Shown: positions 1-64,000 of the stretch, piece after piece
Layout of the letters: each line of letters opens with the position of its first letter
Numbering within the stretch: the stretch's first letter is position 1
DNA from: Cyanophora paradoxa CCMP329
Taxonomy: Eukaryota > Plantae > Glaucophyta
Direction: 5' to 3'
Assembly (NCBI GenBank): GCA_004431415.1
Contig: QPMI01000023.1
Coordinates: 160,376-224,375, forward strand
DNA length: 64,000 nucleotides
The notes under the pieces: generated by a model
What the model was told of the DNA's origin: nothing
Database searches by the model: none
What the model saw: only the letters and a program-made list of their open reading frames with translations
Position numbers and translations under genes: made by a program

Positions 1-3000
1 CATGCCACTTCCGCCAGGGGCCTTCTGGGGCCAGCAGCCGCGTCCGCGGGCGCGGGAGGGAGCGCGGGCGGGCGGTCGACGGCGGCCGGCGCGGCAGAGC
101 CGCCCGTGAGCGGGGTCATTTTGGTCGCTGACATCTCGGGCTTCTCCTGTGAGGCCGCCCGTCCCCGCGGCGCCCGGCCTCGCCCGCGGCTGAGGCGGCC
201 CCGCGCAGCGCTTTGCGAGAAGGCGGGGCGCGACGAGACCCTCCAGGAAGGTGCGAACGAAGGCTCCAGCCCCGCCCTGCGCTGCCCGCCGCCGCGCCCC
301 GCGCCGCCCGCGCGGCCGCTGACCCCAGCGCGCCCGCAGAGCTCTGCCGTGTCATAAACGGGTACATCTGCGCGTGCGCCCGTCGAGAGGGGTACGGCGC
401 TCACGCGCGCCCCGCAGCGCGTTCTCCAAGGAGGTAGAGCTGGCCGAGCGCTACGGGGGGAAGTCCTCTGCTTTCTCGGCGACGGTACCCCCGGCGCCTT
501 GCTCCCCCCTCCCCTCACCCCACCGTCCCCGCAGGTTTGCTGGTGTTCTGGCCGCTGCCCGGGAGGCCGAATCAGCGGGTCGGGCCGGGGCGCCCCGCCG
601 GCCGGGGGATGGGCCTGGCGGGACTGGCGTCGGGGCTGGCGCCGGGCGCTGCGCCGCCCGCCGCGGGGCCACAGCTGCCTTCGGCGGCCGCGAGCGCCGC
701 GATGGCGCTGCGCGCCGCTAAGGCCGTTGCCTGCGGCCTCGCCATCCAGGAGGAGTTCTCGTCCGTCTGCGTCGGTACCCCCCTCCCGCCCGTCGCCCCG
801 GAGGGGGGAATGATCCCCGGGGGGTAGGGATGGGCAAGGACATGGGCCTGCGGGTGGCCGTCGCCGCGGGGGACTTCACCGAGTACCACTGCGGCCTCGG
901 GTACCCCCCTCCTTCCCTCCCCCTCCCCGGTTCGACGCGGGCGCGCAGGGCGTGGTCGGGAGGGGGGGGGGAGCCCGCCCTCGTCGACGCCCGGGGGCAC
1001 CTCGTGCCGGGGTACGATGATATGATCCTCTCCTTCCCCCCCCCCCCCCCCCCTTCCTGACGCCTCCCTGCCTCGCGAAGACGCATGCAGCACTTCATAG
1101 CTGGCCCCGCCATTGAGGAGGCTGGGGCCGCCCTCGCTGGTGCCTCGTACCCCCCCCCGCGCTGCCCGCGCACCGACCCGCCCCGCCCCGCTCAAGAGTG
1201 TTTCGGCGCAGCGGTCAAGGCGGGGGAGGTCGCGGTGTGCCGCTCGGCGCAGCGGTACCTGCCGGCGGCCATCGTCGCCGCCTCGGCCGCCCTCACCGGC
1301 GGCGGCGCCGGCGGAGGTCGCCTCTCCTCCCGCTCCGGTCGCTCCGGCTCCAGGCGAGCGAACGAGCGAGCGAGCGAACGTTCCTCTCACCCCCCCCTCA
1401 CTTCGTTCGCAGGCGCGGCTCGTTCTCCGGCTCGCGGGGCCAGGGGGGGGACGCGTACGACTCGGGGGCGGAGTCCTCTCCGGAGCGCGGCCCCTTCTCG
1501 CCCCCCGGCAGCCGCGGGCGCCTCTCGGGCATCTTCGCGTCCCCCTCCGCCGCCGAGTCCCACTTCGTCGCGTACCCCGCCACCCGCGACGCCCTCGAGG
1601 AGTTCGTCGCCGGATTCGAACCCCGTCGCCCCGCCGGTGCGAATCGCTGTGCCCCGCCCCCTCCTCTTCCACACCCCCCCCCCCCCCCCCCCCCCTCCCC
1701 GCCCGTGCGCCCCCCTCTGAGCCCGCCCCGCAGAAGTGGCCCCGCTGGAGCTCGAACCCGAGGAGGAGGACGAGATCGCCCTCTACGTGTCCGTCACCCC
1801 TCTCCCCGCCCGAAGCAGTACCCCTAGCTTCGAACGCTGTACCCCCGCAGGCCCTACACGGTACGGGCGCGCTTCGAGAGCATGCGGGCCTGGGCCGCGT
1901 CGGGCTCGAACGAAGCATTCGACCCCGTGCGCGCGTACCCCCTCCTCCCCCTCCCCTTCATTTCCCGTACCCCTTCGACGCGTATCCCCAGACGCGTTTC
2001 CTCTCCGAGTTCCGGCTCTGCTCTGTGCTGGTGCGCGCGGATCGCCGTACCCCCTCCCGCCTCTACGCTGACCCCACGAAGTTCTTGAAGCTGTGCGGAC
2101 TCGACCCCTCGCACGAATCCGTCCAGCGCGCGGTACGCCGCCCTTCCAAATCGCCGTGTCCGCCAGCAATCCATTCCCGACATTCCCGGCATTTCCGCGC
2201 CGCAGGTGCGCTCCCTTCAAGCCGTCCTCTACTCCCACGAGGGCTCCCTCCGCCAGGTCGTCCTCGACGACAAGGTACCCCCCCGGCTCTTCCCCCCCGC
2301 GCTCCCGGTCCTGAGCCCCCCCCCCCCCCCGCCCTCCCAGGGTATGGTGTTCATCGGGGTCTTCGGGCTCTGGCCCTTCGGTCCGCGTCGCCCGCCCTCG
2401 GCTCTGTTCCCCCCACTTCCACTCACCGACCTCTTTCCCCGCCTCTGCAGCGCACGAGAACGACGCGCTTCGCGCGGTGGGCTGCGGTGCGTCCCTCGTT
2501 CGTGAGCGCTGCTGCGCCGAGGGCCGTCCTGAGAGGCGCGCACGCGCGCTTCGCCGCAGCGGTCGACATGCAAGAGAGCATGCGCGCGATGGGCGTCGAC
2601 ACCGTCCGCCGATTTCCATCCTTGTGCGCCCCTCTTCCCGCCCTCTGAAGCTCCTCCGGCCTGCCCCCAGAGCGTCGGGATCACGAGCGGCCTCGTCTTT
2701 TGCACTTTCGGTGCGCCTCTCTCCGCGCGAAGCTTCTCAGGACTCGGGGCGAAGCTTCGCTCGCAGTGGGGAGCCCGACGCGATGCGAGTTCAGCGTGTT
2801 CGGGCAGACCGTCAACAGGGCCGGTGCGCTCCGTTCGCTCGCTCGCGCGCGCGCCCCTTGCTCGCGCCGGCCCGAGGGCCTCTTACCCCCCTTCCCCCCT
2901 CCCCCCCCCTTCGTTCGCTCGCAGCGCGCTTGATGTCGAAGAGCGAGAACGACGTCTACGTGGACGCCAAGGTGGGACAGACAAGCCCCCCGGGCCCGAC

Positions 3001-6000
3001 GCGCGCGCTGGACTGATCTCGCGCCACGCAGACGCACGAGGCGTGCCGCTCGAAGGTGAGGATGGCCCACGTCGGCGACTTCAACCTCAAGGGCGTCGAG
3101 GGCAAGGTCCGCAGCCTGGAGCCTAGCCTGGACCCTATCCTGGACCGTGGGGAGCCGGGCCAGGGCCCGGCCCGGCCTGCGCCCTTCGCCCCTTCTCCTC
3201 GGCTCAGGGGGGCGTCCTCCCAGGTGCCTGTGTACCGCCCGGAGCGGAGGGGCGGCGCCATCCGCACGACAAGCTTCCGCCACAGCAACAAGAGCTTCAG
3301 CAGGAAGGCCCGCCGCCTTCCTTTCCTACGCTTGCGCCCATCTCTTCTTGATCCGTGCCGAGCAGCGGGCGCTGGCGAGCGTGACGGCGCGCTCGGCGGA
3401 GGAGGCGCGCGTGGACGCCGTCGTGCGGGCCGCCAGCGCCGGCGGCCTTTTAGCGGCGCCGGCGGCGCCGGCGGCGGCGCCGGAGCCCTCGCCGGGGGGC
3501 GCGTCGGCCTCGCGGGCGGCGTGGGAGCCGCCGCCCCCCTCCATCCTCCTCTTCGAAGGGCCCAGCGGCTCAGGTGAGCCCGCCGACCCGCCCGCCCCGC
3601 CGTCCTGCCCCAGTCTAAGGCGGCCGCCCGGGCGATCCTCGGCCCCTGACGCCCCGCCAGGCAAGTCCGTCCTCGCGGCGCACGCCGCGCGCGTCGCCGC
3701 GCAGCTCGACATGGTCGTCGTCCACTCCGGTACCCCCCTTCCCTTCCCTCTGAGAAGAAGAAGACGCGCGCCGCCTCCGGCTGAGCTGGCTCGCTCGTTC
3801 GGCTCGTTCGGCTCGTTTTCGGCGCAGCGGCGCGGGAGAACCGCGAGACGAGCGCCCTGTTCGTCTGGCGCGCCATCGTCCGCGCCCTCTTCCCCCTCGC
3901 CTCCCTCGACGTGCTTTCCTTGAAATGTTGAAATGTTCGAATCTTTTCCGCCCCCTTGACTGCCCTGCTCTGCCCGCGCCGCCAGATGGGCCCCCTGCTC
4001 GACGTGGAGACGGACGTCGAGCTGCTCGCCCACCTGATCAAGGCGCTGCACGCCCCCGAGCGTGAGCCTCAGGTGAGCCTCATACCAAGTTTCTCTTCTC
4101 CTTACCCACCTGCTCTTCTTCTCGCTAGCATCGTTCGCCGTCCCCGCGCCCCGCCCCTCTGACACGCGCGAGCAGTACAATGCGCAGCAGCAGCAGCAGG
4201 CGTCGGGGGGCCGCCGGCGCAAGGCGAGCGCCTCGGGGCCGGACGGGGTGGGAGGAGGCAAGGGCCGCCGCGGGAGCGCCGGCGTGATGTGCGCACCGCC
4301 ATCGCCCGCGCGCGCTGGGGCCGGCGGCACGGCGGCGCCTGACGCGGCGGGGCAGGTGGGTGCAGCCGGACGCGTTCACCGTCGCCGCTCCGGCGGCGGG
4401 GCCGGGGCCGGGGCCGGGCCCGGGCCCCCCGAGCAAGGGGTCGACGCCACCCACTTCGATGCCCGATATGGTCCCGTGCGCCTGCGATCCCAGGGCCCCT
4501 CGCCCCCTCTCTACTCTTAAGTCGTATTCACCTCCCGCGGCAGGCCGCAGGAGGCGGGTACGGTGTTCGTCCTCGCCCGCCGCGGGTCAGCCGCCGATCG
4601 CGAGCACCGTCTCACCAGCGCCAGTCCCGAGGTCGCGTACCTCGTTTCGTTCGTGTACCCGTCGGTCCATTGACGGCGATGCGCAGCCCAACCCGTTCAC
4701 CGGCGGCCCCTCGCGCCCCCGCACCGCGGCCCGCGATCCCCGCTCCCGCAGCACCGCCAGCTCCCCGGTACCCCCCGACGCCTTCCTCGCCCAGCCTTCC
4801 CTCCCCGGAGCGCCGGACGAGCCGGCGGCGTCGGCGGCGGCGGGCGCGCCGCGCATGTCGAAACTGATGGCGCTGCCGATGGTCCACCACGAGGCCGGCC
4901 CGGGCCGGCGGCACAGCGTACACGACCGGGCGGCCGAGGCCGCAGGCGGCGGCGGCGGCGGCGGCGACGGCGGCGGCGGCGGTGGCTTGACCGACTCGCT
5001 GATGCCAGAGGGCGATGGCTACGTCGCGGGCGCCGAGGCGGCCCCTTCGGACGGCGCCCCGCCGCCCCAGTCCGACACGTCGCTGAAGGGGCGGCGGGCG
5101 CCCAAGCTCGGGGACGCCGGCGAGCGCTCCAGCTCGAAGCTGCTCAGCTTCAGTTGGCGCCAGGGCGGCGGCGGCGCCGCCGCCACGGCCGCCGCGACCC
5201 CGAAGGGCGGCGCCGCCACCCCGCACAGCGCCGGCGGCAGGCTCCGCCGGCAGCAATCGTTCGAGGAGGAATTCGAGGAGGGGGCGGCGCCGGCGGCGAT
5301 CTTCGCGCAGCCGACGGCGCCCGACGAGTCCGTCGAGTGGATCGCGTGCGGCGTGCGCGCCCTCGTCGCCAAGCTCGTCGTCCGGCGCGCCGCCGCCGGC
5401 CGCCCCATCCTCGTCGTCCTGGAAGGCACATGCAGCGACTGGGTCTGACTCTGTCTCTCGGGTCTGACTCTGTGTGTGTGCGCCCGCGCAGACCTGCACC
5501 ACGCCGACTCGCAGAGCTGGGCGGTCCTCGGCGAGCTCATACAGGCCCTGGCCGAGGCGCCCGCCGGCGCCGCGCGCGTCGCCCTCGTGGGGACCCTCCG
5601 CACCCCGGCCGAGCACTCGCCGGCCGCCCGCGCCGCCGCGCGCCTCCAGGCCGAGCACCGCGGCCGCGCCGAGCTCATCAAGCTTGGTGCCTTCCTCCTA
5701 GCAATCCCGACGCGATACACAAACAATGAAACGGTCTTATAAGACGCTATGTGATTCTAACATTGAAATCGGGGCAGGCCCGCTGACGGACGGGGACGTG
5801 GAGGCGCTGGTCTGCTCGACGGTCGGCGCCGCCCGCGTGCCCCGCGCCCTCCGCGACTTCGTCAAGGCCCAGGTGCCCGGCGCCCGCACCCCTGCCTTTT
5901 AGAAGGACTCCCGCGCACTGTTACAGAGGCCTTCTTTTGTAAGGGATCCAGCGCACTGTTAAAAAGGCCCCAGAGCGCTGCGCAGCGGCCTTGGGCCTCG

Positions 6001-9000
6001 CCGCGAAGCCCTCGGAGCGAAGCGAGCGAGCGCGCTCTGACGGCGGCGCCTCTCGCGCAGACGGACGGGCTGGCGGTGCTCGTGGTGGACCTCGCCCGCT
6101 CCCTCCTCCAGGAGGGCGCCCTCGCCGTGCGCCCCGCCGCCCCGCCCGCCCCCTCCCTCCGCCGCCTTCTCTCCCCGCGCCCTAGAGATTCCCCCGACAC
6201 CGCCCCCGAATTATAGCTACGACTCGATGCGAGATTTATCGCTTATATCGTTTATCTATCGCTCTTTGGGCGCCTCCTTTCACCGCTCTCTTGAGCGCGC
6301 GCCGACCCGGCCCGCCCCGCCCCGCCCCGCAGGTGGACACCGCGGGGGACGCCATCGTCAAGGGGCCCCTGCGCCGCCTCAAGCCCACCGTCCGCCCTTC
6401 CCGCCCGCCCGCCCTTCCCTCCCTCCCTCCCTTTCCTGAGCCTACGGGGCGGCAGGACGGGGCGCGCGCAGCTGTGATGGAGAAGCTGGACCGCCTGACC
6501 GCCGTCCAGTCCACCACCCTTAAGCTCGCCGGTCAGTCGGTCGGCGCCGTTGGCCGCAGGCCAACGGTACCGCACCGCCGGCTGACTACGCCTTCGCGCG
6601 CCCGGCAGCGGTGATCGGCGTGCGCTTCTCCGTGGCTGAGCTACTCGCCATCCACCCGGGCAGTGCGCGTGGCCCGCCCGCGCCCCCCTCCTCTCCGCTC
6701 AGCTCCGCGCCGCCCGCGCTGCAGGCCGCTCGATCGGGGGCGGCGGCTCGAGCGCGCTGGTCTCGCCGCAGTCACCCGAGGCAGAGCCGACCGTCGAACA
6801 GGTGCGCGCCCCCTCGCGCTCTTCTCTGCGGAGCAGCCCCTTCCACCCTTCTATAGACAGCTCAACGGCGGCGGTCCCCGCGTACTCCTAGCGCCAACCT
6901 TTGCTGTCCTTATCTCCTGCACGGCTGACCCGTCCCAATCGTTCAGGTGCGGGCGGCGGTGGCGGCGGCCTCGCGGGACGCGAGCCTGGGGGCCGCCATC
7001 GACCGCGAGCTCGCCGCCCTCGTCAAGCTCGGCATCCTGGTCCGTCCGCGCCGAAGACATGGCATATAAGCCAGCTAGATACAGATGGATACAGAAGATA
7101 TATAACACACAAGTTAGTTATAAAGCGGGCTCGCCGAGGGCGGCATCTATCTATCTTCTATTCTATCTATCCGCCCCCGCCCCGCCCCCGCCTCCTACAG
7201 AAGATAGATAGAATACAGCCGGGGCGGGCCGGTCTGACGGGGGCGGGGGCGCAGGGGGAGGCGGATGCGGGGGAGGAGGAGGGCGGGGGCCTGGTGGAGG
7301 CCGCGGACGCCCTCTCCGCCGCCTCGGGCGCCCCCCGCGAGTACGAGTTCCTCCAGCCCCTCACCCAGGTCCGCCGCTCCGCTCCGCCCCGCCCCGCTCC
7401 GCTCTTAGCGGAGGAAGGTTCTTTGTAATTTATAACGCTATCAGTCTAGCTTTCGGTTCTATACCAGGTTTAGCTGTTGCATTTGGTTTCGGGATCCCAC
7501 TTACTCCTGGGGCGCAGGAGGTGGTGTACAGCCTGCTGCCCGTGACGGAGCGGCGGGCGCTGCACCTCAAGCTCGCCCTGTTCCACGAGTCCCGCCTCCG
7601 CCCCAGCCCCTCCACCCTCTCCCCGGGGACCCTCTCCCCGGCCTCCTCCACCCTCTCCCCCTCCCCGTGCGCCCCGCCCCCCCCACTCAAAGCCTCCAGA
7701 GCGACCCTCCTGAGCGCCCGCTCGCTCCTCAGGATCCTTGCGGGGGCGCCCCTGGACGAGCGCGACGGGCCCGGCGGGGTGGACGACGACCTGGCGGCGA
7801 CCCTCGCCCACCACTTCGTCCTCGCAAACGTGCGGCCTCAGCTGAGGGCGCGGGGCTGGGCTTAGCGAGCTTAAGCTTGAGCGAAGATAGAAGAAGCTTA
7901 GGCTTAAGCTTCGTCGCGAGGCTCAGCAAGCTTAGCAAGGCCTGGCTTGAGCTTACGCTTCGTCGCCGTCGCCGTCGGCGTCGCCGCTGCCGCCGCCGCC
8001 GCCGCCGCTCCGGCGCTGAGCTGAGCTGAGCTGAACGGGCGGGCGGGCGCGCAGGAGCCCGGGCGGGCGTGCCGCTACCTCGAGCGGTGCGCGGAGGCCG
8101 CGTACGCCTCCTTCGCCAACTTCGAGGTGAACGTTCCTCCCCCCCCCCCCTCTTTCTATCTTGGCCTGCGCTGATTCCTTGTTCCCGCTTGTTCTGCGCT
8201 CCTTGCTTCTTGCCAGGCGATGCGCCTGTACGAGGACCTCCTCCAAGTGAGCGCCGCGGCGCCCCCGCGCCCCGCCACGCGCCTCCGCTGGATGCGCCAG
8301 CTCGCCACCGTCTACGCACGCCTCGAGTGCGCCCCCCCCCCTCTTCAGCTGTACCCCTTCAACTTCTAACGCCGTACCCAGCATGTTCAAGGAGAGCATA
8401 GCGATCAGCCTGGCGGCGCTGGAGGCGGCGGGGCGGCCGGCGCCCCGCTCCCCGCTGGCCCAGCGCCTCAGCGCGTACTGGGGCACGGCGAAGGTCCTCC
8501 TGAAGGGGGCGCCCCGCCCCGATCGGTACCTGCGGGGCGCCCGCCGGGAGCCCGAGGGCGGCGGCGAGGCGGCCGAGATGGTGCGCCTCCCCGCTCCTCC
8601 CCATCCGAGCACTGGCTCCTAGACGGACGCCAGCCACTCGTCCTCGTCCGAGTCGGATCCGCGTACCCCCAACTCAACTCCTCTGACCCCTCCGCCCCGC
8701 CCCGGCCCCGCCCCGCAGAGCCAGGAGCTCTCGCGCCTGTACAGCGTCCTCCTCTTCACCACCTACGGCGCCGGTGCGCCCCGCCCCTCCGCTTTCCTTC
8801 GCTCCGCTTCGCTCTGCTCTCCTCTCTCGCCCTCTTCTTCACCGTCTGAGCGGGGCGCCGCACTGCAGAGCACGGCGTCGTCCTCTCGTCGTACTGCATC
8901 TCGACGGTGCGCGAAGACGCAGCTCTCGAGATCCCTAGTTTAAAAAGATGTGCTCGGATAGGTCCGGCCAGGCAGGACCGTCTCTAGATCCCTCCCCACG

Positions 9001-10737
9001 CGCCGCTGTTTCCAGCGGCTCGGCCGGACCGTCTCTAGATTCCTAGTTCTTCTTCTTCTAGGTCTAGCTCGCGGCAGGCTCGCGAGAAGCTGGCTCGCGC
9101 GAAGCCGCCGCTGACGCCCGCGCGCGCGCAGCTGGCGGCGAGGGCGGTGGCGCAGGACCCCCCCACGCTGAGCGGGCACACCGCCATCGGCCTCGCGCGC
9201 GCCGCCCAGGTGCCCGCCCGCTCAGATCTGATCTGATCTGATCTGATCTGACCGCTCGGGCAGCTGTGCGGGTTCGCGGGGCACCGGAAGCGCGCGGTGC
9301 AGTGGGCGTCCCTCGCGTGGTCCATGGCCCTCGAGATCGCCTCCCCCGAGGTCCGCTCAGATCAGATCAGATCAGATCAGATCTGATCTGATCCGATTCG
9401 CTACCCCGTGCGCATCCCCCAGGTGTGGCACGACATGACGAACCCCCTCGCCCAGACCCTCCTCGCCGCCTGCGGTCAGATCAATCAAATCATACCCGAT
9501 CCGATCCGATCCGATCCGACGTCTGATCTGATCTGATCCGATCCGAGCAGCCTTCGAGTCGGCGAGCTCGGCGCTGCAGTTCCTCGCGGAGGAGGCCGAG
9601 CGCGCCCGCAACCTGAACCACAGTGCGCCCCAGAACGACTATAGAGATCTAGAAACCCATCAAATCATATAATAGTAGTAACGCCGCGAACGACTAGAAG
9701 CTAGAGCACGAAAGAAACCCGTCTGACCAGTCGGCCGAACGGCCGGACGAGCGGCAGGCGCGCTGGTGTGCACCTGGCGCGGCGTGCTCGCCCTCCGCGC
9801 CTCGGCGCGCCTCGCGCACCCGGCCGGCGGCGTCGCCGGCCTCGCCTCCGAGCTCCGCTGCGCCCTCAGCGCCGTCAAGCGCAACCCCGACATCCTCGAG
9901 AGCTTCTACACCGTGCGCGTACCCCCCCTTCTGCCTCCTCCCCCCCGCCCGTCTCATCTCGAGGGCCCCGCACGCAGACGGTCGCGACGGCGGTGCTGGC
10001 GCAGTGCAGCCTCCTCATGGTCCTCATACCCCCCCCCCTCCCCCCCCCATCCTCCTCACCTGAGCGCAGGACGAGGCGGGGTTCGGGCTCTCGGTGCTGG
10101 AGGCGCACCTGGCGGGGCTCGTCTCGGGCGTCCGCGTCTCCCTCCCCTTCCGCGCCTCCCTCCAGGGCATCCTCGCCGCCGTGCGCCCTTAACTAAATCA
10201 ACTAAAGAACCCTTAACTAAGTTAACTAAAGAACTCTTAACCTCGCCGCCGTGCGCCCGCCCGCCCCCTCGAGAGAAGAGCCGCCGCGGCAGCAGAACTA
10301 GAGATCTAGCTGCCCTCTAGCTAAGGGCCGTGCGCCCGCCCCCCTCGCGACCGAAGGAGGACAAGAGGAAGGCCTCTTAACCGAGGCCTCTGCTTTCTGT
10401 CTAAGTAAGGGCCGGCGCGCCGCCCGCGGACCTCTTTGAAGGCGTCTGTCGAACGCATCGCGTCCGAACAACTGACGGTGCCGGCGCAGGCGCTGTTCCG
10501 GTGCGCGGGGCCGGAGGGCCGCGGGGCGGACGGCCGGACGGCGGCGCGCGTCGCCTGCGACGCGGTGGACCTCTCCAGGGTGCGCCCTTCGGACAGAGGC
10601 TCGTTTCTAGAAGCTCGTGAGATTCCGTCTGCCGGGGATACCTTGGGAGCCCGCACCTCCCCGGGGCCTCGATTCTAAGATGCATTTAAACCCTTTCGAG
10701 GGCCTTCCGAGGCCCTGTTGAGCTTCAGCCCCCCCCG

Positions 10738-10769
<32 letters not shown>

Positions 10770-11473
10770 CCCCTGACGGAGCGCCGCCGGCGGGGGCAGG
10801 GATGGGGTGGAGCTGGTGAGCCGGCTGGGCGTCTACGCCGACTTCTTCTTCGAGGCGACCGCCGTCCTCTACTACGCCCTCCTCCACACGTGCGCCCCCG
10901 CCCCCCGCCCCGCCCCCACGTTACGCCACGCTTCTTCTCTTACTGACGGGCGCGCAGCGGGCGGTGCCGGCCCTCGCCGGGCCGGCGCAGGCCCTCCTCC
11001 CGCACCTCTCGGCGGACCGGAGCGGGGGCCCGCGACGGAGCGGACGGACCCCACCGGCACCGCCTCGCAGCCGCCGCGGAGCCACTCGAACACGCTGGGG
11101 CCGCCGCCGCCGCGCCGCCGGGGCCGGGCGAGCTGCTTGCGGCCATCGAGGGCGCCGACGCCTACATGAAGCGCGCCGGGAAGGCCCGCCTCGTGCGCTC
11201 CCTCGCGCGCACCGCGGCGGGGATCGCGCGGGCGGCGCGCGGCGACCTCCGCGGGGCCCGCGCGCGCTTCGGGAGGCGGCGCGGGCGGCGCGGGAGGGCG
11301 GGCAGCTGTGTGACGAGGGCCTCGCCCTTCTCCTGCAGGCGGCGCACGCGCCGGCCGTGCCCGACCGCGCCCGCCTCGCCGCCGCCGCCGCCACCCTCTT
11401 CGCCGCCGCCGGCGACGCCTTCCACGCGCGCGTCGCGCGGGCTGTGGCCGCGGCGGCGGTGGCGCCGCCTTGA
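1..11473 (+). CDS. Soluble adenylyl/guanylyl cyclase, ADCY10/sAC-like (two class III cyclase domains + P-loop STAND ATPase + TPR-like helical C-terminus); multi-exon, 5' end uncertain
   Basis: Spliced exon peptides: VILVADISGFS, ELAERYGG, LRVAVAAGDF, RQVVLDDK, CEFSVFGQTVNRAARLM, FNLKGVEGKV; Walker A LFEGPSGSGKS; VVLEDLHHADSQSW; LDRLTAVQSTTLKLAAVIG; YEFLQPLTQEVVYSLL; LAHHF; stop TGA at 11471-11473. Confidence 0.85.
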
Positions 11474-12214
11474 GTCGTTCGCTACGGCTCTGATGGCCGC
11501 GGCCCCGCGCGCCGGGCGGTGCTCTGCAGTACACGAAATTTAAGAAATTAATTTAGTGAATTCATCTCTGTGTCTGGGAGCGGCCAGCTGCAGGCGCCGG
11601 CGGCTCCCAAGTTTAACGGATGTGATGCTTTCAGAGTCTTTCTTCGCCCTTTCAATCTTTCAACCTCCGCCTTCGGGCTGATGTTCTGTATTTTCTCGTA
11701 CAGCTTTCGACAGCATAGAGTAGCAAGCAGATTCGCCAGCGCAGTGCGTGTAATTGGTTTCCTATCTCGCCTGAATATTTCACTTTTCACATTGGATCGA
11801 ATTCGAAGCTAGAGGCGCCGGCCGGCTCCAAGCTAACCCCCGCGCGCCGTTGACCGCGCGCTCGTGGGCTCGTGCAGGCCTAGGAACGTTAACGGAGCCG
11901 CGACCTAGGCCTGTGCGCATGCACCGGAGCCGCATGCAGCTCAGGAATGTGAGCTCTAGATGCACTGCAGGCGGCCATGGCCACGGCCTCCCGAGCTCGA
12001 GCTCTGCGAATATCGAGTTTTAATTTAATTCGATCGCGAAAGAAAAGCTGCGGCTGCGACTGCTGGTCATGCATGTGCAGGCATGCAGAGAGCTTTAAGC
12101 TTGAGAGTCATGTCGCGACAGAGAAGATGCTCTAAACCGAGTTATCGCAACATTTGAACGTTGACGCTACGTATACCGCGGCCGTAGTACACTATTGAGA
12201 TTATCATACTTGTA

Positions 12215-15200
12215 TTACTGGCGGAGGGCGATCGCAGCGACGACGGCCGCGAAAGCGACCGCCGCGGACGCGAAGGCGCCCCAGCGGGCCGACGGCGCCC
12301 CCACGGCCCCGCTGGACGGCCGTGGCGGCGCCGTCGAGTTCGATGGCGCCTCTCCCGCCATCAAAGCGTACTGCGCCCGGAAGCCGCCACCAAAAGGAAG
12401 TTAAATTCCGCGGCAATGCGATGCTGGGCCGGGCCGGGGCCGGGCGCGGGTACGCACCGCGCTCAGGTGGTTGCAGGTGGCCGTGTACACTGAGGCGCCG
12501 GCGGAGGCGGCCGCGGGCGCCGCGCGGCCGCACGCCTTCCACGCCCCCGCCGCCTCGTCGAAGAAGCCGAGGGACACGTTCTGGGCCTTCGCCGCGTCGA
12601 GCGCCCCCGAGAGGGGCAGCTCGAAGGCGATCCCCGAGGGGAAGCTGGTCAGCGCCGCCGCGTTGCCGGCCGCGTCCAGCGCCGTCGCGAATATCTCGTA
12701 CACGAGCGAGGCGAGGGAGTACCCGCCCGGCGAGCCGTAGGCGGACGCCGCGCGGGCGTTCACCGACACCTGCCGGAGGCAACGGTCCGGGTCAAAGAAA
12801 CAGGAATGAGTTCGAGCGAAACGGGGTCCAATCACCTGGAAGTCCGAGGCGGCGGCGTCTGTCGGGAATCGGATCTGCGGGGGATTGATGAGCACTGAAT
12901 TCGAAATGGGACCCGATCGCGAAGCATCTCGATCGCGCACTCTGGCTGACTGGAAGGAGACGGTCAGCGACTGAGCGTCCCTCCCCGGGCAGACCTGAAC
13001 GGCGCGGCGAGGGCCGTGCTCTCACATTGCTCGAAATGTGCGACGTAATTCACACGCCGACCTTGAAGCGCAGCGGCTCGAAGCTTAAGCCCGCCGCGGC
13101 GGTCGACGTCGACGTCTGGTTGCCGCAGGCGGCCGAGGTGTCCGCGAGGGTGATCTGGGCCGACGCCCTGTTGAGCGCCTGCTGCGCCTGCGTCCGCGCG
13201 GCCGCCGCCGCCTTCGAGGTCGGGGGCAGCGACGCCAGGATCCCGGCGAGGCCCGACTGCAGCCCCTGCGCAAAAAGTATGAACAGCTGCGTGGGGTCTA
13301 AGATATAAAGCCAAAATGGGGTAGAAAAGTATTCACGGCTGCGTCAATGCCAGCGGTCGTGGCCAGTTTCTGCAGAAAGCGAATTTTAATGAATGAACAA
13401 CTAGGAAAAAGAAAATAAAGCAAGGTTGAAGTCACTGCAAGCAGCAGATTCTGCGCACTGGATTCGCGTCGACGGCTTTCATGAGGAGAGTTGCGCTCTT
13501 GATCGCGTCTTCCTCCTTCAAAACAACACGCGCGTAAGCAGGACACATAAAGAAAAACTTAATGTGTAGCAGGCGCGCGCAACGCAAATTAAAGCTCAAG
13601 TACGAAGTCTTGAGCTTTAAAAGCTTTGAGCTTTAAAAAGCTTTGAGCTTTGATTTGCCATAGCTAGCAATTAAAGGCCATGGGCCGACCTTGAGGGCCG
13701 AAGTCTTCGCGGCCAGCGGGCTCATGGCCGAGAAGAAGTTCACAAGGGCGCCGGCGTTCTGCTGGTTTGTTAGCGGCGCAGTCGGCCGGCCAGCCAAAGC
13801 CGACCGCTCACCGCTGTGTTGGCCAGGTCGACGCCTTCCAACAATTTGCTGACGGCCTGCGGAAGAATGAGAGATCGATCAGGATCCCCAATTACAATAA
13901 GAGCGTAATCAATGGGACAGAGGTCCGCACGGCGATCAGGTTCGACAAGGCCGTAGCGAGCTCGGCGGCGCCGGCGGCGTTGGCGTTGGTCTGTAGGAGC
14001 GCCCGCTGCTGGACGCGGCGGAGGGCCGTGTTGTTCAGCTTCGCGAAGAAGGCCTTGAGCGTGCCCAGGAGCGAGAGGAGCCGCGACATCCTGGCGTCGA
14101 AGGGGCCCGTGCCCTTCGCCATCACACTCCGACGTCAGCTTAGAACTCGCGAAATTTAAATCTGAAACGAACGCACGTTCAAGACGGCCTGGGTTTGCTG
14201 GATCAAGACGCTCACGAGGGCCTGGCGACGGCTCAAGATCGTCAGACTTGGCTCGCGATCGTCGGAAGGAAGGCGAGTTCAGAGACAGAGGAGCTAGTGC
14301 ACCTTGAAGGCTTCCAGCGGGTCCGAGCCGGGCGAGGCCACCAGGGGCAGGACCTCGACCGCGGACGCGATCGCGAAGCGGGCCGAGAGCCTCGGCCGCG
14401 CGCTGTCCTCGACCAGCACCGTCAGCTTCGCCGTCTTCGCCGTGTCCGAGGTCTGAAGGAAAAGTACCAGGACTCGATTAGCAGCAATCGAAGTTTTGAA
14501 ATTTCGTGGCAGCCTTTCGCTGACCGAAGTGAAGTAGAAGGTCATCGAGGCGGCGAGGGACGAGCGGACGAGGGCGTCTGTGGAGAGGTCCGAGTAGACG
14601 GAGTAGGCGAGCGGCGGGGAGGCCGAGAGCCAGCCCGTGCAGTTCACGGTCACGGGGTCCACGCCGGCCTTGGCCGACAGGGGGCCGACGACGCAGCTCC
14701 CTCCGGAGGGGGCGGCACCTGAGCGCGTTCTAGTCAATTGGGATTTAGAGTTGGGAGCGGACTGCGAAGCTATCCAGAATTCGGCGCGGGCGGTGGTCAT
14801 GGAAAGCGGAAGCTTAATTAATAATTCGATGCTTGGGTACCGAGGACGGGCTGCGGCGCCGGCGTAGGTGCAGGCGCCAGCGGAAGCGCCGACGGGCTTG
14901 GCGAAGGGCTGGGCGACGGGCTCGGGCTGGGGGTCGGGCTCGGGCTGGGCGTTGCGCTCGGAGTAGGCGACGGGCTCGGAGTGGGCACGCAGTTCACTGC
15001 GGGGTGTCCTTGCTCGATTAGCGATAGACAGATGAAACAAGTCTCCGAAAACGCGGACCAGTCCCCGTGGCATTAAAACCACCATTTATCGTTGGATCCT
15101 GGTAGTCAGCCTGGAAGACGACGAAGAGCTTCGCGGAGGGTCCCGATGCGGCGAATGCGGGGAGACTGGCGACGTTGACGGCGCCTGAACCGATGCCTTT

Positions 15201-16773
15201 GGTCGTTGTCGTTAGATTGTTGAACACCGTCCCGACGAACGAGTACACCTGATCATGAGTTAAATAATGATCAATACATATTGAAACAAGCTAAGATTAA
15301 GCGGAAACAATGATCAATTGAGCACTCACGAACGCTGTGTCAGCCGGATCCGGTTTGGCCGACCCTTCGACGGACTCGAAGTCAACGTTCTTAAAGGACA
15401 GAGTCACGTTGCTGCTGTTCGCGCAGCTCGTGGGCACTTCAAAGACCCTGCCGGACGGTCGCAGTCAATTTTCTAAATTGAAAGACGGTTAGTGCAGTGG
15501 CCAGCCCGCACCAGACGCCGAAGTTGCCCAGACTATAAGGTCCGTAGCTGATGGATGCCGTCGTGTTGTACTTGACAGCAGTGTAGCCTGTGACTGCGTC
15601 GCAGTTCGCGCAGTCCGTGTAGGGTCCCGGGGATTCATGCTTGACAAAGACTTCGAGCGCCGGTGCCGCCGTCGGGGTCGCTGGGGGAGCCGCAAGTAGC
15701 CCGTCAGAGCTAGCGGTGCATGTACATGTACATGTACAGCATAGATACAGGCGCTTACTTCCAGCTTTAGGAATGCTCCAATACCGCGCCGCGAAGCTCC
15801 AGGACTCGTAGACGTGCCAGAAGAAAACCAGCACATTTGAGGAGCGCGAGGTCACCACGGAGCCGTCGGTTCTGAGGCTGCTGCCGATGGCCAGCAGAGC
15901 CGGCGGGGAAACGCCGACGTCCACGATCTGTGTGCTCATGATCATGATCACAAGCTATACAATTAGTTTCTGCAAGCTTGAGCTCAGGGCTCATGGAGGC
16001 TAGGGATTCGGGCGGCGGCGGAGGGGGCAGGGGAGGGGGGGGGGGGGGGGGGGGGGCGAGTCCAGGAGTCCGCTTGTGGGGGGAAGGAAGGAGAGGAGCG
16101 GGAGAGGGGGGAGGGGGGCTGCGGGGATTGAGAGGTGTGGGAGAAGTGTGTGGACGGGGGGCCGGGGGTAGAAGGGTCATGGGGGGGGGAGGAGGAGGGA
16201 GGGAGCTCGAGGGAGGGGTGGGGGGGGAGGGGGTGGGGGAGAAGCTTTCTGCCCAGTAGCCCTGGCCCTGCAGCTGGCATGAATGCACGAGCGGACCTTT
16301 ACGCCGGTTCCGTTGTAGTGATATGTATTATATGTGTATCCAGTCCTCTGATGAGGCAACTCCTGAGTAACGAACTCTATGCGGACGACCTCGCCGGCCG
16401 CTGCCGTGATGGCCCTGCGCAAACGTAAACGTGAGATTGGAAACTCATTATTGTGCTCATGCGCTCGCGACTCATTATCATGATGCGTAGGCTCTCTGTG
16501 CTCGTGACTCATTGTCACTGAGACGGCGCACCACGCATACGAGTCCTCGATGCGGTTGCCGTAGTTGCTAGTGTAACTGACGTTCAGCCAGGCCGGCGTG
16601 GAGGAGGCGACCAGCGCTCCCGGCTGCGTGCTCTGGGCCGAGAGCTGGCCGCTGACCACGGCCAACGGGGCCAGAATGCAGCTGCAGGCTAGGGCGCAGG
16701 CGATGATGCTGTAGCTGGCCCCAGCCGCGGCCGGCGGCCGCGGCCGCGGCGCCGGCGGCATGACAGCAGTCAT
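12215..16773 (-). CDS. Secreted/single-pass surface protein: signal peptide, CUB-like domains, Pro-rich linker, REJ domain and GAIN/GPS motif (polycystin/adhesion-receptor-like); multi-exon
   Basis: Hydrophobic N-terminus (IIACALACSCILAPLAVVSG); CUB-like exons (GEVVRIEF, VVTSRSSNVLVFF, VTLSFKNVDFE, LFVVFQAD..GGFNAT); REJ-like APSGGSCVVGP..VNCTGW..PLAY; GPS-like FFDEAAGAWKACG..ATCNHLS; terminal hydrophobic AVAFAAVVAAIAL then stop. Confidence 0.65.
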
Positions 16774-17458
16774 GATCTACTGCTGCTGATGTCGATGATC
16801 TGGTATGATGGTCTAACAATCTGCGCCGCCGCGCGCGGCTCCGATTCAAACCTCGGCGCCGGCTCGTCCGATGCTCCTGGGCCTCCTGGCTCTAGCACTT
16901 GCCGGCGGCAGCACTCTGCAGAAGCAGACTGCGCAGCCGCTGACGACTCGGCACACGTACGGCGCGGCGGATGGGCCGGCCGCGCGCGGGGCTACGACGT
17001 CCGACGTCCGACGGGGCTCCGCGTGTGGCGCACCGGCTCAGCTATCGTCTTGGCTCGCGGCGTCCGCCAGGGAGCTGCTGCCGCCGCCTGCCGGAGACCG
17101 TCGGACGTAACTGCCGCAGTGCCAAGTTGGCCAGCGCGGGGGTACAGCGTTCAGAATGTGTCGGAGCCTGGCTTCAAGGCTGGTACGTGCTTACGCATGC
17201 GCACAGTGGCGCCGCGCACGCAGTCTAGCTCTAGCGACCGTACGCGTCTTCAAGGCTTCGTCTTCTAGATGCGCGCGCGCGCGCGCAGAACGTATTAACT
17301 TAAAGCTTCGGCAGAAGCAAACATGCTTTTGCAAAAATGCATTTGGCCGTGGAGGGCGCAACCCGCCGCTGCAGGACCGGAGTAGCGCGGCGACCGGCGC
17401 CGGCGCCGGCGCCCGCTGCAGGCCTAGGCGGCCCGGCGCGCGGCGGCCCGGCCTACCT

Positions 17459-19071
17459 TCAGCGCAGCTGCTGCAGCGCGGCGCGGGCGGCGGCGAGGCG
17501 CTCGAAGGGCGGGTCCACTGTGGCGCTCGCCGGCAGCCGCTCCCGCGGGACATCCAGCGCCCTGCGCACAGGCCGCTCGCCTCGCCTGCCTCAGCTCAGC
17601 TGGAGCGCACGTGCGGGCGCGCCTGACGAGCGGGGGTACAGGAGGGCGGCGTCCAGGAAGGCGGCGGCCTCCGGGCCGACCAGGCGGCCCCGGCCAGACG
17701 CGGACGGCGCAGCGCCCGGGAGGGCCGCCAGGGCGCCCGCCACGTCCGCGGGCGAGGCCGGGGCGGACGGGGCGGACGAGCCGGGCCGCGAGCCGCGGAT
17801 CGGGCAGCGCCTCAGCCAGAGCTCCCGCAGCGAGGCCACGCCTGCGGCAAAAGCTGAGGCTGGGGGTCGGGAGGGCATCGCGCCGGGGGTACCGACACCT
17901 GCGAGGGAGCGGAGGGCGGCCGGGCGCAGGGGGCACCCCTCCAGAGTGATCCTTTCGGAAGGGGGGTACGCATTAGACGAGGGGAAAGAGGTGCGAGAGG
18001 TAGGGGGGGGCGGGGCGCACTCGGCGAGGCCGGCGAGGGCCGGGGCGTCGGTACCCCCCTCCATCTCGAGGGGCAGGGGCTCGCAGGAGACGAGGGTGAG
18101 GGAGGGGGCGAGGGCCCAGTGTACCCCCGCGAAGGCGGCGGGGGCGAGGAGGGAGAAGGCGGCCTCGGAGGGGTACGAGGTGAGGAGGGCGCGGCAGCGG
18201 AGGCCGGCGGCGGCGGCGGCCCGCACTGAGGCCTCAAAGGGAAGCTCGAGGGTGTGGGCGAGCCGCAGCCGGGGAGCCCGCCCCAGCGCCCCCTCCAGCG
18301 CGCCCGCCTGCAGCACGGCCCCCAGGCGCTCAAGTGATTTCAGCGCCGGCAGCTGCAGGCGGGCCGGAAAGCGCGTCAGATGGGGAGGGGGGGAGGAACG
18401 GCCGGGGGTACGGCCGCGGACCAGCTTGGGATCGTCGACGCGGGCGAAGACGGGCGGGGACAGCGGCCGACGGTAGCGGACGCTCAGCTCGCGCAGTCCG
18501 TCCGCGAACGGCGCCTGGCGCCGAGGTCAGAAAAAAGGGGGGGAGAGAACCCGAGGGGGGTACCGCGCCTTGTTGAGGCGGAGGGCGGAGGCGACGTGCT
18601 CGAGGCCGGAGCGGGCGAAGGGCGGCTCGCGCGGGAGGAGCACGTCCAGAGCCTCCAGCGACTCCGGCGCGGCCGCGAGCGCCCGCCACAGGTGCAGGCC
18701 GTCCAGGTCCAGGGGGGTACCCCCGGCGACGCAGCGGAGGGCGAGGGAGCGGGCGCCGGCCCACGCCGGCCGCGCGAGGATCTCGGCGGCGTCGCGAGCG
18801 GACACGGCGTCCCGCGCCGCGTGCTCGAGCTCCGCCGCCTCGGCGCGCAGCTCCGCCTCGTACGAGGGCAGGTGGCTCCGCCCCAGCTCGCCCCGGAGGG
18901 CGGCCAGCCGGCGGCGCAGCTCGCCGCGGAAGGCCGCGCCCTCGAGCACGTCGCCAGCAACGCTGCGCGTCCCGCGCCGCTCAGCGCTCGAATCGCGGGG
19001 TCGTTTTCGATGAAGCGCACGTCAGGACGAGGCGGGCCGGCGGGGGTGCTTCGCGGGCGACGGAGCGCCAT
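17459..19071 (-). CDS. Leucine-rich repeat (RNI/F-box-LRR-like) protein; multi-exon
   Basis: LxxLxLxxC-like segments (SLRELWLRRC, SLTLVSCE, RITLEGC, SLEALDV) in exons flanked by host-type splice sites; boundaries approximate. Confidence 0.45.
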
Positions 19072-19596
19072 CGCCTGCAGACGGCGGCGGCCCTCAGGCG
19101 GTCCAGCGGGCCGTCGAGGAGCGCCAGCATTGCCGCGAGGACGTCCCTCGGCACGGCCCGCGTCGCCGCGTCCGCCTCGCCGTCCCCGTCGTCGGGCCCG
19201 CCGTCCGCGTCTGTGAGGGCTTCCGTCAGAAAGAGCTTTCTGCCGGCGGGAAACGAACACGTACATGCGCACCCGAGGGTCGGTCGGGAAGGCCGGGCCT
19301 CATGATCACCGGCAGCTCCAATCGGCCGCTAACTGACGCGTAATGTGCAGAGCTGTGCAGAGCAGTAAAGCTGAGAAAGCTGAAGCTGAGCAAAGCTGAG
19401 AAAGCTCCGACGCGGGGGTACGTGCAACAGGCAGGGCCAACTCCGGCCCAGCCCCGGCCACTCCGAGCGTCTTAAGCGAGTGAACTCGCTTAGCTAAACA
19501 GATTCGAGCAGCTTCCGGAACCGCCTTAGCTCGGCGAGGCGTCCGGGGCTTCCTCGACTTGCAGCCGAGTGACGGCCCAACGCAGCGCGTGCGAGG

Positions 19597-22500
19597 ATGA
19601 AGTTCGGAAAGCGCCTCCGCGAGAATGCTGTTCCCGGTTCGTTCCTCGCGCTAGAAGTTTGGCGGCCGCGCCGCCGCGGCGCCGACCTGGAACGGAGCAT
19701 GCGAGTCGGCCCGGCAAGCGTCGTCTGCGCCTGCAAAAGAAAGAGCGATCGACATAGCATCCGAAGCCTGCCCTCCAAAACCGCTGCTCGGACTCGCTCC
19801 CGCGCGGCCGCTGATCCCCGGCCGCAATCGCTGCAGAGTGGAACTCCGCTTACATCGACTACAAGAGCCTGTGCGTCGCCCTGCTCCCGCCTGACGGGGC
19901 TCCGGCCGCCCAGTGACGTCGCCGCCCCCTCGCAGGAAGCGGCTGATCAAGGCCCGCCGCGCCCCGCCGCTGCCTCTGACGCCGCTCTATCACAAGCTCA
20001 CGCGCGGCGCGGCAGGCCATCAAAGCCGAGCGGCAGGCGGCGGTCGATCGGTGCGCGGATCAAATTCGGATGCGAGGGGCGGGTCGCGCTCCTCCGGGCT
20101 CGAACCCGCGCGCCGCAGGACGCGGGAGGCCCTCCCGATCGAGTACCGCCCCGCTGCGCCCGAGCCGCCGCCGGCCGCGGCCGAGCAGCTCCTCGCGCGC
20201 GTGCTCCAGCCCCTCACCGGCTCCTCCCGCGGCGTACCCCCCTCCGTCGCGCCCGGGCCCGGCACCTCCCCGCGCCCGCCCACGGTGCCCCCTGCCGCCC
20301 CCTCCCGCCCCCTCCCGAGCCTTGACGCGCGCCCACCGCCCCGCGCGCGCCGCAGGCCGACGGCATCGGGGCGGACATGGTACCCGACCCGGCGAAGCAG
20401 CGTGCGCGTACCCCGAAACGGCTTGTACCCCACTCCCCGAAACTCGGTACCCCGCAGTCGCCCGGCGCCGCAACCGCTTCTGCTCCGCCGTGAAGATGGT
20501 CTCCCTCTGGCGCTCCTGGGCGTGCGTACCCTCCCCCCGCCCCTCCTCCCCGCCTTCCCCCCAAACCAACGGCTCCCCCCCCCCCCACCCAAAGATCCGG
20601 GAACTCGGAGCGCCCGTCTCCCGCCGAGGCGGCCTTCCTCGAGGCCCTCGAGAGCGAAACTCGGAAGGTGCGCTCCGCACCCGAACCCCCCCCCCCCCCC
20701 CCGCGAATTTGAGTTCAAAGAGTCGTACCCCCGCAGGCGGCGAACTTCTACGTGGCAAAGAGCGAGCAGATCCAGGGGCAGTACGCCGACATCCGGAGGC
20801 AGATCGCCGCGTACCAGGTCCGCGTACCCCCCTCCGGCTTGTCCCCCTTCCCTTTCTCGAGCCCATTCTTTCCGCAGCGCGCCGGCAATTCCGCGACGGT
20901 CGAGGCGCGCCGGGCTATCCTGGAGGTGCGGCGTACCCCCCCCCCCGCTCCCCGATATCGTACCCCCTCCCCGGCCCACGACGGCCGCGTACCCCCGTTC
21001 CCAGACCTGCGTCAAGTTCGTCCGCGTCCTCGACATGCTCGAGGTGCGCGGCCCTACCCCATCTCCCGATTCCTGTACCCCCCCCCCTCACCCCACGAAC
21101 CCCAGAACCGCTTCCGCCTCCTGAACGTCATGGCCGCGACCAAGGCCGTCAAGGCATCCATCCCCCTTCTCCCGTACCCCCCGCGTGATCCTCCCCCCGA
21201 CAGAAATACGACAAGGTGACGCGCAGGCGGACGCTCGCCTCGTTCCGCGCGGCGCTCGACCAGGTGCGGCCGGCGTACCCGCCCCCCTTCGATCTAGTCG
21301 GGCCCGTAGCCAGCGTCCGCCTGGTCCATCCCCCTCCGGCGGGCCCGGCTGACGCCCCGCCGCGCCCCACACCCCGCCCCGCGCGCCTCTGGCGGCCTGG
21401 CCCGGCGCCGGCCCGGCCGACGCCGCCCCCGCCCCTCCGCAGATGCCGGGGCTCTCGTCGGACCTGCTCGAGCACCTCCGCTCCGACATCACCGCCCTCG
21501 TCGGTCCGCCCCGCCCCGGCCCGCCCCGCCCGCCCCGCCCCGGCCCGCCCCGCCCCGCCGCCTCTTCGAAGAGCGGCGCATCCCTTAATCTGGAGCGTAC
21601 CCCTGGACCGCCTACGTGGCTAAATCTGGAGGACGAACCCAAGTGGCTCTGGACCGCCCCCCCCCTCCCCCCCCCCCCCCCCCCCCCGCCCCTTGAGCGC
21701 CTCAGTGCCGCCCCTCCGCTTCTTCTCTAGTGCCTGCAGCCTTTAGCCTAGACGATGCGGCCCGGCTGAACCCGCCCGGCTGACCGTCGGACCCGACCGG
21801 CACCGGCAGCGAACGCGTTCTACGGGGCGAACGCGCGGGCGGCGCGGGAGCGGCTGCGGGTGGAGCCCCCCGCCGCCTCCTCCGAGCACGTGCGTCCAGA
21901 ACAGAGGGAGAGAGAGAGAGCGCGAGAGCCCGAGAGGAGAGCGGAGCCGCTGAATAGCCGGGCGCCCCGGCGGCCCCAGCGCACAGCACGTGTTCCTGGA
22001 GGGGCTCTGAGGGGGGAAGCCTTAGGTGGCATAGGTGGCATAGACTCTGCCCTGTCTAACGACTCTAAGAGCGGCGCCCCTCGATATATGAAGGGCTGAT
22101 CGCCCCCACCCCCGCCACCGCCCCTGCCCCTTCGCGCAGCACGTGTTCCTGGAGGGGCTCTACCTCGGCGTCTCCCTCACCCTCCTCGCCGCCATCGCCC
22201 TCGGGTGCGCCCTGCGCCCCCGGCGCCCCGTCGTCCCCCGCGGCCCCGGCGCCCCCTGTCGCCGTAGGCAGCAGCCCAGAGCGAGGGCTCCCCCTCGATT
22301 GGCAACTCGTTTGGGGCTTCGAGGGCCCTAGACGGGCTAGACTAGACACCTCCGTCCCGCTCCAGCCCAGCGAGCGAGAGCCGGCCTCGTGGAGCGTTCG
22401 AGCACTGGATCTAATCGAATCGAATCGAATCTAATCTCAACGGCAGGGTGGCGCTGGCGCGGGAGGTGGACGAGCCGCTCCTGCGCGCCGTCTTCCCCGT

Positions 22501-22697
22501 CTTCCGCGGCCTCTGGTCCGCCTTCTCCCTCCCCTTCCCCTCCTCCGCTTAGAAGAAGAAGAAGAGCGGCGCTAAGAGGCTCCGCCCCGCTCCGCCCTGC
22601 TCGCTCCTCCTCTGAGGCCTGGGGCGACGGGCGGGCAGCGTGCTGGTGGCGTACCTCTGGTGCTTCGGCGCCATCGTCTTCGTGTGCGTGGCTTCGG

Positions 22698-22728
<31 letters not shown>

Positions 22729-25700
22729 CGGGGCTCGCCCTCGCCCCCGCGCCCCCCCCCCCCTCCCCTTGGCGCGGCGCGGGCGTGGGCTTGGGCGGGG
22801 GCGGAGCCGCTCGCCCCCGCCCCTCGCGCGCCCCGGCCCACGCCCTGGTGCAGGATGGGGCGGGCGCGGATCAACTACCGCTTCATCCTCGACATCGCCC
22901 CCGACGTCGCCCTCGACCACCACGTCCTCTTCCAGGTGAGGGCGGAGGGGGAGGGAGAGGGGGGGGTAGAGGAGGGCGCCGACGGCCCTTGGCACCGCAG
23001 AACTGCGCGCTGCTGACGGCGGCGCTCTTCCTCGCCTTCTGGATGTTCTACTCCTCCATCTCCTCCGGCGCCGCCCTCTCCCTCGCCGTCCGCGCGCCCC
23101 CCGCCCTCCCGGCTCCGCCCTTCCAACGCCTCTCCAGGCGGTGGCGCGGCCGCAGTACATCCCGCTGTACGTCTACGCGGCCTTCGCCCTCCTCGCCCTG
23201 GCCCCGCGCCTCCAGCGCACCCGCCACCAGTCCGCACGCGCCCGCTTGAGGAATGCTTCCCCTGAGGACTGCTTCAGGTACTGCGGGGTGCTGCGGTGGA
23301 TCGTGGCGACCCTGTTCCGCGTCTGGACGGCCCCCTTCGTCGAGGTCCGCGGCCCCCCCTTCACCCGCTTGCTCTCGCCGCTTCGCCCAGGCCCCTCTCA
23401 TCTCGGGGCCTGACGCCGGCGTCCTTCCCCCCACCCTCCCCTCCCCGCCCCCACAGATCCGCTTCCGGGACGAGTGGCTGGGCGACCAGATGACCTCCAC
23501 GGTCATCTGCATGACCGGTCCGCCGCCCCTTCACCCTTCGTTCGCCCGCGTTCCTCCGGGTTCCCGGATTCCCGCCCCGCGCCGACCCCGCCGCGCCAGA
23601 CCTCTTCTACACGTACTGCTACTACCCCACGCAGCTCCACCGCTCCCCGAGTGCGGCCCCTTCCTTCTTCTCCGCCCGCCCGCCCCCTCCCCCTCCCCGC
23701 CCTCTCGCTCAGGTCTGCTCAGGTGAGGCGTCAAGCTTCTGCGGCTCCAAAGCCCTGTGGACGCCCGTCATCGCCAGCTACCCCTTCCTCGTCCGGTGCG
23801 CCCGCCTCTAAGCAGCTCCCGAGGATAAAAGCTCACGCTCGCGATCGATCGCCCCTTCGTTCGCAGGATGCTGCAGTGCCTGCGGCGTGCGTGGGACCTG
23901 CGTGACGTCAACCCAAAGGAATCCACCACGCAGATCTGGAACGCCGTCAAGTGCGGCCGTACCCCTCCCCACCACGAACGCGCCGCCCAGCCTCACCTGA
24001 GCCTCACCTGACCTAGGTACCTGACCTCGATCCTGTGCGTCGTGATCTACGCCATCTACGGCCACGTCCACATCCACGGCGAACTCGGTGCCCCCCTATC
24101 TGATCTGATCTAATCTAGATTTGATCTGATCTGATCTCGCCCCGCCCCGCCTGATCGGCCCCGCCCCTGATCGCCCCCGCCGGCAGCGCACAGCCTCGTG
24201 CTGGCGCTCTTTGTCGTCGTCTCGATTTGGAGGTGCTTAAAGCTTGGTCGCTCCTTTGATTTGGGCACCGAAGGCGCCCGGCCGGCGGCCTTCTTTCGAG
24301 GCTCGGGTGTAGCCGAGCCGAACCCAACCGCGTCGTTTTCGCCGCAGCACGATCATGAAGATCTACTGGGACATCCAGCTGGACTGGTGCTCGAATCCCG
24401 CCCGGTCCTCTTTGTTCTGCTTTCCCTTCCTCGCTGACGCCGGCCCCGCGCGTCGCGCCTCCCAGGGGCATGCTCCAGCTCCGCCCGGAGACCACGGCCT
24501 CGGGCAAGGTCAGGGAGGGGGGCCCGGAGGGGTACAGCGTCGCCGGCTGGCACTCGGCCCTCCGCCGTCTCGAGCTCCGCCCCGCCCGCATCTTCGACCA
24601 GGCCTGGGTGAGCGGGGCCGAACCCCTCTCCCGCCGCCCCCCCCCCCCCCCCCCCGTTCCTCCCCCCCTCAAACCCACCCCCTACCCCCCCGGCCAGGTC
24701 TACTACGCGGCGATCGCGTTCAACGTGTTCGTGCGGCTCACGTGGGTCTTCCAGACCAACCCCGCCCTCTTCGTGCGCGCGGCGCCGCGCGCGATAGATT
24801 CGAGGACGCGGCCGCCCACGGCCGCTCACGGCCGCTCACGCGCCCGCGCAGAGCGCGGACATGGAGGGCGAGGCCTTCAAGATCCTCCTCGCCGTCCTCG
24901 AGACCGGCCGCAGGCGCGCCTGCGCCCCCGCCCCCTTTCGTCTTCTCCTCCTTCTCCTCACTCTCTTCTCCGGGCAGGGCGGTGTGGAACCTCTTCCGGA
25001 TCGAGTACGAGCAGCTGCGCAACTGCGCGAGCTTTCGCGCCTTCGACGTGCAGGCCCGCCCCGCCCCGCCCCGCCCCTAAGGCCTAGGCTAGGCTAGGCC
25101 AGGCCAGGAAGGAAGGCTGAGGCTGAGGCTGGGGGCAGGTGCCCCTGCTGTTCGTGCCGGAGGAGGAGGACGAGGAGGAGGCCGCCGCCCACTCCGAGGC
25201 GCGCCGCCCTTCCCCTCGCTTCTTTCCCGTTTCTTACGGACGCGGGCGCAGAGGCTCCGCCGGACGGCCCCGGCCCGCCCCAAGCCCGACGTCGGTGCGC
25301 GCGCCGGCGCCCGCGCCGCGCCGTGCCCCCTCCTGCTACGTTCGCTCGCACTTGACGCTCGCGGCGGCCGCAGAGATGGTGCTGGGCGGCTCCGGAGACA
25401 CCTCGGCGGCGGCGGCGGACGCGGGGCCGGCCCCGGGGGGAAGCCCGAAGGCCCATCGACGCGGTGCGGCCCGCCCCCGCCCCACTCTACGCACCCCAGG
25501 CGAGCCCCGCGCCCGCCCGCCCCCGCAGCAGCCGCCAAGTCGCAGTCGTTCCGGGAGCCCGTGCGCCCGCCCCCACCCCCCCCCCCCCCCCCCCCCCGCC
25601 CTCCCTTCAAGCCGCTCCGCCCCGCTGCGCTACGCTGAGCTCTGTCGCGCTTCCGTCGCTCGCAGCCGCAGGTGCACGTCGGGGCGCCGCGGGCCGCGCA

Positions 25701-25902
25701 GGAGGAGGGCGCGGCGGCGGCGGCGGCGATCGGGCGCCCCGTGGTCGAGGACCCGCTGGCGCTGGAGGCGGCCACGGAGGCGGCGCGGGCCCACGAGCGG
25801 CGCCACAGGGCGCAGCAGCAGCAGGCGCACCTCCAAGAGGGGCGCGAGGGGGGCGCCGCCGTCGACCGCGCCGCCCCCGCCTCGCTCGCGGCCGCGGAGT
25901 GA
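19597..25902 (+). CDS. SPX-EXS phosphate exporter (XPR1/SYG1/PHO1 family); multi-exon
   Basis: SPX signature MKFGKRL..EWNSAYIDYKSL.KRLIK and KAVK|KYDK; EXS motifs INYRFIL, FRDEWLGDQMTS, IWNAVKY, YWDIQLDW, FNVFVRLTW, LETGRRAVWNLFRIEYEQLRNCASFRA. Confidence 0.92.
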
Positions 25903-26046
25903 TCGATATCGATCGAATTCGAGCCCCAGGGAGGACCGCATGCGCAGTCGCTGGCGCCCGCTAGCGCTCCGTGTTATGTTCGCAGCAAGACGCACAGTTT
26001 CGAACTGCAGCTTTTCGTGAATAGAATATATATCTACATGCAGCTA

Positions 26047-27748
26047 TCATTCGAGTTCGAACTGGAGAGAGTTGGAGAGCCGAACGGGCCCCGCGAGCTT
26101 CGAATTCGAAGGGGCGGCGGCGGGGGCTTCGGGGGGCCTCTCGGGCGCTGGGGCCGGGACGGCGGGCGCCGCGAGGGGCGAGTCCGAAGGCCGCCGCGCC
26201 TCCTCCGGGGGCGCCAGGTCGAGGCTCACCGTCAGCCTGCGCGCGGTACCCCCGGAGCGCGAGTGAGTGCTTTCGAATCCGCGCGGGGCCGCTTCTCGCG
26301 GACCTGTGCGCCGCCTTGTCCCAGCTCGCGTCCCCCGAGTCCTCGTCCACCTTCTCGGGCAGGATAACCTGCCGGCGGGATTCGAACCCGGGCCTGGACG
26401 GCGAGAGGCTCGCACGGCACCGGCTCACCAGGAGGCTGTACCGGTCGGGAACGGAGAGGGAAACGCTGTACCCCGTGATATCCAGCTCGATGTCCGCGGC
26501 CGAGTCCTGGGGGAAGAAGTCAGGGAGGGGTACGAGGCGGGCGGGGCGGGGGCGGGGGGCGGGGGTACGCGCCACGAGGGGAAGGTCGATGGCGACACGC
26601 ACGCGGCGCTCTCCCTCCGGGCGCTCGAGCTCGTAGTGGGGGGTACGCGTCGTCTTCTTCTTCTCGGCGGGGGGGAACGCGAAGTGGGACTTGCGCCCCG
26701 GCAGCTCCGGGGCGGAACTGGGGGGAGGGGCGGAGGGGGGAGCCGAGGAGGGGGAAGGGGCGGGTTGGGAGAACGAAGCAGAGGGGTGCGACCGCGCGGC
26801 GGCCGCCGCGGCGGCGAAAGCCGCCGCCGCCGCCGCGTCGCCGCCGGATTTCGATGTACCCTGGCCGCCCGAGTCCTGCTCGTCGATCTCCTCCACCAGC
26901 GCCTTCTTCTCCGCACGGATGTAGTGCGGCGGCGGCTTCTCCGGGCCCTTGTAGCTGAGGTTGGGCAGCTTGTACCCTGCGCGGCCGCGCGGCGCTCAGG
27001 CGGGGCGCGTTCCGAAGGCGCGCGAGGCGGCGGCGGCGCCGCGCGCGCACTCCGGTCGAGCTGCTCGCTGTGCTTCTGCTGGATGCGCTCGATGACGAGG
27101 TCGGCAAGGAAGGCGCGCAGGTTCTTGTCGCCCTTCATCGCGTCCTGCACCGGCTTGCTGTTGAAGACCGCGTCGTACGCGATGCACTCGCGTCCCGCTG
27201 CAGTGCGCGCGGCGCGTCAGCGAGCGCGAGCGCGCGGCGGCGGGCGGCGGCTCGCCCTTGTCCTTCTCGGGCCGCGGGGCGCCGAGGCTGAGCGGGATGC
27301 GCCACTGCACCGACTCCTCGTCGATCGAGGGGCACTTGGAGGGATCCGCTGGTGCCGGGATCTTCGGGCTGTGCAGAATGTTGGCGAAGACTTTCGTCCC
27401 GTCCTCCCGCTTCGTCTGGGGGCGGACGCCGGCGGATCAAATCGCGGCGCCCCAAGGCTCGCCAGGGAAGGCGTGCGGCCAGCCTCACCTTGATGCAGAA
27501 GCCCACCTGAGGCTCTACGATCTCCATGTTGGGCGGAACGGGCGGCGGCTCGACAGGCGCGGCGCTCCCATCTTCGCCAGCAGCGCCCGCGGCCGCCATG
27601 GATGCCAGGAGCTGTGCGGCAACCTCGGGAGGGATACCATCGAGCCCGGCGGCCTTCAACTGCGCCCGGAGCTCCTCGTGAAAGTCTGCGAGTCCAACTT
27701 TAGCTATGCAAGCGCTATAGCCGCGAGCACGCTCCCGGCACCTTCCAT
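26047..27748 (-). CDS. PIH1-domain protein (PIH1D1/DNAAF2-like co-chaperone) with C-terminal CS domain; multi-exon
   Basis: IVEPQVGFCIK, KVFANI, WRIPLSLG, YDAVFNS, FLADLVIERI, LPNLSYKG, VAIDLP, VILPEKVDEDSGDASWDK, LTVSL, C-terminus LSNSLQFELE*. Confidence 0.8.
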
Positions 27749-27845
27749 GCTGGCGAGCGTCCGGAGGAGCGCGTCAGCTGCGCTGGTCCGCGCCGGGCTG
27801 CTCTGGACTTTTCCTCTTTTTTTCGGGCGGGTACGAGAAATCGAA

Positions 27846-30605
27846 ATGCTCGGCTTCGTCGCCCCGGTACCGGCCCCCGCGGGCGCGCAGGTGGGTGCAG
27901 CGCTCGCTGCTGAGGATCCAGCTTCACCCTTCGATCGCCGATCCGCACCGCAGCCGCAGATCTTTGAGGGCTGCGTACAGCCCGCACGGACGTCTCCCGC
28001 AGCTGCCACAAGGCCGTCTCAGCAGCTAGAGCGGTCCTGGCATGGAGCCGCGGTGCGGGTTGACCGGGGCACCGCGTGGGCTGCCGCGCCCCGGCGCTTC
28101 GTGGCTGCCGCCCAAGCCTCAGCGGCGAGCGCGGAAGAGCTGGTGCGGCTCGTTAAGGAGCGCTTCAAGGCCAAGCAGCCGAACAAGGTCCGCGGGCCCA
28201 CGTCGTGGCGGATTTGATCGCTGATCGCGAGGCGCTTCCGCGGGCCCCTAGATCCTTGAAGCGCTCTCCGAGGTCGATGCTGCCGCCGACCGCGAAGCAG
28301 CCGCCACTGTGCTGCGCGTGCGCTTGCCCCGCCCGGCCCGCGCCGCCCGCACTTCTCACTCGAAGAATCCGGACAGGCTGGGATGGAGAGCCTGTCGCGG
28401 CTAGGGAGCACGGCGCGGGCGCTGGGCGTGTTCGAGCGCATGCGAGCAGATCGGCTCGCGGAGGCCCAGGACTTCGTAACGGGCGCCAAGTGCCTCGTCC
28501 GCGCCGGCCAGTTCGACGCGGCGCGGGCCCTCGCGGAGGAGTACGCGGAGTCGGAGCGGGGTACAGGGACCCGCGACCTCTTCCTCGCGCTGGCGGCGGG
28601 TCGAATCCGCGCGGGCGACCCCGACGGAGCCTTCGCCCTCGTCCGGAGGCGCGCTCTTTGTTGGCTCTCCGTACGCCTCACGTCCCGAGAGCGGCGTACC
28701 CCCAGGCTCGCGGAGCTCGCTGGACGGGACGACGGCGGGCGCGGCCCCGGGCGCCTCGAGTTCCGCAGCCGCAACCCGTCGCAGGTCGACCTGGACGAGC
28801 GCGAGGTTCGCGTACCCCCCGTTCATCCTTTCCCCCCGCATCAACCTTCCGCCGCAGCCGCTTCTGCCGCCCGTCGATATCTACAAGGAGCTCATCCGGA
28901 CCTTCGGGAAGCTCAAGCGCATCGATGGCGCCATCGCCGTCCTCCGCCACATGAAGACCGTCGACGGGTACCCCCCTCCCCCTCCCAATCCCGTACCCCC
29001 TTCCGATCCGCTCACGGCGACGCCCCAGGCTGGCGCCGGACGCGGAGACGCTCGAGTTCTTCGCGAACGCGGTCATCCGCGACGTCCGCTTCGTCAAGGT
29101 ACCCCTGACCTGCGCTTTCTCCCCCGCCCCCCCCCACCCCTCCTCGCCGCGGGAATGACGTACCCCGCCCTCTTCCCCGCGCCGCAGGGCGCCACGAACG
29201 AGCAGCAGCTGATCACGGACGGCACTGCCGAAGTCTCTGTCATCGGTGCGGCCGCGGCGGATCCGGGGGCGCCAGCCGTGGGGCGCCCCGGCCCGTTAGG
29301 GTGTTCCGGTGGCCCAGCTGCCCGTGCGATTCGCTCGGAATGCTTCGCTCAGCACCCGCCGCCTTCTGCGGCCGATCGCTTGGCCGGCGTGTCCAAGCTC
29401 AAGCTAGCCAGCGCCCATCTCTGAGGTGTTGACGGCCCGCGGCGCCCGCCCCCGCCGCAGGCCTGAGCAACGTCGGCAAGTCGTCCCTCGTGAACACCCT
29501 CGTGGGCCGCAAGGACCTCGCCCGCTCCAGCAAGAAGGTCCGTACCCCCTTACCGTTCGGCGGCGTACCCACCTTGCGTTGTTCGCCCCGTCCCGGCCTA
29601 ACCGTGTACCCCTCCCCATCTCAGCCCGGGAAGACGCGCGAGTTCAATTACTTCGCGGTCAACGGCAAATCCCTGTACCTCGTCGACCTTCCCGGCCTCG
29701 GTACCCCCTTTTCTCCCCTCCCCCTTCCCCCTTCCCCACTTGACCTTTTTCGCAGGGTACGCCTCCGTCTCGCAGGCGCAGCGCGAGGACTGGTTCCGCT
29801 TCATCGATGACTACCTGCGGTTACCCCCACCCCACGAGCTCCTGTACCCCGGAGAGAAGGTTGATGTACCCGGCAGGTGGCGCCGGCCCCTCCGTTGCAT
29901 CCTGCACCTCATCGACTGCGAGCGCGTGGAGGATATCAGGCGAGCGCCGCCGGAGCTGGGCGCCCGCTCGGCCGCCCCAGGCCGCCCGTGCTGACGAGTC
30001 GGGGCGCGCGCGTGCGTGCGCAGCCCGCTGGACCTGCACGTGATGGACATCGCGAGCGGGCGCATCGGAATCACCAAGTATGTGGTGCTGCTGACGAAGT
30101 GCGACCGGCTGCGGACGGACGTCGCCCGCAACAAGCGCGTCGCAGCCATCCGGAAGGCGAGCCCCTTGGCTTTCTCTTCACCTTGCTTCTTCTTCCCCGG
30201 GCTTCTCTGAGCCCGCCTCTGCAGGTTCTTAGTGAGCACGGGCACGACGCGGAGGCGACGCCCGTCGTCGTCTGCTCATCCTCCGAGAAGTGGGGCCGCG
30301 ACGAGGCGCGTTCCGGTTAAAATTCGGATCCGAATTCGATCTGCGACTAGAGTTGATCCGACGGCCGCGTGCAGATCTGGTGGCTGCTGGAGGAGCTGCT
30401 GTGCCCGCCGATGATCTACCCGCGCTTCGACGACGAGGAGGGGGAAGAAGGCCTAGGGGGCGAGGGGAAGGCGGAGCCGGCGCCGGCGCCGGCGCCGGCG
30501 CAGGCGAGGAAGGCCCCGGCGAAGCCCGCGGGCGCCGCGAAGACAGGCGCCGGCGCAAAAGCAGGCGCAAAAGCAGGCGCAAAGCAGCGCGGCCGGGCTC
30601 GTTAA
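27846..30605 (+). CDS. engB: EngB/YihA (YsxC) ribosome-biogenesis GTPase with N-terminal targeting peptide and PPR/TPR-like helical region; multi-exon
   Basis: G1 [28 protein letters not shown]3 [11 protein letters not shown]4 LTKCD, G5 [10 protein letters not shown]; N-terminus MLGFVAPVP is Ala/Pro/Ser-rich. Confidence 0.85.
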
Positions 30606-31859
30606 TCGATCCACGTGTGTGCATTGAATGTCGAAACAAAGAAACGAGCTCGAGAGGGAGAGCACTGCTTAAGCTCCATCCTGGATCCTACTCGCTCTCC
30701 GCATCGCGCTGCAGCTTGTAGAGGCCGGCGAGGCCCTCCCGCGCGTGGCGCCGGGCGAAGCCCCGCAGCAGATCCCGCTCCTCCGCTTTCTTCGCGGCGT
30801 GCCTGTGAGCCGGCCAATCCGAGGGCTCGACCTGCTCCGCGCCCTCGCCCCCAGCGAGCAGCTCAATTTCTTCGTCGGACTTCTCGTCTCGCTCGCGCGT
30901 CAGTGAGGACGCACGCGGCCTGCGATATAATTAGCCCTTATAATAAGAGCCGGCCGCGCTGTTCGCGGGCACGCGAAATTAGAAGTAGCGCGCGCCGGCG
31001 TCGATTTTCGCGCACCTGCGCCCTTCGTGGCTTTTCTTCTCGCGCTTTGCCTCCGCGACCGCATCCCGCAGGGCTATTTCGTGCGCATGCCTGCCGGTCC
31101 TGTGGTGGTCTTCTTTTACGATGTCCAAACCTGCCGCATTCGAATTCGTGATTTTCCCTCACGGCCCGCGCGTGCATCGAGCTCGAGCTCGCGGACGTAT
31201 GCATACGCATGCATATGCGCACCGGTCGACTGCTCGTCGAAGTCCATCGCGCGCTCTGCTTCTCCAGACGTACTGGCGTCCCCTCGCGCGCGCGAAATTC
31301 GTTTGGGGATCGACAAATTAAAACTCTATAGATCCCCAGAACTTCCCTCCGGATCCGGGCCGGCCCTCGAATTAAATCCCTTCCAGCGCTAGCTATCTCC
31401 AATCCCCGTCGGCGCCGGCAGAGCTCTCCGGCCGACTGCTCGTCGAAGTCCATCATGCACGCGTATATATACGTACGTACGCGCTCGCGAAACTCCTTTG
31501 CGGATCGGATCGACCGATTTTCCGTCCGACGGTCCGGCCCAGCCCTCCGAGGCTCGAGCTCGAAATCCTTTCCCAACCCAGCTCGAAATCCTTTCCGCGG
31601 CAGGCTAAGCTACTAATTATAAGTTTAGGCTCATACTATGATATGCATGATCATTTGCAAGCCCATTTATATCGATCGCGCGATGCAGATCGCACGTGCT
31701 CTGCTTCACGTGCACCGGCCTAGGCCTCCCGATCGCGACCCTTCTCCACGGTCGAGCTCAAGATCTTGATTAAAAAACCGACTCGGACTCGCGATCGATT
31801 GCAATTGAGACGCGTCATCTTTTTCCCACATGCTCTCAGTGACTAGTACTGCAAGATCG

Positions 31860-33320
31860 ACAAGCAGGGGGGCAAGCCCCCCCGCACCCCCCCATTTACT
31901 GATGACCATGACTGTCGGACCATGACTGATGAGCGTTTGGCCCAGACTCCGCCGCCCAGTGGCCCGGCGGCGGCGGGGCGCCGGCCCGGCGGCCGGCGCC
32001 GGCGCCTCTAATATGGTCCGCTATAGCGCTAGGCTAAATAATACTGTAGAACTAGAAATATTAAGTGGGCTGCATATTTATAGTACTTAAAAAGTTTTGG
32101 GCAATTTCCTAAATATTACACGCCCCCACAGTGCTGGAGTAGACTAGAGGCTGTGGCCGGTAATTCACCAAAAAAAACATTTCGTAAATATTAATTCTCG
32201 CCTGCTAAAGCCGAGATTTCTTAGGGGTACTCTTTTCTTCGCCATACAAAAACCCTGCGAAGACCGACCTACCAATAGCTAAAAAAAAGCTTAGGGCCGC
32301 GGGGATGAACCGGCACAAGCGAAGACCGACCTACCAATGCTACCATTGCTACCAATTGCTAAAAAAAAGCTTAGGGCCGCGGCCCGCGGGGCTGAACCGG
32401 TATACATGCTAGTACTGGCCGCCGGACCGCGGCCCGGCGGGCCCGCTAGCGCGCGGCCCGGCTGAACCGGTGAAAAGCGGCCGCCGGGCCGCGGCAAGTT
32501 CACTAGCCCAGTTACCCCAGTACCGTAGCTGGCCCTGCTAGCCTGGCAGTGGCAACTAGTATAAACCAATAGGCTAGCTATTAATTTGCGATCGCGAGGA
32601 CGTCGACGTTCCGGGCAACTTCCGGCCCCATTACACCGAAATCTGACGGACGACTCCGAAAGCTAGCGCCCGATAGGCCAGCTTGACGTCATTGAACGGT
32701 TAGAAAAAAGCGAATTCGACAAGGCAATTTCGAAAGCAACTTCGTCATGATCAGAGATGGTTAATTAGGCCAGCTCCGCGAGGCTCGTCACCTGTTTCTT
32801 ACCGGCAAAGTCCCCCGGCGACTAGTGTAAAACAAATTACAAAGTGGTCCGATTAGACTCCGGTAAGTATATACGTATATATATATACCGGCCAACGCGC
32901 GTTCAAGAATTATTAATTGCTGGCAATCCGATATAGGCCAGCGCTAGCTTGACGACTTCGGAAGCTTTAATATTCGAAAATCGTGAAAATTGTATCAGTT
33001 TTTTTTTTAAAGAGCTACGGTGGGCGTGCCCACTCGTAGTACACAACGAGGATACAAGTCACGGTATCGGGAATCACAAGGATTCGAAGTTCAACGTAGC
33101 GGAAACAGCAGGAACCGAACCCGGGAATCCGGGAGGTCGTAGCACGACCTTATACCACTGCGCTAAAGCGCGGGAAAATTGTATCAGCCTCGGGTCACAA
33201 AAGAATCGAAATATATAATAGCTAATTGTAATCGCTATGCCAGTATGTCCGACGGTCATGATATCGATCATGAGTAATCAGTAAATGGGGGGGTGCGGGG
33301 GGGCTTGCCCCCCTGCTTGT
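31860..33320. mobile_element. Non-autonomous TIR element (MITE-like, 1461 bp) with perfect 44-bp terminal inverted repeats
   Basis: ACAAGCAG6CAAGC7GCAC7ATTTACTGAT at 31860-31903 is the exact reverse complement of 33277-33320. There is an imperfect subterminal extension (CATGACYGTCGGAC) and an internal duplication at ~32257-32382. No transposase ORF; no clear TSD. Confidence 0.8.
32999..33173 (-). mobile_element. tRNA-derived SINE (175 bp) nested in the TIR element
   Basis: Minus strand begins CCGCGCTTTAGCGCAGTGG (A box), then stem-loop AGGTC-GTGCTAC-GACCT and B-box-like GGGTTCGGTTCC. It ends in A10 (T10 at 32999-33008) and is flanked by the 14-bp direct repeat GAAAATTGTATCAG (32985-32998, 33174-33187). 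Confidence 0.85.
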
Positions 33321-33698
33321 ATACAGTCGCGCTACTTAAGGAACGGGTACCGGTGCTCAGCGGCTTCGAAATAATCACTGTTTTCGCTAGCGCTGCGTAC
33401 GCGTACGCGTTGACTTCGAATTTACCTGCTGGTCATGATGTGCTCCGTCTGCACAATTGCAAGGATGCGCAGCAGCGCTCAACGGCTAGCTGCATGCGCA
33501 GTAGCACTAGTATATACGTACTACGGTATGTACACGGTTGCTAATTATAAATAAGCGCAACCGCGGCCGGGTAACGACAGCTCAGCGGCTGCTGCTGCAG
33601 GCTGTAGCCTGTAGCTACGTTTAAAGCCTACAGTAGCTATAGCAGTAGAACGTTAACAGCGGCAGATTACCGTAGTACAGTGCACACCGTGGCACGTG

Positions 33699-33812
33699 TT
33701 TCCGTTACTTTCCGTTACTTTTCGCTATCCGCCACTTAAGCTGTCCGTTACTTTCCGGAAACGTCCGTTATCCGCCACTTCAGTTTTCCGTTACTTCCGT
33801 TATCTACCACTT
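33699..33812. repeat. Cluster of short TCCGTTAYT / TATCCGCCACTT repeats near the host-virus junction
   Basis: Several TCCGTTA copies and three TATCYRCCACTT copies within ~115 bp. Confidence 0.7.
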
Positions 33813-34302
33813 TCCATGCACGCCACTGGCCAGCTAGCGCTTAAACTGCTGGGGAAAACGCAAGCGCAAAATCCGTTGACGTTAGCATTGAAGACAACGT
33901 CCCCCCAGAAGATTAAGCCTTCTTCTGGGGTCTATATAGGAGGGCCATCAATGGGCCAAACGCGAAAAGTCAACTCCGAGAGCTCGAGACTCGGAAGTGA
34001 CGCTTGGATTGCGGAGGTTCTTATAACCGCCGCAACAGCTGTGGGGGTACCCCTTCCGAGGCTGGCGATCGCGGCGATCACGAGCCGATCGCGACCCTGG
34101 TGATCGCGACTTTCTCCCGATCGCGACCCTTTTCGATCGCGATTTCGAGATCGGGGGCATTTCCGCGATCGCGAGAAAGGAAAAATCGGAAAAGGCCGAA
34201 AAGTGCTGTTTTCACGCGTGGAATCGAGCGAAAACGAGGGTTCGAATCCCGGGCCCGGATTTGGACTTGGGCAGAATCTCGAGTCAAAATGGGAGAAAAA
34301 TG

Positions 34303-34403
34303 GGACCTAGGACCTTGGTGCTTGGTGCTTGGTGCTTGGGGCTTGGGACTTGGGACTTGGGACTTGGGACTTGGGAAGAGTTGGAATCAGAGTCTGGACT
34401 CAA
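34303..34403 (+). repeat. Heptamer array (CTTGGTG/CTTGGGG/CTTGGGA)n, copy 1
   Basis: About 9 tandem 7-mers followed by GAGTCTGGACTC; same orientation as the copy at 36307. Confidence 0.85.
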
Positions 34404-34432
34404 AACGGGGAAATTTTCGGAGGGGGAGAAAA

Positions 34433-34903
34433 ATGTCAGGCAATCTCTATTACGATTTCCCCTTTGAGTTGCATATGGCATTCGAGAGGCTGCGCGAGTT
34501 CTGGCGTTGGCACCTCACAGGACATGACATTCCCGACATAACACCAGAGCCCAACACACAGGGCGTGCTTGAAGTCATCCGTCAATATCCGCGTCGATTC
34601 AATGAATGGATTGAGTTCCACGCGACGAGCCGTTTCCAGAGCCTCCCCGAGGCCATACGCGAAAATTTCGTGAGGCTGGTGGGGCCAGGCTACGACAACC
34701 CTAACAATCATAGACCAAGCCCAGCTGGGGTGATGCGCGAAGCTCGAGAAGACCGTAGACTTTTCCGCAGGGAATTGAGAGAGGATAGACGGAGGCTTTC
34801 AATGGGGCTCCCGCAGATTGTGAGGGGGTACAGCCCGGATTACGAGACTTACCAAGAATTGTACGGCTTCGAAAATCCCTTTGAGAGGGTACTACCAGGG
34901 TGA
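34433..34903 (+). CDS. Viral hypothetical protein (156 aa)
   Basis: MSGNLYYDFPFELH...; ATG preceded by the AAATTTTCGG motif; non-repetitive protein-like composition. Confidence 0.65.
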   Translation: MSGNLYYDFPFELHMAFERLREFWRWHLTGHDIPDITPEPNTQGVLEVIRQYPRRFNEWIEFHATSRFQSLPEAIRENFVRLVGPGYDNPNNHRPSPAGVMREAREDRRLFRRELREDRRRLSMGLPQIVRGYSPDYETYQELYGFENPFERVLPG

Positions 34904-35243
34904 GGGGCCAGGGGGGGGCCCCTGAGGGTGTACCCCCCATCCGAGACTCGACCTTCGGCGGACGCACTCGGGCGATTTCCGTCAGGCCGGCTCCCTTTTT
35001 CTGCCTTCGGTCCAACGCTAAATTTGGCTTTTTTCAGGCCAGTTGGCAACGTTTTCCGTTGCGAACTAGGCCGCGAAAAAAATCGCCCACAAAACCGCGG
35101 CCCGCCGCCATTTTGGCTCACTCTTGAAACGGGTTCGCCGCCTCTCTCAGCCCAAGCAAACTCCGCCTCTCCGAATCCGTGCAAGTCCGCCCTCACAGTC
35201 ACTTCACGTTTTGCCTTTGCTGATCTCTCTTCCCTTTGCGCAG

Positions 35244-36248
35244 ATGTCGCTTCCCTCTGAGCTTGTTGAGGACCTTGCCAAGGCCCGCGAGATGTGGACT
35301 AAGTCCCGCGATTGGCCTACCCGTGCAATGGAGAAGCGTGCCCGCAATCTGGGGTACAACTACCAAGCCTACATCGGCCCGAACAACACCCCCGCCATTA
35401 CCCTCAACTTTATTCCAAGCCTTGCCCCCAAGCCCAAGCCCGCCCCGGCATTTGTCCCAACTCCCGAAATGCTCCAAATTCAAGCCGAGTCTGCCGCCGA
35501 AACTCTCGCCTGGGCCAATCCCCCGCAAGCCTTCACGAATTACCCCCCTCCGTCATCGTCGTCATCTGCCCCTCAGCCCGTCGCCGAGCCCGCCCCTGAG
35601 CCCGCCGATGACGCCGAGTCCGAGGCCTCTGACGCCGAGTCTGACATCAACGACTTTATCGACTTTGACGTGCCGATTCCATACGACTCTGAGTCATCTT
35701 CCGACTCTGAAGGCGACAACGAAAACCCGACTCGCAAGCGCCGCATTATCAAGACCAAGTCAATCGTCAAGAAGAAGTTCATGGAGACCACGTCATTCAC
35801 CGACAACTCCGAGCGAGTCAAGAATCCCGCCAAGGAACACGAAAAAGACTTGAAGATCGGCGCTGGCATTGCCCGTTCTCGCGTGACGTCACACTACACC
35901 GAGCGCCTGACTCAGCACGTCAAGACCATTGAGAAGCGCATCATCGCCAAGCGCGAAATGGCCGAACTCCGGCGCAAGTTGCGTCACGAGCGCCTTCTTC
36001 GTCGCGAGATGACGCTGGCCAAGATTGCCGAGCGCAAGAAGAAGGAGGCAGCGGAACTTAGGGCGCGCGTCGAGGCTCAGCAGCGGCGCGAGGCAGAGGC
36101 GGCAGCGGCCTTGGCGGCGCAGCGCGAGCAGGAGCGGCAGGACTTAGTGCAGGCAGCGCAGGCCCTTCCCCGCATTCCCCTTAAGTCCACGCCCGAGGCC
36201 CCGATTGACTTGGTTTCCGACGATGACTCTGATTTTGAGATGCTGTAA
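35244..36248 (+). CDS. Viral hypothetical nuclear protein (acidic tract, NLS, coiled coil, C-terminal SIM-like motif)
   Basis: MSLPSELVEDL...; PTRKRRIIK; E/R/A-rich helix; ends APIDLVSDDDSDFEML. Confidence 0.75.
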   Translation: MSLPSELVEDLAKAREMWTKSRDWPTRAMEKRARNLGYNYQAYIGPNNTPAITLNFIPSLAPKPKPAPAFVPTPEMLQIQAESAAETLAWANPPQAFTNYPPPSSSSSAPQPVAEPAPEPADDAESEASDAESDINDFIDFDVPIPYDSESSSDSEGDNENPTRKRRIIKTKSIVKKKFMETTSFTDNSERVKNPAKEHEKDLKIGAGIARSRVTSHYTERLTQHVKTIEKRIIAKREMAELRRKLRHERLLRREMTLAKIAERKKKEAAELRARVEAQQRREAEAAAALAAQREQERQDLVQAAQALPRIPLKSTPEAPIDLVSDDDSDFEML

Positions 36249-36306
36249 ATAGTATTGCGTCATTCCATTGTACATACTTGTAAAAATTGGCCGACTATTT
36301 TTACTT

Positions 36307-36799
36307 GACCTTGGTGCTCGGACCTTGGGGCTTGGTGCTTGGGGCTTGGGGCTTGGTGCTTTGGAAGCGTTACTCTCAGAGTCTGGGCCCAGACTTTCTC
36401 TGGATCTGCGAGTTTGCCGCGCCAAGTCATTAACCATCGGGCAGACTTAGAACGGGGTACTGCATTTTGCATACGACGTTTCCGGTGACATTCCAGGTGA
36501 GATTTCGAGAGAGGTAGAGTCTGAAATGTCGAGAGACTTTTCGAGAGAGTTTTCAAGCGAGATGTCGAGAGAAAGAGGGTACAAGAAGTCGTAAGAGTAA
36601 AAAAGACTACGAGTAAAAAAGAGTACGAGGGGTGGTACGACTAAAAAAGACTACGAGTAAAAAAAGTCCGTAGAAAAACTCACCTGACTTGTCTGACAAA
36701 TTTCTGATCCTGGAGAAAGTCTGGGCCCAGACCCCGAGAGAAACGCTTCCAAAGCACCAAGCACCAAGCACCAAGCACCAAGGTCTGAGCACCAAGGTC
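36307..36799. repeat. ~95-100-bp inverted repeat pair with heptamer iterons and 14-bp palindrome, around a repeat-rich spacer (origin-like)
   Basis: Arm 36307-36406 is the near-exact reverse complement of 36706-36799, and each arm contains GTCTGGGCCCAGAC. The spacer has TCGAGAGA and GACTACGAGTAAAAAA repeats. Confidence 0.9.
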
Positions 36800-36838
36800 C
36801 AAGGTCCCCGGTCGAACATTTTCTGAGCCTAGGGCAAA

Positions 36839-37204
36839 ATGGCCCTGCTCAAGTGCACCGACTCCCGCGACCTGCCCTACAACGTCCTGGTCAACTCGGA
36901 CGTGCCCCGGAGTGCGATGGAGTTTCCCTGGCGACTGGACAGGGGCAGGGTGACCAAGACCTTCGGGAGGCGCAAGCACTACCTCTCCCAGCTCATCCTC
37001 GGGAAGCCGCCACGTGGACTGTACGTGGAGCACATCAACGGCAACCCGCTGGACTACAGGAGGGAGAACCTGCGCTGGGTATCGATGTCGGAGATCCAGA
37101 AGAAGAGGAGGGAGGGTACGAGCTTGCAGGAGAAGAGCGAGGAAATCGCGGAGATGATGGAGGCGGCGCAGGCGCTGGTGCAGCTCAGCCAGTCTAGAAG
37201 ATAG
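36839..37204 (+). CDS. HNH endonuclease-fold protein (HNH_3-like), probably degenerate active site
   Basis: YLSQLILGKPPRGLYVEHINGNPLDYRRENLRWVS matches the HR..VDHINGxxLDNRxxNLRxxT pattern with substitutions. Confidence 0.75.
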   Translation: MALLKCTDSRDLPYNVLVNSDVPRSAMEFPWRLDRGRVTKTFGRRKHYLSQLILGKPPRGLYVEHINGNPLDYRRENLRWVSMSEIQKKRREGTSLQEKSEEIAEMMEAAQALVQLSQSRR

Positions 37205-37205
37205 C

Positions 37206-37964
37206 CTAGGCCGCTATGTAAATCTTAGAGTCCATTTCGCGGTTCGTTACCGCGGTCAAGTAGGTCAGGGCGCCATCGGAAGAGGCAGTCGTCAGATCCG
37301 CGCAGGCGGAGACCAGCTCCGCCATCAGCGTAGACCCCACCACGAGCCCGGATGTGGGCATGCCCGCGATGTTGTTGAAGAGCTTGAAGGTGAATTTATT
37401 GAAGGCGAGTCGCGGCCAGACCTGGGTACGGGGATTCTTTGCATCGAAGGTGGTGGGGGCTACCGTGGTCGTGGCGTTGGACATCATCTCCTTTGCGGTC
37501 ATCTTCCAGAGGTTGTACATTTCGGAGGGCACTGCCCGGGTGGAGCCCGTGGTGGAGCCGTCTATGTTCGTCTGGGAGCCGCCGTTGAGTTGCCGGTAGA
37601 GGCTGGTATCGGGGGTGAACTTCAGCTCGAGCACGCGCACCGAGGGGCGATCCGGGGACGAGGGCTCTATCTTTTTGAGCAGGCCCGAGAGCCAGAGCGC
37701 CTCCGCCTCCTCGGCGTTGACGGTGTTCGTGGCGTTGCCGTCGATGTCAAAGTAGACGTACACGGAGCAGGAGACGGGGCTCTCGAAATCGTTGGACGTG
37801 ACGCGCAGCATGACCGGATTCTGCAGCTTCACGGTCATGTTGCTGGCGTAGCTTCCGTCCCAGGTGACGGAGTCCGTCCCCGCATTCGCAGCCGTGCCCG
37901 TGATGCCCTGCCAGTCGGGCGTCGTGAATCCGGAGGTCATGAGGGTGGTGTTGGTCGCGGGCAT
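37206..37964 (-). CDS. Viral structural-type protein, paralog A (candidate minor capsid protein)
   Basis: 252 aa, beta-rich; collinear similarity to 37998-38678. Confidence 0.7.
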   Translation of the reverse strand: MPATNTTLMTSGFTTPDWQGITGTAANAGTDSVTWDGSYASNMTVKLQNPVMLRVTSNDFESPVSCSVYVYFDIDGNATNTVNAEEAEALWLSGLLKKIEPSSPDRPSVRVLELKFTPDTSLYRQLNGGSQTNIDGSTTGSTRAVPSEMYNLWKMTAKEMMSNATTTVAPTTFDAKNPRTQVWPRLAFNKFTFKLFNNIAGMPTSGLVVGSTLMAELVSACADLTTASSDGALTYLTAVTNREMDSKIYIAA

Positions 37965-37997
37965 TTTGGGAGGGAATGAGAAAGATTATCCGTACAC

Positions 37998-38678
37998 CTA
38001 ATCCACCAACCACCCCATTGTGAAGATGGACATATCGCCGCCTACCTCTGCGACACGAGCCACGGGCTGCACGTGGCGGGAGCCCGTACCGAAGCTGTAG
38101 CTGTACGAGCATTCGACGAGCTCGGCGCAGAGGGTGCTGCCTGTGACGAAATGGGGGTGGTCGGTTGCGTAGGAGAGGGGGTAGATCTGGAATTGGAAGA
38201 AAGTGAAGGGGAGACGGGGAAGCGAGCTTGCGCGCGGATTCCCGTCTGTGTACAGTGCGCCCAGTCTAGAGGGACTGGGATTCAGCTTTTCGAAGAGTTT
38301 ACTCCCCTTGAGGTTACCAAGGTGGTAATAGGCCCCCGTGCCCGGGAGCGCTGCATCCGTGTACTGCCGAGCCGTGGGGTACGACTCCGTGAACTTGATC
38401 TCGAGACAGCGGAGGGGCGCGGCCGTCGCCGTGGCGGGCGCCACCCTCTTTACAAGGCCGGACTCGTGCAGCAGCTCGATGGTCTCAGCCGTGACGTATC
38501 CCGGGTCGAAGAAGAGCTGGTAGGAATAATTCTTTGGCGTCTCGTACGCGTTCTGCACGGCCTGAATCACGACGGGATTTTGAATGAAGACGTCGACGTA
38601 GCTGCCCGAGGAGATCTTTGCGAAATCGTTGGCGTTGGAGCCGACGTCGAGGGTGGCATTGTAGACGGAGCTCGTCAT
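37998..38678 (-). CDS. Viral structural-type protein, paralog B (candidate minor capsid protein)
   Basis: 226 aa from MTSSVYNATL; shares QNPV, SGL.K, LE.KFT, NPR...PRL.F and GSTL.AELV with its neighbour. Confidence 0.7.
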   Translation of the reverse strand: MTSSVYNATLDVGSNANDFAKISSGSYVDVFIQNPVVIQAVQNAYETPKNYSYQLFFDPGYVTAETIELLHESGLVKRVAPATATAAPLRCLEIKFTESYPTARQYTDAALPGTGAYYHLGNLKGSKLFEKLNPSPSRLGALYTDGNPRASSLPRLPFTFFQFQIYPLSYATDHPHFVTGSTLCAELVECSYSYSFGTGSRHVQPVARVAEVGGDMSIFTMGWLVD

Positions 38679-38716
38679 TTCCCCGGGGGCAGATAATTTT
38701 TCGGACTCTGGAGGAA

Positions 38717-40039
38717 ATGCGCAGGGTGAAGCGCATCCTGATGGTGAGGCGCAAGGGCCCGAAAGCGCCCCCCGCACCCCTGAATCTTGTAGCGAGCGCA
38801 CCCAACGACCAGCAGCAGCCCGTTAGCCTCAGTTGGACGGCGGTAGATGGGGCCACGGGGTACAAGATCTACAGGGACGGGGACTACCTCGACGATTCCG
38901 CAACCAACTCCTACAGCGACGCGACCACGGTCTGGGGTACGGGGTACGAGTTCCAGATCTCCGCGACAAACTCGGTGGGGGAGGGGCCGAGGAGTATCAT
39001 TGTCTACGTCACCACGGACCCGGCAGCCCCCTCTGGCGTCACTGTAACTGGGCCAACTCTCGCAACACCATCCACAATTGTTCTCTCCTGGAGCGGCGTG
39101 GTGGGCGCGACGGGGTACAAGGTGTACCGGAACGGGACCCTTATCGCGAGCCCGGACTGGCTCACCTTCTCATACAGCGACAGTGCCGACGGCTTGTTTG
39201 GTACCGCGGTCACGTACTACGTTGTAGCTGCGGGTGCCACAGATGACGGGCCGCAGTCCAGCACTGCTTCCCTCGCGCTTGCAGCGTCCGTTTTCAAGCA
39301 CGTATTCGGCTCGAGTCTCATCCAAGAGTACGACGCCAGCTCGGTTACCGGGATCGGTACTGTACCCGCGAACAACACAAAGGTGGCATCCTGGTACAAC
39401 CTCGCAGAGAGCTCGCAGCCCGCCAGCCAGGCCACGGATGGCAACAGGCCCACTTTCTACTCGGCATCCTCACGGACGAAGGGGGCCTCGCTGCCTGCCA
39501 TCCGCTTCACAAAGTCTCTGTCCAACTTCATGAATTTCCCGGTTACCCCCTTCAGCAATGTCGCTTTCCCGGGCGGCTTCTCCATTTGTCTCGTGTACAG
39601 CCCTTACTCGGTCAACACCGCTGCCGGTAATATCTGGTTCTCTGGAACGTCGCCTCCATCTGCGTACATGGGCGTCCAGGATCTCGGTACTGGGGGGGCT
39701 TACGTTGCAAATATCGATTCCTCTGCCCAGACAATTACCACGAGCACCTCCAACTTTAGTGCCTCGGCAATGCGGGTATTTCTCACGGACTTCTCCGCTT
39801 CTGGAATCCGTGTCTTCAACCCTTCTGTCTCGTCGGGTGCATCCCAGACGGTGACTCCCGGGGTGTACACGACCGCACACAACCCCACCGCCGTAAGCCG
39901 CCCCATCGGCAATATCGGTGGTTACCTTGCTTCGTACATCGACGCTGAAATATCTCACATTCTCATCTTCAACCGCCTGCTAACGGCAGAGGAGCGCACG
40001 GCAATGCTGGATCACCTCTACGGAACATGGGTAGCTTAA
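38717..40039 (+). CDS. Two fibronectin type III domains + LamG/concanavalin-like domain (virion adhesin candidate)
   Basis: PPAPLNL..VSLSWTAVDGATGYKIYRDG..YEFQISATNSVGEG; second FN3 IVLSWSGVVGATGYKVYRNG; LamG-like VASWYN..SQAT..RPTF and DAEISHILIFNRLL. Confidence 0.85.
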   Translation: MRRVKRILMVRRKGPKAPPAPLNLVASAPNDQQQPVSLSWTAVDGATGYKIYRDGDYLDDSATNSYSDATTVWGTGYEFQISATNSVGEGPRSIIVYVTTDPAAPSGVTVTGPTLATPSTIVLSWSGVVGATGYKVYRNGTLIASPDWLTFSYSDSADGLFGTAVTYYVVAAGATDDGPQSSTASLALAASVFKHVFGSSLIQEYDASSVTGIGTVPANNTKVASWYNLAESSQPASQATDGNRPTFYSASSRTKGASLPAIRFTKSLSNFMNFPVTPFSNVAFPGGFSICLVYSPYSVNTAAGNIWFSGTSPPSAYMGVQDLGTGGAYVANIDSSAQTITTSTSNFSASAMRVFLTDFSASGIRVFNPSVSSGASQTVTPGVYTTAHNPTAVSRPIGNIGGYLASYIDAEISHILIFNRLLTAEERTAMLDHLYGTWVA

Positions 40040-40921
40040 TCACACGAGATAAACTAGCTCGCCGCTGAAGATGGTGAAGGAGGAATTATCCACGCCCAGT
40101 GCGCTTCCCAGATAAGTACCACCCCAGGCCGACAGATCGACGAATTCACCTTGCCCCAGAGCGCACATGAACGAAAACGAAAGGTGGCGATTGTCGCCAG
40201 TTTCGCCCGTAAACGCCCAAGGTTTCGCGCCGTCTATACCCTCACTCCCATTTTTCCGCAGCGTCACGGAAAGGGGAACGGTAGAACCGCTGGTTGCCGA
40301 TAGCGAAAATCTGTACACCCCGGCCACGGGCGCTACGAATTTGCCCTCGGTTGCATTGAACCCCCCTGAATTGACCCACGTCCACCCCCACGGTTTGATG
40401 GGCCCCTTCTCGGCATTCGCTGTGAATGCAACACTCAGACCCGCGCAGAATGCCGGTTTCGGGTGCTTCAGGTACCCCCCGATGGTCGCCGCTCCGGAAA
40501 TGGTCGCCGCTCCGGAGATGGTCGCAGCCCCGGTGATCGTCGCCGCCCCGTTCACCCGCAGCCCGCCCACCACGTTCGCCCCGCCCCCCTCCACGCAGAG
40601 CGCCGCGTTGGCCTCGCCGTCTGCGGTCCCGTTGAAGGTCAGCTGGTTGGTGGACCAATCGCTCCCATTAAAGGCCCCGTTCGTCACCACCAGGCGTTGC
40701 GCCTTGACGCGCCCCGGCACGGCCGACCCGCCCTCCCGCGTGCGCATCTTATCGCAGCGCAGCTCGCCGACGCGGACGAGGTCGGCCTCGGAGAAGGGGA
40801 CGGCCGTGGCATTGTAGGGGGTTTCGGTGGTCTGGTAGCCGAGGATCGTCTCTTTAATCGTGTGATCCTTGACATGGTTCACACTTGCCGCGTAGGTGAA
40901 TAGAGGAACGGCGACGGACAT
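40040..40921 (-). CDS. C1q-domain fibre protein with GAATI(S/T) hexapeptide shaft
   Basis: PAFCAG..GFNATEGKFVAPVAGVYRFS..LRKNG..LGQGEFV..FSGELV is a canonical C1q head, preceded by 18-bp tandem repeats. Confidence 0.85.
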   Translation of the reverse strand: MSVAVPLFTYAASVNHVKDHTIKETILGYQTTETPYNATAVPFSEADLVRVGELRCDKMRTREGGSAVPGRVKAQRLVVTNGAFNGSDWSTNQLTFNGTADGEANAALCVEGGGANVVGGLRVNGAATITGAATISGAATISGAATIGGYLKHPKPAFCAGLSVAFTANAEKGPIKPWGWTWVNSGGFNATEGKFVAPVAGVYRFSLSATSGSTVPLSVTLRKNGSEGIDGAKPWAFTGETGDNRHLSFSFMCALGQGEFVDLSAWGGTYLGSALGVDNSSFTIFSGELVYLV

Positions 40922-40942
40922 TTTTACAGGGGCTGAGAAAAA

Positions 40943-43900
40943 TCAAGCGGCTATTGTCCCGGTGGCCTGCCAGTGCAGGGTCACATTTATTCCGCCGGTG
41001 CCTGGATCCGTGTAATCGTAGTCGCTGTACACTTTGTAATAGACGCTAAAGGTGGAGAGGCCAAGGTAATCGAAATATCCCTTCACCTCTGTCCCCCCTG
41101 TCCCGTGTTGAAACGAAAACGTTACAGTGGGCTCGCTTGTGTATGAGGTACCGAAGATGATTGTCTCCGTGTAGCTGTTCCATCCCACGGCGGGGTAGCG
41201 GGTCGTGGTTTTTTTCCCGTGTTGAACATATGCATTCGGGTTGCACTCTTGCGCTGAAACGACTCGGTGCACCTTCTGAGCATCGCCTGTGCTCCTCACG
41301 TAAACGTTCCTAAAGATCGCGTCGCCCTTGCACTGCTCCGCAAAGACGGGGTACGTTACGTTCTGCTCAAAGTTCGTCAACGTGCTGTCAGCGGCCCATG
41401 CGTACGTTGCACTGTGCACGTAATCTCTCCACCCCGTTGGCTCAAAGGCCGTCCGAACGTCGTACGTGCATGCGTATCCGTCTCCAACGCGCAAAGTGGT
41501 GAGACAGTTGATGTGATTCGCCGTGAAGGGGTCTAAGGAGGTTGCGAGCGCATACTGGCTGTGGCTGTGGGTGAAGGGGGCGTACACCCCCTCGTGATTG
41601 TGCCCCGCCGTCGCGTACACGCCTTCGTGGTTGTGCCCCGCCGTCGCGTACACGCCTTCGTGGTTGTGGGTCGAGAGGGCGTACCCTGACAGGTCGGGCG
41701 CCCCCGCCCAGTCCCTTATCTCTGAGAGCGAGTGCGTGTGCCCCCTGCCGCTCAAATCTGCAAAGGCACCAGTGTACGCAACCGTCGCAAGGCGGGGCTG
41801 TACTACACCCACGGTGCTGACGGGCTGCGCCACGGGGTACTCGAGCTGCGCTGCGTTTACTTCCGCTGGCTTCCCCGTGATGCTATCCCACGCCCACGTG
41901 GTTGGCACCGTCGGTATCGTCGGCTTCCCTTTTAAGTCTCCGTACTCACCTGTGTGCGCCACCGTCGCCAGCTGTGGTCCGATCACGCCCACGGTGCTTA
42001 CCGCCTGGCTCGCCCCCGGCGCCATGTGCCACTCGTAGTTCTGCGCCGCAAACACGGGCTGCAGGGCCGAGGGTGCCCAGTACTCGACGCCCTTGGCCAC
42101 CTCTTTCCTGTACGGCGCCGCCGGCCTGTCCATCAATTTATCGACGTACCCCTTGGGCACGAGCCAGTTGGCCTTGGGGCTCTGCGTCGCCACGCCGTTG
42201 TCGATGTAGGTGCCGTAGTTCCTGAAGGCGCCCGGCTCCCACCACTCCTGCATCTGGAAGCGGTCGGGCAGCTCGATGCGCGCGATGGTGCCGGGGAGGC
42301 GCACGATGCGCTTGTTGCCCATGTGGTAATCGCGCTCGTAGATGATCGCGTTGCCGGGCCCGCCGCCGCCGCCGATGGGCGGAAGGGGCAGGAGGGGCGG
42401 AAGGGGCGGGAGGGGTGGAATAGGGGGGATGGGGGGAATGGGGGGGATGGGCGGCAGGCCGGGCGGGCTGAAGGAGGGCGGACTGGGAGGGGAGGGTACG
42501 CCGCCCGGCCCCGAGGGTGGATTGGGGGCCGTGGGCGGCGAGATGGGGGGGTTGCGCTGCGGCGGGGGCGGGCCCTGGCTCGTGGGAGGGCCGGGCTTGG
42601 GCGTCTCGGGGGCGATCTTCGGTGCCTGGAATCCCTTGAAGAGGTCCTTGACGAAATCCGTGATGCGCGGTCCCAGAAACTCCCAGAGCTTCGAGAGGAT
42701 CAAGTCGACCACGATTCCGATCGCGGTCGAAATCGCCACCTCCTTTGCAATCTGCGCGACCTGATCCCTGGTGACGTACCCCCCGTTGGCGATCGCCTGC
42801 ATGACGAGCCCGCCGATAAAATCCTGCAGTCCCGAAGAGACGGTGCCGGCGATCAGCATCTTCGTCATACTGGGGATTTCGCGCTTCAGCTGCTGCCAGG
42901 CGCTGTCCGTCTCCGCGCGAATCTTATCCTTCTTCGAGCTCACCTCCGAGCGCGCGTAGTCTTCCAGCTCTTGGCGCGCCCTCCTGTTCATCTCGGCGAT
43001 TTCCTTGTCCAGCAGGCTCCAGTCTCCCGGCTTCACCTGCCCCCTGCCGTAAGGCGCAAGCACGTTCCTCAGGATGGTGTTTGCGTCGCCCACGACTCGC
43101 GCGGCGGGCGGCTCGCGGCTCCGGTCGATCGGCAGGAAGCCCGGTGCGGGGCGCAGACCGCTCCCGCCCACCGGCTCGGCCCCCCGCACGTCCAGGGCGT
43201 CGGGGTCCGGGGCGTTGCGTTGGACGGGCAGGTTGGCGGGCGACGGGCGCAGGCCCCAGCCCCCCGCCGGCTCGAACCGGTCGGGCCTCAGGTCGCCGCG
43301 CGAGACGCTGACGGGCCGGCCCGTCCGCCTGTCTCGCATGACGAGGGGCGCGCGGGGTACAATGTCCCGGGGCAGGCCTACCCCCGCCGCCGAGTCGACG
43401 GAGCTACGCACCGAGCCGACGCTCGAGGGGGGCGGGCTCGGCCTGACCTGGGGCGGGGGCGGGTTGCGGATGACGGTGCGCGCCGTGCCATCGCCCGCCT
43501 CTCCGCTCGCGATGGACTGCACATCGGCTCGCTGGCTGTACGGCAGGGTGGGCGCATCGCTGTAAGGGATTGTAGAAGCATCGCTCGCATCGCTTCTCGC
43601 AACGCTCGCGGCGCTCCTGTTGTCGTACGGGATGGTAGGGGGGATTGTGGTCGAGGTGGCCGTCGTCTCTCGGGGGGCGCGCGCCTGGCCCATGAACTCC
43701 TGCAGCCTGCGCTCGGCCTCCAGGCGGGCCTGGCCCGACGTCCACGAGTTGCCCGACAGGCCGCTGTAGCCCGAGATCTGCGAACGGGGGCTGGGGGGCG
43801 GCAGGTCGGTGGCGGGCCCCGGGATGGAGCCCGCGAGGGAGGGGGCGGAGGGGGGCCTTGCCGGGGGGATGGCGAGGGCCTGGTTTGCCCTGCGCATCTC

Positions 43901-46828
43901 CGGATCGGAGGTATTGGAGGGGGGCGCACCGGGGCCGGACCTCACGGAGAAGCCCGAGGAGATGGAGCCGGAGGAGAGGCGCGAAAGGGAGGGGGGCCCG
44001 CTGGAGGGGAGGCCGCTGGGAGGGGCGGGGTCGGAGCCGACGACGGAGGGGCTGGGGGGCGGCCTCGAGGGCTGCGCGCCGCGGGCCAGCGTGTCGTTTG
44101 CCTGTCGAAATTCGGGGTCGGAGGTGTCGGAGAAGGCGCCCGCAATCTCGGATGCCACGGACGCGACGTCGGAGCCGCCCTGCAGGTTGGGGAGGGTGTG
44201 GTAGCGCGTATCGGGATTCATGCGCCCCGTCGGCCCCGGGAGCCCAGGCGCCGGTGCCTGGCCCGCCGACGAGGCCCTGGAGCCCGCCCTGGAGGCCGCC
44301 CTGAGCGCCTGCTGGTAGTCTCGCAGGGCCGCCCGCTCCTCAGGCCTTCTGCGCCGCCTCAGCTCGGCCTCCGTCGCCTGCAGCCTGCGCCTGTCCATCT
44401 CCGCGTTGACGCGCTGCATCTCGGGGTCGGAGGTATCGGAGAACCCTGCGGAGGAGGCCGCACCCGACTCCACGCGCCCGTACCCCGAGCGCTGGCTCCC
44501 CAGCGAGCCGTTGTCGAAGCCCGGGGCCGCGGACGACCGCGACTCGGTCACGAAGCTCACCTCGCTCGGCGAGACGGGCCGCGAGTGGAAGCTCACGACG
44601 CTGCCCACGTCCGAGGGCGGGCGGATGGCCTCCTGTATCATGAGCCCCTGCGGCCGCTGCCCCTGCAGTATGTTCCGCACGGCCGTCGTGTTGATTGCGC
44701 GTGGGTCGAAGCCCCACACGCCCGCCCCCATCTCGCGCAAGAAGCGCCGCGAGTAATCCGAGTCCTCCCAGAGGAAATCCGAGAAGGCCCGGTTCTCCGC
44801 CCCGAAGAACGTGTCGTCGAGGCGCAGGTTCTGGTTGTTGCGCGCCAGCCGCAGCATCCCCTCCGTCCAGGCATCCTCGCCCGCCCTCGTGAGCCGCGCG
44901 TCGGGCAGGATCCGAATCCACTCCGCCACGTTGTTCTGGCGCTCGTACTCGGCCTGCGTCCTGCGCGCCCCCTCCAGCAGCTCGTCCGCCCGCCTGCCCC
45001 AGCGCTCCTGCTCGCGTGGCGTAAAGGAGGGGTCCCTGATGGGGTTCTCCGCGAAGAACCGCGCCACGTACCCCGCCTGCGCGTCGCCCTGCGCCCGCAG
45101 CAGGATGTCGGCGCCCGAGGGCCGCAGCCTGCGAAAGGCGTCGGGGTCCTCCGGGTTCGGCCTGTCGCGCCTCAGCGCCCCCTCGTCCGCGTAGAGGCGG
45201 ATCACCTGCGGGTTCGCGCCCGGGTGCCTCCGCAAAAAATCCTGAATCGCCGCCTCCCGCTGCTCGGCCTGCCTCCGCCTGAAGGCCTCGTCGTCCCGCC
45301 TCACCCGCTCGTCGGCGCGTTGCCCCTCCACCAGTCTGTACCTGTTCAGCTGGTCGGCCACGATCCTGTCCATCCCCTCTGCGATGTGCCCGCGCCCCGT
45401 CTGCCACATGCGCTCGCGCATCCGCTGCAGCTGGCCCGCCGTGTCGTTCATCATTTCCGCGCGCTCCGCCAGCTCCCGCAGGCGGGCCTGGGGGTCGTCC
45501 TCGGGCGTTCTGTAGGGCACGGGCAGCCCCGCGTTCATTCGCGCCAGGTCGCCGTAGCGCCGCGCCTCGCCGATGAAGTCGATGCCGCGATTCCGCCACT
45601 CCTGCACCTGCCTCTGGACGCCCTGCAGCTCCCGGCTGCGCTCCATCTCGTACTGGATGGCCTGCAGCTGGCGCTGCCGCTCGGTGGCGGCCTCCAGGCG
45701 CGCCCGCTCCTCGTCCAGCGTCCGCTGCTGCGCGGGCCCCGGCCTTGCGAAAATTCCCTCCAGCCGCTCCCGCTCCTGCCTCTGCGTCAGGGCGCGGTAC
45801 TCCGCCGCCTCGCGCGCCCGCCGCTCCTGTTCCATCTGGTGCGTGATCTGTTGCTCGTCCCGCGACAGCTGCATGCGCCTGTTGAAATCCTCCTGCTCCG
45901 TCCGCTCCCTGCGCGCCACCCTGTCCATGTCGTCGATCAGGCCGCCCGCGTTCGCGTAGAGCCCGCCGACGCGCGCCCCCTCGTCCGCCAAAGCCGCGTC
46001 CCTCCTATCCCTCTGCGCCTGCCGCCAGCCGTTGACGGCCGTGCGCGCCCTTCGCCCCAGGGCCCCGACCATGAGCGCCGCGCCCAGGCCTCCCAGGCCC
46101 CCGAGCGCGAGCCCCGCGAGAATGCGCGCCAGCTCGTCCGCCCCTCCGTTGCCGGGCGGGCCCTGCCGCCCCTCCGGCCCCATCGGCCCCGGCTCGTGCC
46201 CGGCGGCTTCTCGTCCCCGATGTCGGTTCGCGTGAGGGCGCGGATGTCGATGCCGAATTTATCGAACCAGTTGAGGAACTCCTTGCGGTCCCTGGCGTAC
46301 TCGTTGGACTCGTAGTACGTGCGCGAGAGGGGTCCGCCTGCCAGTAGAATTCGCGGAGGGGCCCGCGAAGCGCGTGATGGCGTTCTGCGCCCCCACGTTC
46401 GTGCCCGTCGGCCTCAGGCTCCTGCTTACCACGTTGTTCGCGCCCAGGTTTAGCGTCTCCTGCAGCGCCACGTCCCCCGAGATGGCCCCCCACCTCAGGC
46501 TCACGATCTCGGAGCCGTCCCCGTGGAATTTATCCACCCACGCGTCCGCGATTCGATCGTCCGCCTTCCCTAGATCCGTCTGCCTGGTGTCGAGCGGAAT
46601 AATCGCAACGTGCGTCGGCGAGTGGTTGTAATCGCGCAGGCTGAGGTACTGTCCCCCGGACCCGCCCGCGATCATCTGTATGTACTGCGCCAGCGAGAGC
46701 AGGGCACCGTCTATGAGAAGGCTCACGGACTTGGCCCGCAGATCTCGCACGTGCAGCACGCCGTCCACCGCGATGGCGCCGTTCAGCACCTCGTCCAGCG
46801 GCGGTAAGAGCGATCTCCAGTCGTCCAT
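40943..46828 (-). CDS. Giant (~1950 aa) virion protein with coiled coil, S/P-rich region and C-terminal phage-tail-fibre-like module; ORFs 46259-46828 and 40943-46183 probably one gene broken by frameshifts at ~46200-46370
   Basis: Only the 46828 ATG has the upstream viral motif, and a third frame bridges the two ORFs (YYESNEYARDRKEFLNWFDKFG). The C-terminus has LATVAxTG.Y.DL.GKP, WDSITGKP, HTH/HNH repeats and an F...Y...P.V...W.A.G lectin-like tip. Confidence 0.75.
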
Positions 46829-46853
46829 CTTGCAGCGCCCAGAGAAAAAATAA

Positions 46854-47369
46854 TCAGGAGGCGAGGGTGCGCGTTGGCTCCCAGCAGTACTGGATCAGCC
46901 CGCTGATGTACCGATCCGCCTGCGTCCAGGCCCCGTCCGGGGGCTGCCAGATCACCTCCACGGTCGTGTTAGCGAGCGTTGTCGTGATGCTGTTATCGTT
47001 CGCGGGAACGGGCGCCCCGCCCAGGAACCGAACCGTCGGGGTCCAGATCGGCTTTGCCGTCCCCTCTACCCCCTCCCCGTGCCCCTTTGAGTACCCCTCC
47101 CGCGTCGCCCTCACCCTGTACGAGTACTGCCCCGTCTCCGCGTCGACCCCCCTGTAACTAAATTCGAGCGTGAGTCCCAGATCCTGCCAGTCTAGCTCTA
47201 CCCCCTCCCCGTTTCGAAGGCTCACGTGCGAGAGGCTTTGCAGCGTTGCGTGTTTAATTGGACCCGCGGTTTCCAACAGATCGAAGCGAAGGGAAATGGG
47301 CAGGTCTGCGGGGGGGATCCGCGAGAAGAATCTCTTGCGGCAGCGCTTCCCGAAGATGAAGAGGCGCAT
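46854..47369 (-). CDS. Viral hypothetical protein (171 aa)
   Basis: ORF fills the gap between neighbours; upstream ATTTTCCGTAG motif. Confidence 0.65.
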   Translation of the reverse strand: MRLFIFGKRCRKRFFSRIPPADLPISLRFDLLETAGPIKHATLQSLSHVSLRNGEGVELDWQDLGLTLEFSYRGVDAETGQYSYRVRATREGYSKGHGEGVEGTAKPIWTPTVRFLGGAPVPANDNSITTTLANTTVEVIWQPPDGAWTQADRYISGLIQYCWEPTRTLAS

Positions 47370-47398
47370 TTAAGGGGCCTACGGAAAATCTAGCCGGC

Positions 47399-47848
47399 CT
47401 ACTTGGCGTAGGCCCAGAGGCCGAAGTTCTTGACGATGTAGGCGCCGTTCTTCTTGGTGGCGCCCGTGATGTCGGTGAAGCGCACGCGCAGCTCCTGGAA
47501 TTTGTCGTACGCGACGTAATTCGGGCGCACGGCCATGGGCACCTCGAACCAGTAGAGGATGGTGTTCTCGAGGCCGTCGTGGCCCCACGTCGGGATCACG
47601 ACCTTGTTGATGCACGTGTTGACGTTCGAGATGGTCGTGACGTTCAAGTCGGGAACGTCCATCAGCAGAACGTTGACGGTTTTTGCGGTCTCCGGGTCCG
47701 GAATCGCGGTCGTGCTCAGCTCCAGGTAGACGCCCTTGATCTGCAGCGTGTCGATGTCGGAGGGGATCTGGTTCAGCCGGAGGCGCCAGAAGCCCTCGGA
47801 ATCCTGCGTCTCCCCGTTCGACTGGACGTAGAGGTTGACGCAGGACAT
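47399..47848 (-). CDS. Candidate single-jelly-roll minor capsid (penton-like) protein
   Basis: 149 aa of alternating beta-strand pattern: LYVQS..WRLRL..LQIKGVYL..KVVIP..QELRVRFTDITG. Confidence 0.5.
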   Translation of the reverse strand: MSCVNLYVQSNGETQDSEGFWRLRLNQIPSDIDTLQIKGVYLELSTTAIPDPETAKTVNVLLMDVPDLNVTTISNVNTCINKVVIPTWGHDGLENTILYWFEVPMAVRPNYVAYDKFQELRVRFTDITGATKKNGAYIVKNFGLWAYAK

Positions 47849-47871
47849 TATTTAGGAAAGGGCCTGAGAAA

Positions 47872-48060
47872 TTATGCCTTCCTCAAGCCGTTGAGGAGGT
47901 AGGGCCCCACGAAGTAGTAGCCCGCGAACTGCGCGGCGAGGATCCGCACGAGGAAGTAGCGCGCGGGCGACATGTAGGCGACCGCGCCGAGGGTCAGCAG
48001 GCTGCCCAGGTAGCGGGAATCGCTGGTGATATCATCGAGGCTCGGGAGCATGGACGACAT
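47872..48060 (-). CDS. Small viral membrane protein (62 aa)
   Basis: Two hydrophobic stretches; upstream AAATTTCTGAA motif. Confidence 0.6.
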   Translation of the reverse strand: MSSMLPSLDDITSDSRYLGSLLTLGAVAYMSPARYFLVRILAAQFAGYYFVGPYLLNGLRKA

Positions 48061-48082
48061 TGTTAAGGGCCCATTCAGAAAT

Positions 48083-48454
48083 TTACTTGGGCATGAAGAA
48101 ATTCCTCACCCGCTCCCCCTCCTCGTGCAGCGCCCACTGCAGCCGGTCGATGACGGCGGCCATCACGGGCGGGCTCGCGGCGGGGTTTTTCGCGTACGCC
48201 CTGGCGTCCTCTGCCATCTGGGGGTGGTACTGCTCGACCCGCTTGGCGTAGCTCGCGATGGCGCGGCGGGTGCACCGATCCAGGTCAGCCGCCATTTCGG
48301 CCGGCTCCTTCGGCTGCTGCTGCTTCTTTCGCGCGTAAGTCCTAAGAAGCCAAGGGAACGCTGTGCTGTTGCTGGTGCTCGTACTGGTGCTGCTGCTGCC
48401 GGGGCAGGACGACGGAGCCTCTGCGCTGGGGGCTGTTGTCGCGGGAGTCTCCAT
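48083..48454 (-). CDS. Viral hypothetical protein (123 aa)
   Basis: S/T-rich N-terminus, helical C-terminus; upstream TTTTTTCTAG motif. Confidence 0.6.
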   Translation of the reverse strand: METPATTAPSAEAPSSCPGSSSTSTSTSNSTAFPWLLRTYARKKQQQPKEPAEMAADLDRCTRRAIASYAKRVEQYHPQMAEDARAYAKNPAASPPVMAAVIDRLQWALHEEGERVRNFFMPK

Positions 48455-48734
48455 TTCCCATGTTCTCTAGAAAAAAACGCGTACCGGTCTGCGTCATCTG
48501 GATGTCCACGTGGTGCGGGCCGATCGCCTGCACGCTCTCGCGCCTCTGCTGCTCGGGCGGGGGCTCGGGCTCGGGCTCGCCGCGGCGCACGACCCTCAGG
48601 GCCGCCGCCTTCAGGGCGCCCAGCACGGTGTTGGGGCGCACGCGCTCCGTGCCGCCCAGGAGCTCGGAAACCAGGAAGAGCGCGCCGCAAATTACGGTGA
48701 TGACGTCCGAGTGGGTGCATGCCCCCTCGAACAT
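48342..48734 (-). CDS. Small membrane protein; true stop probably near 48468 (indel in A7 run)
   Basis: VITVICGALFLVSELLG..RPNTVL; upstream motif present; the 3' part overlaps the next gene. Confidence 0.55.
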   Translation of the reverse strand: MFEGACTHSDVITVICGALFLVSELLGGTERVRPNTVLGALKAAALRVVRRGEPEPEPPPEQQRRESVQAIGPHHVDIQMTQTGTRFFLENMGNGDSRDNSPQRRGSVVLPRQQQHQYEHQQQHSVPLAS

Positions 48735-48755
48735 CTTGCGGGCGCGTCAGAACAA

Positions 48756-50786
48756 TTACCCGCTACCCCTGCCCCTTCCGCGCCCCTTGCCCTTTCCGCG
48801 CCCTCGGCCCCTGGCCCTCAGGTCGCCGATTTCCGCGGCCTGCGGCGCGAAGCGGGGGTCGTCCGCCTGGCCGGCGTCCGCTTGGAAAATCGTGAAGAGG
48901 TACCCGTCCGTGTTGTTGTCGGTGTTGTTCGTGTTTCGCGCGTGCGACCACTCTTTCAGTAAATCGCGCCTCTGCTTGTCGGGCAGCGTCTTGGAGAGGT
49001 ACTCCTGCAGCTTGCTCGCGTAATTTTCCTCTGGGATCAGCGACGCAAGGACGGTGGGCGGATCTTTCCCCATGCCTATCTTCTCTTCCGTCAGCATGCG
49101 CTCGAGCTCTGCAATTTCCACCATCGTATCGATGCTCGGCCGAGGTCCTGCCTCTGCCCTCTTCTGGTCTACGAGGCGCTGCCCGGCCGCCGTGAATTTC
49201 GCGGACAGAATTTGGTGCAGCCGCTCGTACACCGTCGTGGTGCCCGGCTCCTTCTCCTTGAGCAGCACCACCCAGTCGTAATTCGCCCACAGCACCTGCA
49301 GGTTCGATATGTGATCGATCGTCACCAGCACGTGGGCGTGCAGCGCGCCGTCCGTCGGCCCCACCTCTACGCCCCCTTGCACGCGAATTCCGATGATTGC
49401 GTTGGCGTACGTGTCGTCCTTGTACTTGCCGTTCTCCTCCTTCAAATTGAAGCGGATGAACTTGTAGAATTCTGCGTCCGAGAGCACCTCTGCGAGGCTG
49501 TCGCGCAGCGCCGCCGCCTCGAATTCTCGCGCCTCTCCCAGGCGCTTGTGGGTGTTGAAGAGCACCCAGTAGCGCGACTGGCGCGCCTGTCGTATGTCGT
49601 ACCGCGTGCTTCCGTCGGGATTCTTTTTGTTGAGGATGAAGACCGACCGCCCCGTCTCGCTGATTTCCGTGATCACCTTCTCGAGCGCCTCCAGCCCGTT
49701 TGCCTGCGCCGCCTGCAGTCCCGTTTTCGCCTTCTCTATGTTCTGCTTCACCTCTTGCGCGTCCGCGAAGGTTGCCATTAAATCTTCCATGCTCGGCGCC
49801 ACGATTTTCGCCTTTCTGATTTTCGACTGTGCGGAGTTGGGCTCGATGACGGACGATCCGAAGTCAGCGGCCGTATCCTTTGCCTTTTTCGTGGTCTTTG
49901 GCTTCGGCCCGCCGAGCACGCTCTCGACCATGTGGTCGCGCGTCTGCTTGGAGACGGTGGCCGTGTCGCCCCTCTTTCGCCTCTGCAGGCCCAAGATCAC
50001 GAGCAGGCCCTTGTTGCCGAGCAGCGTGACGCACTTCTGGCAGAGCCACGAGTTCCTGGGCGACACCGTGGGCACCTGCGCCGGCTTCTTGTCCTTGATG
50101 AGGGGGTACGGCTCCTGGCCCTTTTTCTTTCCCTTGCCGTTTTGCTTGGCTGCCCACGCGTTTGCCTTCTCTATGACTGCAACGTACTCTTCGTACACGG
50201 CATCCTTCCTCGCCTGCGCTGCCTCCCTCGCGGCGATTTTCTCTGGCGTGTTGGCCCCCTTGGCGCTCGGCACGGGCGTGGCCTCGTACATGAGGCGAAG
50301 GCAGCGGTAGCAGATCGGCGGCGATTTCTGCGCGCTCTGGTACGTGCGCGGTATGGCGCGCAGTCGCTCCTCGGGGAGTTTATCGTACTCGATTTCGCTG
50401 TGGATGCTCCAGAGGGTCGCGGGCTCGTGGTATGATTTATCGAGCAGCGATGGGAGCATCTGAACTTCTTTGGTGGCCGAGAGCTTGATGTAATCGGATA
50501 TGCTCTTCTGCTGCTGGAATATGCCGTCCTCACCCTGAACCAGCACGTATCGCTTCGGAATCTCAACGACGGGCGTCTCGAGCTCGTCCACGCCGGTATC
50601 GGGCGCGTTTCCCTTTGCCTTTCCCTTTCCCTTCCCCTTGCCCTTGCCCTTCGGCTTAGGCTCCGGCTCCTCTTCCTCTTCCTCCTCTTCTTCCTCCGAC
50701 TCGGAGGACGGGGACGTGGGCTCCTCTTCCTCTGACTCGCTCGAGCTCTCTGGCTTCTTCTTGCGGCCTCGGCGCTTCGGAGGCAT
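48756..50786 (-). CDS. Long HUH-superfamily endonuclease (Rep-like) with NLS/acidic N-terminus and Zn finger
   Basis: Motif I-like SRYWVLFNTH, motif II GALHAHVLVTIDH, motif III LQEYLSK; CYRC...CQKC; MPPKRRGRKKK. Confidence 0.75.
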   Translation of the reverse strand: MPPKRRGRKKKPESSSESEEEEPTSPSSESEEEEEEEEEEPEPKPKGKGKGKGKGKAKGNAPDTGVDELETPVVEIPKRYVLVQGEDGIFQQQKSISDYIKLSATKEVQMLPSLLDKSYHEPATLWSIHSEIEYDKLPEERLRAIPRTYQSAQKSPPICYRCLRLMYEATPVPSAKGANTPEKIAAREAAQARKDAVYEEYVAVIEKANAWAAKQNGKGKKKGQEPYPLIKDKKPAQVPTVSPRNSWLCQKCVTLLGNKGLLVILGLQRRKRGDTATVSKQTRDHMVESVLGGPKPKTTKKAKDTAADFGSSVIEPNSAQSKIRKAKIVAPSMEDLMATFADAQEVKQNIEKAKTGLQAAQANGLEALEKVITEISETGRSVFILNKKNPDGSTRYDIRQARQSRYWVLFNTHKRLGEAREFEAAALRDSLAEVLSDAEFYKFIRFNLKEENGKYKDDTYANAIIGIRVQGGVEVGPTDGALHAHVLVTIDHISNLQVLWANYDWVVLLKEKEPGTTTVYERLHQILSAKFTAAGQRLVDQKRAEAGPRPSIDTMVEIAELERMLTEEKIGMGKDPPTVLASLIPEENYASKLQEYLSKTLPDKQRRDLLKEWSHARNTNNTDNNTDGYLFTIFQADAGQADDPRFAPQAAEIGDLRARGRGRGKGKGRGRGRGSG

Positions 50787-50809
50787 ATTTATTGGACACG
50801 AGAAAAAAT

Positions 50810-51651
50810 TTACACGAGCTTTACAGCGCCCGTCTCGAGGGCCTCTACCGTCTTCGTAATGTACAGCTGCAGCAGATCCTTAAGGTTGCTCTGCGGCAGC
50901 AATTTTACGTCTACGTGCATCTGCCTGGCGGTTTCTCGCTTCCTGTAGCCCGTCTCCTTGCCCGTCCACTGCATGCCGAGGGCGTCCTTTCTCCGTATCG
51001 GCCGCACCGCCGTCTTCTGGTACTCCTCCCCGAACCAGTCGTCCTTGTAGAAATTCGGCAGGCCGCCCTGTCCCTCCGTTTGCATGAACTTGATGAGGAA
51101 ATCCGACGCCCGCTTGCCGTCGAATTGCACGCGCGAGTAGTGCACCAGCGTGAGCAGGATGTGCGCGTGGAGCCGCCCCGACCGCGGCCCGTACTCGATG
51201 CCGATGTTCGCGTTGCCCTTCTCCACGTGCGTGTCGTACTGGTCGGACTTGAAATCGAAGCCCTTGGGGTTCGCCTTGTCGGGGTACACCCCATCTTTAT
51301 GCACCGCGCCAGCTGCCTGTCGTCGTAGAAGAGGGCCTCCAGCCCCCTGTAAAAGGCGTCCTGCACCTTGGCGCCCTCTCCCCTGCTCCGCGGCTTGTAG
51401 TTGGTCTGGATGGTGATCATGAAATTCGACTCGCGCTGGGGCCGATCCTCTCCGTTCAGTCTCCTCACGGGCGCCGCGTCCAGCACCTTCTGGAACCACG
51501 TCTTGTCGGGCGCCAGCACCTTGTCGTTGATGTTGCCCACCACGATGTGCGTCTCTACCCGGGAGCGGCCGGAGGCGTCCATGCGGAGGTGAGGGTTCGG
51601 TGCCCGGGCTTGCCTGTTTGCTGCTACGCCCCTCGCGATGAGGTTGAGCAT
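50810..51651 (-). CDS. Short HUH-superfamily (rolling-circle Rep-like) endonuclease; one frameshift at ~51290
   Basis: Motif I SNFMITIQTN (frame of ORF 50911-51729); motif II GRLHAHILLTLVH and motif III LQLYITK (frame of ORF 50810-51499). Adding one base to the C4 run at 51289-51292 joins them. Confidence 0.8.
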
Positions 51652-51695
51652 GTCAGACCAAGGCCTAGAAAATTTTCCGAGGCTGGGGTGAGCTT

Positions 51696-51765
51696 CCACG
51701 TGGGGCCCCGGGGTACGTCCGCACCTCACCTGAGCACCACCTGAGACTCACATGAATCACCTGAG
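51696..51765. promoter_or_regulatory. E-box array (CACGTG, CACCTG x3, CACATG) between the divergent HUH and VLTF3 genes
   Basis: (T/C)CANNTGA boxes at 51726, 51737, 51748 and 51757. Confidence 0.5.
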
Positions 51766-51882
51766 CAACGCCTTCTGCAATAAGTGCTTCCTCACTTGCA
51801 AGTGGGACCCACTCTCCTCTGAGAAGCCAACCTGTTGGTTCTGCAAGGGGATAGCCCAGCTGCAGTACGAGGACTCGGAGGA

Positions 51883-52713
51883 ATGGCAGACTCTAACGAA
51901 ATCGATCTCCTCCTCCGAAACTTCGAGCAGATCCAGCGCTACGGCGCCATCCTTCACGACGAGGGGGACCCAGACTTCGACGCTCCGGCACCGTACCCCG
52001 CCGCCGCCGCCGCCATCGCCAACTCCTACCTCGGGGCCGGAGAGCGCCCCCGCAAGCGCAACCGCCGCACCCAAGGCCCCCAAGGCGAAGCCGCTGTCCC
52101 CTGCGGAAATTGCGGCTCTGTCGCCCTCGTTGGTGTTCACCTGGATGGGGATCTGGTTTGCCAAGGCTGCGGTCTGGTCCTGGATTTTTATTATCCGGAC
52201 CATCAACCCCTGGCTGTCAGCGAGCTCCACAGCAACTACCTGCGCAAGTACCACGTTTCCGAGCGACTTAAGCAGCACTGCCTGGAGGATTCTCCAGTAC
52301 CCGAGGACGTGCTGGCAGCTATTGCGAGGCGCATGGCGGGGAAGGAGTGGAGCAAGGACAATATCCGCCAAGTTCTCCGGGCTCTGAAGCAGCAGAAGTA
52401 CATCGAGCGCTGGGCGCAGATCAAGTGGCGCATCACGGGCGAGCGCCCGCCTCCGATGAGCGCGGAGGACATGGACCGGGTGCAGGAGATGTTCGCCCTG
52501 GTGGAGGTCCCCTTCAGCATCTTCAAGTCGCAGGGCAGGAAGAACATGCTCAACTACAATTACGTTTTCAGGCAGATTTTCGTGCTGCTAGATTTGCCCC
52601 AGCACCTCCCCTTTTTCCCCTTGCTCAAGAGCAGGCAGAAACTCTCGGAGCTCGATTCCATTTGGAACAGGATATGCGAGTACAACGACTGGCATTTCTT
52701 TCCTACTCTTTAG
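51883..52713 (+). CDS. Viral late transcription factor 3 (VLTF3, poxvirus A2-like)
   Basis: Zn ribbon CGNC..CQGC; YLRKYHVSERLKQ; LRALKQQKYIE..ITG..PP; RKNMLNYNYVF; FPLLKSRQKL..DSIWNRIC..W.F.PT. Confidence 0.93.
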   Translation: MADSNEIDLLLRNFEQIQRYGAILHDEGDPDFDAPAPYPAAAAAIANSYLGAGERPRKRNRRTQGPQGEAAVPCGNCGSVALVGVHLDGDLVCQGCGLVLDFYYPDHQPLAVSELHSNYLRKYHVSERLKQHCLEDSPVPEDVLAAIARRMAGKEWSKDNIRQVLRALKQQKYIERWAQIKWRITGERPPPMSAEDMDRVQEMFALVEVPFSIFKSQGRKNMLNYNYVFRQIFVLLDLPQHLPFFPLLKSRQKLSELDSIWNRICEYNDWHFFPTL

Positions 52714-53058
52714 CTACTCTTTAGTGATCGCGGCGGCCTTCCGCTCGAGCGCCTGCTTGATTCCGAAGCTAGCGCTGGTAGCCTTGATTAGCATGTTCGT
52801 CTGCCCGTGTGTAAATCCGAGGATGAACATAATTCCGCCGGTGGGGTCGTCGTCGAAGAACTGGAGGGTGAGCACGTATTTCGAGAGCAGGCCGAGGGTG
52901 AGGCCGTTGACGGCGACCTGCGCGGCGAGCTCGGCCGCGTGGCCGGCCCTGTTTTCGCCTTCGTGCGAGGAGAAGGCGGCGTCGATGAGGGAGCCGGATG
53001 CCAGGCCGAGGGCGTACTGCACGATGGCCTGGGAGAGCCCTAGGAGCACCTTTGACAT
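52714..53058 (-). CDS. Viral membrane protein (114 aa)
   Basis: Several hydrophobic segments; upstream AAAATTTCCGAG motif. Confidence 0.65.
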   Translation of the reverse strand: MSKVLLGLSQAIVQYALGLASGSLIDAAFSSHEGENRAGHAAELAAQVAVNGLTLGLLSKYVLTLQFFDDDPTGGIMFILGFTHGQTNMLIKATSASFGIKQALERKAAAITKE

Positions 53059-53093
53059 TTTCCTGGGGCCTCGGAAATTTTTAAGGGGCGCGC

Positions 53094-53444
53094 CTAGGCG
53101 TCGGAGTCCTCGTCCTCGGTCTCCTCTGCCTCCTCCTCCGAGCCCGATTCCGAGGTCGCAAAATCGTCCGGGTCGCGCACGTAAATTACTCTGTCTCCCT
53201 CTTCGTCTGTCATCTCCTCCGAGCTGGTGTCCTCACTGCCCAGCGACTCGGCCGCGGCCTCGTCCGCCGCCTCCGCGGTCAGGCGCTCCCAGTTAATTCC
53301 CAGCGCGTCGCAGATCCTCTCCAGGGCGCTGCTGACCTCGCCGTCGTTGAAGGGCGAGGAGGGGTCGAGGCTGGCCTCGAGGAGGCAGTCGTAGGCGATG
53401 GACTCGACGCGGAAGACGGAGGCGATGTGGGCGCTGGGCGACAT
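53094..53444 (-). CDS. Acidic viral hypothetical protein (116 aa)
   Basis: D/E-rich C-terminus; upstream TTTTTTCTGAG motif. Confidence 0.65.
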   Translation of the reverse strand: MSPSAHIASVFRVESIAYDCLLEASLDPSSPFNDGEVSSALERICDALGINWERLTAEAADEAAAESLGSEDTSSEEMTDEEGDRVIYVRDPDDFATSESGSEEEAEETEDEDSDA

Positions 53445-53470
53445 GGTTACGCACGAAGCCTCAGAAAAAA

Positions 53471-54541
53471 TCAGGCGAGGCCGCGGTGCTTCCTGAAATT
53501 ATCTATCATGCCCAGGAGCGTCTTGTCCACCGTGCCGTCGTCCGGACCCACGAGATTTTCTCCGTTGACGGTTTCGCCCTCCCAGTACTCCTTGGATCCG
53601 ATGCGGAAGGGGGGCGGCTCCTCGGCCTTGTAGACGTACAGAACGTCCAGAGGGTTCGTAGAGTTGTTGGAAGAATCGATGATGAGGCAGTGGTTATCCT
53701 GGGTGTACTTATCGAGCAGGTAGTAGAAGGCGCGCTGGGATATGATGTCGCCCCACTCCTTTGCGAGGGCCTCGCGCTGCATCGCCTGCGAGCACTTGAA
53801 AATGACAGCCAGATCAGTATTGGAGCGCAGGACGGGATTGATGCCCTTGGCATACTGCGTCGTGATAAGGGTCATGATTTTGTAGTGGCGCCCCGCCACG
53901 AAGAGCTCGTTGAGGGCCTCGTCGTACCGCAGCCGAGCGTCGGAAATCACGTCGTCGAGCAGCACGAAAAATCGCGGGTCGACGGGATCCTCCTTTCCCG
54001 CGAGCACGTCTTCGGACTTGTTGTGCTGCATGATCGCCTGCTGCCTCCTGAATAAATGGAAGAGCACGCCCGGGTTGTACTTGGGCCAGATGAAGCGCTG
54101 GGGTATGTACTGCTTCCAGTACCCGTTCAGGCGATCGGTCTGGCTGATCACGATACCCCCCGGGAAGGTGCCGGAGAGGTTGAACATGAGATCGCGGAGG
54201 AAGAAGGACTTGCCCGTGCGCCGCTTGCCGACGCAGACGACGGTGGCGTCGGACTTGACGGTGTTCACGTCGAACCACTTGAGCTCGGGCAGGCAGGCCA
54301 TGCGCTCGATGCCGCCCGTCTTCGAGTTGTCGAGGAAGGCGTTGACCTGCTCGGGCGTGAGCTGCTGGCCGTCCTCTGTCATGCCCATGGCGCAGCTGGC
54401 GCCGGCGGCGGGGGCCGTGCCCGCGCCCGAGCCGGTGGCCTGGCCGGCGGGGGCGGGTGCCGCGGGGGCCGCGCCTGCGGGCTGGGCGGGCTGGGGCTTG
54501 GCCGCCTTCGGCTTCTTCGGCTTCTTGGGGTCCTTGGCCAT
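53471..54541 (-). CDS. Genome packaging ATPase (A32/FtsK-HerA family)
   Basis: Walker A GKRRTGKS, Walker B FFVLLDD, GRHYKI, TTQY, LRSNTD; start MAKDPKK at 54541. Confidence 0.95.
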   Translation of the reverse strand: MAKDPKKPKKPKAAKPQPAQPAGAAPAAPAPAGQATGSGAGTAPAAGASCAMGMTEDGQQLTPEQVNAFLDNSKTGGIERMACLPELKWFDVNTVKSDATVVCVGKRRTGKSFFLRDLMFNLSGTFPGGIVISQTDRLNGYWKQYIPQRFIWPKYNPGVLFHLFRRQQAIMQHNKSEDVLAGKEDPVDPRFFVLLDDVISDARLRYDEALNELFVAGRHYKIMTLITTQYAKGINPVLRSNTDLAVIFKCSQAMQREALAKEWGDIISQRAFYYLLDKYTQDNHCLIIDSSNNSTNPLDVLYVYKAEEPPPFRIGSKEYWEGETVNGENLVGPDDGTVDKTLLGMIDNFRKHRGLA

Positions 54542-54578
54542 ATTACCCCCTTCATTCAGATTTTCTTGCGACCCTGGG

Positions 54579-55055
54579 ATGAAGATCCTCGGCGTGGATG
54601 TGGGGGTCATCAATTTCGCCTGGTGCCTCATCGAATTCGATCCGCAGACAAAGGAATCCCAGATTCTCGACTGGCAAAAGATCGCCCTCTTCCCGTCTGC
54701 GCGCTGCTGTGGCCGCCTGGTTGCGCGCCTGGTGGAGGTTACTCGCGGCCATAGCGCCTTCGGCCTTCCCGACCAGATCGCGATCGAGGGCCAGAGGACG
54801 GGAATCAATCGTTGCATCGAGTGCACGCTCCACGCCCTCCTGTACGGGCGTGCGCGGATCGTGAGCCCGCGCGCCATCAAGCACTTCTTCAAGATCTCGA
54901 ACCCGAGCTACAAGGAGCGCAAGCGGGGCGCGGTCGACAAGTGCCGCGACCTTGTACCCGCCGAGCTCGCCGACATCGCGGATCGAAACGGCAAGCTCGA
55001 CGACCTCTGCGACGCCTACCTGATCGCCCTCTACGCCGCGCTCAATCCGCTGTGA
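54579..55055 (+). CDS. RuvC-like Holliday junction resolvase (poxvirus A22-like)
   Basis: MKILGVDVGVINFAWC, IAIEGQ, YKERK, KLDDLCDAYL. Confidence 0.9.
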   Translation: MKILGVDVGVINFAWCLIEFDPQTKESQILDWQKIALFPSARCCGRLVARLVEVTRGHSAFGLPDQIAIEGQRTGINRCIECTLHALLYGRARIVSPRAIKHFFKISNPSYKERKRGAVDKCRDLVPAELADIADRNGKLDDLCDAYLIALYAALNPL

Positions 55056-55085
55056 TTCCCGTTGCGATTTCTGGAGGGCCCGCAG

Positions 55086-55247
55086 ATGGGATCGTCATGC
55101 CGTAAGCCGAGGCCCCTCTGCTGCGAAATCTGCCGCCTGCCCCAGACCAAGCGCGGCTGGGTGCTCAAGGCGGGCGTCTACGTCTGCTGCCCCCGGTGCG
55201 CCGTCCGCTACTACGCACTTTTTTCTGAAGGCTGTCTACACCCGTAG
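55086..55247 (+). CDS. Small Cys-rich Zn-finger protein (53 aa)
   Basis: CEIC...CPRC; upstream ATTTCTGG motif. Confidence 0.55.
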   Translation: MGSSCRKPRPLCCEICRLPQTKRGWVLKAGVYVCCPRCAVRYYALFSEGCLHP

Positions 55248-55256
55248 CTAGATCCC

Positions 55257-55895
55257 ATGGAGCACGCTCACTACTGCTTCAAGTGCCGCTCCAACACCAA
55301 GCTCGCCAACGTCGAGGTGCGTACCAGCAAGAACAACCGCCAGGTGGCCGTCGGCTCCTGCACGCAATGCAGCGGCCGCGTCTCGCGCTTCATGCGCCGG
55401 GTTCAGGAGGAGGGGGCCCGGGAGACCAGCCCTCCGCCGCAGCGCCCGCAGGTGACCGACGCCGCTGGCCCGGCCGCCGGCTCGAGCCAGGCACCGGCAG
55501 CCCCTACGGCCCGAAGCCCCCGCGGCGCCCCGGCAGAAGGCCAAGGCGGCCCCCGCGGAGGGCGACCCGAGCCCGCTCGAGGCCCAGCCCAAGCGCCAGC
55601 GCGCGCCGAGGAAGGCGGCGAGCGAGCCCGCGATTGCAATTCAGATGTGATCCGGCGGCGCAACTGCCCAGTTCACTGCTTCGTCTGCGACTACCCCCCC
55701 ACCTGCTTCCCGGGCCACCTGCAGTTCGGCCACGAGATCTCGGTGGCGCGCGTGGGCGGGCGGGCCCGCCTCGTCTGCAGGCGCTGCGCGCGCGGGCTCT
55801 TCGCGGATTTTCGCAGGATCCGCGACAGGGAGCTCACGGGCAGTATTTCTAAGTCCCTCCCCAAATTGAGAAATGGCCTCCCTGTTGTTCGATAG
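55257..55895 (+). CDS. DUF5679-like Zn-ribbon protein with low-complexity linker and second CxxC..CxxC module (may be two genes joined by an indel)
   Basis: YCFKCR..TSKNNR..GSCTQCSGRVSRF; later CFVC..CRRC. Confidence 0.6.
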   Translation: MEHAHYCFKCRSNTKLANVEVRTSKNNRQVAVGSCTQCSGRVSRFMRRVQEEGARETSPPPQRPQVTDAAGPAAGSSQAPAAPTARSPRGAPAEGQGGPRGGRPEPARGPAQAPARAEEGGERARDCNSDVIRRRNCPVHCFVCDYPPTCFPGHLQFGHEISVARVGGRARLVCRRCARGLFADFRRIRDRELTGSISKSLPKLRNGLPVVR

Positions 55896-56135
55896 GGACA
55901 TGTACCAAATGCAGAACCGATTCGACGGCGTCTACCCCGAGCGCATGCCGCAGGAGCAGTTCCCGCGCCCGCACTGGGCGGACCACCGCACGCACGGCCT
56001 GCGCAGGCCCGGGCGGGGCAGCTGATGGTGACGCCCGGGGGCGCGCCGGCGGAGCGCGACTGGTCGCCCCTCTGGATTATAGCGGGGATCCTGGTGGGGT
56101 ACCTCCTCTTCCGACCCAGTGTAATTTCTCAGTGA
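55873..56135 (+). CDS. Small tail-anchored membrane protein (frameshifted; not in ORF track)
   Basis: MASLLFDRDMYQ... after the TATTTCTAAG motif; the shifted frame gives WSPLWIIAGILVGYLLF. Confidence 0.45.
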
Positions 56136-56147
56136 CCCCGTACCCCG

Positions 56148-56485
56148 ATGTCTCGATCTATCCTTATTGGGCCCCAATCGATACGCAAATTGAGATGCTG
56201 CGCGCTCGCATGCAGAAGCTTACGCTCGAAGAGGATCCCACGGATGTACCCGAGATCAAGGCGGGGTTGGCCACGCTGCCGACGGATATCGTCGAGAACA
56301 TTCGCGATTGGGTGTACAGACTGCAGGACGAGGTCCGTGCACGGCTCTGGCAAATCGTGATGGGGCAGAGGGCCGCGGCCTACCGTAGCTTCGACGACCA
56401 GAGGGACGCGGCCATGCGCAGGTGGGAGAGGCAGTTCCCCGAGACGTACGGGGGCGCCAACCCATATTTTTCTGGTGATGGGTAA
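56148..56485 (+). CDS. Viral hypothetical helical protein (frameshift just after the ATG at 56148)
   Basis: The TAATTTCTCAG motif points to ATG 56148, but the protein-like frame is that of ORF 56132-56485. Confidence 0.55.
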
Positions 56486-56487
56486 AC

Positions 56488-56766
56488 ATGCCGGAGGCGC
56501 AGAAGAAGCCCGCGAAAAAGGCGCCCACGAACGGGCAGGAGCGGCCCACCAAGGCGGAGGTGAAGGAGGCGAAGGAGAAGCTGAAGGGGCCGCCCGAATT
56601 TCCTAAGGGGCCGAAGCCGCTGTACGAGGACGTCTCGCCCGGCGAAATATTCGTGGCGATGCGCCCGACGAAGCAGGGGAAGAAGGGGGCCGAGAAGAAG
56701 GACGGGAAGGAAGACAAGGCCAAGACCGATAAAATTTCAAAGACAGCCCCTAAGAAGTGCAAATGA
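56488..56766 (+). CDS. Small Lys-rich basic protein (possible DNA-condensing core protein)
   Basis: K-rich, 92 aa; upstream ATTTTTCTGG motif. Confidence 0.6.
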   Translation: MPEAQKKPAKKAPTNGQERPTKAEVKEAKEKLKGPPEFPKGPKPLYEDVSPGEIFVAMRPTKQGKKGAEKKDGKEDKAKTDKISKTAPKKCK

Positions 56767-58739
56767 GGGGGCTCGCCTCGCGTTTCGCGCCGCGCAACGT
56801 GCTCGCGATCCCGGGGGGCGGGGACTCGCACATCACGCCCTTCGAGAGCGACAAGTACGCACACTTTCAGCAGCTGATGAAGACGGCGCTGGCGAGGGCC
56901 ACGCCGGAAATTCGGTTCGAGGAGCGCGATCGATCGGACAAGCTTGCCGAGGTGGAGGCGCAGGCCATCGCCAACGCGTACTACATCAACAAGTTCCAGC
57001 AGATGGAGTCGAGCCTCGACGAGGAGTACGAGGAGGGCTTCCGCGCCTGGCTGATGGGCCAGTCGGCCTTCACCGCGAACCTGAAGGCCAAGGGGGCGGG
57101 CGCCTGCGACGTGGACGGCAAGAACCTGACGGTGCTGCCGGGCGTGCGGGAGTTCTGCAAGTCGAAGGAGGATCAGATCACCGAATTCCTGAAGCGCAAG
57201 AAGCGCCTCGAGACGCTGGGCCCGATGAACCTCGAGGACGCGTACTACTACTACAAGTACATCATCAACGGCGAGGAGTTCAAACCCACGAGCATCTACG
57301 CGCGCGAGAACAAGAAGCCCGAGGAGCTGATCGGAGGGAGGTACGACCCCGACTACGCGAACCGCAACACGCGCCAGCCCTTCGCCCAGGCCGAGCCGCC
57401 CTCGAGCTCGGACAGCGAGGGGCCGGGGCCGGACGAGAGCCGCCAGCGCGACGTGCCCAGGGAGAGGCGACGGGCGAAGAAGCGGATGGACAAGGAAAAG
57501 TACATCAAGGCCCGCCGCGAGCAGAAGGTGCGCATCACGGACGGGGACAACGAGGCCATCGAGGCCAGTTTCCCGGAGGCGGCCATGGGCAGAGCAATCA
57601 AGGCGGGCAGGGGCGCGCGCGAGGCCCTCATTCAGAAGGCCCTACCGTCCAAGGAACCCAGGGACGAAATGATCGAGTCCGACGACGAAGGGGGGGCTCC
57701 GCCGCCGCCGGGGCCACCAGCGCCGCCAGCGCCGCCAGCGCCGCCAGCGCCGCCCGGGCCGAAGACGCCCCCGCTGGCGCCGCAGCCCGGCCCTCGCAGC
57801 CCCGGACACGGTGGCCAGGCCGTCCGCACCCCAGCGGAGCAGCCCCCGCCGCCGCCCCCGCCGCCGCCGCCGCCCGAGCCACAGGCGGGGCCCTCGCGCC
57901 CGCCAGAGGTGGTGGCGGCCGAGGCGGTGGCTGTTGCGGCGGCAAGGGCCGTGCTCGAGCAGGTGCCCGTCGCCGTCCAGGCCCAACTCGCAAACGCGGG
58001 GATAGAAATTGCCCCCTCGTCCCCGCGCGAGAAGGAAGCCGTGGACAAGCGCAGGGCCGCGTACAAGGATATGGGGCGGAGACCCGGGTATGCGACCATG
58101 GACGTAAACGATGCGCTTGAACTGGCCGCCAAGAAGGTGAAAGAGGCGACAGAAGCTCGCCGTGCGGGGCTGCTGAAGAAACTTCGCTCCGGTGCTCCAG
58201 GCAATCCAGCCAGTCCAGACGATCCCATGGACGAGGAGACGGAAGCGGAGCGCGCGGCCAATCGGGCTCGCCGGGAGGGATTCCTTGTGAGCGTATCGCC
58301 CGAAATCGCGCGCGCTGCAGGGGACGCCGCCGTTGCGAAATACCTTGCAGAAGAAATCGATTACAACCAACTGGCATCGATAGCCCATGCCCAGGCAGCT
58401 GGAGTCAACAAGGCACAGGCACGGATAGCAGAGCAGCACCGTGATATTTCGGACCTGGGCGGGGATGTCGTGAAATTCTTCGAAGCTGAGCGAGAAGCGG
58501 ACCCGCTCGGATCTGCGGCAAAGGGCCCCTTTATGGAGCGTGTGCGGCGCGTAGAGGAGCGGGCCCAGCAACTCATGAACTTGGATCCAGAGCGTTACTT
58601 CATGTTGGGCCAAGGACTTGCCCTGGGTTATCTTAACGGCACACGCGACTGGTCTGCGATCACGGACGCACTCCGCAAGAAGGCGTACGACGCGGACCTA
58701 GCGAGACGGGGGGCGCGCCCTCTAATAACGTTAACGTAG
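56763..58739 (+). CDS. Viral hypothetical protein (658 aa) with globular N-terminus and Pro-rich linker
   Basis: Long ORF directly upstream of the MCP; FRAWLMG..LPGVREF..GPMNLEDAYYYYKYI. Confidence 0.75.
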   Translation: MRGLASRFAPRNVLAIPGGGDSHITPFESDKYAHFQQLMKTALARATPEIRFEERDRSDKLAEVEAQAIANAYYINKFQQMESSLDEEYEEGFRAWLMGQSAFTANLKAKGAGACDVDGKNLTVLPGVREFCKSKEDQITEFLKRKKRLETLGPMNLEDAYYYYKYIINGEEFKPTSIYARENKKPEELIGGRYDPDYANRNTRQPFAQAEPPSSSDSEGPGPDESRQRDVPRERRRAKKRMDKEKYIKARREQKVRITDGDNEAIEASFPEAAMGRAIKAGRGAREALIQKALPSKEPRDEMIESDDEGGAPPPPGPPAPPAPPAPPAPPGPKTPPLAPQPGPRSPGHGGQAVRTPAEQPPPPPPPPPPPEPQAGPSRPPEVVAAEAVAVAAARAVLEQVPVAVQAQLANAGIEIAPSSPREKEAVDKRRAAYKDMGRRPGYATMDVNDALELAAKKVKEATEARRAGLLKKLRSGAPGNPASPDDPMDEETEAERAANRARREGFLVSVSPEIARAAGDAAVAKYLAEEIDYNQLASIAHAQAAGVNKAQARIAEQHRDISDLGGDVVKFFEAEREADPLGSAAKGPFMERVRRVEERAQQLMNLDPERYFMLGQGLALGYLNGTRDWSAITDALRKKAYDADLARRGARPLITLT

Positions 58740-58781
58740 GCGTCCACCCAAAAAATTTTCTCAACGCACCCCTAAACCACC

Positions 58782-60152
58782 ATGGCTTCCGCGCTCATCT
58801 CCACCCCCACGACCGCCCTGCACCACTCGCTGCGCAGCTCCGACGCGTCGGTGCACGTGCACGAGACCTTCGACACGGCGATGCCGTTCGTGGACGAGGT
58901 GCTCGAGGTGAGCCCCGTGCAGTCGGGCGTGGGCTTCGCCCAGACCGTCGACATCGTCATCCCGCACTCGGCGCCGATGTTCAACGACTCCTGGCTCAAG
59001 GTGACGCTGCCGGCGCTGACGAACGCGGACCACTTCTACATCCCGAAGGCCGGCTACGTGCTGCTCAAGACGGTGAAGATCTTCGTGGGCGCGCAGCTGA
59101 TCCACGAGTACAACGGCCATTACGACGCCATCTACGGCGAGTTCGAGGACGACAAGTCCGTCATCCAGCACGTCGACATGGTGAACAACCTCTGGGCGCA
59201 CCAGCCGCTGCGCCGCCGGGGCAAGGCCCCGAACACGCTGTACATACCGATTCGCATCGCGACGGGCCACGGTCGAAAGTTCGCAGTGCCGCTCCACAAG
59301 CTCCACTGCTCCGGAAACGACATGAAGCTGCAGATCACGTACGCCTCGCAGAAGGAGATCACGGCCTCGTACGTGGACGGCGGCCTGCACACGAACACCG
59401 GCCTGACGAGCACCGTCAGCCTGGACACCAAGCTCATCCTGCGCTACGTGCACGTCGACTCGCGCGAGCTGGCGCTGCACCCGAACTCGTTCACGTGGGC
59501 CGGCAAGTACGTGCAGCACTACCACGTCTCGTTCGAGTCGGGCAAGGCCATCCGCCTGCCCTTCACCGGAATCTGCTACGAGCTGATCATCGTGGTGCGC
59601 GACAAGCCGCACACCGACAACGGCGAGCACTTCTGGCGCTTCCGCCCGCTCGACAAGATCGAGCTGAAGTGCGACAACATCAAGGTGCTCGATAGCTCGA
59701 ACCACGACGCGCACTTTTTGCGCACGGCCATCACGCACAAGGAGCACACGCACGCCCCCGCGCGCAAGCACCTCGAGCTGCTGCGGGGCGTGACCTCGAT
59801 GGACGGGACGGCGGCGGCCGACGTGGCCGACGCGCTGCACCCGCACCCGTGGTCGGGCAACGACACGCCCCCCACGACCCTCGCGACCCACGACGGGCAC
59901 AGCAGCGACATCCAGCCCCGCAACGCGGGCCAGTTCGGGACGGAGTTCATCTACTCGCTCCCCTTCGGCACGGACGTGGCCGACAACACCAAGATGTTCG
60001 GCGGCCTCGACATGGGCGCCTTCAAGACCATCGAGCTCACGCTCACCACGCTCAAGACCTACGGCGCGGACAAGCCCGTGGCCGACATCTACTGCCGCTA
60101 CTACAACGAGATCACCTTCACCAAAGGCGGCGCCTACCGCCGCTTCCATTAG
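58782..60152 (+). CDS. Major capsid protein, NCLDV-type double jelly roll
   Basis: FAQTVDIVIP..WLKVTLPAL, GYVLLKTVKIFVGAQLI, TLYIPI, IRLPF..CYELIIVVR, IYSLPF, GGLDM, YYNEITFTKGGA parallel the NCLDV MCP blocks (FG..V...I.R.GDL, IGGQ.ID, HPVKEL, G.LNFSR, YN.LR...G). Confidence 0.88.
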   Translation: MASALISTPTTALHHSLRSSDASVHVHETFDTAMPFVDEVLEVSPVQSGVGFAQTVDIVIPHSAPMFNDSWLKVTLPALTNADHFYIPKAGYVLLKTVKIFVGAQLIHEYNGHYDAIYGEFEDDKSVIQHVDMVNNLWAHQPLRRRGKAPNTLYIPIRIATGHGRKFAVPLHKLHCSGNDMKLQITYASQKEITASYVDGGLHTNTGLTSTVSLDTKLILRYVHVDSRELALHPNSFTWAGKYVQHYHVSFESGKAIRLPFTGICYELIIVVRDKPHTDNGEHFWRFRPLDKIELKCDNIKVLDSSNHDAHFLRTAITHKEHTHAPARKHLELLRGVTSMDGTAAADVADALHPHPWSGNDTPPTTLATHDGHSSDIQPRNAGQFGTEFIYSLPFGTDVADNTKMFGGLDMGAFKTIELTLTTLKTYGADKPVADIYCRYYNEITFTKGGAYRRFH

Positions 60153-60239
60153 ATTGCCAGCTAGATTGCCAGAGAGGGCGAGCCTCGGCCGCCGATGTGA
60201 ACCAATAAATTTTCCCACTGGGATCCTAACCGAGGCGCG

Positions 60240-61568
60240 ATGACGAAGGGCCACTCTATGATGGACATTGGGGAGGGCTCTAAGAAGCAGCGCCAGTCGC
60301 TGAAGAACGACCTGAAGGCCGACATGGACGGCATCGTGAACAAGTACCTTCCGGGCACGATTATGCCCGAGGTGCCCGTCGTAGATGGAACGAAGGCGGA
60401 CATCTACACGCCCGAGGACAAGGCGCGGGGCCTGGGGCTCAGCGGGGGGGAAACGAAGACCCTGCCCGCGATGAAGTACACGCCCTCGATGGAGAAGCTG
60501 ATGCGCATGGGCATCCGACAGCAGCTGCAGAACGCGAACCCCGGCCGCACGATCAACGAGGAGGATGTGGAGAACGCGTTCAGCCTGCGGAAGGAAATCA
60601 TGATTCGCGATTTCGACCAGTGGGCGATGACGGCCTTCGACCTGAAGCAGCCGGGCGTCGCCAAAATGCTCGAGGAATATTACCCCGAGCTGCTGGAGCG
60701 AATTACGAACATGATCGAGCAGGATATCGAAATTCAGCGCTTCGACAAGTATCAGAAGGTTTTCTTCCCGATGAACTACGACGATCTCGTCATGAAGTGG
60801 GCGCGCGAGCGCGGCTGGATCAAGACGATGGAAGAGATCGAGAAGGAGAACCTGCTCGGGCCGGCCGGTCGCTACGGGCAGACGGATGCGAACCCGCAGG
60901 GGCTGCGCGCGGGCTACACCCCCGACCTCTCGCCCATGTTCAACGCGCAGACGGCCAACATCAGCAGCGCCGTCAACAAGCCCTACGGCCGCAACGACGT
61001 GGACTTCAGCCGGGGCAATCCGTTTGGGGCGATGCTCCTCGATCAGCCGGGGACGCGCGGCCCGGCCCTGCCCACGGCCACGCCTTACGCGGACCAGAAC
61101 CTGCTGCCCCGCGTCGTCAACCCGCTCCCTGCGCTGCAGAGCAACCAGCTTGCCACGCCGTTCGAGAAAGGGCGCATGGAAGCGCTCCGTGCAAAGGGGA
61201 CGGTGGCCGGTATGTCCGAAGCATCGCAGACTGCAATTCAGACAGCCTTCCAGGCCCTCGTCCGGAACACGGAGAACAGTCAGATTACCATGCTCGCGGA
61301 AACGAACGCCCGGAAGGCGGAGATGTACGACCTAGCAGCCCGGGCCTCCGACCGGTCAGTAATTTCTGAGGCCCACGCGAGCACATGGCAGCGACGGAGG
61401 CGACGCTGGGCGAGCAGATCGAGGCGCGCTGGGGCCGCTTCCTCGACCTGCTGGAGCCGGAGGCCAAGGAGCCCGGGGTGCGGGCGCAGATCCAGTCGCT
61501 GCGCGGCATCGGGGCCACGGCGGTCATCGTTCTGTTCAGGAGGCACATCAACGCGGAGGCGGAATTGA
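60240..61568 (+). CDS. Viral hypothetical protein; true stop probably TAA 61360-61362 (1-nt indel)
   Basis: Protein-like up to ~aa 370; the tail overlaps the next gene and its promoter motif. Confidence 0.7.
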   Translation: MTKGHSMMDIGEGSKKQRQSLKNDLKADMDGIVNKYLPGTIMPEVPVVDGTKADIYTPEDKARGLGLSGGETKTLPAMKYTPSMEKLMRMGIRQQLQNANPGRTINEEDVENAFSLRKEIMIRDFDQWAMTAFDLKQPGVAKMLEEYYPELLERITNMIEQDIEIQRFDKYQKVFFPMNYDDLVMKWARERGWIKTMEEIEKENLLGPAGRYGQTDANPQGLRAGYTPDLSPMFNAQTANISSAVNKPYGRNDVDFSRGNPFGAMLLDQPGTRGPALPTATPYADQNLLPRVVNPLPALQSNQLATPFEKGRMEALRAKGTVAGMSEASQTAIQTAFQALVRNTENSQITMLAETNARKAEMYDLAARASDRSVISEAHASTWQRRRRRWASRSRRAGAASSTCWSRRPRSPGCGRRSSRCAASGPRRSSFCSGGTSTRRRN

Positions 61569-61714
61569 TCAAGGCGAAGGACGACTCGGTTTTCGAGAGG
61601 CTGCCGCAGGAGTACGCCTCGGCCGTGCGCTCGCTCTTCTACGGCAGCGGGCCGGAGCTGCGCGAGAAGCTGTGGCTGTACGTCGAGCTCTTCGTCGAGC
61701 TGACCTCGGAGTGA
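61385..61714 (+). CDS. Small helical protein resembling a conserved NCLDV family (I..KD..F ... K.W.Y..L..L)
   Basis: IKAKDDSVF..LREKLWLYVELFVEL; upstream TAATTTCTGAG motif. Confidence 0.65.
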   Translation: MAATEATLGEQIEARWGRFLDLLEPEAKEPGVRAQIQSLRGIGATAVIVLFRRHINAEAELIKAKDDSVFERLPQEYASAVRSLFYGSGPELREKLWLYVELFVELTSE

Positions 61715-61743
61715 AAAATATTTCTAAGGGGCAGGCGTAAAGG

Positions 61744-62536
61744 ATGGACCCCTCGGCGATGCTTGGCTTCGAGGCGCTGGCCGTGGACGGGCCGAACCCG
61801 TGGGAATCCCGCAGCCCCGGAAGAAGGGCCGCCCGCGAAGGAGGGCAAGGAAAAGGGGGAGAAGGCGCCGAAGGCCGACAGGATGGCGCTGCCGGCGACG
61901 GGCCCGCGGTGCCGCGCGGCGCGAGCAAGGGCGCGAGCTTCAGCGTGCAGGAGCACATCGAAATGACGAAGAAAAAGAGCAGAGCGTGAAAAAGGCGCTG
62001 GGAATCGACCTGCAGGAGCGGCCGCGGACGAGGCGCAGGTGGACGTGGACGAGAAGAAGCAGGTTCTGCGGCAGATCGCGCAGTACGGCGCTCGTTCGGG
62101 GGCGAGCTTACGTCCACGAAGAAGCTGAGCCTGGCGACGCCGCTGGACGAGCTGAAGGAAGAGTACGAGGAGATTCAGCGCGAGCTGAGCACGCGGGTTC
62201 GCTGGAGGCGGCGCGCTCTTTCTGATCGCGGGCATGCACTCGCTGGAGCACCTGAACAAGGCGTACGATCCGATCGGCCTGAAGCTCGACGGGCTCGGGC
62301 AGGCGACGCTCTCTTCGATGGACCAGGTGCAGCCGATCTTAGAGGAGCTGGTGATCAAGTACTCGCGCTACGTGACCCTGGGGCCCGAGGCGCGCCTGGG
62401 GATGGCCCTGGTGCAGACGGTGCTGGCGGTGCACGCGGCGAACGCGAACCCGGAGATGATGAAGGAGGTGACGGAGGCGGCGGCCTCGACGGCGGCGGAG
62501 CCCAAGGCGGTGGGCGGCAAGTTCAACGGCCTTTGA
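61744..62536 (+). pseudogene. Conserved NCLDV protein (DUF5767-like), multiple frameshifts
   Basis: Pieces across frames: MDPSAMLG, EKKQVLRQI, PLDELKEEYEEI, LEHLNKAYDPIGLKLDGL..ILEELVIKY..GPEARL. Confidence 0.6.
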
Positions 62537-62576
62537 GTGTAAAAGCTTGTAATCAATTGCACCAAAAATTCACAAT

Positions 62577-63360
62577 TTATTCGTCTAAACTACTGCATGG
62601 GGCTGCGTACATAGACTCGGGGTTTAGGTAGGCTCGAAGCTGGCCTCGTTGTCGTAGGGCCTGAAGGCCAGCTCGGCGTGCGGCCTGCGAAGCGAAAGGC
62701 GCCGACCTTGCACTGCTGCACGGCGAGGAATGACCACTTGAGGCCGAACTTGCCCTCGGGGATGGCGTAGGCGGTGTCGATTTGACGAGGGCGGCACCAG
62801 GTCGCCGGTGCCGATGTGGCGCGCTCGGTGATGAGGTAGTTGGACATGTCGACGACGGGGATGTCTTGCGCTTGCCCGCCATCGTCTGGTGCGGATGCGC
62901 ATGTTGAGGTACTTGTAGAAGGCCTGGCCCGACTCCTTGTCGACCTTGATGCGCACGCTGGGGGTCTGCAGCACCGAGATCTGGTCCTTGGAGAGGGAGC
63001 GCCGGGCGAGACCTTGAGCTTGGCCTGGTTTCTGCTGCACGAACTCGCAGAATTTCGCGTCCAGGGCCTCGAGCAGCTTGAGGAACTCGTCCGCGGCGGG
63101 GTTCGTCTGGCCGTCGACGGCGCTGAGATCGGTGAGGTCAGCGTGTAGAATCCGCCGTTTTCTTCCATGACAAGGCCTTCTTCTCGTCGCTCCAAGCTTG
63201 CCTTGCTCGGTGTGATGCAGGGGTTGATGGTGACCATGGGCGGCGCGTACATCATGAGGCCCTGCAGGCCGTCGTACTTGGCCTTGATGCGGCCGGTGGC
63301 GTCGATCTCGAAGGCGAGCTTGGCGGGGTCGATCTCGTTGGCGTTGCGGACGGTGGCCAT
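62577..63360 (-). pseudogene. OB-fold single-stranded DNA-binding protein (NCLDV/T7 gp2.5-like), multiple frameshifts
   Basis: EIDPAKLAF..IKAKYDG..LMMYAPPM; EFLKLLEALDAKFCEF; IPVVD; KFGLKWSFLAVQ. Confidence 0.6.
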
Positions 63361-63462
63361 GTTGTCTGAGCTTAGTGTGCGATCAGCCTAGCGCTAGAAA
63401 ATATTTAAGGGCGCCCCACCTGACTTCAGGCTGACCTCGGGTGATTCAGGTAAAACACGTGT

Positions 63463-63732
63463 TCAATTCACCATCAGATCCTCTATGACGGCTACACGAA
63501 TCGAGCTAATCCTGAACCTGCCTACAATGCACTTGTCTCTCCAGAGCACGAGCTCGCTCTTGCGGGGGAGCAGCTCAATCCAATCGTACTCATCGCCCTT
63601 GCGGTGCTCCGAAGAAATGTCGCGAAGGAGCTTGCAGAAGTAGAACGTGTTGCGCCTGAAATCATCGTCGTGCATTACGTATGCGAAGATGCCGAAGGTG
63701 AGGCAGCAGGTGAAGTAGGTGGGGGTGCACAT
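63463..63732 (-). CDS. Viral hypothetical protein (89 aa)
   Basis: ORF downstream of the E-box array. Confidence 0.45.
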   Translation of the reverse strand: MCTPTYFTCCLTFGIFAYVMHDDDFRRNTFYFCKLLRDISSEHRKGDEYDWIELLPRKSELVLWRDKCIVGRFRISSIRVAVIEDLMVN

Positions 63733-63797
63733 TCCTGATTTCCCTTGGCTGTGAAGTGTGAGCGGATGGTGCGGCGCGCCTGCGGTTTTGAGGCCGT

Positions 63798-63887
63798 TCA
63801 GGTGAGGGTCAGGTGAGCGCTCAGCTGAGGTTCATGTGAGGGCAACTTGAAAATTCGGCGTCATTTACGTCAGCGTCATTTACGTCA
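63798..63887. promoter_or_regulatory. Phased E-box array plus tandem 15-bp TGACG-containing repeat
   Basis: TCANNTGA at 63798, 63809, 63821 and 63832; GCGTCATTTACGTCA x2 at 63858-63887. Confidence 0.5.
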
Positions 63888-63979
63888 CGGAGTTTGGGCC
63901 CGAGTCCCGGGCCCAGCCCCTCGCCAAGTAGTAAAAAAATAGATTCAAACCTTGGCGCCATTTTCTGAGGCTAGCTGCC

Positions 63980-64000
63980 ATGGACGACCTCTGTATCCTT
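63980..64000 (+). CDS. Start of next viral gene (truncated by window end)
   Basis: ATTTTCTGAG motif 15 nt upstream of ATG (MDDLCIL). Confidence 0.5.

Follow-up and report, generated by a model that had tools for sequence, protein, structure and literature searches.

It was asked whether the run of giant-virus-like genes adjoining spliced host genes in Cyanophora paradoxa CCMP329 is an endogenous virus, to which family it belongs and by which route it entered the chromosome. The DNA analysed (the window) was a stretch of 64,000 nucleotides (contig QPMI01000023.1, positions 160,376 to 224,375). An endogenous mriyavirus had been predicted here, and the gene set, the trees and the paralogs on many contigs bear this out: the element is one of the many copies that a mriyavirus family has in the C. 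paradoxa genome, most likely chromosomally integrated and likely a sister of the Gamadviridae (probability ca. 0.85). The features are as follows (lines without sign: no strand; paralogs are counted at 90% identity).

27050–27685, −: PIH1-domain gene (part), spliced, host flank (Pfam PF08190; spliced contig of X15, a run guessed to be RNA)
27949–30649, +: last spliced host gene, PPR-like N-terminal part (by eye) and EngB-type GTPase (PF01926 on one exon)
31860–33320: non-coding module with 47-nt terminal inverted repeats (TIR), 98% complementary (TIR and depth)
33321–33880: low-complexity spacer with 43-nt tandem pair (ca. 7× depth)
33903–33930: perfect 10-bp stem with 8-nt loop, near the depth rise to ca. 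40×
34433–34903, +: ORF, 156 aa, no family (Pfam scan from upstream ATG)
35244–36248, +: 334-aa low-complexity ORF after acceptor-like tract; no paralog
36307–36806: 94-nt inverted repeat pair of heptamer units, 312-nt spacer; third repeat copy ca. 2 kb leftward
36839–37204, +: HNH endonuclease (PF13392, 3e-8; 4 paralogs)
37206–38678, −: two ORFs (252 and 226 aa), no family (ORF and Pfam scan)
38717–40039, +: fibronectin-III protein, likely virion surface (PF00041, 5e-6)
40040–40921, −: C1q-domain protein, likely fibre head (PF00386, 1e-8)
40943–46828, −: very large coiled-coil/proline-rich gene, no Pfam match, frame break at ca. 46.3 kb; fibre-like repeats near the C-terminus (by eye)
47399–47848, −: 149-aa all-beta protein (model pLDDT 56; 11 paralogs)
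48756–50786, −: HUH_long, open 676-aa frame, C-terminal HUH domain (HAH, Y-x-x-K; gamadvirus HUH profile 5e-16; 12 paralogs)
50810–51651, −: short HUH endonuclease, gamadvirus motifs, one frame break at ca. 51.3 kb (gamadvirus HUH profile 6e-17 and 3e-6, one per frame)
51883–52713, +: VLTF3 late transcription factor (PF04947, 3e-24; gamadvirus profile 1e-56)
52714–53058, −: 114-aa hydrophobic protein, kept beside VLTF3 in gamadviruses (profile 3e-12)
53471–54541, −: A32 packaging ATPase, 356 aa (49% identical to PEV2 AUD57306; tree)
54579–55055, +: RuvC/A22 Holliday junction resolvase (PF04848, 7e-7; gamadvirus profile 6e-16)
55257–55640, +: DUF5679 zinc-ribbon gene, frame break (Pfam)
56763–58739, +: Mriya_1 homolog (profile 3e-7; gene-order label, agreeing with Table S1 numbering)
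58782–60152, +: double jelly-roll major capsid protein (MCP), NCLDV type (Pfam Capsid_N, 6e-8; fold; tree)
60240–61568, +: Mriya_51 homolog (profile 2e-7; label agreeing with Table S1 numbering)
61385–61714, +: weak PEV_20 homolog (profiles 1e-3 and 1e-4, library of 1112 frames; gene-order label)
61744–62536, +: Mriya_48/DUF5767 envelope protein, several frame breaks (DUF5767, 6e-12; gene-order label)
62590–63360, −: SSB (PEV_26 type), several frame breaks (gamadvirus SSB profile 2e-16; gene-order label)
63463–64000: 89-aa ORF and start of a further gene with upstream motif; the element continues past the window

The gene-dense mriyavirus extends from ca. 33.9 kb to the end of the window, its right end lying outside. 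The predicted core set of MCP, A32 ATPase, VLTF3, RuvC, SSB and two HUH endonucleases was confirmed by Pfam, gamadvirus profiles and the PEV2 identity; the Pfam match of the ATPase (1e-4, 22.2 bits) is slightly below the cut-off of 22.8. Profiles of 10 gamadvirus families were matched, clearly or weakly, by window frames, and that of the MCP additionally at 0.006 only. Packing without introns holds for 36839–63732, 95% of which is covered by 30 hand-picked ORFs (broken genes counted as coding); intronless core virus may not include the left 3 kb, because the 35244 ORF follows an acceptor-like tract and is without a paralog at 90% identity. The description as largely intact was overstated: the short HUH, SSB, Mriya_48, DUF5679 and large 46828–40943 genes are split across frames. 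The HUH catalytic motifs are present in the element, the short HUH gene being frameshifted in this copy; one paralog gene model leaves out the same stretch of HUH, possibly a lesion common to both copies. The breaks may be sequencing errors, because at a homopolymer in the host part (29126) the assembly differs from the short-read contigs.

No polymerase or integrase family was matched (Pfam) by 34 ORFs and 45 further frames of the window, in which the element is incomplete (the 45 were picked from 208 frames of at least 75 aa beyond 31.8 kb), in agreement with the original remark that no integrase is visible in the window. VLTF2, PDDEXK, Mriya_50, PEV_22 and a presumed helicase (a cluster labelled by position only and itself without Pfam match) gave no gamadvirus profile match within the window, nor did clusters at the positions of PEV_8/12/14/15/22/27/34/35, the right end being outside; no tRNAs were found in 34.4–64 kb.

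The MCP model, built on an alignment of NCLDV-type matches that favours NCLDV folds, gave Z 33.5–36.7 to PBCV-1, faustovirus, SGIV and EhV (top row: rmsd 2.3 Å, 353 aligned), 21 to virophages and 19 to PRD1; no PLV MCP was among the 50 fold matches listed. A PLV- or virophage-type MCP was ruled out by the higher Z for NCLDV than for virophages and by the NCLDV Pfam domain, in line with the predicted separation from Polintons, PLVs and virophages; neither pPolB nor an RVE or tyrosine integrase was seen in the frames scanned, which stop short of the right end. The next relatives of this MCP are generic NCLDV-type MCPs (E 1e-11 or weaker). The modelled 149-aa protein might be a minor capsid protein, with best Z 8.8 to a viral jelly roll (rmsd 4.0, 135 aligned) and Z 7 to cellular beta-sandwiches.

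The ATPase is 43–53% identical to those of gamadvirus loci vs 31–35% to those of other loci; in its tree the Cyanophora clade (100/100) was joined with gamadviruses (97/97), apart from large-virus loci. In the VLTF3 tree Cyanophora was sister to 29 gamadvirus rows (support 99), and in the MCP tree it grouped with gamadviruses and four other proteins (support 96), one of which, P0186, has relatives on contigs of 50–218 kb and weakens this grouping. The element is outside the sampled gamadviruses by VLTF3 and MCP, as predicted for a distinct lineage, and the ATPase tree does not resolve the point. The trees were made with few outgroups, two being quick LG+G4 runs, and all three Cyanophora branches are long. 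A long-branched sister of Gamadviridae, not a member, is thus the likely position judged from these sequences. In the phylogenetic check proposed for MCP, ATPase and VLTF3, the gamadvirus grouping apart from large-virus loci was obtained with trees free of Yaraviridae sequences. The label "Yaravirus-like" was replaced, gamadvirus genes being present and the nearest named relatives being the Pleurochrysis endemic viruses; HUH_long, SSB (PEV_26) and PEV_20 are absent in 39 of the 39 non-gamadvirus rows of Table S1 of Yutin et al. (60 genomes; PMC11253617).

The Cyanophora genome carries dozens of copies of this small giant-virus relative, one of them in the window. MCP models are located on at least 30 named contigs; all 15 MCP match clusters are EukProt proteins, and the eight looked up are all named Cyanophora paradoxa, one including the window's own MCP. 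On 16 of 21 named ATPase contigs a listed MCP is 2–6 gene numbers from the ATPase; some paralog contigs may be alternative haplotypes. At position 34164 single contigs have depths of ca. 44× (X9) and ca. 41× (X10) relative to single-copy contigs, summed contig depth not being equal to copy number. Fourteen of the 24 runs listed, dating from 2012, 2019 and 2024, contain 67–72% of the words of 28.5–38.4 kb. The ATPases of the copies are 84–99% identical, the MCPs form three types (54–97%), and in four copies ATPases of 98–99.7% identity accompany MCPs of only 54–62%, which points to capsid-gene exchange. Membership in a large multi-copy family had been missed in the original prediction. The accessible part of bioRxiv 10.1101/2025.04.15.648976 describes genes of viral origin as methylated in C. 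paradoxa, and the copies are probably silenced by CpG methylation.

At the left, the introns of the PIH1 and GTPase genes (to 30649) are skipped by contigs of X15, in agreement with the spliced host genes predicted beside the element. These do not adjoin it directly, as had been stated: single-copy contigs stop at 31872, 31888 and 31889 (three runs), the left end of the module, and ca. 2 kb of multi-copy DNA separates single-copy DNA from the virus at 33.9 kb. Contigs inside the 1.46-kb module (31860–33320) have 5–11 times the single-copy depth; no target-site duplication was seen around it. No listed contig bridged 31860 by the 31-letter rule (best overlap ca. 30 nt) and 31.9–34.3 kb is covered by multi-copy contigs only, so that the exact junction is unproven. 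The hairpin at 33903–33930 is the only perfect 10-bp one between 32001 and 64000 (z −4.0; equalled in 0 of 200 shuffles) and is a candidate viral end or HUH nick site; its loop was absent from all gamadvirus stems in 1.15 Mb.

A motif, WTTCT(G/A)A, stands ca. 20 nt upstream of many starts in the element and in gamadviruses and hardly occurs in large-virus controls. [AT]TTTCT lies no more than 40 nt upstream of 17 of 33 element starts (antisense 3; 2000 shuffles: mean 0.7, maximum 4) and follows none of 8 convergent stops. Among gamadviruses, WWTTCTNR is found ahead of 17 of 30 MCP and 31 of 59 ATPase starts (shuffled ca. 1); a related pattern stands before 233 of 527 gamadvirus ORFs, compared with 10 of 83 ORFs and 1 of 36 ORFs of large-virus loci. 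The motif is likely a promoter; no published description of it was found in literature searches.

The nuclear, rolling-circle life cycle of mriyaviruses is a model predicted from sequence by Yutin et al. (PMC11253617). By homology, the element would be replicated in the nucleus by host DNA and RNA polymerases; the HUH endonuclease would nick the origin for rolling-circle replication, assisted by SSB and RuvC; VLTF3 would direct transcription via WTTCT(G/A)A ca. 20 nt before structural genes; and the A32 ATPase would fill a jelly-roll capsid bearing fibres. Co-resident copies likely recombine, which would give the capsid swaps. Integration genes are described as absent from mriyaviruses, and entry may have proceeded by HUH nick-and-join at a terminal hairpin, e.g., 33903–33930; this is the weakest step and is proposed tentatively, at a little below even odds, and about equal weight is given to capture by host repair followed by duplication. 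HUH enzymes of Helitrons and AAV Rep insert DNA into chromosomes at ends marked by hairpins, with no target duplication. The likeness to these systems is by analogy only, and canonical Helitron ends were not found for the Cyanophora element.

The copies might instead be passive fossils: host repair would have captured a few viral genomes in repeat-rich regions, and segmental duplication would have multiplied them, the virus itself driving no integration. This is a serious competitor, somewhat short of an even chance: no integrase was seen in the frames scanned, five genes are broken, the HUH interval skipped in a paralog may be a shared lesion, the 5–11× module left of the virus is as expected from co-duplication, and Zhao et al. 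regard accidental insertion as the better explanation of Nucleocytoviricota regions that lack mobility genes. The three MCP types and the range of ATPases imply, on the other hand, several founders and exchange; the core reading frames are open, single-copy host DNA lies to the left of 31860, and the breaks may be sequencing errors. That the provirus is cargo of a host transposon starting at the 47-nt TIR at 31860, with the matching TIR beyond the window, is improbable. Single-copy DNA does end at the TIR in three runs, ca. 7× contigs connect left-TIR-adjacent sequence to 33320 onward, and the module alone is without flanking target-site duplication; but the module (5–11×) vs the viral end (ca. 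40×) means that most copies are without it, the TIR-containing bin has a much greater depth than the virus, which would fit a separate host repeat, and no transposase was seen.

Host DNA and a free or episomal virus persisting in culture might have been joined into a chimeric contig via a common repeat, which would agree with a junction in high-copy repeats and no bridging contig. This is very improbable in view of copies spread over at least 30 contigs, divergent and in part broken, of runs from three different years containing the virus, and of bioRxiv 10.1101/2025.04.19.649669, the accessible part of which describes such regions as embedded in host sequence. No more credit is due to a placement in Yaraviridae, among PLV-like elements (Zoravirus, VC134, VC218) or as a large-NCLDV fragment: the weak gamadvirus MCP match and the generic NCLDV-type next relatives would allow it, whereas gamadvirus-only genes are present, the ATPase is nearer to gamadvirus loci, no RVE or tyrosine integrase, carried by most Zora/VC134/VC218 genomes, was seen, and no polymerase was found across 30 kb in the frames scanned.

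A multi-copy relative of gamadviruses, most likely integrated, is preferred. A bolder reading, rather unlikely at present, is that the provirus family is still mobile and free of integrase: a deep mriyavirus lineage would insert itself into glaucophyte chromosomes by HUH at a terminal hairpin, maintain ca. 40 copies exchanging capsid genes, and use a VLTF3-read late promoter conserved across Gamadviridae. If true, the closest relatives of the giant-virus ancestor would gain a model that can be cultured and induced. With dozens of copies whose core genes are open, this cultured alga puts three questions within reach of experiment: by what means a virus lacking integrase gets into a chromosome, whether HUH starts replication, and what VLTF3 binds in a virus without RNA polymerase. 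The conserved motif offers a specific target, and it can mark the gamadvirus side of the class.

The link of mriyaviruses to glaucophytes is already in a 2026 preprint (bioRxiv 10.1101/2025.04.19.649669), which in its accessible part reports Mriyaviricetes regions embedded in a Glaucocystophyceae assembly. The algal host predicted stands, and is the glaucophyte Cyanophora paradoxa; the novelty had been overstated. These regions, of the same virus class and host class, are probably the same element family; that part of the preprint does not state the species, the placement in a family, the number of copies, the capsid types, the ends or a promoter. The present work adds the number of copies, the swapped capsid genes and a probable promoter common to marine relatives. 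With "Gamadviridae" (Pleurochrysis endemic viruses, Phaglo-G; PMC11253617) the element has in common HUH and HUH_long, SSB, Mriya_1/48/51, PEV_20, RuvC, VLTF3 beside the 114-aa membrane gene and the ATPase, the upstream motif and no polymerases seen; it differs in HUH_long (676 aa vs ca. 1600–1860 aa), rearranged gene order, glaucophyte host and dozens of copies. Yaraviridae (Yaravirus brasiliensis) share MCP, ATPase, VLTF3, RuvC, HUH and Mriya_1/48/51 but are without HUH_long, SSB and PEV_20 (Table S1), all three of which the Cyanophora element has, PEV_20 weakly; the Yaravirus preprint reports no enriched promoter motif, and Yaravirus carries tRNAs. Zoravirus (VC102), VC134 and VC218 (bioRxiv 10.64898/2026.06.19.733378) share the NCLDV-like capsid module, Mriya_48 and sometimes HUH; by their descriptions they are of 20–30 kb, mostly with RVE or tyrosine integrases, whereas the Cyanophora element is >30 kb, with VLTF3, two HUH genes and no integrase seen. 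Mriyaviricetes genomes are of 35–45 kb, and the Cyanophora element occupies at least 30 kb within the window.

The element, which extends from about 33.9 kb to the end of the window, is filed on sequence comparison as a mriyavirus sister to 'Gamadviridae', the Pleurochrysis endemic virus (PEV) group, and not as a Yaravirus-like one. Positions, counted from the window start, were as follows.

31860–33320: repeat module, with host DNA to its left
33903–33930: stem-loop
36307–36806: inverted repeat with spacer
47399–47848: 149-aa protein
52714–53058: 114-aa membrane gene
63463–64000: 89-aa ORF and the beginning of a further gene

Profiles built from gamadvirus loci matched the window's ATPase, VLTF3, RuvC, SSB, Mriya_1, Mriya_48, Mriya_51 and 114-aa membrane protein; PEV_20 gave a weak match, MCP reached E 0.006 only, and both HUH genes were matched by an HUH profile with a PEV1a protein among its members. 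These profiles gave no match in the window for VLTF2, PDDEXK, Mriya_50, PEV_22 or the presumed helicase. The ATPase was 49% identical to that of PEV2 (AUD57306); among the best 80 of 129 confirmed viral loci, 71 stood at 43–52% and 9 at 31–35%. None of the 39 non-gamadvirus genomes of Table S1 (PMC11253617, in its accessible part) has HUH_long, SSB or PEV_20, which were all matched here (PEV_20 weakly), and this, together with the PEV2 match, spoke against the Yaravirus-like affinity of the original prediction.

Trees were built without Yaraviridae and have long branches. In the ATPase tree (56 rows, mixture model) the Cyanophora clade (100/100) fell in a 97/97 group with gamadviruses, its exact position there being unsettled; in the VLTF3 tree (34 rows) the Cyanophora sequence was sister to every gamadvirus row. 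The MCP (105 rows, matches outside 360–520 aa removed) stood outside the gamadvirus clade, in a 96-support group made up of it, the gamadviruses and four further proteins, one of which (P0186) has relatives on large, large-virus-type contigs. From 1.84 billion representatives, MCP relatives better than E 1e-11 were the top seven rows only (three of them fragments). The MCP model (pLDDT 78) gave Z 33–37 to NCLDV capsids vs 21 to virophages, a fold match to be read with the caveat that the alignment behind the model was filled by NCLDV-type matches. The structural and phylogenetic comparison proposed earlier gave an NCLDV-type capsid fold, and ATPase, VLTF3 and MCP grouped with gamadviruses. Gamadvirus-type HUH and ATPase proteins (P0319, P0104) also came from EukProt sets of haptophytes, with the labels Prymnesium polylepis and Pleurochrysis carterae. 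The viral contig L099/L100 (25.6 kb; 35% GC), whose HUH is gamadvirus-like and whose ATPase is very distant, may belong to one of the smaller groups related to mriyaviruses; a search with L099 for relatives returned L099 itself alone.

In 68 of 69 loci, the gamadvirus membrane gene, which is on the strand opposite VLTF3, overlaps the 3' end of VLTF3 by >150 nt, whereas its 114-aa counterpart in the window is a separate ORF abutting VLTF3. Table 1 in the accessible text of PMC11253617 does not list this gene as conserved, so a core gene may have been overlooked.

GC was about 70% in the host part, about 50% at 32–34 kb and 55–74% beyond. From 36.8 kb, 30 hand-picked ORFs covered 95% of the DNA, broken genes included as coding. 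A Pfam scan of 34 ORFs gave VLTF3, A22/RuvC resolvase, NCLDV capsid N-domain, DUF5767, DUF5679, HNH, fn3 and C1q; the A32 ATPase match was slightly below cut-off. No polymerase or integrase was found by Pfam in these 34 ORFs and 45 further window frames, in line with the earlier remark that no integrase was visible. Sequence searches of PDB with SSB and MCP gave nothing significant; for the 149-aa protein, structure atlas matches were <0.9 and BFVD gave none at E 0.001; 19 orphan ORFs compared with 14 gamadvirus clusters (profile-to-sequence) all scored <3%. The spliced host flank was borne out: contigs of one run, guessed to be RNA, skipped introns in the PIH1 gene and the GTPase gene (ends 30649). 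The host part has a GC dip (55–66%) at 12000–17000, with a REJ-domain match at 14294–15085.

The frames of MCP, ATPase, VLTF3, RuvC, HUH_long and Mriya_1 were open; five genes had split frames, namely DUF5679, Mriya_48, SSB, the short HUH and the large gene resembling a fibre, and "largely intact" was an overstatement. Assembly error is a plausible source of the breaks, because the window differs from short-read contigs in a host homopolymer; a lesion common to the copies is possible for HUH, because a paralog gene model skips the same interval.

The MCP search gave 15 clusters, every one from EukProt; the 8 looked up were all Cyanophora paradoxa proteins, one including the window's own MCP. 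The MCP gene models lie on at least 30 named contigs, and a listed MCP lay 2–6 gene numbers from the ATPase on 16 of 21 named ATPase contigs (one ATPase cluster entered with 15 of its 18 members). At 90% identity (10 proteins queried, 5 of them present in the collection) HUH_long had 12 members and the 149-aa protein 11 vs 1–4 for genes of the left arm, which is therefore variable among copies. Ten contigs were compared with the window: 4 – ATPase 98–99.7% identical, yet MCP just 54–62%; 3 – ATPase 98%, MCP 95–97%; 3 – ATPase 85–90%. Because near-identical ATPases are paired with MCPs of differing types, three capsid gene types were likely exchanged among copies; part of the paralog contigs may be haplotypes. 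Public proteins P0036 and P0041 (ATPase identity 90% and 80%) fell inside the Cyanophora clade of the ATPase tree, and close relatives thus exist beyond the C. paradoxa proteome. No close relatives of the MCP were found in viral contigs, nor of the ATPase in metagenomes by single-sequence query; with the ATPase alignment, the top identity in metagenomes was 53% (best 80 of 186).

Depth and contigs were compared over 22000–34300. Single-copy contigs from the host genes ended at 31872, 31888 and 31889 (three DNA runs), slightly within a 47-nt terminal inverted repeat (TIR) at 31860 with its partner at 33274–33320; a unique contig would be expected to break off at such a repeat, and the overlap is below the 31 letters needed for bridging. 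Relative to single-copy contigs, depth was 5–11x within 32.3–33.8 kb and about 41–44x for single contigs at 34164, and because of this rise the viral end is likely near 33.9 kb, where the original prediction had put it. The stem-loop at 33903–33930 (perfect 10-bp stem, z −4.0) is the sole one of its kind in 32–64 kb; the host part has several. The right end lies beyond the window. The TIR bins were far deeper than all others in 22000–34300, as would fit a non-autonomous host transposon in high copy number, and certain contigs connect sequence immediately within the left TIR with that from 33320 on.

If the model in the accessible text of PMC11253617 carries over by homology, replication would take place in the nucleus as a rolling circle started by HUH and run on host polymerases. 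Mriyaviruses are described as without integration genes in the available part of bioRxiv 10.64898/2026.06.19.733378. Entry into the chromosome may have proceeded by HUH nick-and-join at a terminal hairpin; capture by host repair followed by duplication is about equally probable, and TIR-mediated transposition ranks lower than both.

The upstream motif is summarised as WTTCT(G/A)A. Scored as [AT]TTTCT, it stood no more than 40 nt from the start in 17 of 33 cases, chiefly around −20 (antisense 3, shuffled 0.7). The motif was picked by eye on the window; the independent test lies in the gamadvirus counts, from loci that are themselves interrelated: MCP 17/30, ATPase 31/59, membrane gene 40/59, Mriya_51 14/35; seldom before RuvC (4/22), never before PEV_20 (0/30). 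A looser pattern preceded 233 of 527 gamadvirus ORFs (antisense 70, shuffled 20), and 10/83 and 1/36 in large-virus loci. The motif would be a late promoter read by VLTF3. The late promoter of CroV/mavirus probably has a TCTA core, a likeness that would hint, as a lead only, at helper dependence. A splice acceptor was rejected, the would-be acceptor G not being conserved (24% G), as was a terminator, none of 8 convergent ends carrying the motif after the stops. CACCTG/CAGGTG boxes (36494–36681, 51727–51758, 63417, 63799–63810) cluster in long intergenic gaps, with 8 sites in 1509 bp vs a shuffled mean of 0.8 (maximum 6), the gaps having been selected after the motif was seen; they also stand before VLTF3 and the 89-aa ORF, both free of the TTTCT motif, and are candidate early promoter elements, rare before gamadvirus VLTF3 (5/58). 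The TTTCT motif was not found in print, in a search with most subscription journals outside it; the word "promoter" is absent from PMC11253617, and for Yaravirus the accessible text of 10.1101/2020.01.28.923185 reports that no promoter motif was found.

The element is real. It adds a member to a known class, one already reported from a glaucophyte: embedded Mriyaviricetes regions in Glaucocystophyceae and Pavlovophyceae assemblies are described in the accessible text of bioRxiv 10.1101/2025.04.19.649669, the supplements of which may give species, copy number and placement. The predicted new lineage with its host stood as a mriyavirus in C. paradoxa, outside the gamadvirus clade in the VLTF3 and MCP trees, and lost its novelty as a glaucophyte occurrence. 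For C. paradoxa, methylated giant-virus-derived elements are described in bioRxiv 10.1101/2025.04.15.648976, mriyaviruses not being named in its available part. New here are its placement relative to the family, the spread to many copies with likely exchange of capsids, and the upstream motif common to gamadviruses. The repeat at 36307–36806 (94-nt inverted repeat, heptamer units, 312-nt A-rich stranded spacer; third copy 2 kb leftward) may serve as an origin or be an invertible segment, and it recalls Phaglo-G, obtained from a Phaeocystis assembly, whose flanks carry short tandem repeats (bioRxiv 10.1101/2022.07.28.501842, accessible text).
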